Assembly: GCF_030684315.1 (NCBI RefSeq)
Contig: NC_081391.1
Coordinates: forward strand, 13,245,342-13,309,341
Direction of reading: 5' to 3'
DNA: 64,000 nt
Origin: Stegostoma tigrinum
Taxonomy: Eukaryota
Shown here: in pieces, positions 1 through 64,000 of the stretch
Layout of the letters: each line of letters starts with the position of its first letter
How positions within the stretch are numbered: position 1 is the first letter of the stretch
Notes under the pieces: model-generated
What the model was told of the DNA's origin: nothing
The model's input: only the letters and a program-made list of their open reading frames with translations
The model's database searches: none
Program-made: the position numbers and the translations under genes

Positions 1-655
1 ACCAGAGTTTGTTGGATCTACACCAACTCACCACAGCCCAGACTGACCCTCATGTAAGCGTCACCTCTTCATTCTCATCACTGCCATGCCTCTTCAACTT
101 CATTGGCTGGTCTTTGTGGAGTGAAAATTTGTAGATGTAACTTTGTCCAGATGCTACATTGTACCTTTGTCATCATAATTATGATGACAATGTTAAATTG
201 CTCAACACTGAACTGAAATAGGAATTTGGATTACCGTCTGGTGGGAATGCTGATGTGATTTTTGGCTGCTGAATTGGGGATTGTTGCACTATACAATACA
301 ACTTGGAGCTCTTTAAGAAGGTGAGATGGATCAGCTGAAGTGTCCTCACTGGCACAAATTCTCCAGGTGCTGGCTTGGTTTTTTTAGGACTGAGTGGGTA
401 TGGTGAAATGTTTTGCAGTGGGAATTCTGAAGTTGTCTTTAATAGTGATTGCAATTTCTCTCATGTTCTGTTGCAGCTGTGACTTCCTGGAGACTCACTA
501 TTTGGATGAGGAGGTGGAGATCATCAAGCAACTTGGGGATGGAGATCATCAAGCAACTTGGGGACTACATCACTGACCTGAAGCACCTGGGAGCCCCTGA
601 GAATGGGATGGGAGAGTACCTGTTTGACAGGCTCTCCCTGGAGGACAGCAGTTAG
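1..655 (+). pseudogene. Ferritin copy A (partial: end of exon 3 and exon 4), frameshifted pseudogene
   Basis: Exon 3 ends at 53 (..TDPH|gt). Exon 4 (477-655) starts CTGTGAC instead of CTGTGTGAC (2-bp deletion) and carries a 25-bp tandem duplication (tggagatcatcaagcaacttgggga), so the net frame is still shifted. AATAAA at 781-786. Confidence 0.88.
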
Positions 656-2084
656 TGTGGCCTGGAGTACTGTCTGCTTGGTCTGAATGCATTCCCTACT
701 TCACCCTGGGCAACCTATCTTCTTCCAGGGAGAAGGGGCTTGTAGCTAAGAATAATGGCTGTACCAGCTGAATGCAAATGAATAAAATCATTTATGATCT
801 TATTGTCCATCATTCAGAGCACTGGATATTTTGGGAAATGTCTTATTGAGCTTGAAGGCAGTTCTCTTTCTGTAATTTGGCTGACCCAATTACTAATTGG
901 ACATGAAAACAACCTTTCAATGGATGTATTTACTCACTCTCGATCATTGCACAGTAACTAGATGGACTTCCTTTTTCTCATGACACAGGAGACTCAAGAC
1001 TTTCCCCTCTAAGTAGGATGAGGTTGGTGTTTTCCCCAATTGTGGGGTGGAAAATCTTCCAGATGTCAATTAGTACACTTGCAGATACTGTAGGTTCAAT
1101 TGTAGTTCAGAGCTTGTCTTCCTTTTTGAGACAGGAAGTTCCTGTACCTTCTCTAAGGGATAAACCAGACGCCCATTCCATAGAATCTGGGATATCTACG
1201 TACAATGCCAGGTTTCCCTTCCTGCAGCCTCCCCTCAGTCACCACGCGCAATGAGATTTGTCACTCGGACACTAATCTAATGGGAAGACAAGCCTGTGAT
1301 CTGGAGGCTGGATCAGTTGACAAAATGCTGGCGGGAGTAGATATATCAAGTTCTGCTCTAAATCCAGTTGCAGGAACCAGCTAAGTTAGGAAAGACCCAG
1401 GCTTGACTCATCTGGTGTAACCTCCCCAGTGAGGCCCTCCCATGACCAATATTTTCTATTCTCAGCATTGTTGTTTTTGGTCTCCTGTGGATGTAGCCAA
1501 GGGATCTTGGAGCCAGTTATGGGTCAAAGCAAGACCAGCACTGGAGGCCTGTGACCTTCTGTTTCTCCCCATCTCTTGTTCCAGCCAACTGCAGTTGCAC
1601 CCCCTGCCTGGTTAAATTTCTCTTGCCAGTTCTGAGGAAGGGTGGCTGGACTCACTGTAGGTTGGCTTTTTCATTCTTCCATCTGAGTAACATAGCACGC
1701 TCCATCTTTGCTCACCAAGGAGTCAGTCCACACTGGGGCTGAGCTTTTCCCAAGAGCAATCCAAAATTGTCTTTAATGTGGCATCCTCCCCTTCTTCCTC
1801 CTCCTTTCTCCACCACACCCCCCCCCTTCTCTCCCAGCATTTATTCCAACAAGCTGCCCAGCCCAGATCTGGGAAAATTCAGCCCAAACGTTCACAGAAG
1901 CCGCTTACCAAGAGGTCAGCTGGAATTCCCATGATCTGTATTGGATTACAATGTCTGCTCTCGATGCTAACAACAGGAAGTTGTAGTTTTTGCTGTAGAA
2001 TCCCTCAATGCGGGCAGATGCCATTCAGCTCATTCAATTTGTAATGGTCTACTGAGCAACCTCCTGCTCAGGGACACCCTATTC

Positions 2085-2335
2085 CCTTAATCCCACATTT
2101 CCCATGGCTAATCTAACAAATCCGAATGCCCCTTGTCACTGTCAGCAATTATCTTTGCCAATCGACCTGATCTGCAGGCCATGGGACTAGGGGAAGCAGT
2201 CGGAGCAGATGGTGGAAATCCATGCAGACACAGGGAGAATGTGCAAACTCCACTCATGTTGCCAAAGGCTCGAATTGAACCAGAGTCCCTGTGGCTGTGA
2301 CGTAACAGTGTTACCCACTGAGCCCCCATCACGTC
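2085..2335 (-). mobile_element. tRNA-derived SINE (HE1/V-SINE-like), degenerate
   Basis: The reverse complement reads gggctcagtgggtaacactg...cacagggactctggttcaattc (A/B-box-like), followed by the V-domain-like gagtttgcacattctccctgtgtctgcatgg. Orthologous copies lie in each intergenic spacer. Confidence 0.7.
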
Positions 2336-2379
2336 CAAAAGTACCAAACAAAAGGGGGAAGCTGTTGCACAGTCATCAA

Positions 2380-2668
2380 GTCGTACATCATGGAAATAGA
2401 CTCTTCTGCCCACACAGTCCCTACAGACCAGGTTTCCAAAACTCTGTAGTGCCATTTGGCCCATCTTCCTCTAAGCCATTCCTTTCCCCCATAAGTGTCC
2501 AAATGTCTTATCAAAGTGGTAATTATACGCACCTCGACCGCTTCTTCTGGCAGCTCGTTCCATACACACACACCACCCTCTGTGTGAAAACATGGTCCCT
2601 CATCTCCCTTTTAAATTTTTGCCCCTCTCCCCTCAAACCGATGCCCTCCAGTTTTGGTTCCCCTACCC
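2380..2668 (-). mobile_element. CR1-type LINE 3' fragment
   Basis: Minus-strand translations FTQRVV and VWNELPEEAVEVRIITTLIRHLD resemble the C-terminus of CR1 ORF2. The fragment recurs in each spacer (about 10375-10660, 27830-28115, 36325-36610, 53630-53925, 63650-63930). Confidence 0.7.
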
Positions 2669-3655
2669 TGTCCCAGCATGCTTTGTATATACAGTCAATC
2701 TTGAGTTTGCCAATGGCAAGGCTACATTGAGTGCTCAGCAACTGTTACACTTCAGGAGGTGGTGATGAGCTGCTTATTACAGTCCACCTGGTGTAGGAGA
2801 GACCGGAATGATGCTGCTGCTGCTGCTGAGGAGGGGCTTCTGGGATGTTCATTCACAAACTCTGATATTGTTCCAGGTCAGGATGGAGACAGATTTACAT
2901 GGAGCTGCTTGAGTGTTGCTGGGCCTGCACTGAGCCATAATTGTGAACAATCCCAGCACTATTAATTAATACTTACAAACTCTGGTCTTAAAGATCGCAG
3001 ACAGGTTTTGGACAGTCAGGAAGGAGTTGAGAAGTTCACAGCAGAATTCCCAGCCTATGACTTCCCCGTTTCTGAGCTGTTCATTCCACAGAATGTAATG
3101 TAAATAGCTGCAGAAACTCTCTGCTTCAAAACATGCTAGAGTTAAGTCCCAGTTGTCCTTGAAATTGTTAAGAACTGAATACAGAGATAAAAATGTTGAA
3201 CTCCAATATATTTCCAACAGCTGACAACTGGGCCATTTAAATATAGAGGCCTGAGGCCTACTGTGTGCCAGAGGCACTCAGAATATTTAAAGTTTTAATT
3301 TTCGAACTAGGCTTCATGAGATCTAACGTCAATGACAATCTGGCAGATTCAAAATGGATCCTTAAAGGACATCAGTTTCCTGTATTAAATGGTCCGGAAG
3401 CACAGGAATTCTGTTGCTGCACAGCGATAGGAAAATGTTTACTGTCAACAAAATCTGGCCATTTCTCACTGGGCTCCAACACTGTCGTTCAAAAGGTACA
3501 AAGAGGAATCCCTCAGAGTAACAAACTGACAGAATTCAGCAAATCTGTGAAGAGCGTGTCTTAACACATAAACGCAGATACAAAAGTGAAGTTCTCGAGT
3601 CTATTTTATTCTCATTTTCAGGTTGATAAACTTATACAATTTATTCTTGCACAGG

Positions 3656-3843
3656 AGGTCAAAGGTCATTTCAGCAAAACCATCATCGACCAGTTGTCAA
3701 TTCTGATCGGTTTCTGGATCCAATTCCCATCCTGCACTGATTGGACGTGGCAACTGATCAATTGATTAACAAGAGTGATTGGCCATCACTGATGATGTCA
3801 TTTCCTGCTCAAAAAATGAGGGTCTTCTCCTGGAGTATAAATA
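3656..3843 (+). promoter_or_regulatory. Core promoter of ferritin copy B
   Basis: Perfect DR1 AGGTCAAAGGTCA 3656-3668, inverted CCAAT boxes (ATTGG 3740-3744 and 3778-3782), CRE-like TGATGTCA 3793-3800, ETS-like TTTCCTG, and TATAAATA 3836-3843 about 100 bp before the ATG. The block is conserved in all copies. Confidence 0.75.
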
Positions 3844-3938
3844 GACCCCAATGGAATTGCTATTTTAGGTGTAGCTGATTTTCTTTCTATATTTATAATT
3901 TGGTTTTGGTGGATAAGGAAAGCTGTTTCTATCACAAG

Positions 3939-6900
3939 ATGGCCTCCCAGATCAATCAGAACTATCACCAGGATTGTGAAGCTGCTGTCAACAAGCAGAT
4001 TAATGTGGAGCTCACTGCCTCCTATCTCTATCAGTCTTTGGTGAGTGCTGTCCCTGTGGGGTTGGAGTTACTTCTGTTATGAAGTGAACTGTTTTTTTTA
4101 AAACAAACTAGATTAACACTCTTGTAGACTTGTTTGTTTTTTTTATTGTATGTCTTACCTATTTCTTGATTCAGGGTAAATGTGATGACAATGGGATATG
4201 ATACTGATATGTAGCAACTGAGGCCCCAGTTGGCTCAATGATATATGGAGGGTGAAGCATCTTGTGATTTATCTTACAATTCCTTTTAGGGCTGTGATTG
4301 CTTATAACTGGCTGTGGCTCTCCATAATTTTCTAAACTGCTGTCAAGTTTCAAGGATCAAGATAACCATTGGCTAACTACCTTTTTAAATCTGTCTTGAT
4401 GTATCTGCTTTAATTTTGTGCATGTAAATAAACAAACATACTGGTTTTGGTATTTACAATAAGGTGTTGTGGTAATTTGACAAATCAGATTTTTTTTAAG
4501 CTGAACTGAAGTCCTTGAGGTAAGACAAGCTGCTCCCTGCTTAAGTAGGTCTCCTATGTTTTGGCTTTCTGTACCCTATCGTGAGGTGGGTTTGATCCAT
4601 CACTGCACAACCTGTAGAAAGTTGATTTGTTATAGGTGCCTGCCCCCTGCCCCCCCTCACCCCCACCCCCAAAGGGGGCTGCTAGAACATGCTGAGGCTC
4701 TTGACCCAGAAATGAATGTTATTCCTTGACCTTTTATCCAGAAAAAACAAACTGGCTCCTCCCACCAGGTGGTGGTGCCCCTGTGCCCTTCCAAGGGGTA
4801 GAATGTGTCCAGAAGGTGTTGAGGTCCCCTTGGTGAGTGCTGCAGGGGACCTGGTAGATAATGGACCCTGAAAGGAGGTGGTGAATACAGTCCCCTTGAA
4901 GTGGGCTGCTCTGTCCTGGATGGTGTCTACTTCTTGCACGTTGCAGCTCCACTTCTCCAGACACATGGAGAATATTCATCTCTCTCTGGGCTTGTGCCTA
5001 TTGGAAGGAAGTCCTCTCTGGGCACATGAGGATCAAGTCCCTATAACTACCTTTTTGGGAGGTGGGAATAGCTTTAACTGGTGAACCAATTGTTGGGTTT
5101 TGGTCACTGACCACTGTCCAAACTCAATAGGGAATCTTGTGTGCTGATAATAAAATCCCCACTATTCTACAACTTAACTACCCAATTAAACCACTTTTTT
5201 AAACTTTTTGCTTGTATTTGAGGATTAAACTAACTTCTCACCTGGATTCTACCCAGGAACAACTTCTTCTTCTTTTGAAGTCAATAGACTATTCCTAATC
5301 AGCAATAACTTGTTGGATTGTGAATCTCAGTTGAAAAGTGAGTGGGGAAAACAATAGTTTAGCCTCTTGGAATAAGCTAAATTGAGCTCTCCAGCTTTGA
5401 ACAAGTCAATAATCTATAGGTCACACAGTCCTGCAGATACCATTAGGTCTCCTGAACATTGGATCTTGTTTCAGTTGTGTATTTTTTTAATGCTTTGCTT
5501 TGCAAGCTTCTGGCAACCTGAGTGCATGGCATAAACAAATGTGATAAACTATTGCTGCAACAAGCCAAAGGCTGTCACTGGGCAGGCTCTCCTTTAGCAC
5601 CAAGATTCTCCTAATCGCCTTCATTCTCCTGCATACTGCCACCAGCTGCTCTTGTAGAGCTGATTTTATGGTTAATAAAATACAGTACATCTGATCCAAT
5701 TGGTTGCAGAAGACCTGTACCTATTCGCTATATTAATGTCCAGCATCTGCATGTTACTCTAGCACCAGGGGAGACATGTAATGACTTGAAGTTACCTGAC
5801 CCTGTGCACATCCTGCATTCCAGCTCCTGGCACTTGTTTAAACCCTATTCAGTTCCCACTTCCATCCAATGCTGGAGGCTAGATGACAGAAATGTGCATT
5901 CAGCTCTTCTATCTAGGCTGTGCCAGACCCACACCCCCAAACAATTCAGCAGGGTTTACAAACCAGAACACTGAATTTGCATCTTACGTGGAAGATGCTG
6001 GGGTTGTTTGGTTTCCTCCAATTAAAGGAGCTGCTGGCTAATTTTGCAACACCATTAGTGAACATTGTAAGGTGTCAACAATTTTCAACTGATTGAATGA
6101 ATCATTAGTTTGCTTTAGACTGAACCAGTCCTCCAGTTCTGAGCATGAGAAATGGGGTCAATGATGTGTTTAATGGGCTTTAACTTTTGTTCTCCCTTCC
6201 AGATGTCCTACTTTGACCGGGATGATGTTGCCCTCGCCCATGTCTCCCGGTTCTTCAAAGATCAGTCCCAGGAGAAACAGGAACATGCAGAGAAGCTGCT
6301 GAAACTCCAGAATCAGCGTGGAGGCAGAGTCCTCCTCCAGGATGTGAAGGTTGGAGTTGGGGAGGGGGGTGCTGGTGTGGTGTGCAGGAATGGCAGCTCA
6401 TGGTGTTTTCTGTCACTAGTGACAAGATTTTCATGTTGTGAAGGTTGGATTTGGAGAAGGCAGGCAGTGGGGAGGAGATGTGAGAAATGGCTGCTTACGG
6501 TGTGGTTTCATGTCCTGAAAGAAAGTGAAAACTGTTTTGTTTGGCTCCCCTCCTTTTGACTAAAAGGAAAGAAATCCTAGAAACAAGCCTCTTGGCTCCC
6601 CTCCACCTGCTGCTTCCCCAACCCCACCCCACCCCATGCTGAGCCGACAAGCACCAAACCACATTAATCCCATTTACTGCACTTGGTCTACAGCCCCCAT
6701 GGCATTGGTAGTTGTCTAGAAGCTGCTTAAATATTGCAGCAGTAGATGCCTCCCACACTGCCCCCCCCCCCCCCCCCCCGTGTCCCTGCCCACTGCCCCC
6801 ACCCCATGCATTATTTTTCCACTACCCTCTCGGCAAAGGATTCCTCTAACCTGCTGACTCCTCACATCAGTGCCCTCTGGTCTTAATGTCTCTTTCTCCC

Positions 6901-8594
6901 CACCCCCTCATAGCAGACACTCCCCATCTACTATCAAGACTCCACACTAATCAAATGCCATCACATAAACATCTCAACTGACTTCACTCTGAGGATTGGA
7001 GTGAGAAATCTAATCTCTCCTTTTAATGGATTTTTCAGCCTTGGGGCAATGTCCTGGTGACCCCTTCCAGTGCCATTGTGGCTCTGGTCACCACACAGTA
7101 TTCCACCTTTGCATGGCCAATGCTGCAAAGTTTGTGACAAGACTGGAGTCCCTGTACTGCGCCCCAAGAAATGGGGAAGGGCATTGTGGAAGCCATCTTC
7201 CCCATCCTGTCTACACTTATGGATCCTTGAAATATCTCTAGTCTTGTTCTCTTGGTTCCTTTATTGTCAACATATTGCTGTCCCTTCAATGAATTAAATA
7301 GTAGTGATGCTTTTGATCATTCAGGTCAGTCCGAGATGAAGCCATAAGCACAAGTGGGACTTCAACCTGGGCCTATGCTCCAAACCTAGGGACAGTACCA
7401 CTGCATAACAAGCCCTGGGATTAAGTTGTGAATATCCTCCTTGGGATGCCATCAGATGGGCACTGACAATTCTGTGCAAACATAACTCTTATCCCCACTA
7501 TGACCTGGTCGTGAATTGACTCTCCTTTCGGAAGAAGCAAATAGGGCTAAGTGAAAGAAATGTTAAATAACTGATCTGTTCTTCCATAGGGCTTCAGGGA
7601 TGGCAGTGGTTAGCACAACTGCATCAGTGCTTGGGGCACAAGCTTAATTCTGGAGTTGACATGTTCACCACATCTCTACATCGGCTTCCTCCCACAGTCC
7701 AAAGATGTGCAGGGTAGGATAGGGCATGAAAAATGCAGGATTACATGGCTGGGGCTAGGACCAGGTTGGATGCTCTTCAGATGGTCATGAGTGGGCAGAA
7801 TGGCCTGATGCATGCTGCAGGGATTTTGTTTCTGAGGCTTACCTGTCCTTCTTTGCATCCTCAGAAGCCAGAGAGGGATGAGTGGGGTAACAGTCTGCAG
7901 GCAATGCAGGTTGCCCTGGATCTGGAGAAGAATGTGAACCAGAGTTTGCTGCATCTACACCAACTCTCCACAGCCCAGACTGACCCTCATGTAAGCTTCA
8001 TCTCCTCCTCATTCTCATCTCTGCGAGACCCTCAGGGTAACACTTCATTGGTTGGTCTGTGTGGATTGGAAATTCACAGGTGTGCACTGATCACTTTGGG
8101 TCCATGCTGCTGAGCAGTTGTTACATGGTGATCAGTAATGAAGTGAAATGGGAGATTGGGAGTGATGAAGTGATATTGGCCACTGAATTCCCATTCTCAC
8201 TTGGGAGCATTACAGTGGAATGATCATTGTCCATCACCATCCAACTCAGCTCCACTTCACAAACAGCAAGATGGAGCAGCTGAAATCCTATTGTCCTCAC
8301 TGGCACAGATTTTCCAGGTGTTAGCTAAATTTTCAGGGCTGTATGGAACTAGTATGGTAAAGCCTGTTTTTCAGTGGGAATTCTGAAATTGTCTTGGATA
8401 GTGTTAATGCACCCAGTTGTCATATTCCTCTGTTACAGCTGTGTGACTTCCTGGAGACTCACTATTTGGATGAGGAGGTGGAGATCATCAAGCAACTCGG
8501 GGACTACATCACCAACCTGAAGCGCCTGGGAGCTCCTGAGAATGGGATGGGAGAGTACCTGTTTGACAGGCTCTCCCTGGAGGACAGCAGTTAG
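3939..8594 (+). CDS. Ferritin subunit (L/M-like, 176 aa), copy B, intact 4-exon gene
   Basis: Exons 3939-4040, 6203-6349, 7865-7990 and 8439-8594, all GT-AG. Protein [45 protein letters not shown]...[22 protein letters not shown]...[18 protein letters not shown]...[13 protein letters not shown] has the ferritin signatures and vertebrate intron positions. AATAAA at 8724-8729. Confidence 0.95.
4760..5090 (-). mobile_element. Old LINE (CR1/L2-like) ORF2 fragment in intron 1
   Basis: Minus translation [12 protein letters not shown] resembles a LINE ORF2 C-terminal segment. Orthologous copies are in D (~22080-22370), G (~48235-48560) and H (~58320-58620). Confidence 0.45.
7597..7815 (+). mobile_element. 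tRNA-derived SINE (HE1-like) in intron 2 of copy B
   Basis: gggatggcagtggttagcac... head and the V-domain-like ggcttcctcccacagtccaaagatgtgcagg. It sits at the same position in all copies. Confidence 0.6.
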
Positions 8595-11500
8595 TGTGGC
8601 CTGGAGCACTGTCTGCTTGGTCTGAATGCATTCCCCACTTCACCCTGGACAACCTGTCTCCTTCCAAGGAGAAGGGACTTGTGTAGCAAAGAATGTAATA
8701 GCTGTACCAGCTAAATGGAAATGAATAAAATTATGTATTGATCTTGCTTATTGTCCATCATTCAGAGCTCTGAATACTTTGGGTGATAGCTCTTGCTTGA
8801 AGCCAGTTCTCTTCTGTAATTTGATTGGTCTAATTGGACTGGGCAACCCTTCACGGAATCACTCACTATCCCCACATTAGAATGTAACTAGATGGAGTGT
8901 TTTTTTGGTTATTCCTGTGGAAATTGAAGGTGCTTCTCCTCCAAATAGGATAAGGTTGGGATTTGTCAATTGTGGCATTGGCTTTCTTCTAGAGGACAAT
9001 TAGTGCGCTTCTGGATATGGTGGGTTCAACTGTAGCTCAAAGCAATTGTCTTCCTCTGGTGCCAGGAAGCTCCCACACCGTCCAAAGAGACTTCTCTACC
9101 CAGCCTGATAGAATTTGGGATAGTGGTGTTCAATTGCACATTTCCCTTGAAATCTCTTCCCCGCCTCAGCCATCCTGCGTACTCAATTATTGCCTGAATG
9201 ATGACAGCAACAAAAAGTGAAGACAGCCCTTTATCTACTGACCCAGCTGCCTGATCACCAAGGTCTAAAGGAAGAGGCCCAGCAGGCTCTGATTTCAATC
9301 CAGCTGGCGGAAGCAGCAGAGCTGTGAAACAATCTCGATGGCCTGGTATATCTCTTTTTTTTTTCCCCATTGGGCCCTACCCTGACCAAAACACACTATA
9401 TTCTCAGTATTGTTACTTTTTGGTTTCACCATCCCAAACTGTGGCTGGAGCTCCTTCTCTTCCGCCTCTTCCCCGCTTCTCTTTCCCCCCGCCCGCAACC
9501 CAACCTCTTCTTTCTTTTCTTTCCACGTGCCCCCAGCAGCCTTAACCTTCACCACAGCCCCTTCCCCTGGGAGTCAGCTCAAGACATTCACCTGAACTGG
9601 ACTGGATTATCATGTAGAGCCTCATTGCCGCTTACAGCAGGATAACAGGGACCTGGGAATAACACAGCAATGCACCTGGTTAAATGCTGCTGTTTGATTG
9701 GCTCTTGTTGCTAAAGCCAGCATTGAGCGCACTAAGCTGCTCCCTTGGTGAACATTATTCCTGATGCAGGTTGATTGGGTGAAATCACATTGAAGGAGCA
9801 AAGTGGCTCGGAGAGGAGACATGGAGATGCTGACTTTCCTTTACGGCTGCTTCTTTTATCTTTCAAGGTGTCAGAGATCATGGGTTCGTGAGGGGGCTAT
9901 CAGAGACATCCTGAGGATTGTTCCAGGGAGTTTTGTAGCGAGTGCACACTGCAGCCTTCATAGAGGTTGGCGGGGGGGGAGGGGTTGCTGCAGAGTCAAA
10001 AGGCACTCAACATATTTGTTCCACCACATAAAGCAATTTATTTTCGGTGAATAAGTCTGGGCTACAGTAACCCTCAAGTGCAGGAAGGGACCATTAGGCC
10101 CATTAAATCTGCATCGACCTTCTGAACAGCATCCTCTTTAGACCCAACCCCTTTGCCTTAACTCCACATTTCCCACGGCGAATCGACCTAGTCTGCAGGC
10201 CCCTGCTCACGATCGACAATCTGCAAATCATTGGGCTGTGTGAGGAAACTCAAGCACCTGGAGGTAATCCACGCAGGCCATCACCCATGGGTAGAATCGA
10301 ACCTGGGTCCCTGGCACTGAGGCGCCAAAGCATTCTAAAGTACCAAAGGAAAGGAATACACTGCGGCAAACTACATCATGGGAATAGACTCTGCAGCCCA
10401 GCCCGAACTTGCAGACCAGGTTTTCATAAACTGTGTAGTGCCATTTGCCTACATTTGGCCCATCTTTCTCTAAACCGTTCCTTTCCATGTAAATCTCCAA
10501 ATGTCACTTAAATGTTGTAATTCTATCCACCTCTACCACTTCCTCTAGCAGCTCGTTCCACACACGCACCACACTATGTGTGAAAATGTTGTCACTCACG
10601 CCCCTTTTAAATCTTGCCCCTCTCCCCTCAAACCAATGCCCTCTAGTTTTGGACCCCCCCTACCCTGTCCCAGCATGCTTTTTATATACAGTCAATCTTG
10701 AGTGTGCCAATGGCAAGGCTACATTTAGTGCTCAGCAACTCTTACACTTCAGGAGGTGGTAATGAGCTGCGTATTACAGTCCACCTGGTGTCGGAGAGAC
10801 CGGAATGATGCTGCTGCTGTTGCTGAGGAGGGGCTTCTGGGATTTTCATTCACAAACAGGGATATTGTTCCAAGTCAGGATGGTGACAGAGTTACATGGA
10901 GCTGCTTGAGTGTCGTTGGTGCTGCCTCCAGCGAGAACATTGTAAACTATTCCAGCACTACTCCCAATTTCAGCCTTATTGAGGGTGGGCAGGTTTTGGA
11001 AACTCAGGAGTTGAGTACTTCCTGACAGAATTCCCAGCATCTGAATTCCCAGTTTCTGAGCTGTACCATCTACAGAACGCAATGTAAACAGGACCAGAAA
11101 TTGCTCACTTGGAAACATGCTGGGGTTAATCGCTAGTTCTACTTCAACCAACGAAAAACGAAACTGGGAGACAGAAATGTTCAACGTGCGATACATTTCT
11201 AGCAGCAACTGAGACATAGAGGCCTGAGGCCTACTGTGTAGAAGAGGCACTCAGCACATTTAGCGTTTTGCTTTTCAAACTGGGCCTTCAAGGTCAAGGT
11301 CAGGGAGATCAAATCAGATGCAGATTGGATCCACAAAGTACATCAGTTGCCTGTTTTAGACGATCCAAAAGCACATTATTTCTGTTGCTGCACAGAAATA
11401 GGAAAATGTTCAGATCAACCAAATCGAGCCATTTTTCAAAGAGCTCCAACACCAACGTTCAAAAATTATGACGACTAATCCCTCAGAATAGCAATCCGAC

Positions 11501-11625
11501 AGAATTCTGCAAATCTGTGATGAGTGTGTCTTAACGCACAACCTCAGATACAGACGTGAAGTTTTAGAGTATATTTTATTCTCATTTTCAGGGAGATGTC
11601 CTTCCAGAATTTGCACTTGTGCGGG

Positions 11626-11814
11626 AGGTCAAAGGCCATTTCAGCAATTTCATCATCAACCAGTTGTCAATTCTGATTGGTTTTTTGACCCGATTCCCAT
11701 CCTGCACTGATTGGATGTGGCAGCTGATCAAGTGATTAACAAGAGTGTTTGGCCATCACTGATGATCTCATTTCCTGCTTCATAAAATGAGTGTTGCCTC
11801 CTGGAGTATAAATA
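11626..11814 (+). promoter_or_regulatory. Core promoter of ferritin copy C
   Basis: DR1 variant AGGTCAAAGGCCA 11626-11638, ATTGG boxes, TATAAATA 11807-11814. Confidence 0.7.
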
Positions 11815-11900
11815 GAGTCCCACGGGAGGGATGTTTATTGTTGCTTTTAACTTTGTCATTTTTGTGGTGAGGAAAATAAAGCAAGCGTTTCCTTTATAAG

Positions 11901-14900
11901 ATGGCCTCCCAGATCAGTCAGAACTATCACCAGGATTGTGAAGCTGCTGTCAACAAGCAGATCAATGTGGAGCTCACTGCCTCCTATCTCTATCAGTCTT
12001 TGGTGAGTGGTGTCTCTGTTGGGTGAAACATACTTCTGTTCTGTTGAAGTAACCTCTTCCCCTTGGATGTAATTAAGTTGTCTATCTTCTAGACTGAGTT
12101 TTGTGGCTCCTACCTCTTTCTCAATGCAGGATGAGTGTGATGTTACTGTAACAATAGTTTGGTGTCTAATGTTACTCTAACTTGGGTCCCAGTTGGTTGT
12201 CAGTGAGATGTGGAGGGTGGAGTGTTCTTGTAGTTACTTGCCTGTCCCATGATGGTGCTGTGACTGGTGGTAATTATCGCTTCCTGTGACTGTTTGTTTG
12301 AAACTTGAGGGAACAAAATTAAAAATGAATTGGGACTCACCATTGTGGGAACGGAAGCACCATCAGCTAGTCACTGCTTTTCTTTTCCCTCTTGTGTCCT
12401 TGTTTCTATTTGAATCTTGTGGGGATCTGAAGTAAACCTGCCAATTGATACTGAGAATCTTGGTTTCCTATTGCAATCAGCTTAGAATAGGCTTGTTCTA
12501 GCCCTACAGAGCGGGGCCGAGAGGTGGCAAATGGAGTTTAATGCAGCTAAGTGTGAGGTGATGCACTTTGGTAGGAGTAACTGGAAGGCTAAGTACAGCG
12601 CTAAGGGTAAGATTCTTGGTGGTGTAGATGAGCAGAGAGATCTGTTGATAGATAGACATGGATTGTTGAAAGTTGCCACCCAGGTTGACAGGGCAATTAA
12701 GGTAGTGTTTTGTTTTCTATTAATAGAAGACTGAGTTCTGGAACCAAGAGGTTATGGTGAAGCTGTACAAAACTCTGGTGCAGCTGCACTTGGAGTATTG
12801 CGTACAGTTCTGGTCACTGCATTATAAGGATGTGAAGCTTTGGAAAGGGTGTAGAGGAGATCTGCTAGGATGTTGCCTGGTATGGAGGGAAGATCTTATG
12901 AGGAAAGGCTGAGGGACTTGAGGCTCTCTTCATTAGAGAGAAGAAGGTTGAGAGGTGACTTAATTGAAAGATATAAAATAATCAGAGAGGGCTAGTTAGG
13001 GTGGATAGGGAGAGCCTTTTTCCTAGATGGTGATGGTGAGCATGAGGTGGGGTAGCTTTAAATTGAGGGCTGATAAATATAGGACAGATGTCAGAGGTAG
13101 TTTCTTTATTCAGTAAGGGAATGTAATGCTTTGCCTGTGACAGTAGTAGATTTGCCCACTTTAGGTACACTTAAGTCATCATTGGATAAGCAAATGGGCG
13201 TACATGGAATAGTGTAGGTTAGATGGGCTTGAGATCAGTATGACAAGTCGGCACAACATCAAGGGCTGAAGGGCCTGCACTTGGCTGTTATGTTCTATGC
13301 TCAGATTAAACTGGGTGAGGTTGTGACTCTTATCTGATTAAGCAGATCTCCATTTGAAATCTACCTTGCTTTTCTTCATACTCATGAGGTGGGTGTGGGC
13401 TGTCTGTATGTCAAGTGTTGGAGCTTTTCAAAGGCACAGCACTGCCATGGGGCTGAGAATGTACTGACCCAGTGACTCTGGTAAAAAGTTTATGCCCGTT
13501 GTATTTGGCCTGATTCTAAACTAACTGGCCCCTCTTTCCCCAGATGGGGTGCTTGTGCCCTTCCAAGGGGTAGAATGTGTTTAGAAGGTGTTTACGTAAC
13601 CTTAGTGTTTGTTGCAGGGTGCTCTCTGGGCTTGTCCCTGTCAGCAGGAAGTCCCCTCCTGATGAGGATCAAGCCCCTGTCAGCCCCACTTTGGGAGGGG
13701 GAACAGCTTTCATTGAGCCAGCAGTTGGGTTTTAATCACTGACCCATTGTCCCAACACACCTTGTAAGCATGTGCCAGGAATGAAATCCTTACTATTCTA
13801 CATCTTCTAACTGCACATTTAAATCGCAAAGATAAATTGTGCTTGTGTGTGCATTTGAGAATTGAAGCAACTTTTTTCAGCAGGATTTGTAAGAATGTGC
13901 TTGTTACTGGCTGCTTCCAATAGCAGACCCGTTAAACCTCAATACACTGAATTGTGAACATCCTGGTTTAGAAATCTACAGGACTTTGCCTGTTGGATTA
14001 AGTCAACAGTGGTTTTTCCAGGTTAATGAGGGATCTTGTCTGGAGAGTAGTTGATCTGCAGATCACTGTCATATTTGTCATGTGATCAGTTTGTTTTGTC
14101 AGTCTTTCTTTCATGTGTAATGGTACAAGTTGCTAGCAGTCTGAGTCAGTGCAGCTGTTTTAGATGCAGCAGTAAACTGTTGCAGTAACAATCCAAAGGC
14201 TGTCCTTAGGCAGGCTTTCCTTGGCAGATTCTTGGAGCTAACGTCCTTCATTCATCTCCTCATGCACCCGCAGGCACCCCTATACTGCAGTTCTTGTCAA
14301 ACTAATAGATACAGTGCATCCAATTGCATTGATCCTGACTAAGCAGAAAATGTGCTTCTTCCTAGCTGTTAATTGCAGTGTCTAGGATCTGTTTTCTGGT
14401 CTTTGCCAAAGCAGCAATACAGTGCCCTGCAGCTGTTCTATTGGTGTACATCCTGTGCTCCAGCCCCTGGCACTTCTTGAAACCCTGTTCAATCAAAGTT
14501 TTATCCCATTTCTGGTGGAGGTTAATCAGTAAAAACATCAATTCACACTTGTTCTCACCAAATGCTGTGCCAGACCCTCCTGGGCAAGTTGCCAGGAGTT
14601 TCAAACCAAAATAAAACACATGGTGTTTACAGCTTACCTGGAGGAAGCTGAGATTGTTTTGATTTTTCCAATTCAACAGCAACTGCTCCAAACTGGGTTC
14701 TGAATTGTTAATGCATCAGGTACTTAACAGCTTATTGTCAGTTTGATTTTGAGAATGCTCAAGTAGCCCTGTAGTTCTGAACTGAAATTGGACCATGACG
14801 TGTTAATGGACTTTACCGTGTTCTCCCTTCCAAATGTCCTACTTTGACCGGGATGATGTTGCCCTTCCCCATTTTTCCCAGTTCTTCAAACATCAGTCTC

Positions 14901-17096
14901 ACGAGAAGCGGGAACATGCAGAGAAGCTGTTGAAATTCCAGAATCAGCGTGGAGGCAGAGTCCTCCTCCAAGATGTGAAGGTTGGAGTTGGGTGGGGTGG
15001 GGAATGGGATGGTAATGGCTGCTCTTGTGGTGTGGTTTCAAGTCAGTGACAAGGTTTTCATTTGAGTCAAAACTTTGTTCAGCCTGATTGATCTCCTTTT
15101 TGAAGCCAGTGTGGAAAGAAGCCCTTTGGCCCACCATGTCTATGCTGACCCCACAAACACTAAACAACATTAATCCCACTTAGCTGCCCTTGGTCCACAG
15201 GCCACTGTCCTGGCACTAAGTACTTGTCCAGCTGGACCCTAAACTGATCTTGAGTCGCAGTTTCCACCACCATCCAACCCTTTATGTGGTTCATCTCATA
15301 TATTTCAAACAGCCCCTCAGAGGGGTGGGGGGTGGGGTCAAGTTTCCTCCAATCCCCTCTAACCTGCTTACTCCTCAAACCTGGTTTCTCTCCGGTGTTG
15401 GTGTCTGCCATGGGGAAGACATTCCATCAACTGGCCACTCTCTATTCTTCAATAGTTACATCAGGTCGCTCCCTCAGCCTTTCCTGCTCCTCAAAACCCC
15501 AGCCTACCTAACATCCAATCAATGGCTCTTGGGGAACCTCACCAGCATCCCCCCTGCATTGCCATCCTGTCCTTGTGACTGGTTAGGCCAAAGAGGCAAT
15601 GTGGTGACCAGAAAAACAAACTGAGGAGACTGGTCCCCTTCCTGTTCCACCCCCACCAAACTAATAGAGGTTGCTTGCCCTCTGTCACTGTTACACCCTG
15701 TTGACCTTGTCTGAACTTTGAGGGATCTATGGTTGTGGGCCTTTCTTAACTGTTAGCAGCACAACACACTTTGCAAACACCTCGCTGTCCCTTGGATGAA
15801 TTAAATAGCCGTGATGTTTCTGATCATCCTGCTCAGGCATGTATGAAGCCACCAGCACAAGTGGTACTTGAACCTTGGCCTTGTCAGCCAGAGACAGGGG
15901 CACTACCACTGTACCATGACAGCATTTAGGATTCACTCGTGAATATCCTCGCAATTCCATCAGATGGACCCTGATGCAAATCTTGTCATTATCCCCCACA
16001 ATGACCTGTTATTCAACTTCCTCCTTCAGATCAAGGACCGACAGGCAAGGTGAAAGCAATTCGAAGGAACTGTTCTTCAGCTGTGCTCCAGGGCTGCCTC
16101 AGGGGCTAGCAGTGTTCTCAGTGCTAGGGACACAGGTCTGGATCTGGCCTCTGGTGAGGGACTGGTGTTTACATGTCCTCCCCATGTCTGCATTGGTGTC
16201 CTCATAGGATAAGGGGATTGGCCATCTGAAATGCAGGGTTACAGGAATAGGGTGGGAGAATGACGAGTTGGGATCCTCTTCAGAGCAGTTACAGACTGAT
16301 CCACGTTGTAAAGATTCTGAAGCTTAACTGTCCAACTTTCCTTCCTCCAGAAGCCAGAGAGGGATGAGTGGGGTAACAGCCTGCAGGCAATGCAGGTTGC
16401 CCTGGATCTGGAGAAGAATGTGAACCAGAGTTTGTTGGATCTACACCAAGTCGCCACAGCCCAGACTGACCCTCATGTAAGCTTCACCTCCTCATTGACT
16501 TCACTGCTAGGCCCTCAGGGCAACACGTTCATTGGTTGGTCTTTTGTGGATTAGAAATTCAGTTAGACTTTGTTTTTGTGCAGATGACATGGATCACTTC
16601 AGATCCATAGTGATTACAAAATCATTGCTGAGCAGTTGAGTCCAAGTGTGTATTTTAACCTGTAAACCTGTGGGGAGGACTGAGGTGATATTGGTCACTG
16701 AATTCTCATTCAGGACCACTGCAGTGGAATGACTTTTATCCATCACAAGTTAACTCTGCTCCAGTAAATAAACAGCAAGATGAAACTGCTAAAAAGCAGT
16801 TGTCCTCTTTGCACAATTTCTCCAGGCGTTGGCTCGAGACATCCCTGACCATCTCCCTCCATATGCATGTTTTTCAGTGGGAATTCTGAAGTTGTCTTGG
16901 ATAGTGTTAATGTACCAAGTGTCATATTCCTCTGTTGCAGCTGTGTGACTTCCTGGAGACCGACTATTTGGATGAGGAGGTGAGGATCATCAAGCAACTC
17001 GGGGACGACATCACCAACCTGAAGCGCCTGGGAGCCCCTGAGAATGGGATGGGAGAGTACCTGTTTGACAGGCTCTCCCTGGAGGACAGCAGTTAG
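11901..17096 (+). pseudogene. Ferritin copy C, open exons but intron-1 acceptor mutated (probable pseudogene)
   Basis: Exons 11901-12002, 14834-14980, 16351-16476 and 16941-17096. The acceptor before exon 2 is ttcCAA|atg instead of CAG. Exon 4 has non-conservative changes (ETDY, VRII, GDDI). AATAAA at 17220-17225. Confidence 0.75.
12504..13299 (+). mobile_element. 5'-truncated CR1 LINE in intron 1 of copy C
   Basis: Translation [17 protein letters not shown]... is typical of CR1 ORF2, with a 3' tail ending in tgttctatg. Confidence 0.9.
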
Positions 17097-19610
17097 TGTG
17101 GCCTGGAGTACTGCTTGGTCTGAATGCATTCCCCACTTCACCCTGGCCAATCTGTCTCCTTCCAGGGAGAAGGGGCTTGTAGCAAAGAACGTAATGGCTG
17201 TACCAGCCGAATGGAAATGAATAAAATGATCTCTTGATCTCAGTTCCTGTGCATCATTTTGAGCCCATTGATACCTCTCTTTGGTCAAGCAAGCTTTCTT
17301 GCCTTACTTCACCACTGCTTTTCCCCAACCCCCATGGACAGACTGCAGGCCAATGGGAGCCAGTTGGGGTTCAAATGGGGCCTGTGACCGACCCTTACTA
17401 CAGCCATCAACTGGTGGCCCTGCTGACCAGTTCACTTTGTCACTGAAGTCTGCTGCTCCTCCCAGGGGACCTTGGGTTTTCTGAACTTGCTTGGTTCAAC
17501 TGCATAGATTTGTTTTTTCCCCGGAAGGAATCCAAAATTCCTTCAAGTGGCTTCCTCAGTTTGTTGCTTTCTTTCCTTCGCCCAGGGCTCAGGCCCTCCC
17601 CATAACTGGAAGTCCACCAGCCCTGAGCTGGGCAACTTCAGCCCAAACATTCTCAACAGTCACATTCCAGAGAATCATCTCCAGATTCTCTGGGGCTACT
17701 TGATTGATAGTGGATGCTCCTGATACCATAAATACAAGGATTGGTGACCTGGGGCTTGGATGATAGCCCATGGTTCAAAATACTCCCATTTGGTTTATGC
17801 TTGCAGCTACAACAGGCCTCTGACTGAAGGGTTTGTACAAAAAGCTGCTGCCTTGTTTCTTGGAACCTTTCCATGGGCTGATTGAGTTTTTTGACCCAGT
17901 GAGGGAGCAGGGATTTCTGGGGAAGGTGGGGACTGTCTCCTTTAGTCAAGATGCCTGGACATGCTGACTTTGCTGTACAGCTGTTTCCTTGATCATTCAA
18001 GGTGTCTGATCATGGGTTAGGGAGGGGGTGATCAGAGACAGCCCAGAGATTGTCTTGTTTTGGCACGAGTGCACACTGTAGCCTTCAGAAGAGTGTGGGT
18101 CATTAAGGTACTGAATATATTTGTTCCATCACAAAAATCCTTGTTGTTTGGCCCAGTCTCTATCCTTGGTGATAGAACCCCTGCTCTCTGGCAAGAGGCC
18201 ATTTGACCCAGGTAGCATCAACCTTCTGACCAGCATCCTGCTCAGTCCCACCCCAGTCCTTTAACCCTGTGTCTTCCCCATGGCTAATCCAGCTTGCCCC
18301 TTGTCAAAATCTCCAACTTAGCATTGCCTATCCACTTGACCAGCAAATAGTTCAGATGGTGGGTGGGAAACCAAACAGACACTGTAAATGTACAAACTCC
18401 CCAGGGTGCCCTAAGGCTGTAATAAATCCCATGTCGCTGTGAGGTAAGTGCTTGTTACTGAGCCACTGTCTCACCCTAAAGTACCGAACAAAGGAATATG
18501 CTGTTGCATTCTGTCAGAGTCCTACAGCAGGGATACAGGTTGTTTGGCTCAAACCGTCCAGGCCGAGCAGTGTTCCAAATCTGAACTAGTTGTGTTTGCC
18601 CCATATCCCTCAACCAGTCCTTTCCCTGGAAATCACCAAATGTCTTTTAACAACTGCAATTGCACCCACTTCTCCTGCTTCATGTAGCAGCTCATTCTTG
18701 ACAAACCATTTTCTGTGGGAAAAGCTCTTCTTCAGCTTCTTTCTCTTCCCCCCCCCCCCCCCCCCCCCCGCCGACCAACCCCACATGCCTGTGTGTGAAA
18801 ACATTACCCCTACCTCCTCTACTTTTGGACTCCCCTACCCTGTCCCAGCATGCTTACTGTATGCAGTCAATCGTGAGTGTGCCAATGGCAAGGCTACATT
18901 TAGTGCACAGCAAGTGTTACACTCCAGAAGGTGGTGATGAGCTGGTCATTACAGTCCATCTGGTGTAGGAGAGACTGGAATGATGCTGCTGAGGAGGGGC
19001 TTCTGGGATTTTCATTCACAAACAGGGATATTTTCCCAAGTCAGGATGGTGACAGACTTACATGGAGCTCCATTGCGTGTTGTTGGTGCTGCCTCTAGCC
19101 AGAACATTGAAAACTGTTCCAGCATTACTCACTCCTAACTTCAGTCTTATTGAGGGTGGACCGGCTTTGGAAAGTTAGAAGTTGCGTAATCACAACAGAA
19201 TTCCCTGCCTCTGACTTCCCAATTTTTGAGTTGTTCACTCTACAGAATGCAATGAAAACTGTAACAGATACTGTCACCTTGGAAACATGCTGGCGTTAAG
19301 CGCTGATTCAACTTCAACAATGAAAAACCAAACAGGGAGACAGAAATGTTCAATGTGCGATACGTTTCTAGCAGCAGCTGAGACACAGAACCCTGAGGCC
19401 TACTGTGTATAAGAGGCACTCAGCACATTTAGCATCTTGCTTTTCAAACTGGGCTTCATGCGACCCTAAGTCACGGTGATCACAGCAGATTCTGAATGGA
19501 TCTACAAAGGACATCGGTTGCTTGTATCAGACAATCCAAAAGCACGTTATTCTGTCACTGCACAGAAATAGGAAAATGTTCATATCAACCAAATCAGGGC
19601 ATTTTACAAG

Positions 19611-21063
19611 GATGAGGATAGCAAAGGTCATTACCCTGTTCAGAGGATAGCAAATGTGGTTCCCCTGTGCAAGAAGGGGAGTAGAGACAAACCTGGTAAT
19701 TGTAGACCAGTCAGCCTTACCTCAGTTGTTGGTAAAGTGTTGAAAACGGTTATAAGGGATAGGATTTATAATTATCTCAAAGAATAAATTGGTTAGGGAT
19801 AGTCAGCACGGTTTTGCGAAGGGAAGGTCGTGCCTCACAAACCTTATTGAGTTCTTTCAGAAGGTGAGCAAACAGGTATTTGAGAGTAAACCGGTTGATG
19901 TGGTGCATATGGATTTCAGCAAGTCGTTCGATAAGATTCGCCACAGTAGGCTATTGTACAAAATGCGGAGGAATGGAATTGTGGGAGATATAGCAGTTTG
20001 GATCGGAAATTGGCTTGCTGAAAGAAGACAGAGGGTGGTAGTTGATGGGAAATGTTCATCCTGGAGACCAGTTACTAGTGGTGTACTGCAAGGGTCGGTG
20101 TTGGGTCCACTGCATTTTTATAAATGACCTGGATGAGTTTGTAGAAGGATGGGTTAGTAAATTTGCAGACGACACTAAGGTCAGTGGAGTTGTGGATAGT
20201 GACGAAGGCAGCTGTAGGTCGCAGAGAGACATAGATAAGCTGCAGAGCTGGGCTGAGAAGTGGCAAATGGAGTTTAATGCAGACAGGTGTGAGGTGATGC
20301 ACTTTTGTAGGAGTAACTGGAAGGCAAAGTACAGGGCTAATGGTAAGATTCTTGGTGGTGTAGATGAGCAGAGAGATCTCGGTGTCCATGAACACAGATC
20401 CTTGAAAGTTGCCACCCAGGTTGACAGGGTGGTTTAGAAGGCATACAATGTTTTGGCTTTTACTAATAGAGGGATTGAGCTCCAGAACCAAGAGGTTATG
20501 GCGAAGCTGTACAAAACTCTGGTTAGGCCGCACTTGGAGTATTGTGTACAGTTCTGGTCACCCCATTATAAGAAGGATGTAGAAGCTTTGGAAAGGGTGC
20601 AGAGGAGATTTACTAGGATGTTGCCTGGTATGGAGGGAAGGTCTTACGAGGAAAGGCTGAGGGACTTGAGGCTGTTTTCATTCGAGAGAAGAAGGCTGAG
20701 AGGTGACTGAATTGAAACATTTAAAATAATTCGAGGGTTGGATAAGGAGAGCCTTTTTCCTCGGATGGTGACAGCGAGCACGAGGGGGCATTGCTTGAAA
20801 TTGAGGTGTGAACGATATAGGACAGATGTCAGAGGTAGTTTCTCTACTCAGAGTAGTGAGGGAATGGAACGCTTTGCCTGCAACGGTAGTAGATTCACCA
20901 ACTTGAGGTACATTTGAGTCGTCATTGGACGAGCACATGGACGTACATGGAATAGTGTCGGTTAGATGGGCTCCATATCGGTATGACTGGTCGGCACAAC
21001 ATCGAGGGCCGAAGGGCCTGTACTGTGCTGTAATGTTCTATGTTTTATGTTCTATATTCTATG
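19611..21063 (+). mobile_element. 5'-truncated CR1 LINE (RT domain), upstream of copy D
   Basis: Motifs ANVVPLCKKGSRD..RPVSLTSVVGK, SQHGF.KGRSCLTNL, QGSVLGP, SKFADDTK and LVRPHLEYCVQFWSP, plus a (TTCTATG)n-like tail. Frameshifted. Confidence 0.95.
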
Positions 21064-21246
21064 GCTCCAACACCAACGTTCAAAAGTTATGACGACTATT
21101 CCCTCAGATTAACAATCCGACGAAATTGTGCAAATCTGTGATGACTGAGTCTTAACGCACAACCTCAGATACACAAGTGAAGGTTTAGAGTATATTTTAT
21201 TGTCATTTTCTGGCAAATACATTTACAGAATGTGCACTTGTACAGG

Positions 21247-21434
21247 AGGTCAAAGGTCATTCAGCAATTCCATCATCGACCAGTTGTCAACTGTGATTCG
21301 TTTCTGGATCCAGTTCCCATCCTGCACTGATTGGACGTGGCAGCTGATCAATTGATGAACAAGAGTGATTGGCCATCACTGATGATGTCATTTCCTGCTT
21401 CATAAAATGAGAGTCTGCTCCTGGAGTATAAGTA
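21247..21434 (+). promoter_or_regulatory. Core promoter of ferritin copy D
   Basis: Perfect DR1 21247-21259, ATTGG x2, TGATGTCA, TATAAGTA at 21427. Confidence 0.65.
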
Positions 21435-21467
21435 ATGCCCCAAGGACGTTATGTTTTTTTGTCTAGT

Positions 21468-21523
21468 TGATGTTGGTTATAAATTGGTCACTGATGTTGG
21501 TTATAAATTGGTCACTTATGTTG
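21468..21523 (+). repeat. 24-bp tandem repeat in the 5' UTR of copy D
   Basis: tgatgttggttataaattggtcac x2 plus a partial third unit. Confidence 0.85.
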
Positions 21524-21940
21524 TGAATAGAGTAAAACAAACTCCCCATCACAAGATGGCCTCCCAGATTAGTCAGAACTATCACCAGGATTGTGAAGCT
21601 GCTGTCAACAAGCAGATTCATGTGGAGCTCACTGCCTCCTATCTCTATCAGTCTTTGGTGAGTCTTGTCCCTAGGGGGTTAAAACTTGATCTATGTAGTT
21701 GCAGTAAATGGTTTCTCTTGAATTTAAATAACTGGACACTCTCTCTGGTCGACTGAGTTTTGTGGTCCTTTCCTAAATATTAATTCAGGATAAGGGCAAT
21801 GTTACTATACCAATGGGGTTTGATAATGATGTACTCTGAAGCTGGGTCCCAGTTGGCATTTGGAGATATGTGGAGGTTTAAGTGTCCCTGGAGATATTTG
21901 CCAGTTTTGATTGGCAGTAGATGTCATTCCCTCTAAGATT

Positions 21941-22075
21941 ACACAGCAGGCTGAGCAGGATGGCTGATGTTTTGGGGCTTGACCCTTCTGAAGGTGTGTC
22001 TAGGCCCAAAACATCAGCTTTCCTGCTCCTTTGCTTGGCCTGATGTGTTCATTCAGCTCTACATCATTGTATCTC
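21941..22075. mobile_element. Penelope-like element terminal remnant arranged as an inverted repeat
   Basis: Arms gagcagga..gctgatgttttgggg..gacccttc / gaagg..gtctaggcccaaaacatcagc..tcctgctc. This is the same sequence as the end of the Penelope element at 58806. Confidence 0.7.
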
Positions 22076-24697
22076 AAGGGGTAGAGTGTGTTTAGAAGTT
22101 GTGTTGAAGTAACCTTGGTGAGTGCTGCAGGGGACCTGGTAGATAATGGACCCTGAAAGGAGGTGGTGAATGCAGTCCCCATCAAGTGGGCTGCTCTGTC
22201 CTGGATGGTGTCTGCTTCTTGCATGTGGCAGCTCCACCTCCACAGACACATGGAGAAGCTTCATCACACTCGGCTTTTTTCTCTTAGAAAGAAGATGCCT
22301 CATGACAGATGGATGAAGCCTGTGTAAACTCCATTTGGGAGGTGGGTACAGCTTTCATTGGTGAGCTAGTTGATGGGTGTTAATTCCTGACCAGGGTCCC
22401 AATTCCCTTGGGGAACATGTGTGCCAATTCTAAAATCCTTCCTATTCTCTCCTGCCACAGCTTGTCCCTACCCCAATTAAACAGCCAAGAAATTTTGTTT
22501 GACTGCTTCTGCTTCAAGAAAGTAACTTCCCACCAGGTTTCCTCAACAACAAAACCCTTAGCTCCTGTTTCAAATATCAGAAGAATAGCCCTTCATAAAC
22601 CTCAAGGCATTGGATTGTGAATATCTCGGTTCGGAAGTGAGTCACATATGGGTGGACAAACAACAGAACGCTGCCTGCTGGAATAAGCCAAACTCTGGTG
22701 TCCAGCTTTGTGTTAACTAGTGATGTTAGATCAGCCGTTATCTGGAGGTACATGTCGCATTGGCCTGCTCCCCCTCTCCCTCTCCCCCCTGCGTGCTCTT
22801 GTGGTCATGTGACCCTTGTTTTCTCCCCCCCCGACCCCTTCTGGATGTGAGTGCACTAATTTTACTGTGCTATAAACTATAGCTGCAACAATCCAGAGGC
22901 TGTTACTGGGTAGGTTTTCCTTTGCACTATCTTGTTGTCGCTTTCTCTCATTCGCCTCTACTATATCTTGTAGTAATAAAATATACCGTACACTATCTCC
23001 CTGGTTTTGAGGCTGCAGAAACCTTGCTTCCTCCTAGTTATATTGTTACAGCAGTGTCTAACATGCATTTCCATGCCAGCCCCAAAGGAGCAATAGTGTT
23101 GCAGCTCCGCTACTCAACTATAGCCTGCACTCCAGCTCCTGGTGCTTGTTTCAGCTGTTTTTTAGGCTCTAAATTTGTCCAATTCAAATGAAGGTTAGTG
23201 AGTGAAAACATGGCTGGATGCAAGAAGAGCTATAATGCTGTGCCAGACAGCCTGAGCAATTCACTGTTTTAAGCCAAACTTTTGCCAGTTTCCAATAGGA
23301 AATTGGGATTGTTGTTAGTTCCCAGTTGAAGGATCTGCTGGCCAGCTGGATATCAGCGGATTCTCAACCATGTTCACATACCACGCAGTTAACAGCTAAC
23401 TGAGCAGGTAGCTTGCTGCAGAAGGCTGAACTAGAATTTGGAGTCAGTGCTGTGTTCAATGGGCTTTAACATGTTCTCTCCCTTCCAGATGACCTACTTT
23501 GACTGGGATGATGTGGCCCTCCCCCACTTCTCCCAGTTCTTCAAAGATCAGTCCCAGGTGAAGCAGGAACCTGCAGAGAAGCTGCTGAAATTCCAGAATC
23601 AGCGTGGAGGCAGAGGCTGAGTCCTCCTCCAGGATGTGAAGGTTGGAGTTGTGTGGGAGGGTTGCAGCTGTGGGGAAGAGAATGGCAGCTCTTGTGGTGC
23701 TGTTTCCTGTTGGGATGTAAAAATCCTCTTTTGGCCTGGCTTCCCTGTTTGATTTCTTTTGAAGGCAGTTTCTAAACTAGCCCTATTGTCCACCGTGTCT
23801 ATGCTGCCCACAAACCTCAAACTACATTAACACAATTTCCTTGCACTTAGTCCCCAGCCTACTATCTTCTGGCATGAAGAAGTTGTTGAGATTAGGCTTA
23901 AATGTTGCTGGAGTAACTTCCTCCACTGACCCCTCAGGTCATGCATCCCATACCTCTCCCACCCTCCATTATCCTCCAATCTCCTCAAACCTGTGCCATC
24001 TGGTCTTCATGTCTGCCACAGGGACTGTCTATTGTCCATGCTCCCTGATCTTCCACACTTCCATGAGATAACCATCCCAGTCTATCCAACCTCCCTCTCA
24101 TCATTGTTTTTTTTGTCAGTTTTCTTCCCCCATCTTGGGCCAACATCCTGATGACCCTCACCTGTACCCCCTCCAGTGTCACCCTGTCCCTCTGATTGTG
24201 GTTCTGGTCACCACACTACATTCCATCTTTGGTCTGGCCAATGCTGCCATGTTTATGGCAAGACTCATCCTTTTTACTGATCCCCAACTCCTGGAGACCA
24301 GCATCATGTCAGCCCCTTCCCCACTCTGTCTACCTTTGCTGAACCTTGAGGGATGGCCTTGGGCATTTGTTGCTTGTCCCTTTTACTGTAAGCACATTGC
24401 TGCTCCCTTCAATGAATTAAACAGCAGTGATGTCTGATCATCCTGCTCAGACATGTATGAAGCCACTGGCACAGGTGAGACATAGATGCCTGGCCTGCAA
24501 GGTCCAGATTGGTACTCTACCTCAAGAGCCCTTGAGACTAAGGTGTGAATGTCCTGATCTAAATGACAAATGGGCACTGGTGCAAACAGTTTAACTTTGT
24601 GTGAAATAAATCCCTGTCCCCACAATGACTTCATGCTTCAGATCAAGGATAAATGGAGCAAAGTGAAGTCACCTACAAGTCATCAATGTGGGTTTTA

Positions 24698-24935
24698 GGG
24701 GTGGCACAGTTGCTCAGTGGTTAGCACTGCTGCCTCAGTGCCAGGGACACAGGTTTAGCTCTGGCCTCTGGTGACTGGTGCTGACATGATCAGTTTCTTC
24801 CTACAGTCCAAATATGGGCAGGCTGGGTGAAGTAGCTGTGGGGGAAATGCAGGGCTATGGGATCAGGTAAATCTGAGATCTGCTTCAGAAGGTTGATTGC
24901 AGACTCAATGGGCTGAATGGCCTGCTCCCATGCTG
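24698..24935 (+). mobile_element. tRNA-derived SINE (HE1-like) in intron 2 of copy D
   Basis: Head ggggtggcacagttgctcagtggttagcactgctgcctcagtgccagggac, and a CR1-like 3' end gggctgaatggcct. Confidence 0.75.
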
Positions 24936-27900
24936 CAGGAAGTCTGATTCTGAGGCTTAACTGTTCTTCTTTCCCCCCTCCAGAAGCCAGAGAGGGATGA
25001 GTAGGGTAACAGCCTGCAGGCAATGCAAGTTCTCCTGGATCTGGAGAAGAACGTGAACCAGAGTTTGTTGGATCTACCCCAACTCGCCACAGCCCAGACT
25101 GACCCTCATGTAAGCTTCACCTCTTCATTCTCACCACTGCCATGCCTCCTCAACTTCATTGGTTGATCTTTGTGGAGTGGAAAGTCACAGACGTAACTCT
25201 GTCCAGATGCTACATTGTCATCATAATTATGTTATTAAGGTACAATGTTACAACTGCTCAACACTGAACTGAAATAGGAATTTGGATTACAGTCTAGTGG
25301 GAATGCTGATGTGATTTTTGGCTGCTGAATTGGGGATTGTTGCACTATACAATACAACTTGGAGCTCTTTCAGAAGGTGAGATGGATCAGCTGAAATGTT
25401 GTCGTCACTGGCATCAATTCTCCACCTGGTAGCTAGATTTTCAGGGCTGTCTAGAGCTAGTTATGGCTAAGGGTTTTTCAGTGGGAATTATGAAATTGTC
25501 TTGGACAGTGTTAATGCACTCAGTTGTCATCTTCCTCTGTTGCAGCTGAGACTTCCTGGAGACTCACTATTTGGATGAGGAGGTGGAGATCATCAAGCAA
25601 CTGGGTGACTACATCACCAACCTGAAGCACCTGGGAGCCCCTGAGAATGGGATGGAAGAGTACCTGTTTGACAGGCTCTCCCTGGAGGACAGCAGTTAGT
25701 GTGGCCTGGAGCACTGTCTACTTGGTCTGAATGCATGCCCCACTTCACCCTGGCCAACCTGTCTCCTTCCAAGGAGAAGGGACTTGGAGCAAAGAATGTA
25801 ATGGCTGTACCAGCTGAATGGGAATGAATAAAATGATGTGTTGATCTTGCTTATTGTCCATCATTCAGAGAACTGGGTGGTGTCTCTCGAGAGCTTGAAG
25901 CCTGTAATCTTTCTGTAGTTTGATTGGCTGGTCCAATTACAATTGGACATGAGACTAATTCACTGGGTCTTTTGACAATTTCCCCACCTCACTGGTCAGG
26001 GATAATGAGATGGAGTGCCTCCTTTGTGTGAAACAAGATATTCCCCTCCCACCAGAATTTGAGGTTGTGGTTTGATGCTGTTGGCCGAGAAAACGTTTTC
26101 GACAATGACTAGCATACTGTTGGATGTGGTGTGCACAATTGTAGTTAACAGAACGTGGAATTCCTTTTGCAAAAGCAACTTCCCACACCTTTTATCAAAA
26201 GCTAGGACCAGGCCCCAACATTCTGCAAATTAGGGAAATTTTAACTTGTACATGGATAAGGCATGGAAAAATTAACGTTAAATACCTTTCCTCATCAGCC
26301 TCCCTGAACAGTACCTTACACTCCAAGTGACAGAAATCACAATTTGACGACAAAACTAACTAATCTGCTGGCTGGATCAGCTCAGCCGAAGGAGGTGAGA
26401 TATCGGGATGTGTTTCCTTGCCAGGGGCAGGAACCAGCTCTTTGGGAGAGGATACCACTTCAGCTGGTCTGCTATTCATTGTGACTCGGGCCCTAACATG
26501 ACGTGACGAGTATATTCTATTCTCAGTTCTCAGCATTGTTGTCTCCTTTGTTTCTGTTACTTTTTTCTTTACACCCCCCTCCCCCACAACCATGTGTGCA
26601 GCCCAACAGCGTTGGGTGCTGGTAAAGGGTCAAACCAGGACCAGCAGTCAAGGTGGTGGGGGGTGGGGTGCCACGTGCCACTCTCTAAAACCCATTCACC
26701 CTTCCCTTGTTACACGTCTCCACCAGTTGGCAATGCTCACCAGTTGATTCCTCCTTCAGTCTGAGTTACCACACGGTGACACTTCAGGGGATTTTATATC
26801 CACTTCAGCTCCAAAAGGAGTCAATGCCCATGGTTGCTGGGGGCAGTATGCGCAGAAGCAATCCCAATTTGTCCGAATGTGGCTCCCTTATTCCACTTTC
26901 TTTCCCTATCCTTGCACTTACTCTACCGCTTCATCCAAGGAAAAATTTTCAAGCCTACCACCCCCAAGACCTGGGAAAGTGCAGCCCAAATTTTCACAGC
27001 AGCCTCTATCAGACAGTCAGCTCACATTCACCTGAGCTGTATGGGCGTATAATGCCTGCTCTTGATGCCACCCACAGTGGCAGTGTCTTGAGCATAGCAT
27101 AGCACAGCAGCGCTCCTGGTTAAATGTTGCCATTTGATTGGCTCTTGCTGCTAAAGCCTGCATTGAGCGCACTAAGCTGCTCCTTTGGTTCCTCTGAGCT
27201 TCCCCCACGGTGAGCGTTACTCCTGATGCAGGTTAATTGGGTGAAATCACATTGAAGGAGCAGTGTGACTCGGAGAGGAGACCTGGAGATGCTGATTTTC
27301 CTGTCCCCCTGCTTCCCTTATCTTTCGAGGGGTCAGAGATCCTGGGTTAGGGAGGGGGCTATCAGAGACATCCTGAGGATTGTTCCAGGGAGTTTTGTAG
27401 CGAGTGCACACTGCAGCCTGCATGAGGGTGTGGGTCTTTAAGGCACTGAGCGTGTTTGTTCCTCCACAGAGAGCAGTTTAATTGCAGCAAATTGAAGTCT
27501 TGGCTGGAGAATCCCAATAGTGCAGCAAGAGGATATTAGGCCCATTAAATCTGCATCGACCCACTGAACCACATCCTGCTCAGACCCAACCCATTTGCTT
27601 AACCCCACGGACAATCGAATTACCTTGGATGCGCATTGTCACTATGGGGCTATTTAGTATTACCAACCCACCTACCCTGCAAATCATTGGGCTGTGTGAA
27701 GAAACTCAAGCACCTGGAGGAAATCCACGCAGGCCATCAGCCAGGGGTAGAATCGAACCTGGGTCCCTGGCACTGAGGCGCCAAAACATTCTAAAGTACC
27801 AAAGGGAAGGAATGCACTGTGGCAAACTACGTCATGGGAATAGACTCTGCAGCCCAGCCCGAACTTGCAGACCAGGTTTTCATAAACTGTGCAGTGCCAT

Positions 27901-29081
27901 TTGCCTACATTTGGCCCATCTTTCTCTAAACCGTTCCTTTCCATGTAAATCTCCAAATGTCACTTAAATGTTGTAATTCTATCCACCTCGACCACTTCCT
28001 CTGGCAGCTCGTTCCATGCACGTACCACCCTCTGTGTGAAAATGTTGTCCCTCACGCCCCTTTTAAATCCTTCCCCCTCTCCCATCAAACCGGTGCCCTC
28101 TAGTTTTGGACCCCCCTACCCTGTCCCAGCATGCTTTTTATATACAGTCAATCTTGAGTGTGCCAATGGCAAGGCTACATTTAGTGCTCAGCAACTGTTC
28201 CACTTCAGGAGGTGGTGATGAGCTGGTTATTACAATCCACCTGGTGTCGGCGAGACCGGAATGATGCTGCTGCTGCTGCTGAGGAGGGGCTTCTGGGATT
28301 TTCGTTCACAAACAGGGATAGTGTTCCAAGTCAGGATGGTGACAGATTTACATGGAGCTGCTTGAGTGTCGTCGGAGCTGCCTCAAGCGAGAACATTGTA
28401 AACTATTCCAGCACTACTCCCAACTTCAGCCTTATTGACGGTGGACCGGTTTTGGAAACTCAGGAGTTGAGTACTTCCTGACAGAATTCCCAGCATCTGA
28501 ATTCCCAGTTTCTGAGCTGTACCATCTACAGAACGCAATGTATACAGGACCAGAAATTCCTCACTTGGAAACCTGCTGGGGTTAATCGCTAGTTCTACTT
28601 CAAACAATGAAAAACGAAACTGGGAGACAGAAATGTTCAACGTGCGATACATTTCTAGCAGCAACTGAGACATAGAGGCCTGAGGCCTACTGTGTAGAAG
28701 AGGCACTCAGCACATTTAGCGTTTTGCTTTTCAAACTGGGCCTTCAAGGTCAAGGTCAGGGAGATCACATCAGATGCAGATTGGATCCACAAAGTACATC
28801 AGTTGCCTGTTTTAGATGATCCAAAAGCACATTATTTCTGTTGCGGCACAGAAATAGGAAAATGTTCAGATCAACCAAATCGAGCCATTTTTCAAAGAGC
28901 TCCAACACCAATGTTCAAAAATTATGACGACTAATCCCTCAGAATAACAATCTGACAGAATTCTGCAAATCTGTGATGAATGTGTCTTAACGCACAACTT
29001 CAGATACAGACGTGAAGTTTTAGAGCATACTTTATTCTCATTTTCAGGGAGATGTCCTCCCAGAATTTGCACTTGTTCAGG

Positions 29082-29270
29082 AGGTCAAAGATCATTTCAG
29101 CAATTTCATCATCAACCACTCATCAATTCTGATTGGTTTTTTGACCCGATTCCCATCCTGCACTGATTGGATGTGGCAGCTGATCAATTGATTAACAAGA
29201 GTGTTTGGCCATCACTGATGATCTCATTTCCTGCTTCATAAAATGAGTGTTGGCTCCTCGGGTATAAATA
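29082..29270 (+). promoter_or_regulatory. Core promoter of ferritin copy E
   Basis: DR1 variant AGGTCAAAGATCA 29082-29094, ATTGG boxes, TATAAATA 29263-29270. Confidence 0.7.
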
Positions 29271-29356
29271 GAGTCCCAGGGCAGGGATGTTTATTGTTGT
29301 TCTTAACTTTGTTATTTTTGTGGTGTGGAAACTAAAGCAAGCTTTTCCTTTATATG

Positions 29357-32300
29357 ATGGCATCCCAGATCATGCAGAACTATCACCAGGATTGTGAAGC
29401 TGCTGTCAACAAGCAGATTAATGTGGAGCTCACTGCCTCCTATCTCTATCAGTCTTTGGTGAGTGGAGTCTCTGTTGGGTGAAACATACTTCTGTTCTGT
29501 TGAAGTGAACTCTACCCCTTGGATGTAATTAAGTTGTCTATCTTATAGACTGAGTTTTGTGGCTCCTACCTCTTTCTCAATGCAGGATGAGTGTGATGTT
29601 ACTGTAACAATAGTTTGGTGTCCAATGTTACTCTAACTTGGGTCCCAGTTGGTTGTCAGTGAGATGTGGAGTGTTCTTGTAGTTACTTGCCTGTCCCATG
29701 ATGGTGCTGTGACTGGTGGTAATTATAGCTTCCTGTGGCTGTTTGAAACTTGAGGGAACTAATTTAAAAATGAATTGGGACTAACCATTGTGGGAATGGA
29801 AGCACCATCAGCTAGTCACTGCTCTTCTTTTCCTTCTTGTATCCTTGCTTGTATTTGAATTTTGTGGTGATCCCAACTTAACATCTCAAATAATCTTGAG
29901 AATCTTGATTTCCTATTGCAATCAGCTTAGAATAGGCTTGTTCTAGCCCTACAGAGCTGGGCTGAGAGGTGGCAAATGGAGTTTAATGCAGACAAGTGTG
30001 AGGTGATGCACTTTGGTAGGAGTAACCGGAAGGCAAAGCACGAGGCTAATGGTAAGATTCTTAGTAATGTAGATGAGCAGAGAGATCTCGGTGTCCACGT
30101 AAACAGGTCCTTGAAAGTTGCCATCCAGGTTGACAGGGCGGTTAAGAAGGCAGTGTTTTCTCTTTGATTAATAGAGGCATTGAGTTCTGGAACCAAGAGG
30201 TTATGGTGAAGCTGTACCAAACTCTGGTGTGGCTGCACTTGTAGTATTGTATACAGTTCTGGTCACTGCATTATAAGGATGTGGAAGCTTTGGCAAGAGT
30301 GCAGAGGAGGTTTACTAGGATGTTGCCTGGTATCGAGGGAAGCTCTTATGAGGGAAGACTGAGGGACTTGAGGCTGTCTTCATTGGTGAGAAGGTTGAGA
30401 GTTGACTTAATTGAAACATATAATATTCTGAGGGTTGGAAAGGGAAATCCTCTTTCTGCGGACGGTGAGCATGAGGGGGCATAGCTGTAAATTGAGGGAT
30501 GATAGATATAGGACAGATGTCTGAGGTAGTTTCTTTACTCAGTAGTAAGGGAATGGAATGCTTTGCCTGTGACGGTAGTAGATTTGCCAACTTTAGGTAC
30601 ATTTAAGTCGTCATTGGACAAGCATATGGACGTACAGGGAATAGTCTAGGTTAGATGGGCTTGAGATCAGTATGACAAGTTGACACAACATCTAGGGCCT
30701 GTACTGTGCTGTTATGTTCTAGTTTCAGATTAAACTGGGTGAGGTTGTGACTGGTATCTGATCAAGCAGATCTCCATTTGAGATCTACTTTGCTTTTTTT
30801 CATACTCATGAGGTGGGTGTGGGCTGTCTGTATATGAAGTGTTGGAGCTTTTCCAAGGCACGGCACTGCCGTGGGGCTGAGAATGTGCGGAGGGTACTGA
30901 CCCAGTGAATATGGAAAAAATAGCTTATTCCTGTTGTATTTGGCCTGACTCTAACTAGCCCCTCTTTCCCCAGGTGGTTGGGTGCCTGTGCCCTTCCAAG
31001 GGGTAGAATGTGTTTAGAAGGTGTTAGAAGTAACCTTAGTGAGTGTTGCCGGGTGCTCTCTGGGCTTGTGCTTGTCAGCAGGAAGTCCTGTCATGATGAG
31101 GATCAAGTCCCTGTCAGCCCCACTTTGGGAGGTGGCAACAGCTTTCATTGAGCCACCAGTTCAGTTTTAATCGCTGACCCATGTTCCTAACACAACTTGG
31201 AAGCATGTCCCAAGAGTAAAATCTCCACTATTCTACATCTTCTAACTGCCCATTTAAATGGGCAATGATAAATTGTGCTTGTGTTTGCATTTGACAATTA
31301 AAGCAACTTTTTTCAGCAGGATTCCCAAGAATGTGTGTCTTAGTAGCTGCTTCCAATAGCAGACCTGGTAAACCTGAATACATTGAATTGTGAACATCCT
31401 GGTTTAGAAATCTACAGGACTTTGCCTGTTGGATTAAGTCAACAGTAGCATTTCCACGTTACTGTTTTAATAAGTGATGTTGTCTAGAGAGTAGGTGATC
31501 TGCAGGTCACTGTCATATTTGTCATGTGATCAGTTTGTTTTGTCAATCATTGTTTCATGTGTAATGGTACAAGTTGCTAGCAGTCTCAGTACAGCTGTTT
31601 TAGTTGCAGCAGTAAACTGTATCTAGAACAATCCAAAGACTGTCCCGAGGCAGGCTTTCCTTGGCAGATTCTTGGTGCCCATGTCCTTCATTCATCCCTT
31701 CCCCCTCACCCCAGCCACCCCACTACTGCAGCCCTTGTCAACCTAATACAGTGCATCCAATTGCATTGATCCTGACTAAGCAGAAAATGTGCTCCTTCCT
31801 AGCTGTTAGTTGCAGTGATGGGATCTGTTTTCTGGCCTTTGCCAAAGGAGCAATAGCGTGCCCTGCAGCTGTTCTATTGGTGCACATCCTGCATTCCAGC
31901 TTCTGGCATTTCTTGAAACCCTATTCAATCAGTAATTTATCCCATTTCTGGTGGAGGTTAATCAGTAAAAACATCAATTCACACTTGTTCTCACCCAATG
32001 CTGTGCCAGACCCACTGAGCAATTTGCCAGGAGTTTCAAACCAAAATAAAACACATGGTGTTTACAGCTTACCTGGAGGAAGCTGGGATTGTTTTGATTT
32101 TTCCAATTCAACAGGAACTGCTCAAAACTGGGTTCTGAATTGTTAATGCATCAGGTACTTAACAGCTTATTGTCAGTCTGATTTTTAGAATGCTCAAGTA
32201 GCCCTGGAGCTCTGAACTAAAATTGGCCCGTGACTTGTTAATGGGCTTTACCTTGATCTCCCTTCCAGATGTCCTACTTTGACCGGGATGATGTTGCCCT

Positions 32301-34530
32301 CCCCCATGTCTCCCGCTTCTTCAAACATCAGTCCCAGGAGAAGCGGGAACATGCAGAGAAGCTGCTGAAATTCCAGAATCAGCGTGGAGGCCGGGTCCTC
32401 CTCCAGGATGTGAAGGTTGGAGTTGGGTGGGGTGGGGGTTGGGATGGTAATGGCTGCTCTTGTGGTGTGGTTTCAAGTCAGTGACAAGATTTTCATTTGA
32501 GTCAAAACTTTGTTCGGCCTGTTTGATCTCCTTTTTGAAGCCAGTGTAGAAAGAAGCCCTTTGGCCCACCATGTCTTTGCTGACCCCCCCAAACACTAAA
32601 GCACATTAATCCCATTTATCTTCCCTTGGTCCACAGGCCACTGTCCTGGCACTATGTACTTGTCCAGCTGGACCTTAAACTGATCTGGAGTAGCTGACTC
32701 CACCACCATCCAACCCTTTATGTGGTTCATCTCATATTTCTAACCTCCCCCTCGGAGGAGGGTGAAGAGAACGTTTCCTCCAATCCCCTCTAACCTGCTT
32801 ACTCCACAAACCTGGTTTCTCTCTGGTCTTGCTGTCTGCCATGGGGAAGACATTCCATCAACTGGCCACTCTCTATTCTTCAATAGTTACATCAGGTCAC
32901 TCCCTCAGCCGTTCCTGCTCCACAGAAAATCCCAGCCTATCTAACCTCCAATCAATGGATCTTGGGCAACAGCCTGGGGAACCTCACCAGCTTCCCCCTG
33001 CAGTGCCATCCTGTCCTTGTGACTGGTGAGGCCAAAGAGGGAATAATGTGGTGACTAGAAGAACAAACTGTGACAAGACTGGCCCCCTTCCTGTTCCACC
33101 ACACCCAACTAATAGAGGTTGCTTGCCCTCTGTCACTGTTACACCCTGTTGACCTTGTCTGAACTTTGAGGGATCTATGGTTTTGGGCCTTTCTTAACTG
33201 TTAGCAGCACAACACACTTTGCAAACACCTCGCTGTCCCTTGGATGAATTAAATAGCCGTGATGTTTCTGATCATCCTGCTCAGGCATGTATGAAGCCAC
33301 CAGCACAAGTGGTACTTGAACCTTGGCCTTGTCAGCCAGAGACAGGGGCACTACCACTGTACCATGACAGCATTTAGGATTCACTCGTGAATATCCTCGC
33401 AATTCCATCAGATGGACCCTGATGCAAATCTTGTCATTATCCCCCACAATGACCTGTTATTCAACTTCCTCCTTCAGATCAAGGACCGACAGGCAAGGTG
33501 AAAGCAATTCTGAAGGAACTGTTCTTCAGCTGTGCTCCAGGGCTCCCTCAGGGGCTAGCAGTGTTCTCAGTGCTAGGGACGCAGGTTTTGATCTGGCCTC
33601 TGGTGAGGGACTGGTGTTTACATGTCCTCCCCATGTCTGCGTTGGTGTCCTCATAGTATAAGAGGATTGGCCATCTGAAATGCAGGGTTACAGGAATAGA
33701 GGGGGAGTGGGATGAGCTGGGATGCATTTCAGAGCAGTTCTGCACTGATCGATGTTGTAGAGATTCTGAAGCTTCACTTTCCTTCTTTCCATCCTCAGAA
33801 GCCAGAGAGGGATGAGTGGGGTAACAGCCTGCAGGCGATGCAGGTTGCCCTGGATCTGGAGAAGAATGTGAACCAGAGTTTGCTGGATCTTCACCAACTT
33901 GCCACAGCCCAGACTGACCCTCATGTAAGCTTCACCACTTCATTCTCTTCACTGCTGGTCACTCAGGGCAACACCTTCAATGGTTGGTCTTTTGTGGATT
34001 AGAAGTTGCCTGCTGTCTCAGACAAGTACCATTTGGATCTCTTCAGATCTGTACCAATGCTTATAATCTGATCAGCTCAGCAATCAAGTAAAATGGGAAT
34101 TTGGATTATAATCTAGTAGGAGTGATGAAGTGATATTGGCCACTGAATGCTCATCCAGGATTATTGCAGTGGAATGATCACTATCCATCATAATCCAACA
34201 CAGCATCACTTAACAAACTGCAAGAGCAGTTGAAATACATGGTCCTCACTGGCATAGTCTCCAGGTGTTAGGTTTTCAGGGTAGTCTCGAGCTCATATGG
34301 CTGAGTGTTTTGCAGTAGGAAATCTGAGGTTGTCTTGGATAGCATTAATGTAGCAAGTTGTCATATTCTTGCAGCTGTGTGACTTCCTGGAGACTCACTA
34401 TTTGGATGAGGAGGTGGAGATCATCAAGCAACTCGGGGACTACATCACCAACCTGAAGCGCCTGGGAGCCCCTGAGAATGGGATGGGAGAGTACCTGTTT
34501 GACAGGCTCTCCCTGGAGGACAGCAGTTAG
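29357..34530 (+). CDS. Ferritin subunit (L/M-like, 176 aa), copy E, intact 4-exon gene
   Basis: Exons 29357-29458, 32269-32415, 33799-33924 and 34375-34530, GT-AG and with no stops. An extra in-frame ATG lies at 29354. AATAAA at 34660-34665. Confidence 0.93.
29949..30721 (+). mobile_element. 5'-truncated CR1 LINE in intron 1 of copy E
   Basis: [17 protein letters not shown] and [12 protein letters not shown] translations. Same insertion site as in C and F. Confidence 0.9.
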
Positions 34531-37500
34531 TGTGGCCTGGAGTACTGTCTGCTTGGTCTGAATGCATTCCCCACTTCACCCTGGACAACCTGTCTCCTTC
34601 CAAGGAGAAGGGACTTTTGTAGCAAAGAATGTAATGGCTGTACCAGCTAAATGGAAATGAATAAAATGATGTGTTGATCTTGCTTATTGTCCATCATTCA
34701 GAGCTCTGAATACTTTGGGTGATAGCTCTTGCTTGAAGCCAATTTGTTTTCTGTCATTTGATTGGTCCAATTTCTAATTGGATTCGGCAACCCTTCACAG
34801 AATCGCTCACTATCCCCACATTAGAATGTAACTAGATGGAGTGTTTTTTTGGTTAGTCCTGTGGAAATTGAAGGTGTTTCTCCTCCAAATAGGATAAGGT
34901 TGGGATTTGTCAATTGTGGCACTGGCTTTCTTCTAGAGGACAATTAGTGCGCTTCTGGATATGGTGGGTTCAACTGTAGCTCAAAGAAATTGTCTTCCTC
35001 TGGTGCCAGGAAGTTCCCACACCGTCCAAAGAGACTTCTCTACCCAGCCTGATAGAATTTGGGATAGTGGTGTTCAATTGCACATTTCCCTTGAAATCTC
35101 TTCCCCGCCTCAGCCATCCTGCGTACTCAATTATTGCCTGAATGATGACAGCAACAAAAAGTGAAGACAGCCCTTTATCTACTGACCCAGCTTCCTGATC
35201 ACAAAGGTCTAAAGGAAGAGGCCCAGCAGGCTCTGATTTCAATCCAGCTGGCGGAAGCAGCAGAGGTGTGAAACAATCTCGACTGCCTGGTATATCTTTT
35301 TTTTTCCCCCATTGGGCCCTACCCTGACCAAAACACACTATATTCTCAGTATTGTTACTTTTGGTTTCACCATCCCAAACTGTGGCTGGAGCTCTTTCTC
35401 TTCCGCTTCTCCTCACTTCGCTCACCCCGCCCTCCCCCCACCCGACCTTTTCTATCCACGTGCCCCACCAGCCTAAACATTCACCACAGCCCCTTTCCCT
35501 GGGAGTCAGCTCAAGACATTCACCTGAACTGTACTGGATTATAATGCAGGGCCTCATTGCTGCTTACAGCAGGATAATAGGGACCTGGGAAGAACACAGC
35601 AATGCACCTGGTTAAATGCTGCTGTTTGATTGGCTCTTGTTGCTAAAGCCAGCATTGAGCACACTAAGCTGCTCCCTTCGTTCCTCTGAGCTTTCCCCCA
35701 TGGTGAACATTACTCCTGATGCAGGTTGATTGGGTGAAATCACATTGAAGGAGCAAAGTGGCTCGGAGAGGAGACATGGAGATGCTGACTTTCCTTTACG
35801 GCTGCTTCTTTTATCTTTCAAGGTGTCAGAGATCATGGGTTCGTGAGGGGGCTATCAGAGACATCCTGAGGATTGTTCCAGGGAGTTTTGTAGCGAGTGC
35901 ACACTGCAGCCTTCATCAAGGTTGGCGGGGGGGGGTGCTGCAGAGTCAAAAGGCGCTCAACATATTTGTTCCACCACATAAAGCAATTTATTTTTGGTGA
36001 AAATAAGTCTAGGCTACAGTAACCCTCAAGTGCAGGAAGGGACCATTAGCCCCATTAAATCTGCATCGACCTTCTGAACAGCATCCTCCTTAGACCCAAC
36101 CCCTTTGCCTTAACTCCACATTTCCCACGGCTAATCGACCTAGCCTGCAGGCCCGTGCTCACGATCGACAATCTGCAAATCATTGGGCTGTGTGAGGAAA
36201 CTCAAGCACCTGGAGGAAATCCACGCAGTCCATCACCCAGGGGTAGAATTGAACCTGGGTGCCTGGCACTGAGCCGCCAAAACATTCTAAAGTACCAAAG
36301 GAAAGGAATACACTGCGGCAAACTACGCCATGGGAATAGACTCTGCAGCGCAGCCCGAACTTGCAGACCAGGTTTTCATAAACTGTGTAGTGCCATTTGC
36401 CTACGTTTTGCCCATCTTTCTCTAAACCGTTCCTTTCCATGTAAATCTCCAAATGTCACTTAAATGTTGTAAATCTATCCACCTCGACCACTTCCTCTGG
36501 CAGCTCGTTCCATACACGCACCACCCTCTGTGTGACAATGTTGTCACTCACGCCCCTTTTAAATCTTGCCGCTCTCCCCTCAAACCGGTGCCCTCTAGTT
36601 TTGGACCCCCCCTACCGTGTCCCAGCATGCTTTTTATATACAGTCAATCTTGAGTGTGCCAATGGCAAGGCTACATTTAGTGCTCAGCAACTGTTACACT
36701 TCAGGAGGTGGTGATGAGCTGCTTATTACAGTCCACCTGGTGTCAGAGAGACCGGAATGATGCTGATGCTGCTGCTGTTGCTGAGGAGGGGCTCCTGGGA
36801 TTTTCATTCACAAACAGGGATATTGTTCCAAGTCAGGATGGTGACAGAGTTACATGGAGCTGCTTGAGTGTCGTTGGTCCTGCCTCCAGCGAGAACATTG
36901 TAAACTAATTCCAGCACTACTCCCAACTTCAGCCTTATTGAGGGTGGGCAGGTTTTGGAACCTCAGGAGTTGAGTACTTCCTGACAGAATTCCCAGCATC
37001 TGAATTCCCAGTTTCTGAGCTGTACCATCTAGAGAAGGCAATGTAAACAGAACCAGAAATTCTTCACTTGGAAACATGCTGGGGTGAATCACTAGTTCTA
37101 CTTCAAACAACGAAAAACGAAACTGGGAGACAGAAATGTTCAACGTGCAATACATTTCTAGCAGCAACTGAAACATAGAGGCCTGAGGCCTACTGTGTAG
37201 AAGAGGCACTCAGCACATTTAGCGTTTTGCTTTTCAAACTGGGCTTCAAGGTCAAGGTCAGGGAGATCACATCAGATGCAGATTGGATCCACAAAGTACA
37301 TCAGTTGCCTGTTTTAGATGATCCAAAAGCACATTATTTCTGTTGCTGCACAGAAATAGGAAAATGTTCTGATCAACCAAATCGAGCCATTTTTCAAAGA
37401 GCTCCAACACCAACGTTCAAAAATTATGACGACTAATCCCTCAGAATAGCAATCCGACAGAATTCTGCAAATCTGTGATGAATGTGTCTTAACGCACAAC

Positions 37501-37578
37501 CTCAGATACAGACGTGAAGTTTTAGAGAAAATTCTCATTTTCAGGGAGATGTCCTTCCAGAATTTGCCCTTGTGCGGG

Positions 37579-37767
37579 AGGTCAAAGGTCATTTCAGCAA
37601 TTTCATCATCAACCAGTTGTCAATTCTGATTGGTTTTTTGACCCAATTCCCATCCTGCACTGATTGGATGTGGCAGCTGATCAATTGATTAACAAGAGTG
37701 TTTGGCCATCACTGATGATCTCATTTCCTGCTTCATAAAATGAGTGTTGGCTCCTGGAGTATAAATA
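37579..37767 (+). promoter_or_regulatory. Core promoter of ferritin copy F
   Basis: Perfect DR1 37579-37591, ATTGG boxes, TATAAATA 37760-37767. Confidence 0.7.
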
Positions 37768-37853
37768 GAGTCCCACGGGAGGGATGTTTACTGTTGCTCT
37801 TAACTTTGTCATTTTTCTGGGGAGGAAAATAAAGCAAGTGTTTCCTTTACGAG

Positions 37854-40800
37854 ATGGCCTCCAAGATCAGTCAGAACTATCACCAGGATTGTGAAGCTGC
37901 TGTCAACAAGCAGATTAATGTGGAGCTCACTGCCTCCTATCTCTATCAGTCTTTGGTGAGTGGTGTCTCTGTTGGGTGAAACATACTTCTGTTCTGTTGA
38001 AGTGAACTCTTCCCCTTGGATGTAATTAAGTTGTCTATCTTATAGACTGAGTTTTGCGGCTCCTACCTCTTTCTCAATGCAGGATGAGTGTGATGTTATT
38101 ATAACAATAGTTTGGTGCCGAATGTTACTCTAACTTGGGTCCCAGTTGGTTGTCAGTGAGATGTGGAGGGTGGAGTGTTCTTGTAGTTACTTGCCTGTCC
38201 CATGATGGTGCTGTGACTGGTGGTAATTATAGCTTCCTGTGGCTGTTTGAAACTTGAGGGAACTAATTTAAAAATGAATTGGGACTCACCATTGTGGGAA
38301 TGGAAGCACCATCAGCTAGTCACTGCTTTTCTTTTCCCTCTTGTATCCTTGTTTCTATTTGAATTTTGTGGGGATCTGAAGTAAACCTGCCAATTGTGAC
38401 TGAGAATCTTGATTTCCTATTGCAATCAGCTTAGAATAGGCTTGTTCTAGCCCTACAGAGCTGGGCCGAGAGGTGGCAAATGGAGTTTAATGCAGGCAAG
38501 TGTGAGGTGATGCTCTTTGGTAGGAGTAACCGGAAGGCAAAGTACAGGGCTAATGGTAAGATTCTTGGTAGTGTAGATGAGCAGAGAGATCTGTGTCGAT
38601 AGGTAGACACGGAATGTTGAAAGTTGCCACCCAGGTTGACAGGGCAATTAAGGCAGTGTTTTGTCTTTTATTAAGAGGATTGAGTTCTGGAACCAAGAGG
38701 TTATGGTGAAGCTGTACAAAACTCTGGTGCATACAGTTCTGGTCACTGCATTATAAGGATGTGAAGCTTTGGAAAGGGTGTAGAGGAGATCTGCTAGGAT
38801 GTTGCCTGGTATGGAGGGAAGATCTTATGAGGAAAGGCTGAGGGGCTTGAGGCTCTCTTCATTAGAGAGAAGAAGGTTGAGAGGTGACTTAATTGAAACA
38901 ATAAAATAATCAGAGGGCTGGATAGAGAGAGCCTTTTTCCTAGATGGTGATGGTGAGCATGAGGTGGGGTAGCTTTAAATTGAGGGCTGATAAATATAGG
39001 ACAGATGTCAGAGGTAGTTTCTTTACTCAATAAGGGAATGCAATACTTTACCTGTGATAGTAGTAGATTTGCCCACTTTAGGTACACTTAAGTCATCATT
39101 GGATAAGCAAATGGGCATACATGGAATAGTGTAGGTTAGATGGGCTTGAGATCAGTATGACAAGTCGGCACAACATCAAGGGCTGAAGGGCCTGCACTTT
39201 GCTGTTATGTTCTATGTTCAGATTAAACTGGGTGAGGTTGTGACTCTTATCTGATTAAGCAGATCTCCTTTTGAGATCTACCTTGCTTTTCTTCATACTC
39301 ATGAGGTGGGTGTGGGCTGTCTGTATGTCAAGTGTTGGAGCTTTTCAAAGGCACAGCACTGCCATGGGGCTGAGAATGTACTGAGGGTACTGACCCAGTG
39401 ACTCTGGTAAAAAGTTTATGCCTGTTGTATTTGGCCTGATTCTAAACTAACTGGACCCTCTTTCCCCAGGTGGGGTGCTTGTGCCCTTCCAAGGGGTAGA
39501 AGGTGTTTATGTAACCTTAGTGTTTGTTGCAGGGTGCTCTCTGGGCTTGTCCCTGTCAGCAGGAAGTCCCCTCCTGATGAGGATCAAGCCCCTGTCAGCC
39601 CCACTTCGGGAGGGGGAACAGCTTTCATTGAGCCAGCAGTTGGGTTTTAATCACTGACCCATTGTCCCAACACACCTTGTAAGCATGTGCCAGGAATGAA
39701 ATCCTTACTATTCTACATCTTCTAACTGCACATTTAAATCGCAAAGATAAATTGTGCTTGTGTGTGCATTTGAGAATTGAAGCAACTTTTTTCAGCAGGA
39801 TTTGTAAGAATGTGCTTGTTACTGGCTGCTTCCAATAGCAGACCTGCTAAACCTCAATACATTGAATTGTGAACATTCTGGTTTAGAAATCTACAGGACT
39901 TTGCCTGTTGGATTAAGTCAACAGTGGTTTTTCCAGGTTAATGAGGGATCTTGTCTGGAGAGTAGTTGATCTGCAGATCACTGTCATACTTGTCATGTGA
40001 TCAGTTTGTTTTGTCAGTCTTTCTTTCATGTGTAATGGTACAAGTTGCTAGCAGTCTGAGTCAGTGCAGCTGTTTTAGATGCAGCAACAAACTGTTGCAG
40101 TAACAATCCAAAGGCTGTCCTTCGGCAGGTTTTCCTTGGCAGATTCTTGGAGCTAACGTCCTTCATTCATCTCCTCATGCCCCCCCCCCCCCAGCCACCC
40201 CAATACTGCAGTTCTTGTCAAACTAATAGATACAGTGCATCCAATTGCATTGATCCTGACTCAGCAGAAAATGTGCTTCTTCCTAGCTGTTAATTGCAGT
40301 GTCTAGGATCTGTTTTCTGGTCTTTGCCAAAGCAGCAATACAGTGCCCTGCAGCTGTTCTATTGGTGTACATCCTGCACTCCAGCCCCTGGCATTTCTTG
40401 AAACCCTATTCAATCAAAGATTTATCCCATTTCTGGTGGAGGTTAATCAGTAAAAACATCAATTCACACTTGTTCTCACCAAATGCTGTGCCAGACCCTC
40501 CTGGGCAATTTGCCAGGAGTTTCAAACCAAAATAAAACACATGGTATTTACAACTTACTGGAGGAAGCTGGGATTGTTTTGATTTTTCCAATTCAACAGC
40601 AATTGCTCAAAACTGGGTTCTGAATTGTTAATGCATCAGGTACTTAACAGCTTATTGTCAGTTTGATTTTGAGAATGCTCAAGTAGCCCTGTAGTTCTGA
40701 ACTGAAATTGGCCCATGACTTGTTAATGGACATTACCTTGTTCTCCCTTCCAGATGTCCTACTTTGACCGGGACGATGTTGCCCTTCCCCATTTTTCCCA

Positions 40801-43026
40801 GTTCTTCAAACATCAGTCTCAGGAGAAGCGGGAACATGCAGAGAAGCTGCTGAAATTCCAGAATCAGCGTGGAGGCGGAGTCTTCCTCCAGGATGTGAAG
40901 GTTGGAGTTGGGTGGGGTGGGGAATGGGATGGTAATGGCTGCTCTTATGGTGTGGTTTCAAGTCAGTGACAAGGTTTTCATTTGAGTCAAAACTTTGTCC
41001 AGCCTGTTTGATCTCCTTTTTGAAGCCAGTGTGGAAAGAAGCCCTTTGGCCCACCATGCCTATGCTGACCCCACAAACACTAACAACATTAATCCCACTT
41101 ACCTGCCCTTGGTCCACAGGCCACTGTCCTGGCACTAAGTACTTGTCCAGCTGGACCCGAAACTGATCTTGAGTCGCAGTCTCCACCACCATCCAACCCT
41201 TTATGTGGTTCATCTCATATTTCAAACAGCCCCTCAGAGGGGTGGGGGTGGGGTGAAGTTTCCTCCAATCCCCTCTAACCTGCTTACTCCACAAACCTGG
41301 TTTCTCTCCTGTCTTGGTGTCTGCCATGGGGAAGACATTCCATCAACTGGCCACTCTCTATTCTTCAATTACATCAGGTCACTCCCTCAGCCGTTCCTGC
41401 TCCACAGAAAATCCCAGCCTATCTAACCTCCAATCAATGGATCTTGGGCAACAGCCTGGGGAACCTCACCAGCTTCCCCCTGCAGTGCCATCCTGTCCAG
41501 GTGACTGGTGAGGCCAAAGAGGAATAATGTGGTGACCAGAAAAACAAACTGAGAAGACTGGTCCCCTTCCTGTTCCACCCCCACCAAACTAATAGAGGTT
41601 GCTTGCCCTCTGTCACTGTTACACCCTGTTGACCTTGTCTGAACTTTGAGGGATCTATGGTTGTGGGCCTTTCTTAACTGTTAGCAGCACAACACACTTT
41701 GCAAACACCTCGCTGTCCCTTGGATGAATTAAATAGCCGTGATGTTTCTGATCATCCTGCTCAGGCATGTATGAAGCCACCAGCACAAGTGGTACTTGAA
41801 CCTTGGCCTTGTCAGCCAGAGACAGGGGCACTACCACTGTACCATGACAGCATTTAGGATTCACTTGTGAATATCCTCGCAATTCCATCAGATGGACCCT
41901 GATGCAAATCTTGTCATTATCCCCCACAATGACCTGTTATTCACCTTCCTCCTTCAGATCAAGGACCGACAGGCAAGGTGAAAGCAATTCTGAAGGAACT
42001 GTTCTTCAGCTGTGCTCCAGGGCTGCCTCAGGGGCTAGCAGTGTTCTCAGTGCTAGGGACGCAGGTCTGGATCTGGCCTCTGGTGAGGGACTGGTGTTGA
42101 CATGTCCTCCCCATGTCTGCGTTGGTGTCCTCATAGTATAAGAGGATTGGCCATCTGAAATGCAGGGTTACAGGAATAGGGTGGGAGAAGGACGAGTTGG
42201 GATCCTCTTCAGAGCAGTTACAGACTGATCCACGTTGTAGAGATTCTGAAGCTTAACTGTCCTTCTTTTCCCTCCTCCAGAAGCCAGAGAGGGATGAGTG
42301 GGGTAACAGCCTGCAGGCAATGCAGGTTGCCCTGGATCTGGAGAAGAATGTGAACCAGAGTTTGTTGGATCTACACCAAGTCGCCACAGCCCAGACTGAC
42401 CCTCATGTAAGCTTCACCTCCTCATTGACTTCACTGCTAGGCCCTCAGGGCAACACCTTCATTGGTTGGTCTTTTGTGGATTAGAAATTCAGTTAGACTT
42501 TGTTTTTGTGCAGATGACATGGATCACTTCAGATCCATAGTGATTACAAAATCATTGCTGAGCAGTTGACTCCAAGTATGTATTTTAACTTGTAAACCTG
42601 TGGGGAGGACTGAGGCGATATTGGTGACTGAATTCTCATTCAGGGCCACTGCAGTGGAATGACTTTTATCCATCACAAGTCAACTCTGCTCCAGTAAATA
42701 AACAGCAAGATGAAGCAGCTAAAAAGCAGTTGTCCTCTTTGCACAATTTCTCCAGGCGTTGGCTCTAGTCATCCCTGACAATCTCCCTCCATATGCATGT
42801 TTTTCAGTGGGGATTCTGACGTTTTCTTGGATAGTGTTAATGTACCAAGTGTCATATTCCTCTGTTGCAGCTGTGTGACTTCCTGGAGACCCACTATTTG
42901 GATGAGGAGGTGAGGATCATCAAGCAACTTGGGGACTACATCACCAACCTGAAGCGCCTGGGAGCCCCTGAGAATGGGATGGGAGAGTACCTGTTTGACA
43001 GGCTCTCCCTGGAGGACAGCAGTTAG
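37854..43026 (+). CDS. Ferritin subunit (L/M-like, 176 aa), copy F, intact 4-exon gene
   Basis: Exons 37854-37955, 40754-40900, 42281-42406 and 42871-43026, GT-AG and with no stops. Variants are MASK, GGGVFL and VRII. AATAAA at 43153-43158. Confidence 0.92.
38453..39219 (+). mobile_element. 5'-truncated CR1 LINE in intron 1 of copy F
   Basis: Paralog of 12504-13299, ending in tgttctatgtt. Confidence 0.9.
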
Positions 43027-45549
43027 TGTGGCCTGGAGTACTGTCTGCTTGTCTGAATGCATTCCCCACTTCACCCTGGCCAATCTGTCTCTCTCCAGGG
43101 AGAAAGGACTTTGAGCAAAGAATGTAATGGCTGTACCAGCCGAATGGAAATGAATAAAATGATCTCTTGATCTCAGTTACTGTGCATCATTTTGAGACCA
43201 CTGATACCTCTTTGGTCAAGCAAGCTTTCTTGCCTCACTTCACCACTGCTTTTCCCCAAACCCCTGTGGACAGACTCCAGGCCTATGGGAGCCAGTTGGG
43301 GTTCAAATGGGGCCTGTGACTGACCCTGATGACAACCATCAACTGGTGGCCCTGCTGACCAGTTCACTTTGTCACTGAAGTCTGCTGCTCCTCCCAGGGG
43401 ACCTTGGGTTTTCTAAACTTTCTTGGTTCACTGCATAGATTTGTTTTTCCCCCAGAAGGAATCCAAAATTCCTTCAAGTGGCTTCCTCAGTTTGTTGCTT
43501 TCTTTCCTCCGCCCAGGGCTCAGGCCCTCCCCATAACTGGAAGTCCACCAGCCCTGAGCTGGGGGAAATTCAGCCCAAACATTCTGAACAGTCACATTCC
43601 AGAGAATCATCTCCAGATTCTCTGGGGCTACTTGATTGATAGTGGATGCTCTTTATACCATAAATACAAGGATTGGTGACCTGGGGCTTGGATGATTGCC
43701 CATGGTTCAAAATACTCACATTTGGTTTATGCTTGCAGCTACAACTGGCCTCTGGCTGTTGAAGGGTTTGTACAAAAAGCTGCTACCTTGGTTCTTGGAA
43801 CCTTTCCATGGGCTGATGAAATTTTTTTTGACCCAGTGAGGGAGCAGGGATTTCTGGGGAAGATGGGGGCTGTCTCCTTCAGTCAAGATGCCTGGACATG
43901 CTGACTTTGCCTTACAGCTGTTTCCTTGATCATTCAAGGTGTCTGATCATGGGTTAGGGAGGGTGTGATCAGAGACAGCCCGGAGATTATCTTGAGTTTT
44001 GGCACAAGTGCACACTGTAGCCTTAGGAAGAGTGTGGGTCATTAAGGTACTGAATAGATTTGTTCCATCACAAAAATCGTTGTTGTTTGGCCCAGTCTCT
44101 ATCCTTGGTGATAGAATCCCTGCTCTCTGGCAAGAGGCCATTTGACCCAGGTAGCATCAACCTTCTGACCAGAATCCTGCTCAGTCCCACCCCAGTCCTT
44201 TAACCCTGTGTCTTCCCCATGGCTAATCCAGCTTGCCCCTTGTCAATATCACCAACTTAGCATTGCCTATCCACTTGACCAGCAAATAGTTCAGATGGTG
44301 GGTGGGAAACCAAACAGACACTGTAAATGTACAAACTCCCCAGGGTGCCCTAAGGCTGTAATAAATCCCATGTCGCTGTGAGGTAAGTGTTCGCTACTGA
44401 GACACTGTCTCACCCGAAAGTACCGAACAAAGGAATATGCTGTTGCATACTGTCAGAGTCCTACAGCAGAGATACAGGTTGTTTGGCTCAAACCGTCCAG
44501 GTCGAGCAGTGTTCCAAATCTGAACTAGTTGTGTTTGCCCCATATCCCTCAACCAGTCCTTTCCCTGGAAATCACCAAATGTCTTTTAACAACTGCAATT
44601 GCACCTACTTCTCGTGCTTTATGTAGCCACTCATTCTTGACATAAACCATTTTCTGTGGGGCAAAGCTGTTCTTCAGCTTCCCTCCCTCTCCACCCCCCT
44701 CCCCCCCCCCCCAAACTCCACATGCCTGTGTGTGAAAACATTACCCCTACCACCCCTAGTTTTGGACTCCACGACCCTGTCCCAGCATGCTTACTGTATG
44801 CAGTCAATCGTGAGTCTGCCAAGGGCAAGGCCACATTTAGTGCTCAGCAAGTGTTACACTTCAGGAGGTGGTGATGAGCTGGTCATTACAGTCCACCTGG
44901 TGTAGGAGAGACCGGAATGATAATGCTGCCGAGGAAGGGCTTCTGGGATTTTCATTCGCAAACAGGAATATTTTCCCAAGTCAGGATGGTGACAGACTTA
45001 CATGGAGCTGCTTGCATGTTGTTGGTGCTGCCTCCAGCCAGAACATTGAAAACTGTTCCAGCATTACTCACTCCTAACTTCAGTCTTATTGATGGTGGGC
45101 CGGCTTTGGAAAGTTAGAAGTTGCGTAATCACAACAGAATTCCCTGCCTCTGACTTCCCAATTTTTGAGTTGTTCACTCTACAGAATGCAATGAAAACTG
45201 TAACAGATACTGTCACCTTGGAAACATGCTGGCGTTAAGCGCTGATTCAACTTCAACAATGTAAAACCAAACATGGAGACAGAAATGTTCAACGTGCGAT
45301 ACATTTCTAGCAGCAGCTGAGACACAGAACCCTGAGGCCTACTGTGTATAAGAGGCACTCAGCACATTTAGCATCTTGCTTTTCAAACTGGGCTTCATGC
45401 GACCCTAAGTCACCCTGATCACAGCAGATTCAGAATGGATCTACAAAGGACATCGGTTGCCTGTATCAGACGATCCAAAAGCACGTTATTCTGTCGCTGC
45501 ACAGAAATAGGAAAATGTTCATATCAACCAAATCAGGGCATTTTACAAA

Positions 45550-47012
45550 GATGAGGATTGCAAATGTCATTCCCCTGTTCAGAGGATAGCAAATGTGGTT
45601 CCCCTGTGCAAGAAGGGGAGTAGAGACAACCCTGGTAATTGTAGACCAGTCAGCCTTACCTCAGTTGTTGGGAAAGTGTTGAAAAAGGTTATAAGGGATA
45701 GGATTTATAATTATCTAGAAAAGAATAAATTGGTTAGGGATAGTCAGCACGGTTTTGTGAAGGGAAGGTCGTGCCTCACAAACCTTATTGAGTTCTTTCA
45801 GAAGGTGAGCAAACAGGTATTTGAGAGTAAACCGGTTGATGTGGTGCATATGGATTTCAGCAAGTCGTTCGATTAGGTTCGCCACAGTCGGCTATTGTAC
45901 AAAATGCGGAGGAATGGAATTGTGGGAGATATAGCAGTTTGGATCGGAAATTGGCTTGCTGAAAGAAGACAGAGGGTGGTAGTTGATGGGAAATGTTCAT
46001 CCTGGAGACCAGTTACTAGTGGTGTACTGCAAGGGTCGGTGTTGGGTCCACTGCTGTTTGTCATTTTTATAAATGACCTGGATGAGTTTGTAGAAGGATG
46101 GGTTAGTAAATTTGCAGACGACACTAAGGTCAGTGGAGTTGTGGATAGTGACGAAGGTAGCTGTAGGTCGCAGAGAGACATAGATAAGCTGCAGAGCTGG
46201 GCTGAGAAGTGGCAAATGGAGTTTAATGCAGACAGGTGTGAGGTGATGCACTTTTGTAGGAGTAACTGGAAGGCAAAGTACAGGGCTAATGGTAAGATTC
46301 TTGGTGGTGTAGATGAGCAGAGAGATCTCGGTGTCCATGTACACAGATCCTTGAAAGTTGCCACCCAGGTTGACAGGGTGGTTGAGAAGGCATACAATGT
46401 TTTGGCTTTTATTAATAGAGGGATTGAGTTCCAGAACCAAGAGGTTATGGCGAAGCTGTACAAAACTCTGGTTAGGCCGCACTTGGAGTATTGTGTACAG
46501 TTCTGGTCACCCCATTATAAGAAGAATGTAGAAGCTTTGGAAAGGGTGCAGAGGAGATTTACTAGGATGTTGCCTGGTATGGAGGGAAGGTCTTAAGAGG
46601 AAATGCTGAGGGACTTGAGGCTGTTTTCATTCGAGAGAAGAAGGCTGAGAGGTGACTTAATTGAAACATATGAAATAATTCGAGGGTTGGATAAGGAGAG
46701 CCTTTTTCCTAGGATGGTGACAGCGAGCACGAGGGGGCATTGCTTTAAATTGAGGTGTGAACGATATAGGACAGATTTCAGAGGTAGTTTCTCTACTCAG
46801 AGTAGTGAGGGAATGGAACGCTTTGCCTGCAACGGTCGTAGATTCGCCAACTTTAGGTACATTTGAGTCGTCATTGGACGAGCATCTGGACGTACATGGA
46901 ATAGTGTAGGTTAGATGGGCTTCATATCGGTATGACTGGTCGGCACAACATCGAGGGCCGAAGGGCCTGTACTGTGCTGTAATGTTCTATGTTTTATGTT
47001 CTATATTCTATG
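45550..47012 (+). mobile_element. 5'-truncated CR1 LINE (RT domain), upstream of copy G
   Basis: ORFs 45595-45876 and 45895-46596 carry QGSVLGPLLFVIFINDL and SKFADDTK motifs, with stops. (TTCTATG)n-like tail. Paralog of 19611-21063. Confidence 0.95.
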
Positions 47013-47195
47013 GCTCCAACACCAATGTTCAAAAGTTATGACGACTATTCCCTCAGATTAACAATCCGACGAAATTGTGCAAATCTGTGATGACTGAGTC
47101 TTAACGCACAACCTCAGATACACAAGTGAAGGTTTAGAGTATATTTTATTGTCATTTTCTGGCAAATACATTTACAGAATGTGCACTTGTACAGG

Positions 47196-47382
47196 AGGTC
47201 AAAGCTCATTCAGCAATTCCATCATCGACCAGTTGTCAACTGTGTTTCGTTTCTGGATCCAGTTCCCATCCTGCACTGATTGGACGTGGCAGCTGATCAA
47301 CTGATCATCAAGAGTGATTGGCCATCACTGATGATGTCATTTCCTGCTTCATAAAAAGAGGGTCTGCCCCTGGGGTATAAAT
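47196..47382 (+). promoter_or_regulatory. Core promoter of ferritin copy G
   Basis: DR1 variant AGGTCAAAGCTCA 47196-47208, ATTGG x2, TGATGTCA, TATAAAT 47376-47382. Confidence 0.7.
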
Positions 47383-47468
47383 CGAGTCCCACGGGAATGA
47401 TGTTGATTGTTCTTCCTAATTTTGTTATTTTGGTGGTGAGGAGAATAAAAGAAATTTATTGTCACAAG

Positions 47469-50400
47469 ATGGCCTCCCAGATCAGTCAGAACTATCACCA
47501 GGATTGTGAAGCTGCTGTCAACAAGCAGATTAATGTGGAGCTCACTGCCTCCTATCTCTATCAGTCTTTGGTGAGTGCTGTCTCTCGGGGTTAAACATAT
47601 AAATCTGTTCTGTTGAAGTAAATTCTTTGCCTGGCCTCTAGTGAAGCTGACAATCTAGTAGATTGAGGTTTTGTGGCTCCTACCTAAATATCAGTTCAGG
47701 ATAGAGGTGATGTTACTATCACGATGGTGTAGGATACTGATGTATGTTAACTCAGGTCCCAGTTGGCCTTCAGTGGTATCTGGAGGGTAAAAGCCTCTTG
47801 CTTTTTTTTTCTTTCTGACACAAGTTTCCTGACTTCATTTGCCTGATCTCTGTGGTGGTCCTAAACAAACATGCTGATTTTTTTTAACACTGACAATAAC
47901 AATAGCTTCCCTGTTGCAGTGGCCCTTGTTAGTCTGAACAAACCTGAGGCTAGTCTGTGACTGGTATCTATTTTATGTGGATCTCCTTCATTGAGGCTGA
48001 CTTGGCTTTACTTGTATTTATTGAAGATGTGGGTGTGGCCTATCCCGTCCCTACTGAGAGTTGATCTGCCGTGTGTGAGAAATGTTGGATCCCCTCTCTG
48101 CCCCCTCTCCTCCCCACCCCACCCCACACTGGGGCTGCGGGAATGTGCTGAGGCTATTAGCCCAGTGACATTGAAGAAATGGAGGTTGTTCCCATATCAT
48201 TTAGCTTGACCTAAAACAAAATGTCCCCTCTATCCCGGTGGTGATGTGACTGTGCCCTTCCAAGGAGTAGAATGTGCTTGGAAGGTATGTGTTGAAGTAA
48301 CCTTGGTGAGTGCTGCAGGGGACCTGGTAGGTAATGGACCCTGAAAGGAGGTGGTGAATGCAGTCCCCATGAAGTGGGCTGCCCTGTCCTGGATGGTGTC
48401 TGCTTCTTGCATGTTGTAGTTCCCCTTCTACAGACACATGGGGAATATTCATCTCTCTCTGGGCTTGTGCCTATTGGAAGGAAGTTGTCTTGTAATGAGG
48501 ACTAAGTCCCTATAAGCCTCACTTGGGAGGTGGGACTGCTTTATTGGTGAGCCAGTTGGTGGGGTTTTATCACTGTGTCCCAACTCTATTGGCACATGCT
48601 TCCCAAGGATAAAATCCCGACTATCTTCTGCCACAACTTGTAACTACCCACTGAAACCACAGATATTTGCTTGCCTGACTGTGGTTTTTGGATTTGAGGA
48701 TTAAAGTAACTTTTCAGGAGTCCTTCCCCAGAATGTAATTCTTAGCTGATGCTTCCAATAGCGAGCATTAGCTCTTAAACCCTTACATCGAATTGTGAAC
48801 ATGACAGTTTAGATATGAGTCACATGGGCTGAAAACCTACAGGATTTTTTGCCTGTTTGGGCAAAGTCAGGGCAAGTGTTTTTCCAGGTTACTGTTTTCA
48901 CTAGTGACGTTATGTACAGGCCACTAATATTTGACATTTGATCATTTGTTTTGCAATTTGTTTCAGTCATGTGACTTAGTGCAAGTTTTTGACAGCCTGA
49001 GTTTGCACTATTTAGGCAGAGCAATAACCCACTGCTGCAACGATCCAAAGGCTGTTACTGGGCAGGCTTTCCTCGGCATTATCTTAGTGCCAAACTCCAT
49101 ACTGGAGACAGCACACCTTTGTAGAGTTCATGTGTACACTTACATCACAATCTCATTGATCCTGGATTTGCAGAAAACATGCTCCCTACCAGTCGTTGAC
49201 TACAGCAGGGTTTCAACATCTTTTTTCCAGTTTTCCCCAAAGGCAAAACATAGTACCTTGCATCTTGTAGTTGAGGACTGGAATGGGGAGTGAGCCAGTG
49301 ATGTCTGATGTAATTTTAACTTGATCTTCCAGATGTCCTACTTTGACCAGGACGATGTTGCCCTCGCCCATTTCTCCCGGTTCTTCAAAGATCAGTCCCA
49401 GGAGAAGCGGGAACATGCAGAAAAGCTGCTGAAATTCCAGAATCAGCGTGGAGGCCGAGTCCTCCTCCAGGATGTGAAGGTTGGGGTTGGGTGGTGGGGG
49501 AGTGCAGGGGGGAATGGCTGCTCTTGCGGTGTCATCTCCAGTGACAAGATTTTCAGATCCTGAGCGAGTGTGTAAGTTCTTTTGCTTGGCTTCCCTGTTT
49601 GCTCTCCTCCATCTCCAGTGTTTCAGCATTTATGCAAGCCCTCTGGTCCACCAGGCCTATGCTGACCCAGCAAAGACCGAACTGTACTCACCCTGTTCTT
49701 GGTCCAGGCCCTACTATACCCTAGTGTTTAGCACTCGCCCAGCTAGTCCTTTAAACAGTGCTGCAGTAGCCATTTCCAGCACTTCGTTCCTCCGTTCCCC
49801 AACACACCCACCAAATTTCCTCCAATCCCCTCTATCCTGCTTCCTCAAACCTGTGCCCTCTGGTCTTCGTGTCTGCCATGGGGAAGACATTTTCCCCATC
49901 TACTGTCCAGACTTCCTTGTCTTCCATCAAACAACCACCTCAGCCTCACCTGCTCAAAGGAAAACCCCCAGCCCATCCAATCTCTCTCCTCAATGGATTT
50001 TCTGTCTTGGGGAAACAACCTGGGGACCCTCACCAGCACCCCCTGCAGTACCATCCTGTCCTTCTGACCAGTGAGGCCAACGATAGAATGCAGCAGAGAC
50101 CGGAAGAACAATTTTCATAAAATGTGTTCAAAGGACTTGTCCCTGTGCTGTTCCTCACAACCCTGCCCCAAACTAACACATGTTACTTGGCCTATGTTCC
50201 CTTTCACACACAGTTTGCCTTGTGTGAGCATTGAGGGATCGATGATCCTGTGTTTATTGTAAGCACATTACTGCCCCCGACAATGAATTCAAGTCATGAT
50301 GGTTCTGACCATGCTGCTCGGGCATGTATGAGGCCACAAGCACAAGTGAGACTTGAACCTCAGCCTTGTCAACTGGAGCTTGGGACATGACCGCTACTTC

Positions 50401-51631
50401 CCCCACAGCCCGTGGGATTCACTCCTGAATATCCTTTTTAAGACTCCAGCTGATGGACACTGGTGCAAATGACTAATCTGGTACATATTTATTCCCTGTG
50501 GTACAAGGATACGTTCCTGAGCTTCCGGCTTCAGGTCAAGGATAAATGGGGCAAGGTGAAAGGAGTCACCAAGTAGCTAATGCTTTCTTTATCTGGACTT
50601 CAGGGATGGCACAGTGGCTCAGTGGTTGGCACTGTTGACACAGTGCCAGGGGCACCAGTTTGGTTCTGGCCTGTGACGAGAATTTAAACGTTATCCCAAA
50701 GCATGGCTTCCCCACGCAGTAGAAAAGAGGATTGGCAACTTGAAATGCAGGTTACACGAACAGGGTGGGAATGGGACCAGATGGGATGCTCTTCAGCAGT
50801 TATGGTCTCAATGGGGTGAATGGCCAGCTCCCATGCTGCAGGGATTCTGTTTCTGAAGCTTACCTGTCCTTCTCTCCATCCCCAGAAGCCAGAGAGGGAT
50901 GAGTGGGGTAACAGCCTGCAGGCAATGCAGGTTGCCCTGGATCTGGAGAAGAATGTGAACCAGAGTTTGCTGGATCTACACCAACTCGCCACAGCCCAGA
51001 CTGACCCTCATGTAAGCTTCACCTCCTCATTCACATCACTGCTAGACTCTCAGGGTCATGTTTCATTGGTTGGTCTGTGTGGATTGGAAATTCACTGATG
51101 TAACACTTTCCATCCATTACTTTCCTGAACTATTGTAACATTGATCACTTGGGATCATACTGATTACAATGAGTTAAAAGGGGAATTTGATCTCTAATCT
51201 AGTGGAAGTGCTGAAATGACGTTGGCCATTGAGTTCTTCATTCGTATCATTGCAGTGGAATGATCATTGTCCATCACAATCCAACTCAGCTCCATTTCAC
51301 AAACAGCAAGATGGAGCAGCTGACATGTTGTCCTCACTGGCACAAATTCTCCAGGTGTTAGCTCGCTTTTCAGGGCTGTCCAGAGCTAGTCATGGCTAAG
51401 TCTGTCTTGCAGTGGGAATTCTGAAATTGTCTTGGATAGTATAAATGTACCAAGTGTCATATTCCTCTGTTGCAGCTGTGTGACTTCCTGGAGACTCACT
51501 ATTTGGATGAGGAGGTGGAGATCATCAAGCAACTCGGGGACTACATCACCAACCTGAAGCGCCTGGGAGCCCCTGAGAATGGGATGGGAGAGTACCTGTT
51601 TGACAGGCTCTCCCTGGAGGACAGCAGTTAG
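47469..51631 (+). CDS. Ferritin subunit (L/M-like, 176 aa), copy G, intact 4-exon gene
   Basis: Exons 47469-47570, 49333-49479, 50886-51011 and 51476-51631, GT-AG and with no stops. The polyA signal is the variant AATGAA (51750), with ATTAAA at 51798. Confidence 0.94.
50603..50838 (+). mobile_element. tRNA-derived SINE (HE1-like) in intron 2 of copy G
   Basis: Head gggatggcacagtggctcagtggttggcactg with an A-box-like motif. Confidence 0.7.
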
Positions 51632-53291
51632 TGTGGCCTGGAGTACGGTCTGAATGCATTCCCTACTTCACCCTGGGCAATCTGTCTCCTTCCAGGGAGA
51701 AGGGGCTTGGAGCAAACCATGTAATGGCTGTACCAGCTGAATGGGAATGAATGAAATGTATTGATGTTGCTTATTGTCCATCATTGAGACCCTTGATATT
51801 AAAGAGCTTTTGAGAGCTTCAAGCCTGTAATTTTGGCAAATGAAATTATTAATTTGACAAAATATTTCCCTGGTCTTCCCTCCAGCACCACCCCAGCATC
51901 AGTCTCGGAATTCCCGTGGAACTTCCTCTAAGTTAGGAACCCAAGTTATTCCTCCACCCAGAACTTGAGGTTGGGGCCTGTGGGGTATAAAATCAGTTTG
52001 TACTATTATCTCACACCCAGGTATGATGAATACAGGTGCAGTTAAAATTTTCATTGCTCTCAAAAGAGAAAACACCCTTGCTTGGCTGAAAGAAAGACTT
52101 GACACCCACTTTCACTGAAACAGGGCTGTTGGATGCTTTATGTTCATGTCTAGTTTGCTTAGCAATAGCTTCCCTGTCAATCTCCACCAACCGAGACTTA
52201 TTGCTAAAATCCACACAAATCACAAGTTGATGCCAACGTAAATTCTGTGCGAGCTGGCTCAGCTTGCCTCAAAACGAGCTTAAGGGAAGAGATCCAGCAG
52301 CGTCCCCCCTCTAGCCTTGTGGAGGAACCAGCAATGCTGGGAGCAATAATATTAAACGTAGCAACTGGGATCTGACTCACCTGGTCTATTCTATTCAAAT
52401 CAATGTTATTACTTTTTCCTGACAGTGCATCCTAGATTCACTGAGACCCAGTTGAGGTTCAAGCCAAGACCAGCCCTGTGGCCTCCTGACCCCCACCACC
52501 AACTGCCTGCCTCAGGACAGCCATCAGCAGTTGCTCACAATGACCAGTTCATTTGTTCCTTCGCCTGAGGAACGTGCGCTGCTCTCCCAGGCGATATGGA
52601 TTCAATACCCATTGTAGCTCGACAAGAAAGCTCACACTGGGGGAACCATTTCCCAGGAGTAATCCAAAGCTGTCCTAATGTGGCTTTGCTCCATTTACTT
52701 CCTTGCTCTCTGCCAAGTCTTGGTCAAAAACCCCACCACGCCTAGTAATAAACTTTAGGCCTGCCAGCCAAGAGATGGGAATATTCAGCACAAGTCTGCT
52801 TGAAAAAATTCACCTGAACTGGATGCGCTTAATGGCACCGACAGCAGGATAACAGTGACCTGGGAATGACACAGCAACGCTCCTGGTTAAATGCTGCCAT
52901 TTGATTGGCTCTTGCTGCTGAAGCCTGCTTTGAGCGCACTCAGCTGCTCCCTTGGTCCCTCTGAGCTTCCCCCACGGGGAGGGTTACTCCTGATGCAGGT
53001 TGATTTCACCCGATCACATTGAAGGAGCAGTGTGACTCAGGGAGGAGACCTGCAGATGCTGACCTTCCTGAATGGCTGCTTCCTTTATCTTTCGAGGTGT
53101 CAGAGATCGTGGTTTAGGGAGGGGGCTGTCAGAGACATCCTGGGGAATGTTTCAGGGAGTTTTGTAGCGAGTGCACACTGCAGCCTTCACTGAGGGTGTG
53201 GGTCTTTAAGGCACAGAATGTATTTGTTCCACCACGTAGAGTTTTATTTTAAACCATCTTGAGTCTTGGGTGTAGAATCCCTGCAGTGCGG

Positions 53292-53374
53292 GAAGAGGTT
53301 GTTCAGCCCATTTAGTCTGCACTGATCCTCTGAAGAGGTTGTTCAGCCCATTTAGTCTGCACTGATCCTCTGAA
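53292..53374 (+). repeat. Perfect 40-bp tandem duplication
   Basis: gaagaggttgttcagcccatttagtctgcactgatcctct x2. Confidence 0.9.
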
Positions 53375-54361
53375 CAGCATCTTGTTCAGACACACACTGC
53401 CTTCTTACGCCATCTTTCCCACGGCCAGTCCAAAATAAACTGCATGTCTTTGGACTGTGGGAGGAGGCCCACACGGGCACGGGGAGGATGTGCAGCCTCC
53501 ACACGTGACTGGAATTGACCCCAGGTCCCTGGCACTATGAGGCAGTAATGCTGACCATTAAAATACCCTGCCATCCAAAAGTTACAAAAAACAGGAACAC
53601 TCTGTTGCATAGAATTAGAGTGAATGACTCATTTCTTACGGAAACAGACCCTTCGGTCCTACCGGTCCATGCTGACGAGGTTTCCCAACCTGACATAGTC
53701 CCACTTGCCTGCCTTTGGCCCATATCCTTCTAAACCATGCCTTTCCATGTAAATCTCCAAATGTCACTTAAAATGTTGTAATTCTAACTACTTCCACCAC
53801 TGTCTCTGACAGCTCGTTCTAAACATACACACCACCTTCTGTATGAAAATGTTGCCCCTCATGTCCCCATCAAATCTTACCCCTCTCCCCTCAAACCGAT
53901 GCTCTCTAATTTTGGACCCCCCCCCGACCCTATCACAGCATGCTTTTTATATACAGTCAATCTGGAGTGTGCCAATGGCAAGGCTACATTTAGTGCTCAG
54001 CAACTGTTACACTTCAGGAGGTGGTGATGAGCTGCTTATTACAGTCCACCTGGTGTAGGAGAGACCGGAATGATGCTGCTGCTGTTGCTGAGGAGGGGCT
54101 TCTGGGATCTCCACTCACAAACACTGATATTATTCCAAGTGAGGATGGTGACGGATTTACTTGGAGCTGCATCAGTGTCACTGGGGCGGCATTGAGCTGG
54201 AAAATTGCAAACTACTCCAGCATTATTCCCAACTTCAGTCTTATCGATGGTGGACAGACTCTGGAAAGTCTGAAGTAGAGTTATTCACAACAGAATTCCC
54301 AGACTCTGACTTGGTCTCAAAGCCATGAGCACATGAATTAGGACTGACCTCTGCCCATGGT

Positions 54362-55800
54362 TTCTTAGAAAATAGAACCTAGAACAGTGCAGCACAGTTC
54401 AGGCCCTTCAGCCCACGATGTTGTTTCGAACTTTTATCCTAAACCCAAGGCCTATCTCACCTCCACTACCTTATACTTATCATCCATATGTTTATCTAAT
54501 AGCCGCTTAATTGCCCCTAACGAGGCCGACTCCACGACACTCTCTGGCAATGCATTCCACGCCCCAGCCACTCTCTGAGTAAAGAATCTACCTCTGACAT
54601 CCACCCTATATCTACCTCCACTCACTTCAAAACTATGCCCCCTCATAATAGCTAACTCCATCCTAGGAAAAAGTCCCTGGCTGTCTAATCTGCCTATACT
54701 TATGATCATTTTGTACACCTCTATCAAGTCACCTCTCATCCTTTGTTCTGGAGAGAAAAGCCCTCGTTCTCTCAACCTTTCCTCCTAAGACCTTCCCTCC
54801 ATTCCAAGCAACATTCTGGTAAATCTCCTCTGCACCTTTTCTAACACTTCCACATCTTTCCTGGAATGAGGTGACCAGAACTGGACACAATACTCCAGAT
54901 GTGGCCGAACCAGGCTTTTGTATAGCTGGAGCATAACTTCACAGCTCTTGAAATCAATCCCTCTATGAATGAAAGCTAACACACCACATGCCTTCTTAAC
55001 AACTCTATCCACCTGACTGGCAGCTTTCAGGGAACTGTGGACATGAACCCCGAGATCCATCTGCTCCTCCACACTGCCAAGAATCTTTCCGTTAACCCTG
55101 TGTTCTGCTTTCAAATTTGTCCTTCCAAAATGAATCACTTCACGCTTTTCAGGGTTAAACTCCGTCTGCCACTTCTCAGCCCCACTCAGTACCCTATCAA
55201 TGTCCTTTTGTAACCTAGAACAGCACTCCACACTATCCACAAGTCAAATCACCTTCGTATCTTCCAAAAACTTACTAATCCGCCATTCCACTCCTGCATC
55301 CAAATCATTTACCAATATCATAAATAAAAGAGGACCCCGAACAGACCCTTGAGGTACACCACTCGTAACTGAGCGCCATGTTGAATATTTTCAGTCAACT
55401 GTCACCCATGTCTTCTATGGGTCAGCCAATTCTGAATCCAATCTGCCACGTTTCCCCTGTCGCATGCCTCCTGACTTTCTGCCCGAGCCTGCCATGGGGA
55501 ACCTTATCAAACGCCTTACTTCAATCCATGTATCCCACATTCACTGATCTACCTTCATCCACACGTTTGGTCATCCCTTCAAAGAATTCAATCAGATTTG
55601 TGAGGCATGATGTACGCCTCACAAATCCGCACTGGCCATCACAAATCATACTGTGCCTGTGCAAGTGATAATTAATTCTGTTTCTTAGAGCCCTTCCCAT
55701 TAATTTGCCCACCACTGGCATAAGACTAGCTGGCCTGTAATTTCCAGGGTTACCCCATTCCCTTTTTTGAACACATGAATAATATTCACATTTGTCATTC
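54362..55800 (-). mobile_element. 5'-truncated CR1 LINE, upstream of copy H
   Basis: Minus ORFs give GNPGNYRPASL, SCLTNLIEFFE, LVRPHLEYCVQFWSP and FFTQRVAGAWNALPE. The 3' tail is at ~54362-54385. Confidence 0.93.
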
Positions 55801-56555
55801 AAAGCTAAAAGATAGCACTAGACTGCATCCTGCTTTTTGAAGCAGATATTGAGTGAAAGTAACTTGCTTCCACCAATCTGTACATCAGTGCTGTGATCAT
55901 ACTCGAACGTTCATTGGGGATCCTCAATTCCCAAAGCCTCACAGGCCACCAGTCCATGGGAGGCTGCTCCATTCAATGCAGTTGCTGAGCCATACATTCT
56001 ACAGAATGTAATGTAAACAGGACCAGCAACTCTCCACTTGGAAACATGCTGGAGTTAAGCTCTCGATCTACTTCAAACAATTTAAAAGCAAACTTTGCGA
56101 AAGAAAGTTTGCATGTGCTATACATTTCCAGCAGCAATGTAGACAGGGAGGTGTGAGGTTTACTATGCAGGAGAGGCACTCAGCACATTTAGCACCTTGC
56201 TTTTCAAACTGCACTTTATGAACCCAACATCAAGGAGATCACAGCAGATTCAGAATGGACCCACAAAGGAATGAGCTTCCTGTATGAGGTAACCCAAAAG
56301 CACATTGTTTCTGTCGCTGCACAGCAATAAGAAAATGTTTACTGTTAACAAAATCTGGCCATTTTTCAATGGGCTCCAACGCTGTTATTCAACAAGTACA
56401 AAGACTAATCCCTCAGAGTAACAAACTCACAGAATTCTGCCAATCTGTGATGAGTGTGTCTTAAGATATAATCTCAGATACAATCGTGAACTTTTAGAGT
56501 ATATTTTATTGTCATTTTCACAGAGAAATATTTCCAGAATTTGCACTTGTGCAGG

Positions 56556-56744
56556 AGGTCAAAGGTCATTCAGCAATTCCGTCATCGACCAGTTGTCAAT
56601 TCTGATCGGTTTCTGGATCCAATTCCCATCCTGCACTGATTGGACGTGGCAGCTGATCAATTGATGAATGAGAGTGATCGGCCATCACTGATGATGTCAT
56701 TTCCTGCTCAAGAAAACGAGGGGGCTGCTGCTCGAGTATAAAAA
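56556..56744 (+). promoter_or_regulatory. Core promoter of ferritin copy H
   Basis: Perfect DR1 56556-56568, ATTGG, TGATGTCA, TATAAAAA 56737-56744. Confidence 0.65.
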
Positions 56745-56818
56745 ATGTCCCAAGAGTGTGATGTATGTGGTGTAGTTGATCATCTTTCCAAGTTTGTTCT
56801 TTGATTGTAGAGGAAAAG

Positions 56819-57500
56819 NNNNNNNNNNNNNNNNNNNNNNNNNNNNNNNNNNNNNNNNNNNNNNNNNNNNNNNNNNNNNNNNNNNNNNNNNNNNNNNNNN
56901 NNNNNNNNNNNNNNNNNNNNNNNNNNNNNNNNNNNNNNNNNNNNNNNNNNNNNNNNNNNNNNNNNNNNNNNNNNNNNNNNNNNNNNNNNNNNNNNNNNNN
57001 NNNNNNNNNNNNNNNNNNNNNNNNNNNNNNNNNNNNNNNNNNNNNNNNNNNNNNNNNNNNNNNNNNNNNNNNNNNNNNNNNNNNNNNNNNNNNNNNNNCC
57101 CACCCCCCCCACCCCACCCCCCCCCCACCACCCCCCCCCCACCCCCCCCCCACCCCACCACCCCCCCCACCCCACCACCCCCCCCACCCCACCACCCCCC
57201 CCACCCCCACCCCCCCCACCNNNNNNNNNNNNNNNNNNNNNNNNNNNNNNNNNNNNNNNNNNNNNNNNNNNNNNNNNNNNNNNNNNNNNNNNNNNNNNNN
57301 NNNNNNNNNNNNNNNNNNNNNNNNNNNNNNNNNNNNNNNNNNNNNNNNNNNNNNNNNNNNNNNNNNNNNNNNNNNNNNNNNNNNNNNNNNNNNNNNNNNN
57401 NNNNNNNNNNCCCACCACCCCCCCCACCCCACCACCCCCACCCCACCACCCCCCCCCCACCCCACCCCACCCCACCCCCCACCCCACCCCCCACCCCACA
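56819..57500. other. Assembly gap with low-complexity C/A filler
   Basis: N runs at 56819-57098 and 57221-57410, with C/A-only sequence between and after them. Confidence 0.95.
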
Positions 57501-58805
57501 CACAAACTGGCCTCCCAGATCAGTCAGAACTATCACCAGGATTGTGAAGCTGCTGTCAACAAGCAGATTAATGTGGAGCTCACTGCCTCCTATCTCTATC
57601 AGTCTTTGGTGAGTGCTGTCTTGATGGAGTTGAAATTAAATCTATTCTGCAAATATGAGCTGATCCTCTTGTTTCTAATTAACTTCATAGTCTTGTAGAT
57701 TTGAGGTGTTCAAGTTCTTAGCTTAAAAATCATTTTGGGATAAATGTGATGCCCTTTGGTAACAATGGATTTTGATATTGATGTAGAATAACTAATTCAC
57801 CAGCTGGGATTGAGTGATAGATGGAGGGCAAATTGTTCTGTCAATTATTTTACAATTTACTGCCAGGCCTTTGCCTGGTGGTAACTGTCTATTTTCTCCC
57901 CAGAATTGACCAACCTTTACTAAAAATAGATGTAATGGTTTTGGGAGTTGTAGGCACCCCTTGGCTAGTCATCCTGAAACATTTTAATATACCTTGATCA
58001 CACTTTATTTGTCCTCTGATCCTAAATAAACATCATGCCAGTTTCCATTCTGTGATGGAGAATGATGGTGGTGACTGGCTTCTGAGCGTATTCACTTGTA
58101 ATTTGCATTGAGGAGGCCTCAGATGTGGACTAGTTGGCTTTCTGCCTTCTCCATTCACGAATGGACTGTTAGTGGTCAGGAAGTCACTTGTTGTCCATTC
58201 CTCCAACAGATCAATGCTCTCCTGTGAGTGCATGCACAGGGTGCCTGGAATAACCTGAGGTTTTTATTTCAATAAATATGAAGAAATGGGAAATGGCCCC
58301 TTTCTCCACGTAGTACTGTGCCCATGCCCTTCCAAAATGGAAGGATGTAATGGTTTGGAAATGTTGAAGCAGATTTTGAAGGCTGCTGGGTACCTAGTAG
58401 GTAGTGGACACCAGGAGTGCATTCACTCACTCCCTTCAATGAGGTGGGCTGCTCTATCCTGCACAGTGTCTACTTTGTGCATGTTGCAGCTCCACTTCTT
58501 GGGACAAGGGGACAATATTTATCCCTTGTGGGGCTTATCACTGAGAAGCCATCTCTTCCCACTCTTTCAGGATGAAATCCCTGTACCCTTCCCTTTAGCA
58601 GGTGGGAACAGCTATCACCAATAAGCCTTTTGGGTCTTAACTGTCAGTGGTGTCCCTCATCAATTGGGCAGCATGTGCCCAAACAACCCACTATCCTCCA
58701 TCTGTAAGATGCAGCTACCCAAGTTAAGCCAGAGAAATTTACACAACTGTTTTTTGACAAAAGAAGCTTCTTAGCCTGATCAGTAGGAACTAGATAACCT
58801 GCTTT

Positions 58806-60375
58806 AACAAGGTGTCAAGCTGGATGAACACAGCAGGCCAAGCAGCATCAGGGAAGCTGATGTTTTGGGCCTGGACCCTTCAGAAATGGGGAGGGGAATG
58901 GGTCCCTGACATAGGAAGGGGTGGGGAGGTGGATGGATGAGGGATAAAGAAACAGATGGTGAGGAGACAGAGGTCTGAGGTGAGGATAGGGCCAAAAAGG
59001 CCAAATGAGTTGGGTAGGCTTGTCCAGGGAGGTGGGGATGGGTTTTGAGGTAGGGGTGGTGTGGGGAAGTAGGTGGGAGGAAGGATGGACAAGCTAGGGA
59101 GGTGGGGACCAGCTGGGCTGTGATTGGGGGCAGGGAGATCTTTCAGCTTAAGTCCTCACTGATACCATTGGGCTGCAGGGTTCCCAAGCAGAATACAAGG
59201 TGCTGTTCCTGCAACCTTTGGGTGGCATTGGAGGCCCAGAATGGACATCAACTGTCCCCTCCTGCTCCTCTGAAGGGGAAGTAGTTTGTGACTGGGAGGT
59301 GCAGCTGCCAGTCATGAGCCAAGCATGGGTGCTCCACAAAGTGGAGTCAAGCCTCTGCTCGGCTTTCCTGATGTAGAGAAGGCCACATTAGGAACAGTGG
59401 ATACAGTATACATCACTGCAGATGTGTAGGTGAACATCTGCTTGATGTGGAAGGTCTTGGGCCCTGGGATGGGGGGGGAGGTGTAGCACTATCTGTGTGG
59501 CAGTTAAAGCCCTGGCTGGAGGGGCTAGTGGAATGGACAAGGAATCAGTGGTCTCTCCAGAAGGCAGCTAAGGTTGGGGAGGTAAAAAATGTCTTGGCCA
59601 GATCGCAGATGGTCGAAGTGCCAGAGGATGATGCATTGGATCCAGGCATTGAGGCGGTACTGAAGGATGAGAGGATTCTGTTTTGGTTGTGTGCGGGATA
59701 AGTTGCAAGACACTGTTGTGTTTTTCTTCAACTGAAGGTAAGTTACACTTCATTGGAAAATGAGGACATCTGGGATGCCCAGGAGTAGAATGCCTCCCCT
59801 CAGGGCTGGAGGTGAAGGAATTGGATTAGGAGATGGCACTTTCCTTCCACAGGAAGGTGGGTGAGGTGTATTCTAGGTAGCTGTAGGAGTCAGTAGGTTA
59901 GAAATATATCCAAGGATATATCGAAGATTGATAGATCAACTTAAGGTTGAGGTAGAAGGTTCTAATGAATTAGAGGAACTGTTCAAGCTCTTTGTGGGAT
60001 GTAATAGAGGAAGATGTGGAGTTTATGGCCCATCTCGCTGTAGAAGGATTGTTCCACATATCCTACCAAGAAGCAGGCACAGCTTGTACCTATGGCCACC
60101 CCCTTCCTCTGTAGGAGTTGGGAGGAATTGAAGGAGAAGTTGGGGGTGAGGATGAGTTTGCTAGGTGGACAAGGTTGTTGGTGAACAGGGACCAGTCAGG
60201 CCTGCAGGACGAGAGAAGCAGAGGGAATTAGGCCATCTCCATGGGGAATGGATGAGGTTGGAGGCTGTGGGTGGGAGGTAACCTCCAGTGAGGTTGTGGA
60301 TGGACTAGGAGATGGTTTGGTGGTCAGCGGTGGAGTCATGATCAAGGTGGGTAGGTGGTAGGAGGCATCGGCTGC
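58806..60375 (-). mobile_element. Penelope-like retroelement (RT + GIY-YIG), degenerate, in intron 1 of copy H
   Basis: The minus strand of 60061-60156 reads LILTPNFSFNSSQLLQRKGVAIGTSCACFLVG (PLE RT motif, cf. GVAMG). About 59350-59410 reads VYCIHCS*CGLLYIRKAEQRL (GIY-YIG with CxxC insert). A PLE-type terminal sequence lies at 58806-58886. Confidence 0.8.
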
Positions 60376-60948
60376 TCTTCCACACAACTACATGTGGCAC
60401 TCCAACTCCTGGCATTTCCTTTAAACCCTGTTCAGTCACGAACTTCATCCAATTCTGATGGTGCTTAGAGTGGATATGTTCTTCTCTCTACAGACAAGAA
60501 CAGGCCTGGTCAATTCACAGGTTTTTGTAAAGGAATTTTAAAAAATAGGGTATTTGCCTGGTTACCAGGAGGAGGCGAGGGTTGTTTTTGATGATTCTTG
60601 AACTGGAGCCACTGGCTAACTGGACAATGGTTCTCCTCCAACTTGATGTATCTAATATTTATTGACTTCTCAATTTGAAGGTGAAACCAGTCATGTCTGG
60701 CACCAATTGTATGATGTTTAATGGATGTAACTTGTTTTCTCCCAGGTGTCGTACTTTGACCAGGATGATGTTGCTCTCCCCCATGTCTCCCGGTTCTTCA
60801 AAGATCAGTCCCAGGTGAAGCAGGAACGTGCAGAGAAGCTGCTGAAATTCCAGAATCAGCGTGGAGGCCAAGTCTTCCTCCAGGATGTGAAGTTTGGAGT
60901 TCGGTTTTTGGGGTGGGGGGAGTTGGGTGGTAGAGTGGCTGCTCCTCA

Positions 60949-61267
60949 GGGATGGCACAGTGACTCAGTGTTTACCATGCCTGCCTCAGTGCCAGGGATC
61001 CAAGTTGGTTCTTGGTTCTAGGCTCCAGTGAATGAGTGATGTTTACTTGCTCTTGCCATGTCCACATTGGCTTCACAGTTCAATGATGTGTGTGTTAGAA
61101 GGATTGCCATTTAAAATGCAGGGTGACAAGAATAAGGTGGGATTCTTCACGGAGAAGGGCCTTGTCGCAACAAACGTAGTGGCTGTACCTGCTGATCGGG
61201 GATGAATGAAATGATGCAGTGACCTTGGTTATTGTCACCATGAGTCAAATAGCCTGTTCCCATGCTG
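60949..61267 (+). mobile_element. tRNA-derived SINE (HE1-like) in intron 2 of copy H
   Basis: Head gggatggcacagtgactcagtgtttaccatgcctgcctcagtgccagggatcc. Confidence 0.65.
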
Positions 61268-61380
61268 CAGAGATTGTGAAGCTTACCTGTCCTCTCTCCA
61301 TCCGCAGAAGCCAGAGAGGGATGAGTGGGGTAACAGCCTGCAGGCAATGCAGGTTGCCCTGGATTTGGAGAAGAATGTGA

Positions 61381-64000
61381 ACCAGAGTTTGCTGGATCTA
61401 CACCAACTCGCCACAGCCCAGACTGACCCTCATGTAAGCTTCACCTCTTCATTCTCATCACTGCCATGCCTCTTCAACTTCATTGGTTGGTCTTTGTGGA
61501 GTGGAAATTCGCAGACGTAACTTTGTCCAGATGCTACATTGTACCTTTGTCATCATAATTATGATGACAATGTTAAACTGCTCAACACCGAACTGAAATA
61601 GGAATTTGGATTACAGTCTAGTGGGAATGCTGATGTGACTTTTTTGACTGCTGAATTGGGGATTGTTGCACTATACAAGACAACTTGGAGCTCTTTGAGA
61701 AGGTGAGATGGAGCAGCTGAAATGTCCTCACTGGCACAAATTCTCCACCTATTAGCTAGATTTTCAGGGCTGTCTAGAGCTAGTTGTGGCTCAGTCTTTT
61801 TCAGGAGGAATTGTGAAGTTGTCTTGGATAGTATAAATGTACCAAGTGTCATATTCCTCTGTTGCAGCTGTGACTTCCTGGAGACTCACTATTTGGATGA
61901 GGAGGTGGAGATCATCAAGCAACTTGGGGACTACATCACCAACCTGAAGCGCCTGGGAGCCCCTGAGAATGGGATGGGAGAGTACCTGTTTGACAGGCTC
62001 TCCCTGGAGGACAGCAGTTAGTGTGGCCTGGAGTACTGTCTGCTTGGTCTGAATGCATTCCCCACTTCACCCTGGACAACCTGTCTCCTTCCAGGGAGAA
62101 GGGACTTGGAGCAAAGAATGTGATGGCTGTACCAGCTGAATGGGAATGAATAAAATCATGTATTGATCTTGTTTATTGTCCATCATTCAGAGCACTGGAT
62201 ATTTTGGGAAATGTCTTATTGAGCGTGAAGGCAGTCCTCTTTCTGTAGTTTGGCTGACCCAATTACTAATTGGACATGAAAACAACTTTTCAATGGATGT
62301 ATTTACTAACTCTCGATCATTGCACAGTAACTAGTTGGACTTGCTTTTTCTCATGACACAGACTCAAGACTTTCCCCTCTTAATAGGATGAGGTTGGTGT
62401 TTCCACAATTGTGGGATGGAAAATCTTCCAGAGGTCAATTAGTACACTTCTGGATACTGTAGGTTCAATTGTAGTTCAGAACTTGTCTTCCTTTTTGAAA
62501 CAGGAAGTTCCCGTACCTTCTCTAAGGGATAAACCAGACGCCCATTCCATAGAATCTGGGATATCTACGTTCAATGCCAGGTTTCCCTTCCTACAGCCTC
62601 CACTCAGTCACCACGAGCAATGAGATTTGTCACTCGGACACTAATCTAATGGGAAGACAAGTCTGTGATCTGGAGGCTGGATCAGTTGACAAAATGCTGG
62701 CGGGAGTAGATATATCAAGTTCTGCTCTCAATCCAGTTGCAGGAACCAGCTAAGTTAGGAAAGACACAGGCTTGATTCATCTGGTGTAACCTCCCCAGCG
62801 AGGCCCTACCATGACCAGTATTTTCTATTCTCAGCGTTGTTGTTTTTGGCCTCCTGTGGATGTAGCCTAGGGATCTTGGAGCCGGTTATGGATCAAAGCA
62901 GGACCAGCACTGGAGGCCTGTGACCTTCTCTTTCTCCCCATCTCTTGTTCCAGCTAACTGCAGTTGCACCCCCTGCCTGGTTCAATCCCTCTTGACAGTT
63001 CTGAGGAAGGGTGGCTGGACTCACTGTGGGTTGGCTTTTTCATTCCTCCATCTGAGTAACATAGCCCGCTCCATCTTTGCTCACGAAGGAGTCAGTCCAC
63101 ACTGGCGCTGAGCTTTTCCCAATAGCAATCCAAAATTGTCTTTAATGTGGCATCCTCCCCTTCTTCCTCCACCACACCCCCCTTCTCTTCCCAGCGTTCA
63201 CTCCAACAAGCTACCCAGCCCAGATCTGGGAAAATTCAGCACAAACGTTTGCAGAAGCCACTTACCAACAGGTCAGCTGGAATTCCCCTGATCTGTATGA
63301 GATTACAATGTCTGCTCTTGATGCTAACCTCCTGCTCAGGGACACCCTGTTCCCTTAATCCCACATTTCCCATGGCTAATCTAACAAATCCGAATGCCCC
63401 TTGTCACTGTCAGCAATTATCTTTGCCAATCGACCTAATCTGCAACCCATTGGACTAGGGGAGGGAGTCGGAGCAGATGGTGGAAATCCATGCAGACGCA
63501 GGGAGAATGTGCAAACTCCACGCATGTTGCCAAAGGCTCGAATTGAACCAGAGTCCCTGTGGCTGTGACGTATCAGTGCTCACCACTGAGCCCCCATCAC
63601 GTCCAAAAGTACCAAACAAAAGGGGGAAGCTGTTGCACAGTCATCAAGTCGTACATCATGGAAATAGACTCTTCTGCCCACACAGTCCCTACACACCAGG
63701 TTTCCAAAACTCTGTAGTGCCATTTGGCCCATCTTCCTCGAAGCCATTCCTTCCCCCATAAGTGTCCAAATGTCTCATCAAAGTGGTAATTATACGCACC
63801 TCTCCCGCTTCTTCTGGCAGCTCGTTCCATACACACACACACCACCCTCTGTGTGAAAACATGGTCCCTCATGTCCCTTTTAAATTTTTGCCCCTCTCCC
63901 CTCAAACCGATGCCCTCCAGTTTTGGACTCCCCTAATCTGTCCCAGCATGCTTTTTATATAAAGTCAATCTCGAGTGTGCCAAGGGCAAGGCTACGTTTA
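61381..64000 (+). repeat. Higher-order repeat of window positions 1-~2730
   Basis: Colinear near-identity: ORF pairs 1551/62920, 1778/63147 and 2209/63477, and the same exon-4 2-bp deletion. Confidence 0.9.

Follow-up and report, generated by a model that had tools for sequence, protein, structure and literature searches.

A tandem ferritin array of Stegostoma tigrinum with lysine at the Glu62 ferroxidase position

Architecture of the array

The window, a stretch of 64,000 nucleotides from the zebra shark Stegostoma tigrinum, a carpet shark, contains a head-to-tail array of ferritin genes (Table 1). Searching the whole window by blastn with the four exons of copy B gave 30 matches, which resolve into seven complete four-exon genes plus the last part of an eighth; every one lies on the forward strand. 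The original prediction of eight intron-containing copies is thus borne out, with one copy cut by the window edge. A tblastn search across the window with three shark ferritins found no extra ferritin exon, no minus-strand match, and no copy with a canonical site. The distance from stop to stop between copies is 7.9–10.4 kb.

Copies B, E, F, and G are intact, each with a 531-nt open reading frame, 176 encoded residues, and GT-AG introns. Copy C also has an intact reading frame, and its intron 1 has an AA acceptor in place of AG. Copies A, D, and H share the loss of 2 nt where exon 4 begins. In addition, exon 4 of A carries a 25-nt duplication, D is interrupted by two in-frame stops, and intron 2 of H has a TT donor. 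The 5′ end of H is unreliable because its start codon adjoins assembly gaps, with N runs at 56819–57098 and 57221–57410. This status of four intact genes, one splice mutant, and three pseudogenes exactly matches what had been predicted. The closest relatives of the window copies are S. tigrinum RefSeq proteins, in line with the chondrichthyan origin first assumed; the protein of copy E equals XP_059496503.1 at 175 of 176 residues.

The window opens inside exon 3 of copy A and ends in a spacer, as originally described. Since this terminal spacer is 90–95% identical to the A–B spacer, the array likely continues past the window. The predicted continuation is also supported by RefSeq, from which 43 distinct S. 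tigrinum proteins of the same subfamily (K62, see below) were retrieved from one chromosome; a single Stegostoma contig holds many more copies of the subfamily than the window does. Pfam searches of 18 non-ferritin frames, out of 50 frames listed, assigned four to reverse transcriptase and returned no match for 14. The window contains no gene flanking the array.

Table 1. Features of the 64,000-nucleotide window.
Feature	Position	Strand	Remarks
Copy A, 3′ part	1..655	+	Pseudogene; exon 3 tail 1-53, exon 4 477-655; exon 4 lacks 2 nt at its start and has a 25-nt tandem duplication at 515-564
B proximal promoter	3656..3840	+	Perfect DR1 3656, inverted CCAAT 3740 and 3778, E-box-like hexamers 3751, ETS-like motif 3799, TATA 3835
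Copy B	3939..8594	+	Intact; exons 3939-4040, 6203-6349, 7865-7990, 8439-8594
12.9-kb higher-order duplication block	8404..21190	+	Spans the end of B, the whole of C, and sequence upstream of D; partner 34345-47139
C promoter	11626..11811	+	DR1 with one mismatch, TATA 11806
Copy C	11901..17096	+	ORF intact, intron-1 acceptor AA; exons 11901-12002, 14834-14980, 16351-16476, 16941-17096
D promoter	21247..21431	+	Perfect DR1, TATA 21426; 24-nt duplication in 5′ UTR at 21468-21523
Copy D	21556..25699	+	Pseudogene; exons 21556-21657, 23489-23641, 24984-25109, 25546-25699; exon 2 has a stop-bearing 6-nt insertion, exon 3 a stop, and exon 4 lacks 2 nt at its start
E promoter	29082..29267	+	DR1 with one mismatch, TATA 29262
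Copy E	29357..34530	+	Intact; exons 29357-29458, 32269-32415, 33799-33924, 34375-34530
Partner 12.9-kb block	34345..47139	+	Spans the end of E, the whole of F, and sequence upstream of G; 95.2% identical to 8404-21190
F promoter	37579..37764	+	Perfect DR1, TATA 37759
Copy F	37854..43026	+	Intact; exons 37854-37955, 40754-40900, 42281-42406, 42871-43026
Broken reverse-transcriptase (LINE-type) fragment, F-G spacer	45511..46596	+	Pfam RVT_1; twin at 19756-20437 in C-D spacer
G promoter	47196..47380	+	DR1 with one mismatch, TATA 47375
Copy G	47469..51631	+	Intact; exons 47469-47570, 49333-49479, 50886-51011, 51476-51631
H promoter	56556..56741	+	Perfect DR1, TATA 56736; followed by assembly gaps
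Copy H	57507..62021	+	Pseudogene; exons 57507-57608, 60746-60892, 61308-61433, 61868-62021; start codon unreadable beside N gaps
Terminal spacer	62022..64000	+	Paralogous to A-B spacer (90-95% identity); points to a further copy beyond the window

Protein fold and ferroxidase site

Exons 2–4 of copy G match Pfam PF00210 (Ferritin). The predicted structure (P0010; pLDDT 89) comprises helices A–E at residues 11–39, 46–72, 93–120, 124–154, and 161–172 and superimposes on the frog M subunit with a TM score of 0.94. Each live copy would encode a subunit of normal ferritin fold with a normal 3-fold iron channel. The channel residues Asp131 and Glu134 (D128 and E131 of the copies) are present in all five open-frame copies. 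Among 89 carpet-shark members of the K62 clade, D131 is found in 79 (9 uncovered) and E134 in 80 (8 uncovered).

Copy residues 24, 59, 62, 104, and 138 correspond to E27, Glu62, H65, E107, and Gln141 of human H ferritin. Five of the seven ferroxidase ligands are kept, namely E27, Y34, E61, H65, and E107; Glu62 is replaced by lysine and Gln141 by glutamate. The lysine occurs in all seven window copies holding exon 2. K59 and E104 coexist in every open-frame copy and match the Lys62–Glu107 pair of L chains; a K58–E103 salt bridge is found in all mammalian L chains (PMC2603009, also the source of the ligand list). Human L likewise has glutamate at the Gln141 position (2fg4 alignment). However, the mammalian L chain lacks Glu27 and His65, and the window copies keep both (E24 and H62). 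Of the cavity nucleation glutamates of L, E53, E56, E57, and E60, two are present (position 54 is A, D, or H; 57 is Q; 58 and 61 are E). With the nucleation carboxylates half present, the subunit may not nucleate like L.

The original description of these proteins as ferroxidase-deficient captures the altered site correctly and overstates the deficiency, as E27 and H65 are retained and the published ferroxidase null is the double mutant E62K + H65G. No paper on E62K alone was found in the literature searched.

A shark clade defined by lysine 62

In a 53-row tree, the window copies fall in a shark clade with support of 100/99, referred to here as K62. Its members come from Heptranchias, Heterodontus, Mustelus, Scyliorhinus, Cetorhinus, Carcharodon, and carpet sharks. 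Among 252 named chondrichthyan proteins from 14 taxa, lysine occupies position 59 in 121 of 122 clade members. Of the 92 carpet-shark members, 83 have glutamate at 138 (Q141E) and 9 do not cover that column; none of the 30 others has it. Lysine at 62 is also seen in a lizard and in the canonical array of Heptranchias (5 of 25 proteins); the change arises easily, since GAG to AAG is a single transition.

The best tree joins the K62 clade to the shark canonical array (support 53/70) and not to bony-vertebrate M. Grouping with FTH1 (p-AU 0.45) or with the amniote M/L lineage (p-AU 0.07) is not rejected, in a tree without named therian FTL, as the search for named mammalian L chains returned none. 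The proteins returned for comparison included none from Somniosus. The proteins sampled from Pristiophorus (14), Pristis (1), and Callorhinchus (8), a partial sample, included none of the K clade, so some lineages may be able to do without the subfamily.

In each member species, proteins of the K type and of the canonical type come from contigs of the same length. In Carcharodon, both lie on one 33.13-Mb contig, and the K-clade ones group with the window copies. The companion array, with a canonical ferroxidase site, is the larger. In sharks, this chromosome carries three or more ferritin lineages, of which the window holds only K62. The companion lineages had been missed in the original prediction. 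The labels 'heavy', 'middle', 'FTL', and 'FTH1' on shark ferritin genes do not follow these lineages.

Promoters and site of expression

Upstream of all seven copies with a 5′ end, motifs occur in an identical order; they are putative DR1, inverted CCAAT, E-box-like, ETS-like, and TATA elements. A polyadenylation hexamer lies near the stop in all eight copies. A perfect DR1 motif is located ~180 bp before TATA in B, D, F, and H, with a chance expectation of 1.6e-4 per 400 bp for what is one origin, since copied. The motif has one mismatch in C, E, and G. The motif behind the predicted nuclear-receptor promoter exists, but that claim went too far, hanging on one motif that is perfect in two of the four intact copies.

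The predicted lack of an IRE is upheld. Rfam gave no IRE match up to E=10 in the window (forward strand) or in 46900–47600, and a loop-and-stem scan of the forward strand of the window found none. No CAGWG loop lies between TATA and ATG in six of six copies (start site inferred, scan without positive control). Because the bases before the ATG are acceptor-like in five copies, we also considered that the 5′ UTR might hide an intron, with the IRE on an exon further upstream. This was judged unlikely because copy E lacks such bases and the TATA box lies 94–130 nt upstream of the ATG in all copies.

We tentatively prefer a reading that falls a little short of an even chance. The window would be a slice of the shark ferritin mega-cluster holding only the K62 subfamily, an IRE-free, dosage-amplified, ferroxidase-poor partner subunit that most likely serves oocyte iron stocking. 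Given the missing IRE, the short 5′ UTR, and the TATA/CCAAT/DR1 promoter, output would be set by transcription and copy number rather than by cell iron. This pattern would suit a bulk tissue-specific product, with stocking of the very large oocyte as its most likely use. Ferritin clusters of >100 genes in Greenland and white sharks are ovary-expressed, and the largest Greenland-shark cluster is ovary-specific, with the subfamily of the ovarian copies not stated (Sahm et al. 2024, bioRxiv 10.1101/2024.09.09.611499). K62 expression is probably ovarian as well, and the egg role among those first proposed gains indirect support from that report. For a lamniform-like source, transcription is suggested by a 631-bp contig that carries a K-clade open frame of spliced length. 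No cytoplasmic polyadenylation element, a sign of oocyte mRNA, was found within 250 nt of any of the eight stops.

The DR1 site also fits liver or gut (HNF4-type), which counts against the ovary. The same L-like subunit could be made there under an HNF4/PPAR/COUP-type receptor for long-term somatic iron storage, as L-rich ferritins are the storage form in mammals. Ferritin, subfamily not given, is also among the liver-assembly-specific proteins in spiny dogfish (PMC5568229). We consider a liver or gut source unlikely, given the imperfect DR1 in half of the intact copies and the loss of the IRE that mammalian L keeps; moreover, the only expression statement for a shark cluster is the ovary-specific one (10.1101/2024.09.09.611499).

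Iron chemistry of the K62 subunit

In the preferred explanation, each live copy would produce a 176-residue cytosolic subunit. Judging from the sequence, we infer that it oxidizes Fe(II) poorly, because lysine replaces the bridging ligand Glu62, together with glutamate at Gln141. The retention of E27, Y34, H65, and E107 counts against this. A probable Lys62–Glu107 salt bridge would stabilize the subunit as it does mammalian L chains. Most likely, the subunit would build 24-mer cages together with the canonical-site subunits of its cluster, as a stable partner of low activity.

Alternatively, K62 cages may have left iron chemistry and serve, iron-poor, as bulk yolk, structural, or antioxidant protein. 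The lost bridging ligand, the incomplete nucleation site, and the missing IRE are consistent with this idea. There are also precedents in IRE-less atypical ferritins with E62K in sponges (PMC8395497) and in the germline protein FTHL17, which is testis-specific and without ferroxidase activity (PMC5363321). Such a departure is nonetheless rather improbable. D131, E134, E27, H65, and E107 are almost invariant in the 89 carpet-shark members, suggesting that metal handling is still selected. With 70% identity to frog M, the copies also lie well apart from the atypical class, whose identity to human H is <49%.

The opposite possibility is that the subunit retains useful ferroxidase activity in a rearranged site, with Glu141 and Glu61 replacing Glu62, and that 'deficient' is wrong. 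The five kept ligands and the carboxylate that Q141E adds at site B would favor it. It appears doubtful, as Glu62 is a ligand of both ferritin iron sites, lysine at 62 is the L-chain state, and all 30 members outside carpet sharks have K62 without Q141E.

Duplication history and selection

The array would have grown by unequal crossing-over, which adds or removes units of one or more genes; exons would be homogenized between copies, some copies dying and purifying selection keeping the rest. The higher-order duplications in the window are mosaic, in agreement with this history. In five of the six intact pairs, synonymous differences amount to 5–9%, against 18–24% mismatches where the introns can be aligned (Fisher p 0.0012 to 1e-6, for pairs that are not independent); pair E–F shows no such difference. 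The dN/dS ratio is 0.20–0.41 in all six pairs.

Four of the eight window copies are damaged, which counts against our preferred explanation. Copy number could be a by-product of an unstable, repeat-rich locus, in which a single copy or a handful is important, the others drifting by birth and death without dosage selection. The spread of one frameshift to three copies and the LINE fragments in the spacers agree with that, and exon homogenization can mimic constraint. Still, drift alone has little to recommend it, as K-clade sets are multi-copy in 11 of 14 taxa, promoters are conserved in all seven copies with a 5′ end, and dN/dS is well below 1.

False duplication of haplotigs, an artifact the original prediction had warned of, is rejected as scarcely credible: despite the N gaps with low-quality poly-C at 56.8–57.5 kb and a few 400-bp tiles of 99–100% identity, the closest 12.9-kb blocks are only 95.2% identical with 51 gap openings, the longest exact repeat in the window is 327 bp, introns are 18–24% apart, and many independent shark assemblies contain ferritin arrays.

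Comparison with known ferritin systems

The array itself is not the undescribed system first proposed, because larger equivalent clusters are published for the Greenland and white sharks, and a 14-copy array for the hadal snailfish; a published equivalent was among the findings that the original prediction had named as refuting it. Like the present array, the clusters of Sahm et al. are very large; they are at least 250 My old and syntenic between species. Carcharodon proteins of both classes group with the window copies or the companion array, so that membership in a multi-copy cluster is shared with the white shark. The text of Sahm et al. labels copies FTL or FTH1, contains no occurrence of 'ferroxidase', and does not cover IREs, subfamilies, or carpet-shark arrays. 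In a second Greenland-shark preprint (10.1101/2025.02.19.638963), 'ferritin' is absent from the text. The K62 clade is an old subfamily within the known mega-cluster, apparently unnoticed so far. No description of it was found in the literature searched, which covered few subscription journals and, of Sahm et al., the text.

The amphibian and fish M (H′) subunit (bullfrog 1mfr, 4mku) is the best match in sequence and fold (~70% identity, 176 residues), but it is active and has Glu at 58/59 and Gln at 137/138, where the window copies have Lys and Glu. Mammalian FTL shares the two substitutions, Leu at the 4-fold channel position, and four exons. The window copies differ from it in E27 and H65, the incomplete nucleation carboxylates, the missing IRE, ~60% identity to horse L, and their multiple copies. 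The tandem fthl27 expansion of the hadal snailfish is likewise read as a dosage adaptation; it is recent, lineage-specific, broadly expressed, and protects cells from ROS (PMC10746142). The mammalian FTHL17 cluster is multi-copy, germline-expressed, and homogenized by gene conversion (PMC5363321), but FTHL loci are retrocopy-like and H-derived, whereas the shark copies have three introns. Sponge HdF2 shares E62K and the lack of an IRE (PMC8395497); the atypical invertebrate ferritins have diverged much further, have lost several ligands, and come from minor single genes.

Implications

Taken alone, the array extends a published shark feature to one more species; the subfamily is of greater consequence. 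Fish are usually described with H and M chains only, and the inactive L chain is regarded as a tetrapod invention. Possibly, though we would not count on it, a light chain arose in sharks independently of the mammalian one. Such a K62 subunit would be older than the sevengill/galeomorph split, ferroxidase-poor, stabilized by the salt bridge, pushed toward L by Q141E in carpet sharks, and freed of the IRE. Tens of copies beside an active-subunit array would then yield a heteropolymeric egg ferritin, with gene copy number fixing the ratio of its subunits. If true, a conserved shark clade with the L-type lysine beside active subunits would provide a natural test of a repeated H/L division of labor. 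It would also show the effect of E62K alone on a site keeping E27 and H65, and would bear on why sharks keep hundreds of ferritin genes.

Ferroxidase site of the K62 subunit

The model of the shark protein P0010 contains the five ferritin helices, with a pLDDT of 89, and matches frog M ferritin with a TM score of 0.94 at 70% sequence identity. Its identity to human H and horse L is about 65% and 60%, respectively. PMC2603009 lists seven ferroxidase ligands; five are kept, and two are changed, Glu62 to Lys and Gln141 to Glu. Lys occupies the Glu62 site in all seven copies holding exon 2, encoded by AAG in six and by AAA in copy B. Human L also aligns a Glu at position 141. However, L chains lack Glu27 and His65, according to the accessible part of PMC6929972, and both residues are kept in the window copies, which have only two of the four cavity glutamates typical of L. 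The K62 protein therefore does not qualify as an L chain. All mammalian L chains contain a Lys58–Glu103 salt bridge that steadies the shell and costs activity (PMC2603009, available text).

The K62 subunit is predicted with good reason to be ferroxidase-poor, because Glu62 serves both iron sites. The two substitutions bear out part of the original prediction of a ferroxidase-deficient protein, but Glu27 and His65 persist and the standard null mutant combines E62K with H65G (PMC6929972, accessible part). Retention of ferroxidase activity by the K62 subunit is improbable.

Phylogeny and origin of Lys62

A careful tree was built from 53 named proteins, none of them a therian L chain. The K62 proteins form a single branch with support of 100/99, comprising Heptranchias, Heterodontus, Mustelus, Scyliorhinus, Cetorhinus, Carcharodon, and four carpet-shark genera. 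Nested within it, a single carpet-shark branch unites the Q141E forms (100/99). A second shark lineage, the canonical-site array, includes one Callorhinchus and one Pristis protein (93/93). A third contains about one gene per species (100/98). This third lineage (the P0159 cluster, P0169, P0199, P0218, and P0231) has a canonical site and shares the chromosome of the arrays; it may represent the housekeeping gene that gave rise to them.

Among the matches listed, 121 of 122 K-clade members have Lys at position 59, the equivalent of Glu62. No K-clade member was seen among the listed proteins of Pristiophorus (14), Pristis (1), and Callorhinchus (8). Union of the K clade with FTH1 (p-AU 0.45) or with the amniote M/L lineage (p-AU 0.07) is not rejected, and a grouping with the shark canonical array is backed at only 53/70. 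An independent origin of Lys62 in the K clade is favoured, since the relatives from platypus, crocodile, frog, sturgeon, and coelacanth have Glu at this site. Lys62 should not be over-read, because one transition is enough to produce it and it recurs elsewhere. In the Heptranchias canonical array, among the matches listed, Glu62 is lost again to Lys in 5 of 25 proteins and to Asn in 4 of 25 (P0025, P0118–P0125, P0203, and P0226), and the lizard protein P0211 (Elgaria) likewise has Lys.

Relatives in sharks

The best-matching proteins are Stegostoma tigrinum RefSeq models encoded on a single 26.87-Mb contig. Copy E equals XP_059496503.1 at 175 of 176 residues, and the variants that distinguish the exons of D, E, and H from all other copies each recur in one Stegostoma model. 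The matches listed include 252 named chondrichthyan proteins, counting fused models and isoforms. At least 63 are from Stegostoma: at least 43 of the window's type, at least 19 of the canonical-site array, and at least one of the single-copy lineage. Across species, clusters at 90% identity have 45, 76, and 43 members for the window's type versus 180, 138, 127, and 69 for the canonical type. Within each species, proteins of the two types come from contigs of identical length, which points to one chromosome.

Many RefSeq models (P0002, P0004, P0135, and their clusters) are 260–300 residues long and fuse exon 3 of one copy in frame with exon 2 of the copy that follows, all introns being of phase 0. 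They are probably chimeras made by the annotation where a copy has a damaged exon 4; true read-through splicing is the alternative. Vertebrate-type ferritins also appear under Salmonella or Aeromonas names (P0255, P0258, P0316, P0430, P0471, and P0178) on contigs shorter than 900 bp. They are likely contamination, and several fall into clusters of shark sequences. P0258 holds an entire K-clade frame on 631 bp and resembles a spliced cDNA.

Gene copies in the window

A blastn search of the window with the four exons of one copy yielded 30 matches. Together they make up seven full genes of four exons each, plus the 3′ part of one more, and every copy is on the + strand in head-to-tail order. No additional ferritin exons were found in the window by tblastn with three shark ferritins. 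In copies A, D, and H, exon 4 begins with the same 2-nt deletion (positions 477, 25546, and 61868); each of the three has extra lesions, and D and H share Val at position 58. The common deletion identifies a dead allele spread by copying along the array. Frame and splice-site inspection reproduced exactly the predicted count of four intact copies, one splice mutant, and three pseudogenes. The array also likely runs past the window, as had been proposed, since the last 2.6 kb is 90–95% identical to the first 2.7 kb.

The start of copy H adjoins two N runs and its start codon is not readable; these runs and poly-C filler lie between its promoter and exon 1 (56819–57500), a local weakness of the assembly. 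Copy E has an extra in-frame ATG immediately 5′ of the usual start (29354–29359), and copy D has several upstream ATGs inside a duplicated 5′ UTR.

A segment of about 400 bp travels with nearly every unit at 81–96% identity and lacks any long open frame; a minus-strand frame taken from it matched nothing in Pfam. The segment may be the remnant of an old transposon or a distal enhancer. Broken LINE-type fragments, located in the spacers and within intron 1 of copies C, E, and F, account for the G-skew peaks of the window.

Ferritin copies and other elements in the window
Feature	Position	Strand	Description
Copy B	3939–8594	+	Intact; 531-nt frame, GT-AG, phase-0 introns
Copy C	11901–17096	+	Frame open; intron-1 acceptor AA
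Copy E	29357–34530	+	Intact; 531-nt frame, GT-AG, phase-0 introns
Copy F	37854–43026	+	Intact; 531-nt frame, GT-AG, phase-0 introns
Copy G	47469–51631	+	Intact; 531-nt frame, GT-AG, phase-0 introns
400-bp segment	10640–11060
Homologues of the segment	2645–3060, 18816–19217, 28097–28503, 36592–37006, 44753–45156, 53904–54312		Upstream of most copies
LINE-type fragments	19756–20437, 45511–46596		Broken reverse transcriptase
Pieces related to LINE fragments	12504–13299, 29949–30725, 38453–39218
Piece related to LINE fragments	54366–55773		Inverted

Evolution of the array

In comparisons of 400-bp tiles, C, E, and F are alike over most of their length. Copy D is a mosaic whose upstream spacer pairs with that of G and whose intron 3 pairs with those of A and H, and copy E changes partner near exon 4. 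This mosaic suggests unequal crossing-over in units of one to two genes.

Synonymous sites differ by 5–9% versus 18–24% for the alignable parts of introns (20–100% of the intron) in five of the six intact pairs; the sixth, the recent relatives E and F, shows no such gap. We read the pattern as exon-centred gene conversion, with selection on synonymous sites as the alternative. Exon 4 of E (34369–34545) and of G (51470–51646) is identical across 177 bp and intron 3 differs by about 19%, likely marking a recent conversion tract.

The dN/dS ratio is 0.20–0.41 in all six intact pairs, which have few sites and are not independent. It is very unlikely that copy number merely reflects drift. An assembly artefact, such as the falsely duplicated haplotigs considered in the original prediction, is scarcely credible, as the closest large blocks (8404–21190 and 34345–47139) align at 95.2% identity, with 51 gap openings in 12,890 columns, and the longest exact repeat within the window is 327 bp.

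Regulatory sequences

The predicted lack of an IRE is supported: Rfam gave no hit up to E = 10, either across the window or in the stretch preceding G, the loop motif is absent between TATA and ATG in six of six copies, and no IRE-like hairpin occurs anywhere on the + strand of the window. Each of the seven copies whose 5′ end lies in the window contains what we take to be a DR1-like element, an inverted CCAAT, E-box-like hexamers, an ETS-like motif, and a TATA box. DR1 is unlikely by chance, its expectation being 1.6e-4 per 400 bp. The proposed nuclear-receptor promoter rests on this one motif, which matches perfectly only in copies B, D, F, and H and carries a mismatch in two of the four that are intact. 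Between distant copies, the proximal 200 bp of the promoter diverges by 10–14% versus 14–21% further upstream. The motifs name no tissue.

Known arrays and possible role

A tandem fthl cluster exists in zebrafish, and a journal report on ferritin expansion in the Greenland shark is said to have appeared later than the preprint cited here. According to the available text of that preprint (Sahm et al., bioRxiv 10.1101/2024.09.09.611499), the Greenland shark has 155 "FTL" and 179 "FTH1" copies, about 80% of its ferritins lie in three clusters syntenic with white shark, and the largest cluster is expressed specifically in the ovary. These clusters are equivalent to the window array and larger, so the array is not the undescribed system it had been proposed to be. 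The text available does not contain the word "ferroxidase" and does not resolve subfamilies. Precedents, again from partial texts, are the 14 fthl27 copies of a hadal snailfish (PMC10746142), FTHL17 clusters with gene conversion (PMC5363321), and a sponge ferritin with E62K and no IRE (PMC8395497); the available parts of PMC11719527, PMC5568229, and PMC13701976 have little further bearing. No description of the K62 subfamily was found in the literature covered, which mostly excludes subscription journals. The ferritin array as such is already known, and the L-like K62 subfamily appears to be the new part.

The role that we tentatively favour for this subfamily is bulk supply of a subunit, probably to the oocyte. 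Service in liver or gut storage is unlikely, and an iron-poor bulk protein is slightly more so. In the favoured oocyte supply, the K62 genes would give bulk output free of iron-dependent translational control, and their stable, low-activity product may co-assemble with the active subunits encoded by the neighbouring array.

Follow-up and report, generated by a model that had tools for sequence, protein, structure and literature searches.

The iron-responsive element (IRE) of ferritin mRNAs is a textbook case of translational control. It ties ferritin synthesis to iron, and because a heavy ferritin output lowers free iron, such synthesis would repress itself. The H and M chains of fish keep the ferritin IRE. 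The M ferritins of fish and amphibians and the small Fth clusters share the four-exon layout of the genes described below and occur in 4–14 tandem copies (PMC4117605, PMC13003380, PMC10746142). These smaller tandem clusters were described in snailfish, newt, frog and mouse, and the 14 copies of snailfish fthl27 are expressed in most tissues (PMC10746142). In sharks, a Greenland shark preprint describes 155 copies labeled 'FTL' and 179 labeled 'FTH1', syntenic with the white shark, and its largest ferritin cluster shows ovary-specific expression (bioRxiv 10.1101/2024.09.09.611499). The words 'iron' and 'UTR' are absent from the main text of this preprint, whose supplements may bear on the IRE (bioRxiv 10.1101/2024.09.09.611499), and ferritin is not mentioned in a second Greenland shark preprint. 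In the literature covered, with most subscription journals lying outside it, we found no description of a shark ferritin that has lost its IRE or its ferroxidase function. The shark array and its ovary-specific expression are already known; the loss of the IRE and of ferroxidase residues is what is new here.

Ferritins outside IRE control have been found in other lineages. FTMT is a vertebrate ferritin outside IRE/IRP control (PMC7760355), the yolk ferritins of the snails Lymnaea and Biomphalaria are IRE-less and linked to eggs (PMC10799875), and Schistosoma ferritins are IRE-independent according to a title cited in PMC1488847. A preliminary description of the present locus, made from its sequence, implied that a ferritin lacking an IRE is more of a rarity than FTMT and the snail yolk ferritin show it to be. 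Another relevant system is mammalian FTHL17 (mouse Fthl17), which is expressed in the germ line or the early embryo (PMC7760355, PMC2887969).

The window analyzed here is a 64-kb stretch of Stegostoma tigrinum DNA, in which six-frame motif searches and splice-site mapping revealed eight tandem ferritin genes, all on the + strand and ~8-10 kb apart:

1..655, + strand: copy A, 3' part only; exon 4 with a 2-nt deletion and a 25-nt duplication (515-564), making it a pseudogene
3939..8594, + strand: copy B, intact 176-aa ferritin; exons 3939-4040, 6203-6349, 7865-7990 and 8439-8594; K62 codon at 6275-6277 and polyA signal at 8724
11901..17096, + strand: copy C, open frame; intron-1 acceptor CAA, probably splice-defective
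21556..25699, + strand: copy D, pseudogene; stop codons in exons 2 and 3, deletion in exon 4
29357..34530, + strand: copy E, intact ferritin; exons 29357-29458, 32269-32415, 33799-33924 and 34375-34530
37854..43026, + strand: copy F, intact ferritin; exons 37854-37955, 40754-40900, 42281-42406 and 42871-43026
47469..51631, + strand: copy G, intact ferritin; exons 47469-47570, 49333-49479, 50886-51011 and 51476-51631
56737..62021, + strand: copy H, pseudogene or poorly assembled; start codon CTG, intron-2 donor TT, 2-nt deletion in exon 4

Copies B, E, F and G are intact, with four exons, GT-AG introns and a 176-aa frame; copy C has a damaged splice acceptor, and A, D and H are broken. Among named proteins, the closest to them are those of the zebra shark Stegostoma tigrinum itself: copy E is 100% identical to P0010 in exon 2 and 99% over the whole protein, and P0010 matches the Pfam ferritin domain PF00210 with an E-value of 6.7e-36. 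With this domain and a four-exon, three-intron gene, the copies have the features of an animal ferritin. The dN/dS ratio is 0.18-0.38 in all ten pairs of window copies, and the array genes are under purifying selection. The leader of copy H is disrupted by two N gaps (56819-57098 and 57221-57410) and a C-rich repeat. The repeat is tandem (57099-57504, between the two gaps) and is either a real insertion or an assembly problem. A reverse-transcriptase fragment lies upstream of copy G (45904-46596; Pfam RVT_1, E 3.4e-12) and another upstream of copy D (20045-20437), the latter with a near-identical translation and no Pfam match; the upstream DNA of G and D is near-identical between the two.

The TATA box and the start codon of copies B to G are separated by short spacers:

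3844..3938, + strand: copy B spacer (95 nt), T-rich and IRE-free; folding no better than shuffles (z -0.26)
11815..11900, + strand: copy C spacer (86 nt), IRE-free
21435..21555, + strand: copy D spacer (121 nt), IRE-free, with a 24-nt tandem duplication at 21468-21523
29271..29356, + strand: copy E spacer (86 nt), IRE-free; the 3' end reads ATG-ATG and the start codon has no preceding AG acceptor
37768..37853, + strand: copy F spacer (86 nt), IRE-free
47384..47468, + strand: copy G spacer (85 nt), IRE-free

The preliminary description had presented these stretches as T-rich, 85-120 nt long, poorly conserved, free of a CAGUGN loop and belonging to complete 5' UTRs, with copy H interrupted by the gap. 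Our measurements agree on length (85-121 nt) and T content (0.34-0.42), CAGWG is absent from the TATA-to-ATG spacers of all seven copies, and the interruption of H corresponds to the two N gaps. The term 'complete 5' UTR' is to be corrected, since the stretches are TATA-to-ATG spacers rather than mapped UTRs; besides, D and H are broken genes, and the intron-1 acceptor of C reads CAA. Transcription of copy B would start near 3864-3868, and the true 5' UTR is probably ~60-75 nt, judging from the usual TATA spacing. Poor conservation is found on average (mean leader identity of 0.70 versus 0.89 in the promoter and 0.96 in the CDS) and is not found among the leaders of C, E and F, which are 82-89% alike. 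In the ~66 nt before 11901, 29357 and 37854, 13/66 columns vary among these three copies versus 87/1387 in the flanking non-coding DNA (Fisher p=3e-4), in a region that was picked post hoc and with one intron bin being equally variable (19/66); this may stem from gene conversion acting in patches or from selection on translation. None of the six leaders is structured (folding z -0.85 to +1.11). An intron within the leader, formed by the T-rich tract and an AG, was ruled out, with copy E having no AG and the others AAG or GAG.

The search for an IRE was extended to the entire window. In an Rfam scan no match reached the gathering score and no IRE family was among the six matches at E<=10. A SIREs-style scan of the 64 kb, covering motifs 1-2 with one mismatch or one 3' bulge by the rules given in PMC2896125 (without individual coding of its 16 SELEX loops), gave no sense-strand match and three antisense matches, which lie at or just above the 0-2 per strand of 30 shuffles and can be attributed to chance. 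From the TATA box to ATG+40, a C-bulge hairpin with any hexaloop is absent in all seven copies. A covariance model trained on three real ferritin IREs and run unfiltered reached at most 11.5 bits (E 0.89) in the window, with no sense-strand match in a promoter or leader; its held-out control, whose IRE is identical to a training row, scored 60.5 bits. A decayed IRE remnant was ruled out, as none was detected by this model. The CAGWGH loop, 5-bp stem and C bulge in the 5' UTR that define an IRE-regulated ferritin (RF00037) are not found here, and the earlier remark that no ferritin-type IRE exists elsewhere in the window is borne out by Rfam, the SIREs-style scan and the covariance model on the sense strand. 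As the intergenic DNA in the window is IRE-free, an ordinary upstream exon with an IRE is largely excluded for copies B-G.

Positive controls for Rfam came from a pattern scan of prokaryote assemblies, in which five loci were found. Four of them are contaminant vertebrate ferritin cDNAs, typed by translation as one fish H, two rodent H and one rodent L, and score 53-57 bits for IRE_I versus a gathering score of 34; the fifth sits in a bacterial ORF and fails IRE_I. A metagenome scan gave five distant non-shark ferritins with no IRE match, which are of no use as controls, and a viral scan gave no loci. The vertebrate ferritin cDNA or protein sequences in records of Fredinandcohnia, Paracoccus, Algimonas, Aeromonas and Salmonella (L006, L007, L008, L010, P0036 and P0208) indicate database contamination.

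Upstream of the spacers the copies share a compact promoter:

3656..3668, + strand: copy B DR1 element of the nuclear-receptor type, perfect, 180 nt before the TATA box
11626, 21247, 29082, 37579, 47196 and 56556, + strand: DR1 in the other promoters, at the same position throughout
3737..3744, + strand: copy B inverted CCAAT box, ~100 nt before the TATA box, common to all seven promoters
3836..3843, + strand: copy B TATA box; the others start at 11807, 21427, 29263, 37760, 47376 and 56737

The 200 nt before the TATA box are 89% identical among five copies; identity is lower in the DNA beyond them (0.76) and in intron 1 (0.73), and reaches 0.96 in the CDS. DR1 is found in all seven promoters (four perfect, three with one mismatch), against a shuffle mean of 0.69 and none of 100 shuffles reaching seven; the copies being duplicates, these seven matches count as one ancestral site. 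The fixed position and near-perfect sequence of DR1 speak for a function. DR1 elements are bound by HNF4, PPAR/RXR, COUP-TF and TR2/4. At the other end of the transcript, a cytoplasmic polyadenylation element (CPE) is absent from all eight 3' UTRs, and for this reason the array transcripts do not look like typical stored maternal mRNAs.

Contigs from three presumed RNA runs of related organisms, none of them annotated as RNA or carrying a tissue label, join the predicted exons exactly at GT..AG, junction 1 in two of the three runs and junctions 2 and 3 in all. A lack of cover over promoter bins in these runs is given no weight here. One of these contigs (X1 record 1) is 95.5% identical to the window (16 of 358 aligned letters differ), its nine exon-2 differences spare Lys 62, and ~116 nt 5' of the ATG position are unaligned, exceeding the predicted UTR of 60-75 nt. 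In a contig of the DNA-like run X5 (window 7990-8440, a single row), a single letter separates exon 3 from exon 4. This contig may derive from a processed retrocopy, and germ-line expression would then be implied.

Analysis of the protein sequences indicates that the ferroxidase centre is altered. The 176-aa protein has no signal peptide and aligns from 1 to 176 without gaps to a solved M subunit, M subunits being the closest solved structures, which confirms the residue register. Instead of the H/M-type centre, all five translatable copies carry K62 and E141 (E62K and Q141E, H-chain numbering), and all five keep E27, Y34, E61, H65, E107 and the channel residues D131 and E134. Q141E, like E62K, impairs the ferroxidase site. 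In FTHL17, E62K is reported to be enough by itself to eliminate ferroxidase activity (PMC7760355), and the six residues of the centre are E27, E61, E62, H65, E107 and Q141 (PMC4117605). From these residues, the window subunits probably oxidize iron poorly alone. The L-chain cavity positions are Q or H at 60 and D or H at 57, so that the nucleation residues are only partly L-like. In the K62-clade proteins P0026, P0040, P0150 and P0165 of other sharks H65 is also lost (R, Y or C), pointing to a continuing erosion of the ferroxidase site.

Many ferritin paralogs per shark, of K62 and E62 types, are found on equal-sized contigs in several sharks; in Stegostoma the K62 type, the E62 type and a single-copy ferritin are recorded on equal-sized contigs (26,869,179). 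Two Chiloscyllium members of the K62 cluster (P0166 and P0178) are on much larger contigs than the main array and are possible dispersed copies. We built a tree of 85 rows, selected by hand among 306 fetched proteins and the five window copies; in it the 26 shark K62 rows all group in a single clade (UFBoot 100) with members from Heptranchias, Heterodontus, Mustelus, Scyliorhinus, Cetorhinus, Carcharodon and carpet sharks. K62 is fixed across the six shark orders in this tree, and E141 is common to all 14 carpet-shark rows. The sister of the K62 clade is a second array with mostly intact ferroxidase centres, in which one chimaera and one ray sequence also fall (support 97). When columns 62 and 141 were removed, a 41-row tree kept the K62 clade (100/99) and the sister grouping (93/90). 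Among the listed matches that were aligned there is no ray or chimaera K62 row, which is no evidence of absence.

With eight copies in 64 kb and both K62 and E62 paralogs, the locus resembles the mega-cluster of Greenland and white sharks, which is also a large ancient tandem array with two subunit classes (bioRxiv 10.1101/2024.09.09.611499). The two very probably represent the same locus family, orthology being deduced indirectly because no Greenland shark sequence is among the named matches. That report labels the copies FTL and FTH1; the L-like class of the window is IRE-less, bears K62 and does not group with rodent FTL. Tetrapod L does share K62 and E141, as seen in the rodent L; it has an IRE, a non-Glu residue at 27, G65 and E57/E60, whereas the shark copies keep E27 and H65 and do not have the carboxylate set E57, E60, E61 and E64 of the L cavity. 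The rodent L is placed with tetrapod M/L, and a joint clade with K62 is rejected (AU p=0.025), at moderate strength only since L was represented by one partial sequence on a long branch and the model, LG+G4, is a simple one. By this test, K62 and E141 of the sharks and of the L chain are likely to be convergent. FTHL17 and its mouse homolog share E62K and tandem copies with the shark genes (PMC7760355, PMC2887969). Unlike FTHL17, the shark genes keep E61 and three introns, add E141 and are of a different lineage, FTHL17 being outside our trees. FTHL17 is intronless. The snail yolk ferritin is likewise without an IRE and, unlike the shark proteins, has a signal peptide and a 42-aa insertion (PMC10799875), while FTMT differs in being intronless, mitochondrial and ferroxidase-active (PMC7760355). 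All five salmon H and M isoforms described keep the IRE and a full ferroxidase centre, unlike the shark copies, and IRE loss is for this reason the parsimonious reading for the latter.

The preliminary description concluded that these genes escaped iron-dependent translational repression and have a non-canonical role. In silico there is good support for an escape from IRE/IRP repression, and as a whole this reading is partly supported; the non-canonical role gains support from E62K, Q141E and the published ovary-specific expression of the shark cluster. These ferritins are probably produced in large amounts following a tissue schedule, perhaps in eggs, and not in response to iron demand. On balance, and with modest confidence, we favor a shark-wide IRE-free L-like ferritin subfamily that is driven by transcription and helps to stock iron in eggs. 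Egg iron provisioning is our best reading because it brings together the L-like K62 partners, the active co-amplified subunits and the ovary expression in another shark. In such a mechanism the compact TATA/CCAAT/DR1 promoter would drive a short IRE-less leader, and ferritin output would be set by transcription and gene dosage rather than by iron. Without an IRE, IRP1/2 would be unable to stop translation even as abundant ferritin drains free iron, and IRE loss together with gene multiplication behind a conserved promoter may allow cages to be built ahead of demand. The K62 subunits would act as L-like partners that co-assemble with the ferroxidase-intact subunits of the sister array, and the heteropolymers may stock ovary or oocyte iron for the embryo. 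A bolder form of the idea, which we put forward tentatively and with some doubt, is an independent shark 'egg ferritin', in which a convergent L-like chain (K62, then E141) and its active partner were amplified by dozens, both IRE-free and nuclear-receptor-driven, stockpiling oocyte iron for months of development. Against an egg function, no CPE is found in the eight 3' UTRs, the nucleation residues are only partly L-like and four of the eight copies are damaged; DR1 also suits liver or gut factors.

It is also conceivable, yet unlikely, that the proteins left iron storage for a bulk or regulatory germ-line role, as proposed for mammalian FTHL17, so that iron became irrelevant and the IRE was lost. 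Mouse Fthl17 has the same E62K and tandem multiplication, the nucleation residue 60 is lost and the gonad-restricted pattern of the published shark cluster fits; however, E27, Y34, E61, H65, E107, D131 and E134 are kept in all five copies, and the co-amplified ferroxidase-intact array adjoins. The perfect DR1 in four of the seven promoters can be read differently, as a sign of somatic ferritins (in liver, gut, yolk sac or immune tissue) under nuclear-receptor or stress control, providing iron-independent storage or antioxidant capacity like snailfish fthl27, whose 14 copies are active in most tissues (PMC10746142). The spliced contigs of three runs without tissue labels would agree with this, but the sole report found on expression of a shark array describes it as ovary-specific and a ferroxidase-poor subunit would be a weak antioxidant alone, which makes this decidedly unlikely.

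We consider it very improbable that the family merely drifts by birth and death, with the IRE and ferroxidase losses as neutral decay without special function. Three of the eight copies are broken, one more has a damaged acceptor and the leaders diverge rapidly, as expected from decay; yet dN/dS is 0.18-0.38, all six shark orders of the tree have K62 fixed, and introns are much less conserved than promoter and CDS, even if gene conversion could homogenize exons. Least credible of all is the presence of an IRE in the mRNAs, whether encoded by a distant upstream exon, divided by a splice junction or in the form of a non-canonical SELEX-type hairpin. The unmapped transcription start, the ~116-nt unaligned 5' extension in a relative's contig and the 16 SELEX loops of SIREs that were not coded individually leave some room for it. 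The sense strand, however, holds no canonical IRE and no remnant by the unfiltered model, no any-hexaloop C-bulge hairpin lies between TATA and ATG+40 in the seven copies, the conserved TATA and CCAAT boxes are directly upstream, and the ATG of copy E has no preceding AG.

If the favored reading of an IRE-free, L-like egg ferritin subfamily is true, these intron-containing vertebrate ferritins, without the IRE and a ferroxidase residue and under purifying selection across sharks, would represent an L-like chain that arose independently. The same reading also suggests that the labels 'FTL' and 'FTH1' on shark arrays mislead, including in arguments on longevity and ferroptosis that are built on copy number. 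For the biology of sharks, it would offer a testable answer to how iron is supplied to their large eggs.

Follow-up and report, generated by a model that had tools for sequence, protein, structure and literature searches.

A tandem array of ferritin genes in the zebra shark with light-chain-like changes at the ferroxidase centre

Genes in the window

The window, the whole 64-kb stretch of zebra shark (Stegostoma tigrinum) DNA analysed here, holds eight units of a tandem ferritin array, all on the + strand; four are intact (B, E, F, and G) and four are damaged, an intact unit being one with an ATG and GT-AG splice sites and without stop or frameshift. An earlier sequence-only reading had placed the gene of copy B at 6203..8594, a span that misses exon 1; the gene begins at 3939. 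The features are as follows.

1..655, + strand, copy A (exon 3 end and exon 4), a frameshifted pseudogene
3832..3842, + strand, copy B TATA box; the stretch of promoter up to this point shares homology with the promoters of a second ferritin array (see below), and there is no iron-responsive element (IRE) up to the ATG
3939..4040, + strand, copy B exon 1 (E27 codon 4008-4010, Y34 codon 4029-4031)
6203..6349, + strand, copy B exon 2 (K62 codon 6275-6277, H65 codon 6284-6286)
7865..7990, + strand, copy B exon 3 (E107 codon 7925-7927)
8439..8594, + strand, copy B exon 4 (E141 codon 8475-8477, I144 codon 8484-8486, stop 8592-8594)
8724..8729, + strand, copy B poly(A) signal
11901..17096, + strand, copy C; frame open, but the exon-2 acceptor is AA
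21556..25699, + strand, copy D, a pseudogene with stops, H65P, and an altered exon-4 acceptor
29357..34530, + strand, copy E, intact; its three introns are bridged by contigs of run X7
37854..43026, + strand, copy F, intact
47469..51631, + strand, copy G, intact
57507..62021, + strand, copy H, a pseudogene with no ATG, broken donor and acceptor, and H65R

The ferritin array and the other ferritin genes of the genome

Beyond the window, the array comprises 170 four-exon units spanning 1.417 Mb (contig C50, scanned throughout from 12.945 to 14.409 Mb), with a median spacing of 8.5 kb and with all four exons present in 164 units. Strictly intact units number 94, encoding 72 distinct proteins; in 18 of the 76 others a GC donor is the sole defect. 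Across 85 distinct intact coding sequences pN/pS is 0.26, and the array subunit is under purifying selection, the array being a working gene family. An array made up of pseudogenes alone is ruled out by the 94 intact units and this ratio. Among named proteins the closest is P0010, a zebra shark ferritin with 100% identity to copy E exon 2; those of other carpet sharks come next. When the genome was searched with exon 2, all of the 150 candidates scored out of 443 fell on C50, the array accounting for 138 and a second cluster for 12.

An H-matching gene lies on C20, tail to tail with a bestrophin match, an arrangement that we take to be the neighbourhood of human FTH1; the array has neither this adjacency nor a place in the H clade. 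C50 also carries a single M-like gene at 21.61 Mb and a second ferritin array at about 19.95-21.56 Mb, with further copies on C216. In those stretches read that fall in the second array (14 of 20), E62 is found in 20/20 and Q141 in 25/25 sampled exons; first-look candidate counts of 418-443, which are unscored, suggest over 200 copies. All non-H ferritins of this genome lie on the chromosome of C50.

Residues at the ferroxidase centre

The 176-aa array chain can be aligned to frog M ferritin and to pig H with no gap, so that residue 59 corresponds to the H-chain ligand E62 and residue 138 to Q141 (offset to human H entries). The sequence-only reading had noticed a Lys in exon 2 and a Glu in exon 4 of copy B and had concluded that the centre is broken in the L-chain manner in every copy. 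Both residues are borne out (codon 6275-6277 is AAA, residue 59 and H-position 62; codon 8475-8477 is GAG, residue 138 and H-position 141), and the caveat that the Lys might occupy a non-ligand position falls away on alignment to frog M, pig H, and the human H offset. The L-style pair K62 and E141 extends array-wide: in the window K62 occurs in 7/7 exon-2 copies and E141 in 8/8 exon-4 copies, and in the whole array the counts are 168/169 (the remaining copy gapped) and 165/167 (the remaining two gapped), with no active residue at 62 or 141 among the readable copies of the 170 units. A further change, absent from that reading, is I144, found in 167/167 array copies where frog M has Asp.

The remaining ligands, which had been described as kept, are indeed so for E27 (167/167) and E107 (166/167) and mostly for Y34 (159/167); H65 is retained in 150/169 copies and is Pro or Arg in two broken copies of the window. 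It is His in 90/94 intact as against 60/75 broken copies, a better retention that counts against reading the centre as dead. The full set E27, Y34, E61, H65, E107, and E140 is present in 85 of the 94 intact copies. The three-fold channel residues are likewise kept (D131 in 165/167 and E134 in 166/167).

Acids of the L-type nucleation set had been reported as partly present, with D/H at position 57 and Q/H at position 60. The former stands (D in 112 and H in 54 of 169 exon-2 copies), while position 60 is nearly always Gln (152/169), with His in 2/169. Position 61 is E in 145/169 and position 64 in 168/169, and the cavity set 57/60/61/64 is incomplete in the array. Several short words of sequence had also been offered as marks of an L chain; EAAVN, DEWG, RLG, and GEYLF are found in frog M as well, and the second array of the same shark, with E62 and Q141, has TDPH and GEYLFDRL, so that most such words appear general to non-H chains, M-type included.

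Array copies are close to one another, with 99 of 176 residue columns invariant across the intact copies, and residue fixation in one genome is therefore weak evidence by itself, being partly the product of recent amplification. Stronger evidence comes from conservation of K62 in related proteins of four shark orders, namely those of Heptranchias, Mustelus, Cetorhinus, Carcharodon, Chiloscyllium, Hemiscyllium, and Rhincodon. An origin of K62 as a frame or assembly artefact was rejected on finding the same residue in these named proteins of other sharks.

Comparison with known ferritins

The best PDB match to the array chain is frog M (1mfr and variants), collinear over 176 aa, which keeps E58, Q137, and D140 where the array reads K, E, and I. 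Identity of the array chain to H- and M-type rows is 68-73%, compared to 59-64% for mammalian FTL. The chain and gene features of a vertebrate 24-mer ferritin are present (four-helix bundle with a short helix E, about 175 aa, and four exons), and an AlphaFold model of the subunit has the ferritin helix pattern, with a mean pLDDT of 88.3.

The array departs from the H/M active set (E27, E62, H65, E107, and Q141) in having K62 and E141, and carries the FTL set K62, E107, and E141. Light chains of coelacanth, amphibians, reptiles, and mammals carry K62, and nearly all carry E141. Mammalian FTL shares K62, E107, E141, and a hydrophobic residue 144 with the array but differs in its non-Glu residue at 27, G65, F137, and E57/E60; it is also controlled through an IRE. 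Three features of amniote L chains are wanting in the array: loss of E27 and H65 (both are kept), the cavity acids, and the 5′ IRE. On the present evidence, membership of the array in FTL is unproven.

Outside sharks, the exact combination E27/Y34/K62/H65/E107/E141 occurs in 2 of 477 proteins compared, the amphibian oocyte light chains of Xenopus tropicalis (P0417) and Mantella (P0416), which tells against the idea, put forward in the earlier reading, of a special intermediate state. The Xenopus protein also shares I144 and is 64% identical to the array chain, without gaps. These oocyte chains nonetheless fall within the sarcopterygian L clade, apart from the shark clade, have E57 and K61, and, by their names, seem to exist in few copies, unlike the shark array.

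FTHL17 of eutherians and marsupial proteins called ‘FTHL17’ also have K62 with other ligands kept. FTHL17 is reported to be expressed in germ cells and to form a multi-gene family in mouse (PMC7760355). As an FTH1-derived, X-linked mammalian gene, described as FTH1-like, it is distinct from the four-exon shark array, which belongs to a non-H clade; the marsupial group keeps Q141 and lies in the M clade. K62 together with H65 and Q141 recurs in that marsupial group, in an H-like protein of marmot, and in a Heptranchias protein of the second-array type.

In the Greenland shark, 155 FTL and 179 FTH1 copies are reported, in clusters syntenic with those of the white shark (10.1101/2024.09.09.611499). 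These Greenland and white shark clusters are, like the array, ancient tandem expansions, and a link of their ‘FTL’ copies to the K62 type is putative. The main text of 10.1101/2024.09.09.611499 contains neither ‘ferroxidase’ nor ‘iron’.

Promoter, iron control, and expression

Rfam detects an IRE in the H gene and in the single M-like gene, and none in the window or in four second-array stretches. A hairpin pattern that found both of these controls found no IRE in 167 array 5′ ends or in four second-array 5′ ends; the array thus lacks the 5′ IRE of L chains. The promoter of copy B resembles those of the second array (z exceeds 4 for 5 of 10, with a best value of 12.7) and not those of the H and M-like genes (z -0.1 and -0.4), and the four array promoters tested reach a z of at most 1.7 against either of the latter. 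An IRE-less promoter is common to the K62 array and the second array. Because the comparison of promoters and IREs took in shark genes and no L gene of amphibians or coelacanth, this promoter could be older than the split. The 3′ UTRs of the two arrays have no clear similarity (z 1.1 and 2.0).

At copy E, contigs of run X7 bridge the three GT..AG introns from exon to exon (a single run of unrecorded type and tissue, with paralogues pooled), and one contig of run X3 does so at two of them. Run X8 covers introns as well as exons, and run X1 gives mostly repeat matches; none of the 11 sequencing runs is recorded as RNA. In the Greenland shark, the largest ferritin cluster is reported to be ovary-specific (10.1101/2024.09.09.611499). 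The array likely serves iron storage in eggs. That ovary expression belongs to the Greenland shark and does not distinguish between subunit types.

Phylogeny and origin

A quick tree of 78 rows did not settle the deep node; 37 of these rows went into the later trees, which were rooted on H and excluded long branches and invertebrates. Three groups are firm: the shark K62 proteins (99-100%), the L chains of sarcopterygians (97-100%), and a group of the second-array type that includes a chimaera protein (97-99%). The phylogeny proposed in the sequence-only reading gives an affinity to L on all columns (71/80 for a union of the shark K62 clade with sarcopterygian L, with union with the second array not rejected by AU, p 0.43), but not once site columns are removed. 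With nine site columns dropped, the shark K62 clade is sister to the second array (92/89; AU for union with L, p 0.42), and so it is when columns 62 and 141 alone are dropped under a mixture model (91/86; union with L not rejected, p 0.25). Bootstrap for this node is 91-92% without the site columns, and the node is unstarred. The pull to L vanishes without columns 62 and 141, as convergence predicts. The promoter common to both arrays points the same way.

Within the K62 clade, Q141 is found in the Heptranchias, Mustelus, Cetorhinus, and Carcharodon proteins, and E141 only in the carpet sharks Stegostoma, Chiloscyllium, and Hemiscyllium; I144 is likewise confined to carpet sharks. By these sequences the change was stepwise, K62 coming first and shark-wide and E141 later in carpet sharks. 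Because E141 and I144 are so confined, E141 would most simply be a second, independent gain even were K62 inherited. The earlier reading had framed the origin as a choice between an FTL lineage and convergence, which was the right choice to pose; the evidence leans to convergence, and the K62 array is probably L-like by that route, apart from tetrapod FTL.

The competing view makes the array the true orthologue of FTL in sharks, with a single origin of K62 in early jawed vertebrates, so that the array would represent an early L state with a function that is still L-like. K62 is present in every one of the 10 L and 6 shark rows in the tree set, and five non-site columns are exclusive to the two groups, as against four shared by the shark clade and the second array alone. 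The best all-column tree also speaks for orthology, as do the failure of AU ever to reject union with L and the site residues identical in Xenopus P0417. C50 further has RUVBL, SNRNP70, GFO/IDH, and Bcl-2 family matches, which we take to be neighbours of human FTL. The array is, however, flanked most closely by Sec7- and Frag1/DRAM-family genes, which lie 4 to 12 Mb away from those markers (the flank scan took in 129 open frames out of 330 and 94 out of 389), and the same chromosome carries the other ferritin genes. Glycogen_syn matches lie on C20 and C33 (a stricter first look). Orthology is also opposed by the loss of tree support on removal of columns 62 and 141, by the restriction of E141 to carpet sharks, by the lack of any ray or chimaera member among the top matches listed (477 proteins), and by the promoter that the array has in common with the second array. 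We consider it unlikely.

Proposed role of the array subunit

E27, E62, and H65 form the ferroxidase centre, and E62K/H65G is reported to abolish H-chain activity (PMC6929972). The array subunit had been described as catalytically weak. It is more likely that the centre is dead, because in FTHL17, where most other ligands are kept, E62K is by itself said to be sufficient to abolish activity (review, PMC7760355).

In L chains, a salt bridge is assigned to K62 and E107. Lys62, in place of the iron-bridging Glu62, would likely leave the array subunit without ferroxidase activity: it may fill the metal site and pair with Glu107 (perhaps Glu141), blocking di-iron binding and stabilising the bundle. 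Mixed 24-mers would likely form, probably in the ovary, with the intact subunits of the second array, whose genes lie on the same chromosome, the active partners oxidising Fe(II) and the K62 subunit supplying shell and, via E61/E64 and D57, part of a nucleation surface. The incomplete cavity acids (57 D/H and 60 Q) weaken the proposed nucleation role. Without an IRE, output would be set by promoter and copy number, independently of cell iron. That the array subunit works like an L chain seems to us quite probable from its residues; for the whole of the reading, a ferroxidase-dead, L-like partner in mixed 24-mers, likely ovarian and arisen in sharks apart from FTL, our preference is slight.

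Two other functions deserve weighing against this ferroxidase-dead partner. The centre might be rewired and not dead, Glu141 together with Glu107, Glu140, and Glu61 replacing the lost ligand and allowing slow or single-site oxidation. Such a centre would suit the 85 of 94 intact copies that keep E27, Y34, E61, H65, E107, and E140, the carboxylate that E141 adds at site B, and the rarer loss of H65 among intact copies; yet a Lys at the bridging position is reported to abolish FTHL17 activity with other ligands kept (PMC7760355), mammalian L likewise has E107, E140, and E141, and non-carpet sharks have K62 without E141, which together make rewiring improbable. More improbable still is a germ-cell or yolk protein produced in bulk, with only a small part in iron handling, FTHL17-like and amplified by birth and death. 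The 76 of 170 units that are not strictly intact (18 by GC donor alone), the lack of an IRE, the incomplete cavity acids, and the FTHL17 precedent would fit such a protein, but it is at odds with the purifying selection, the conserved channel residues D131 and E134 (165/167 and 166/167), and the promoter common to the active second array.

In the literature searched, with subscription journals outside coverage, we found no account of a ferroxidase-dead shark ferritin. Catalytically dead ferritin subunits, the residue set, and the amplification of ferritin genes in sharks are each already known separately; what appears to be new is their connection and the stepwise path. Tentatively, and with rather less assurance than for the subunit itself, we propose that sharks have their own two-subunit egg ferritin, made from active and dead arrays that have one IRE-free promoter type and well over a hundred copies each, in which carpet sharks retraced the L path (K62, then E141 and a hydrophobic 144), a path that would be repeatable and could be rebuilt from living species. 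If this is true, jawed vertebrates came at least twice, through the same substitutions, to a division of labour between active and inactive ferritin subunits, and the steps survive in living sharks (K62 only compared to K62 with E141 and I144), so that why an enzyme-dead subunit persists becomes testable with natural proteins. Much of the reported shark ferritin expansion would then be catalytically dead and outside iron control, despite its heavy and middle annotation.

Teleost M has been called orthologous to mammalian L (PMC4117605). In our trees, coelacanth, amphibians, and reptiles hold both M and L types, which makes the relation between teleost M and mammalian L less simple than proposed there.

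Array architecture and sequence variation

Within the ferritin array (zebra shark genome G000, contig C50, 12.99-14.40 Mb), pairs of identical coding sequences most commonly lie 127 kb (10 pairs) or 172 kb (4 pairs) apart. This recurrence is a higher-order repeat, whose source is either a very recent block duplication or the assembly of a repetitive region. When the array exons are compared, pN and pS both peak in exon 2, and the intact copies vary frequently in that exon at the cavity-side positions 53 (R/Q), 57 (D/H), and 63 (R/Q).

At least two ATTGG boxes occur in 126 of the 167 array promoters (5′ ends, including window 3650-3842), and an E-box motif in 111 of the same set; these may resemble the Y-box and E-box elements of oocyte promoters. 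Intron 1 of copy E, an intact unit of the window (29357..34530, + strand), contains a high-copy repeat at window 29950-30780, with coverage from all four sequencing runs. At both array edges are long segments open in several frames (L033:8544-10000, L034:1-8540, and L191:996-2380); these yielded no Pfam matches and are likely minisatellites.

Ferritins outside the array

Marsupial proteins named FTHL17 (P0218 and P0353-P0362) combine K62 with Q141 and are placed within the M clade; theirs is apparently a further independent loss. The “lower subunit” ferritins of chimaera and salmonid (P0259 and P0237) have centres degraded in different ways; their branches are long and their tree position is unsure. 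In pairs of an M-type and an L-type protein from one reptile species (P0038/P0395, P0050/P0401, and P0440/P0393), the contigs of both proteins are equal-sized, which hints at linkage of the two genes. Elsewhere in G000, stop-containing ferritin matches on contigs C11, C5, C2, C43, C13, and C17 continue through exon borders, and are likely processed pseudogenes.
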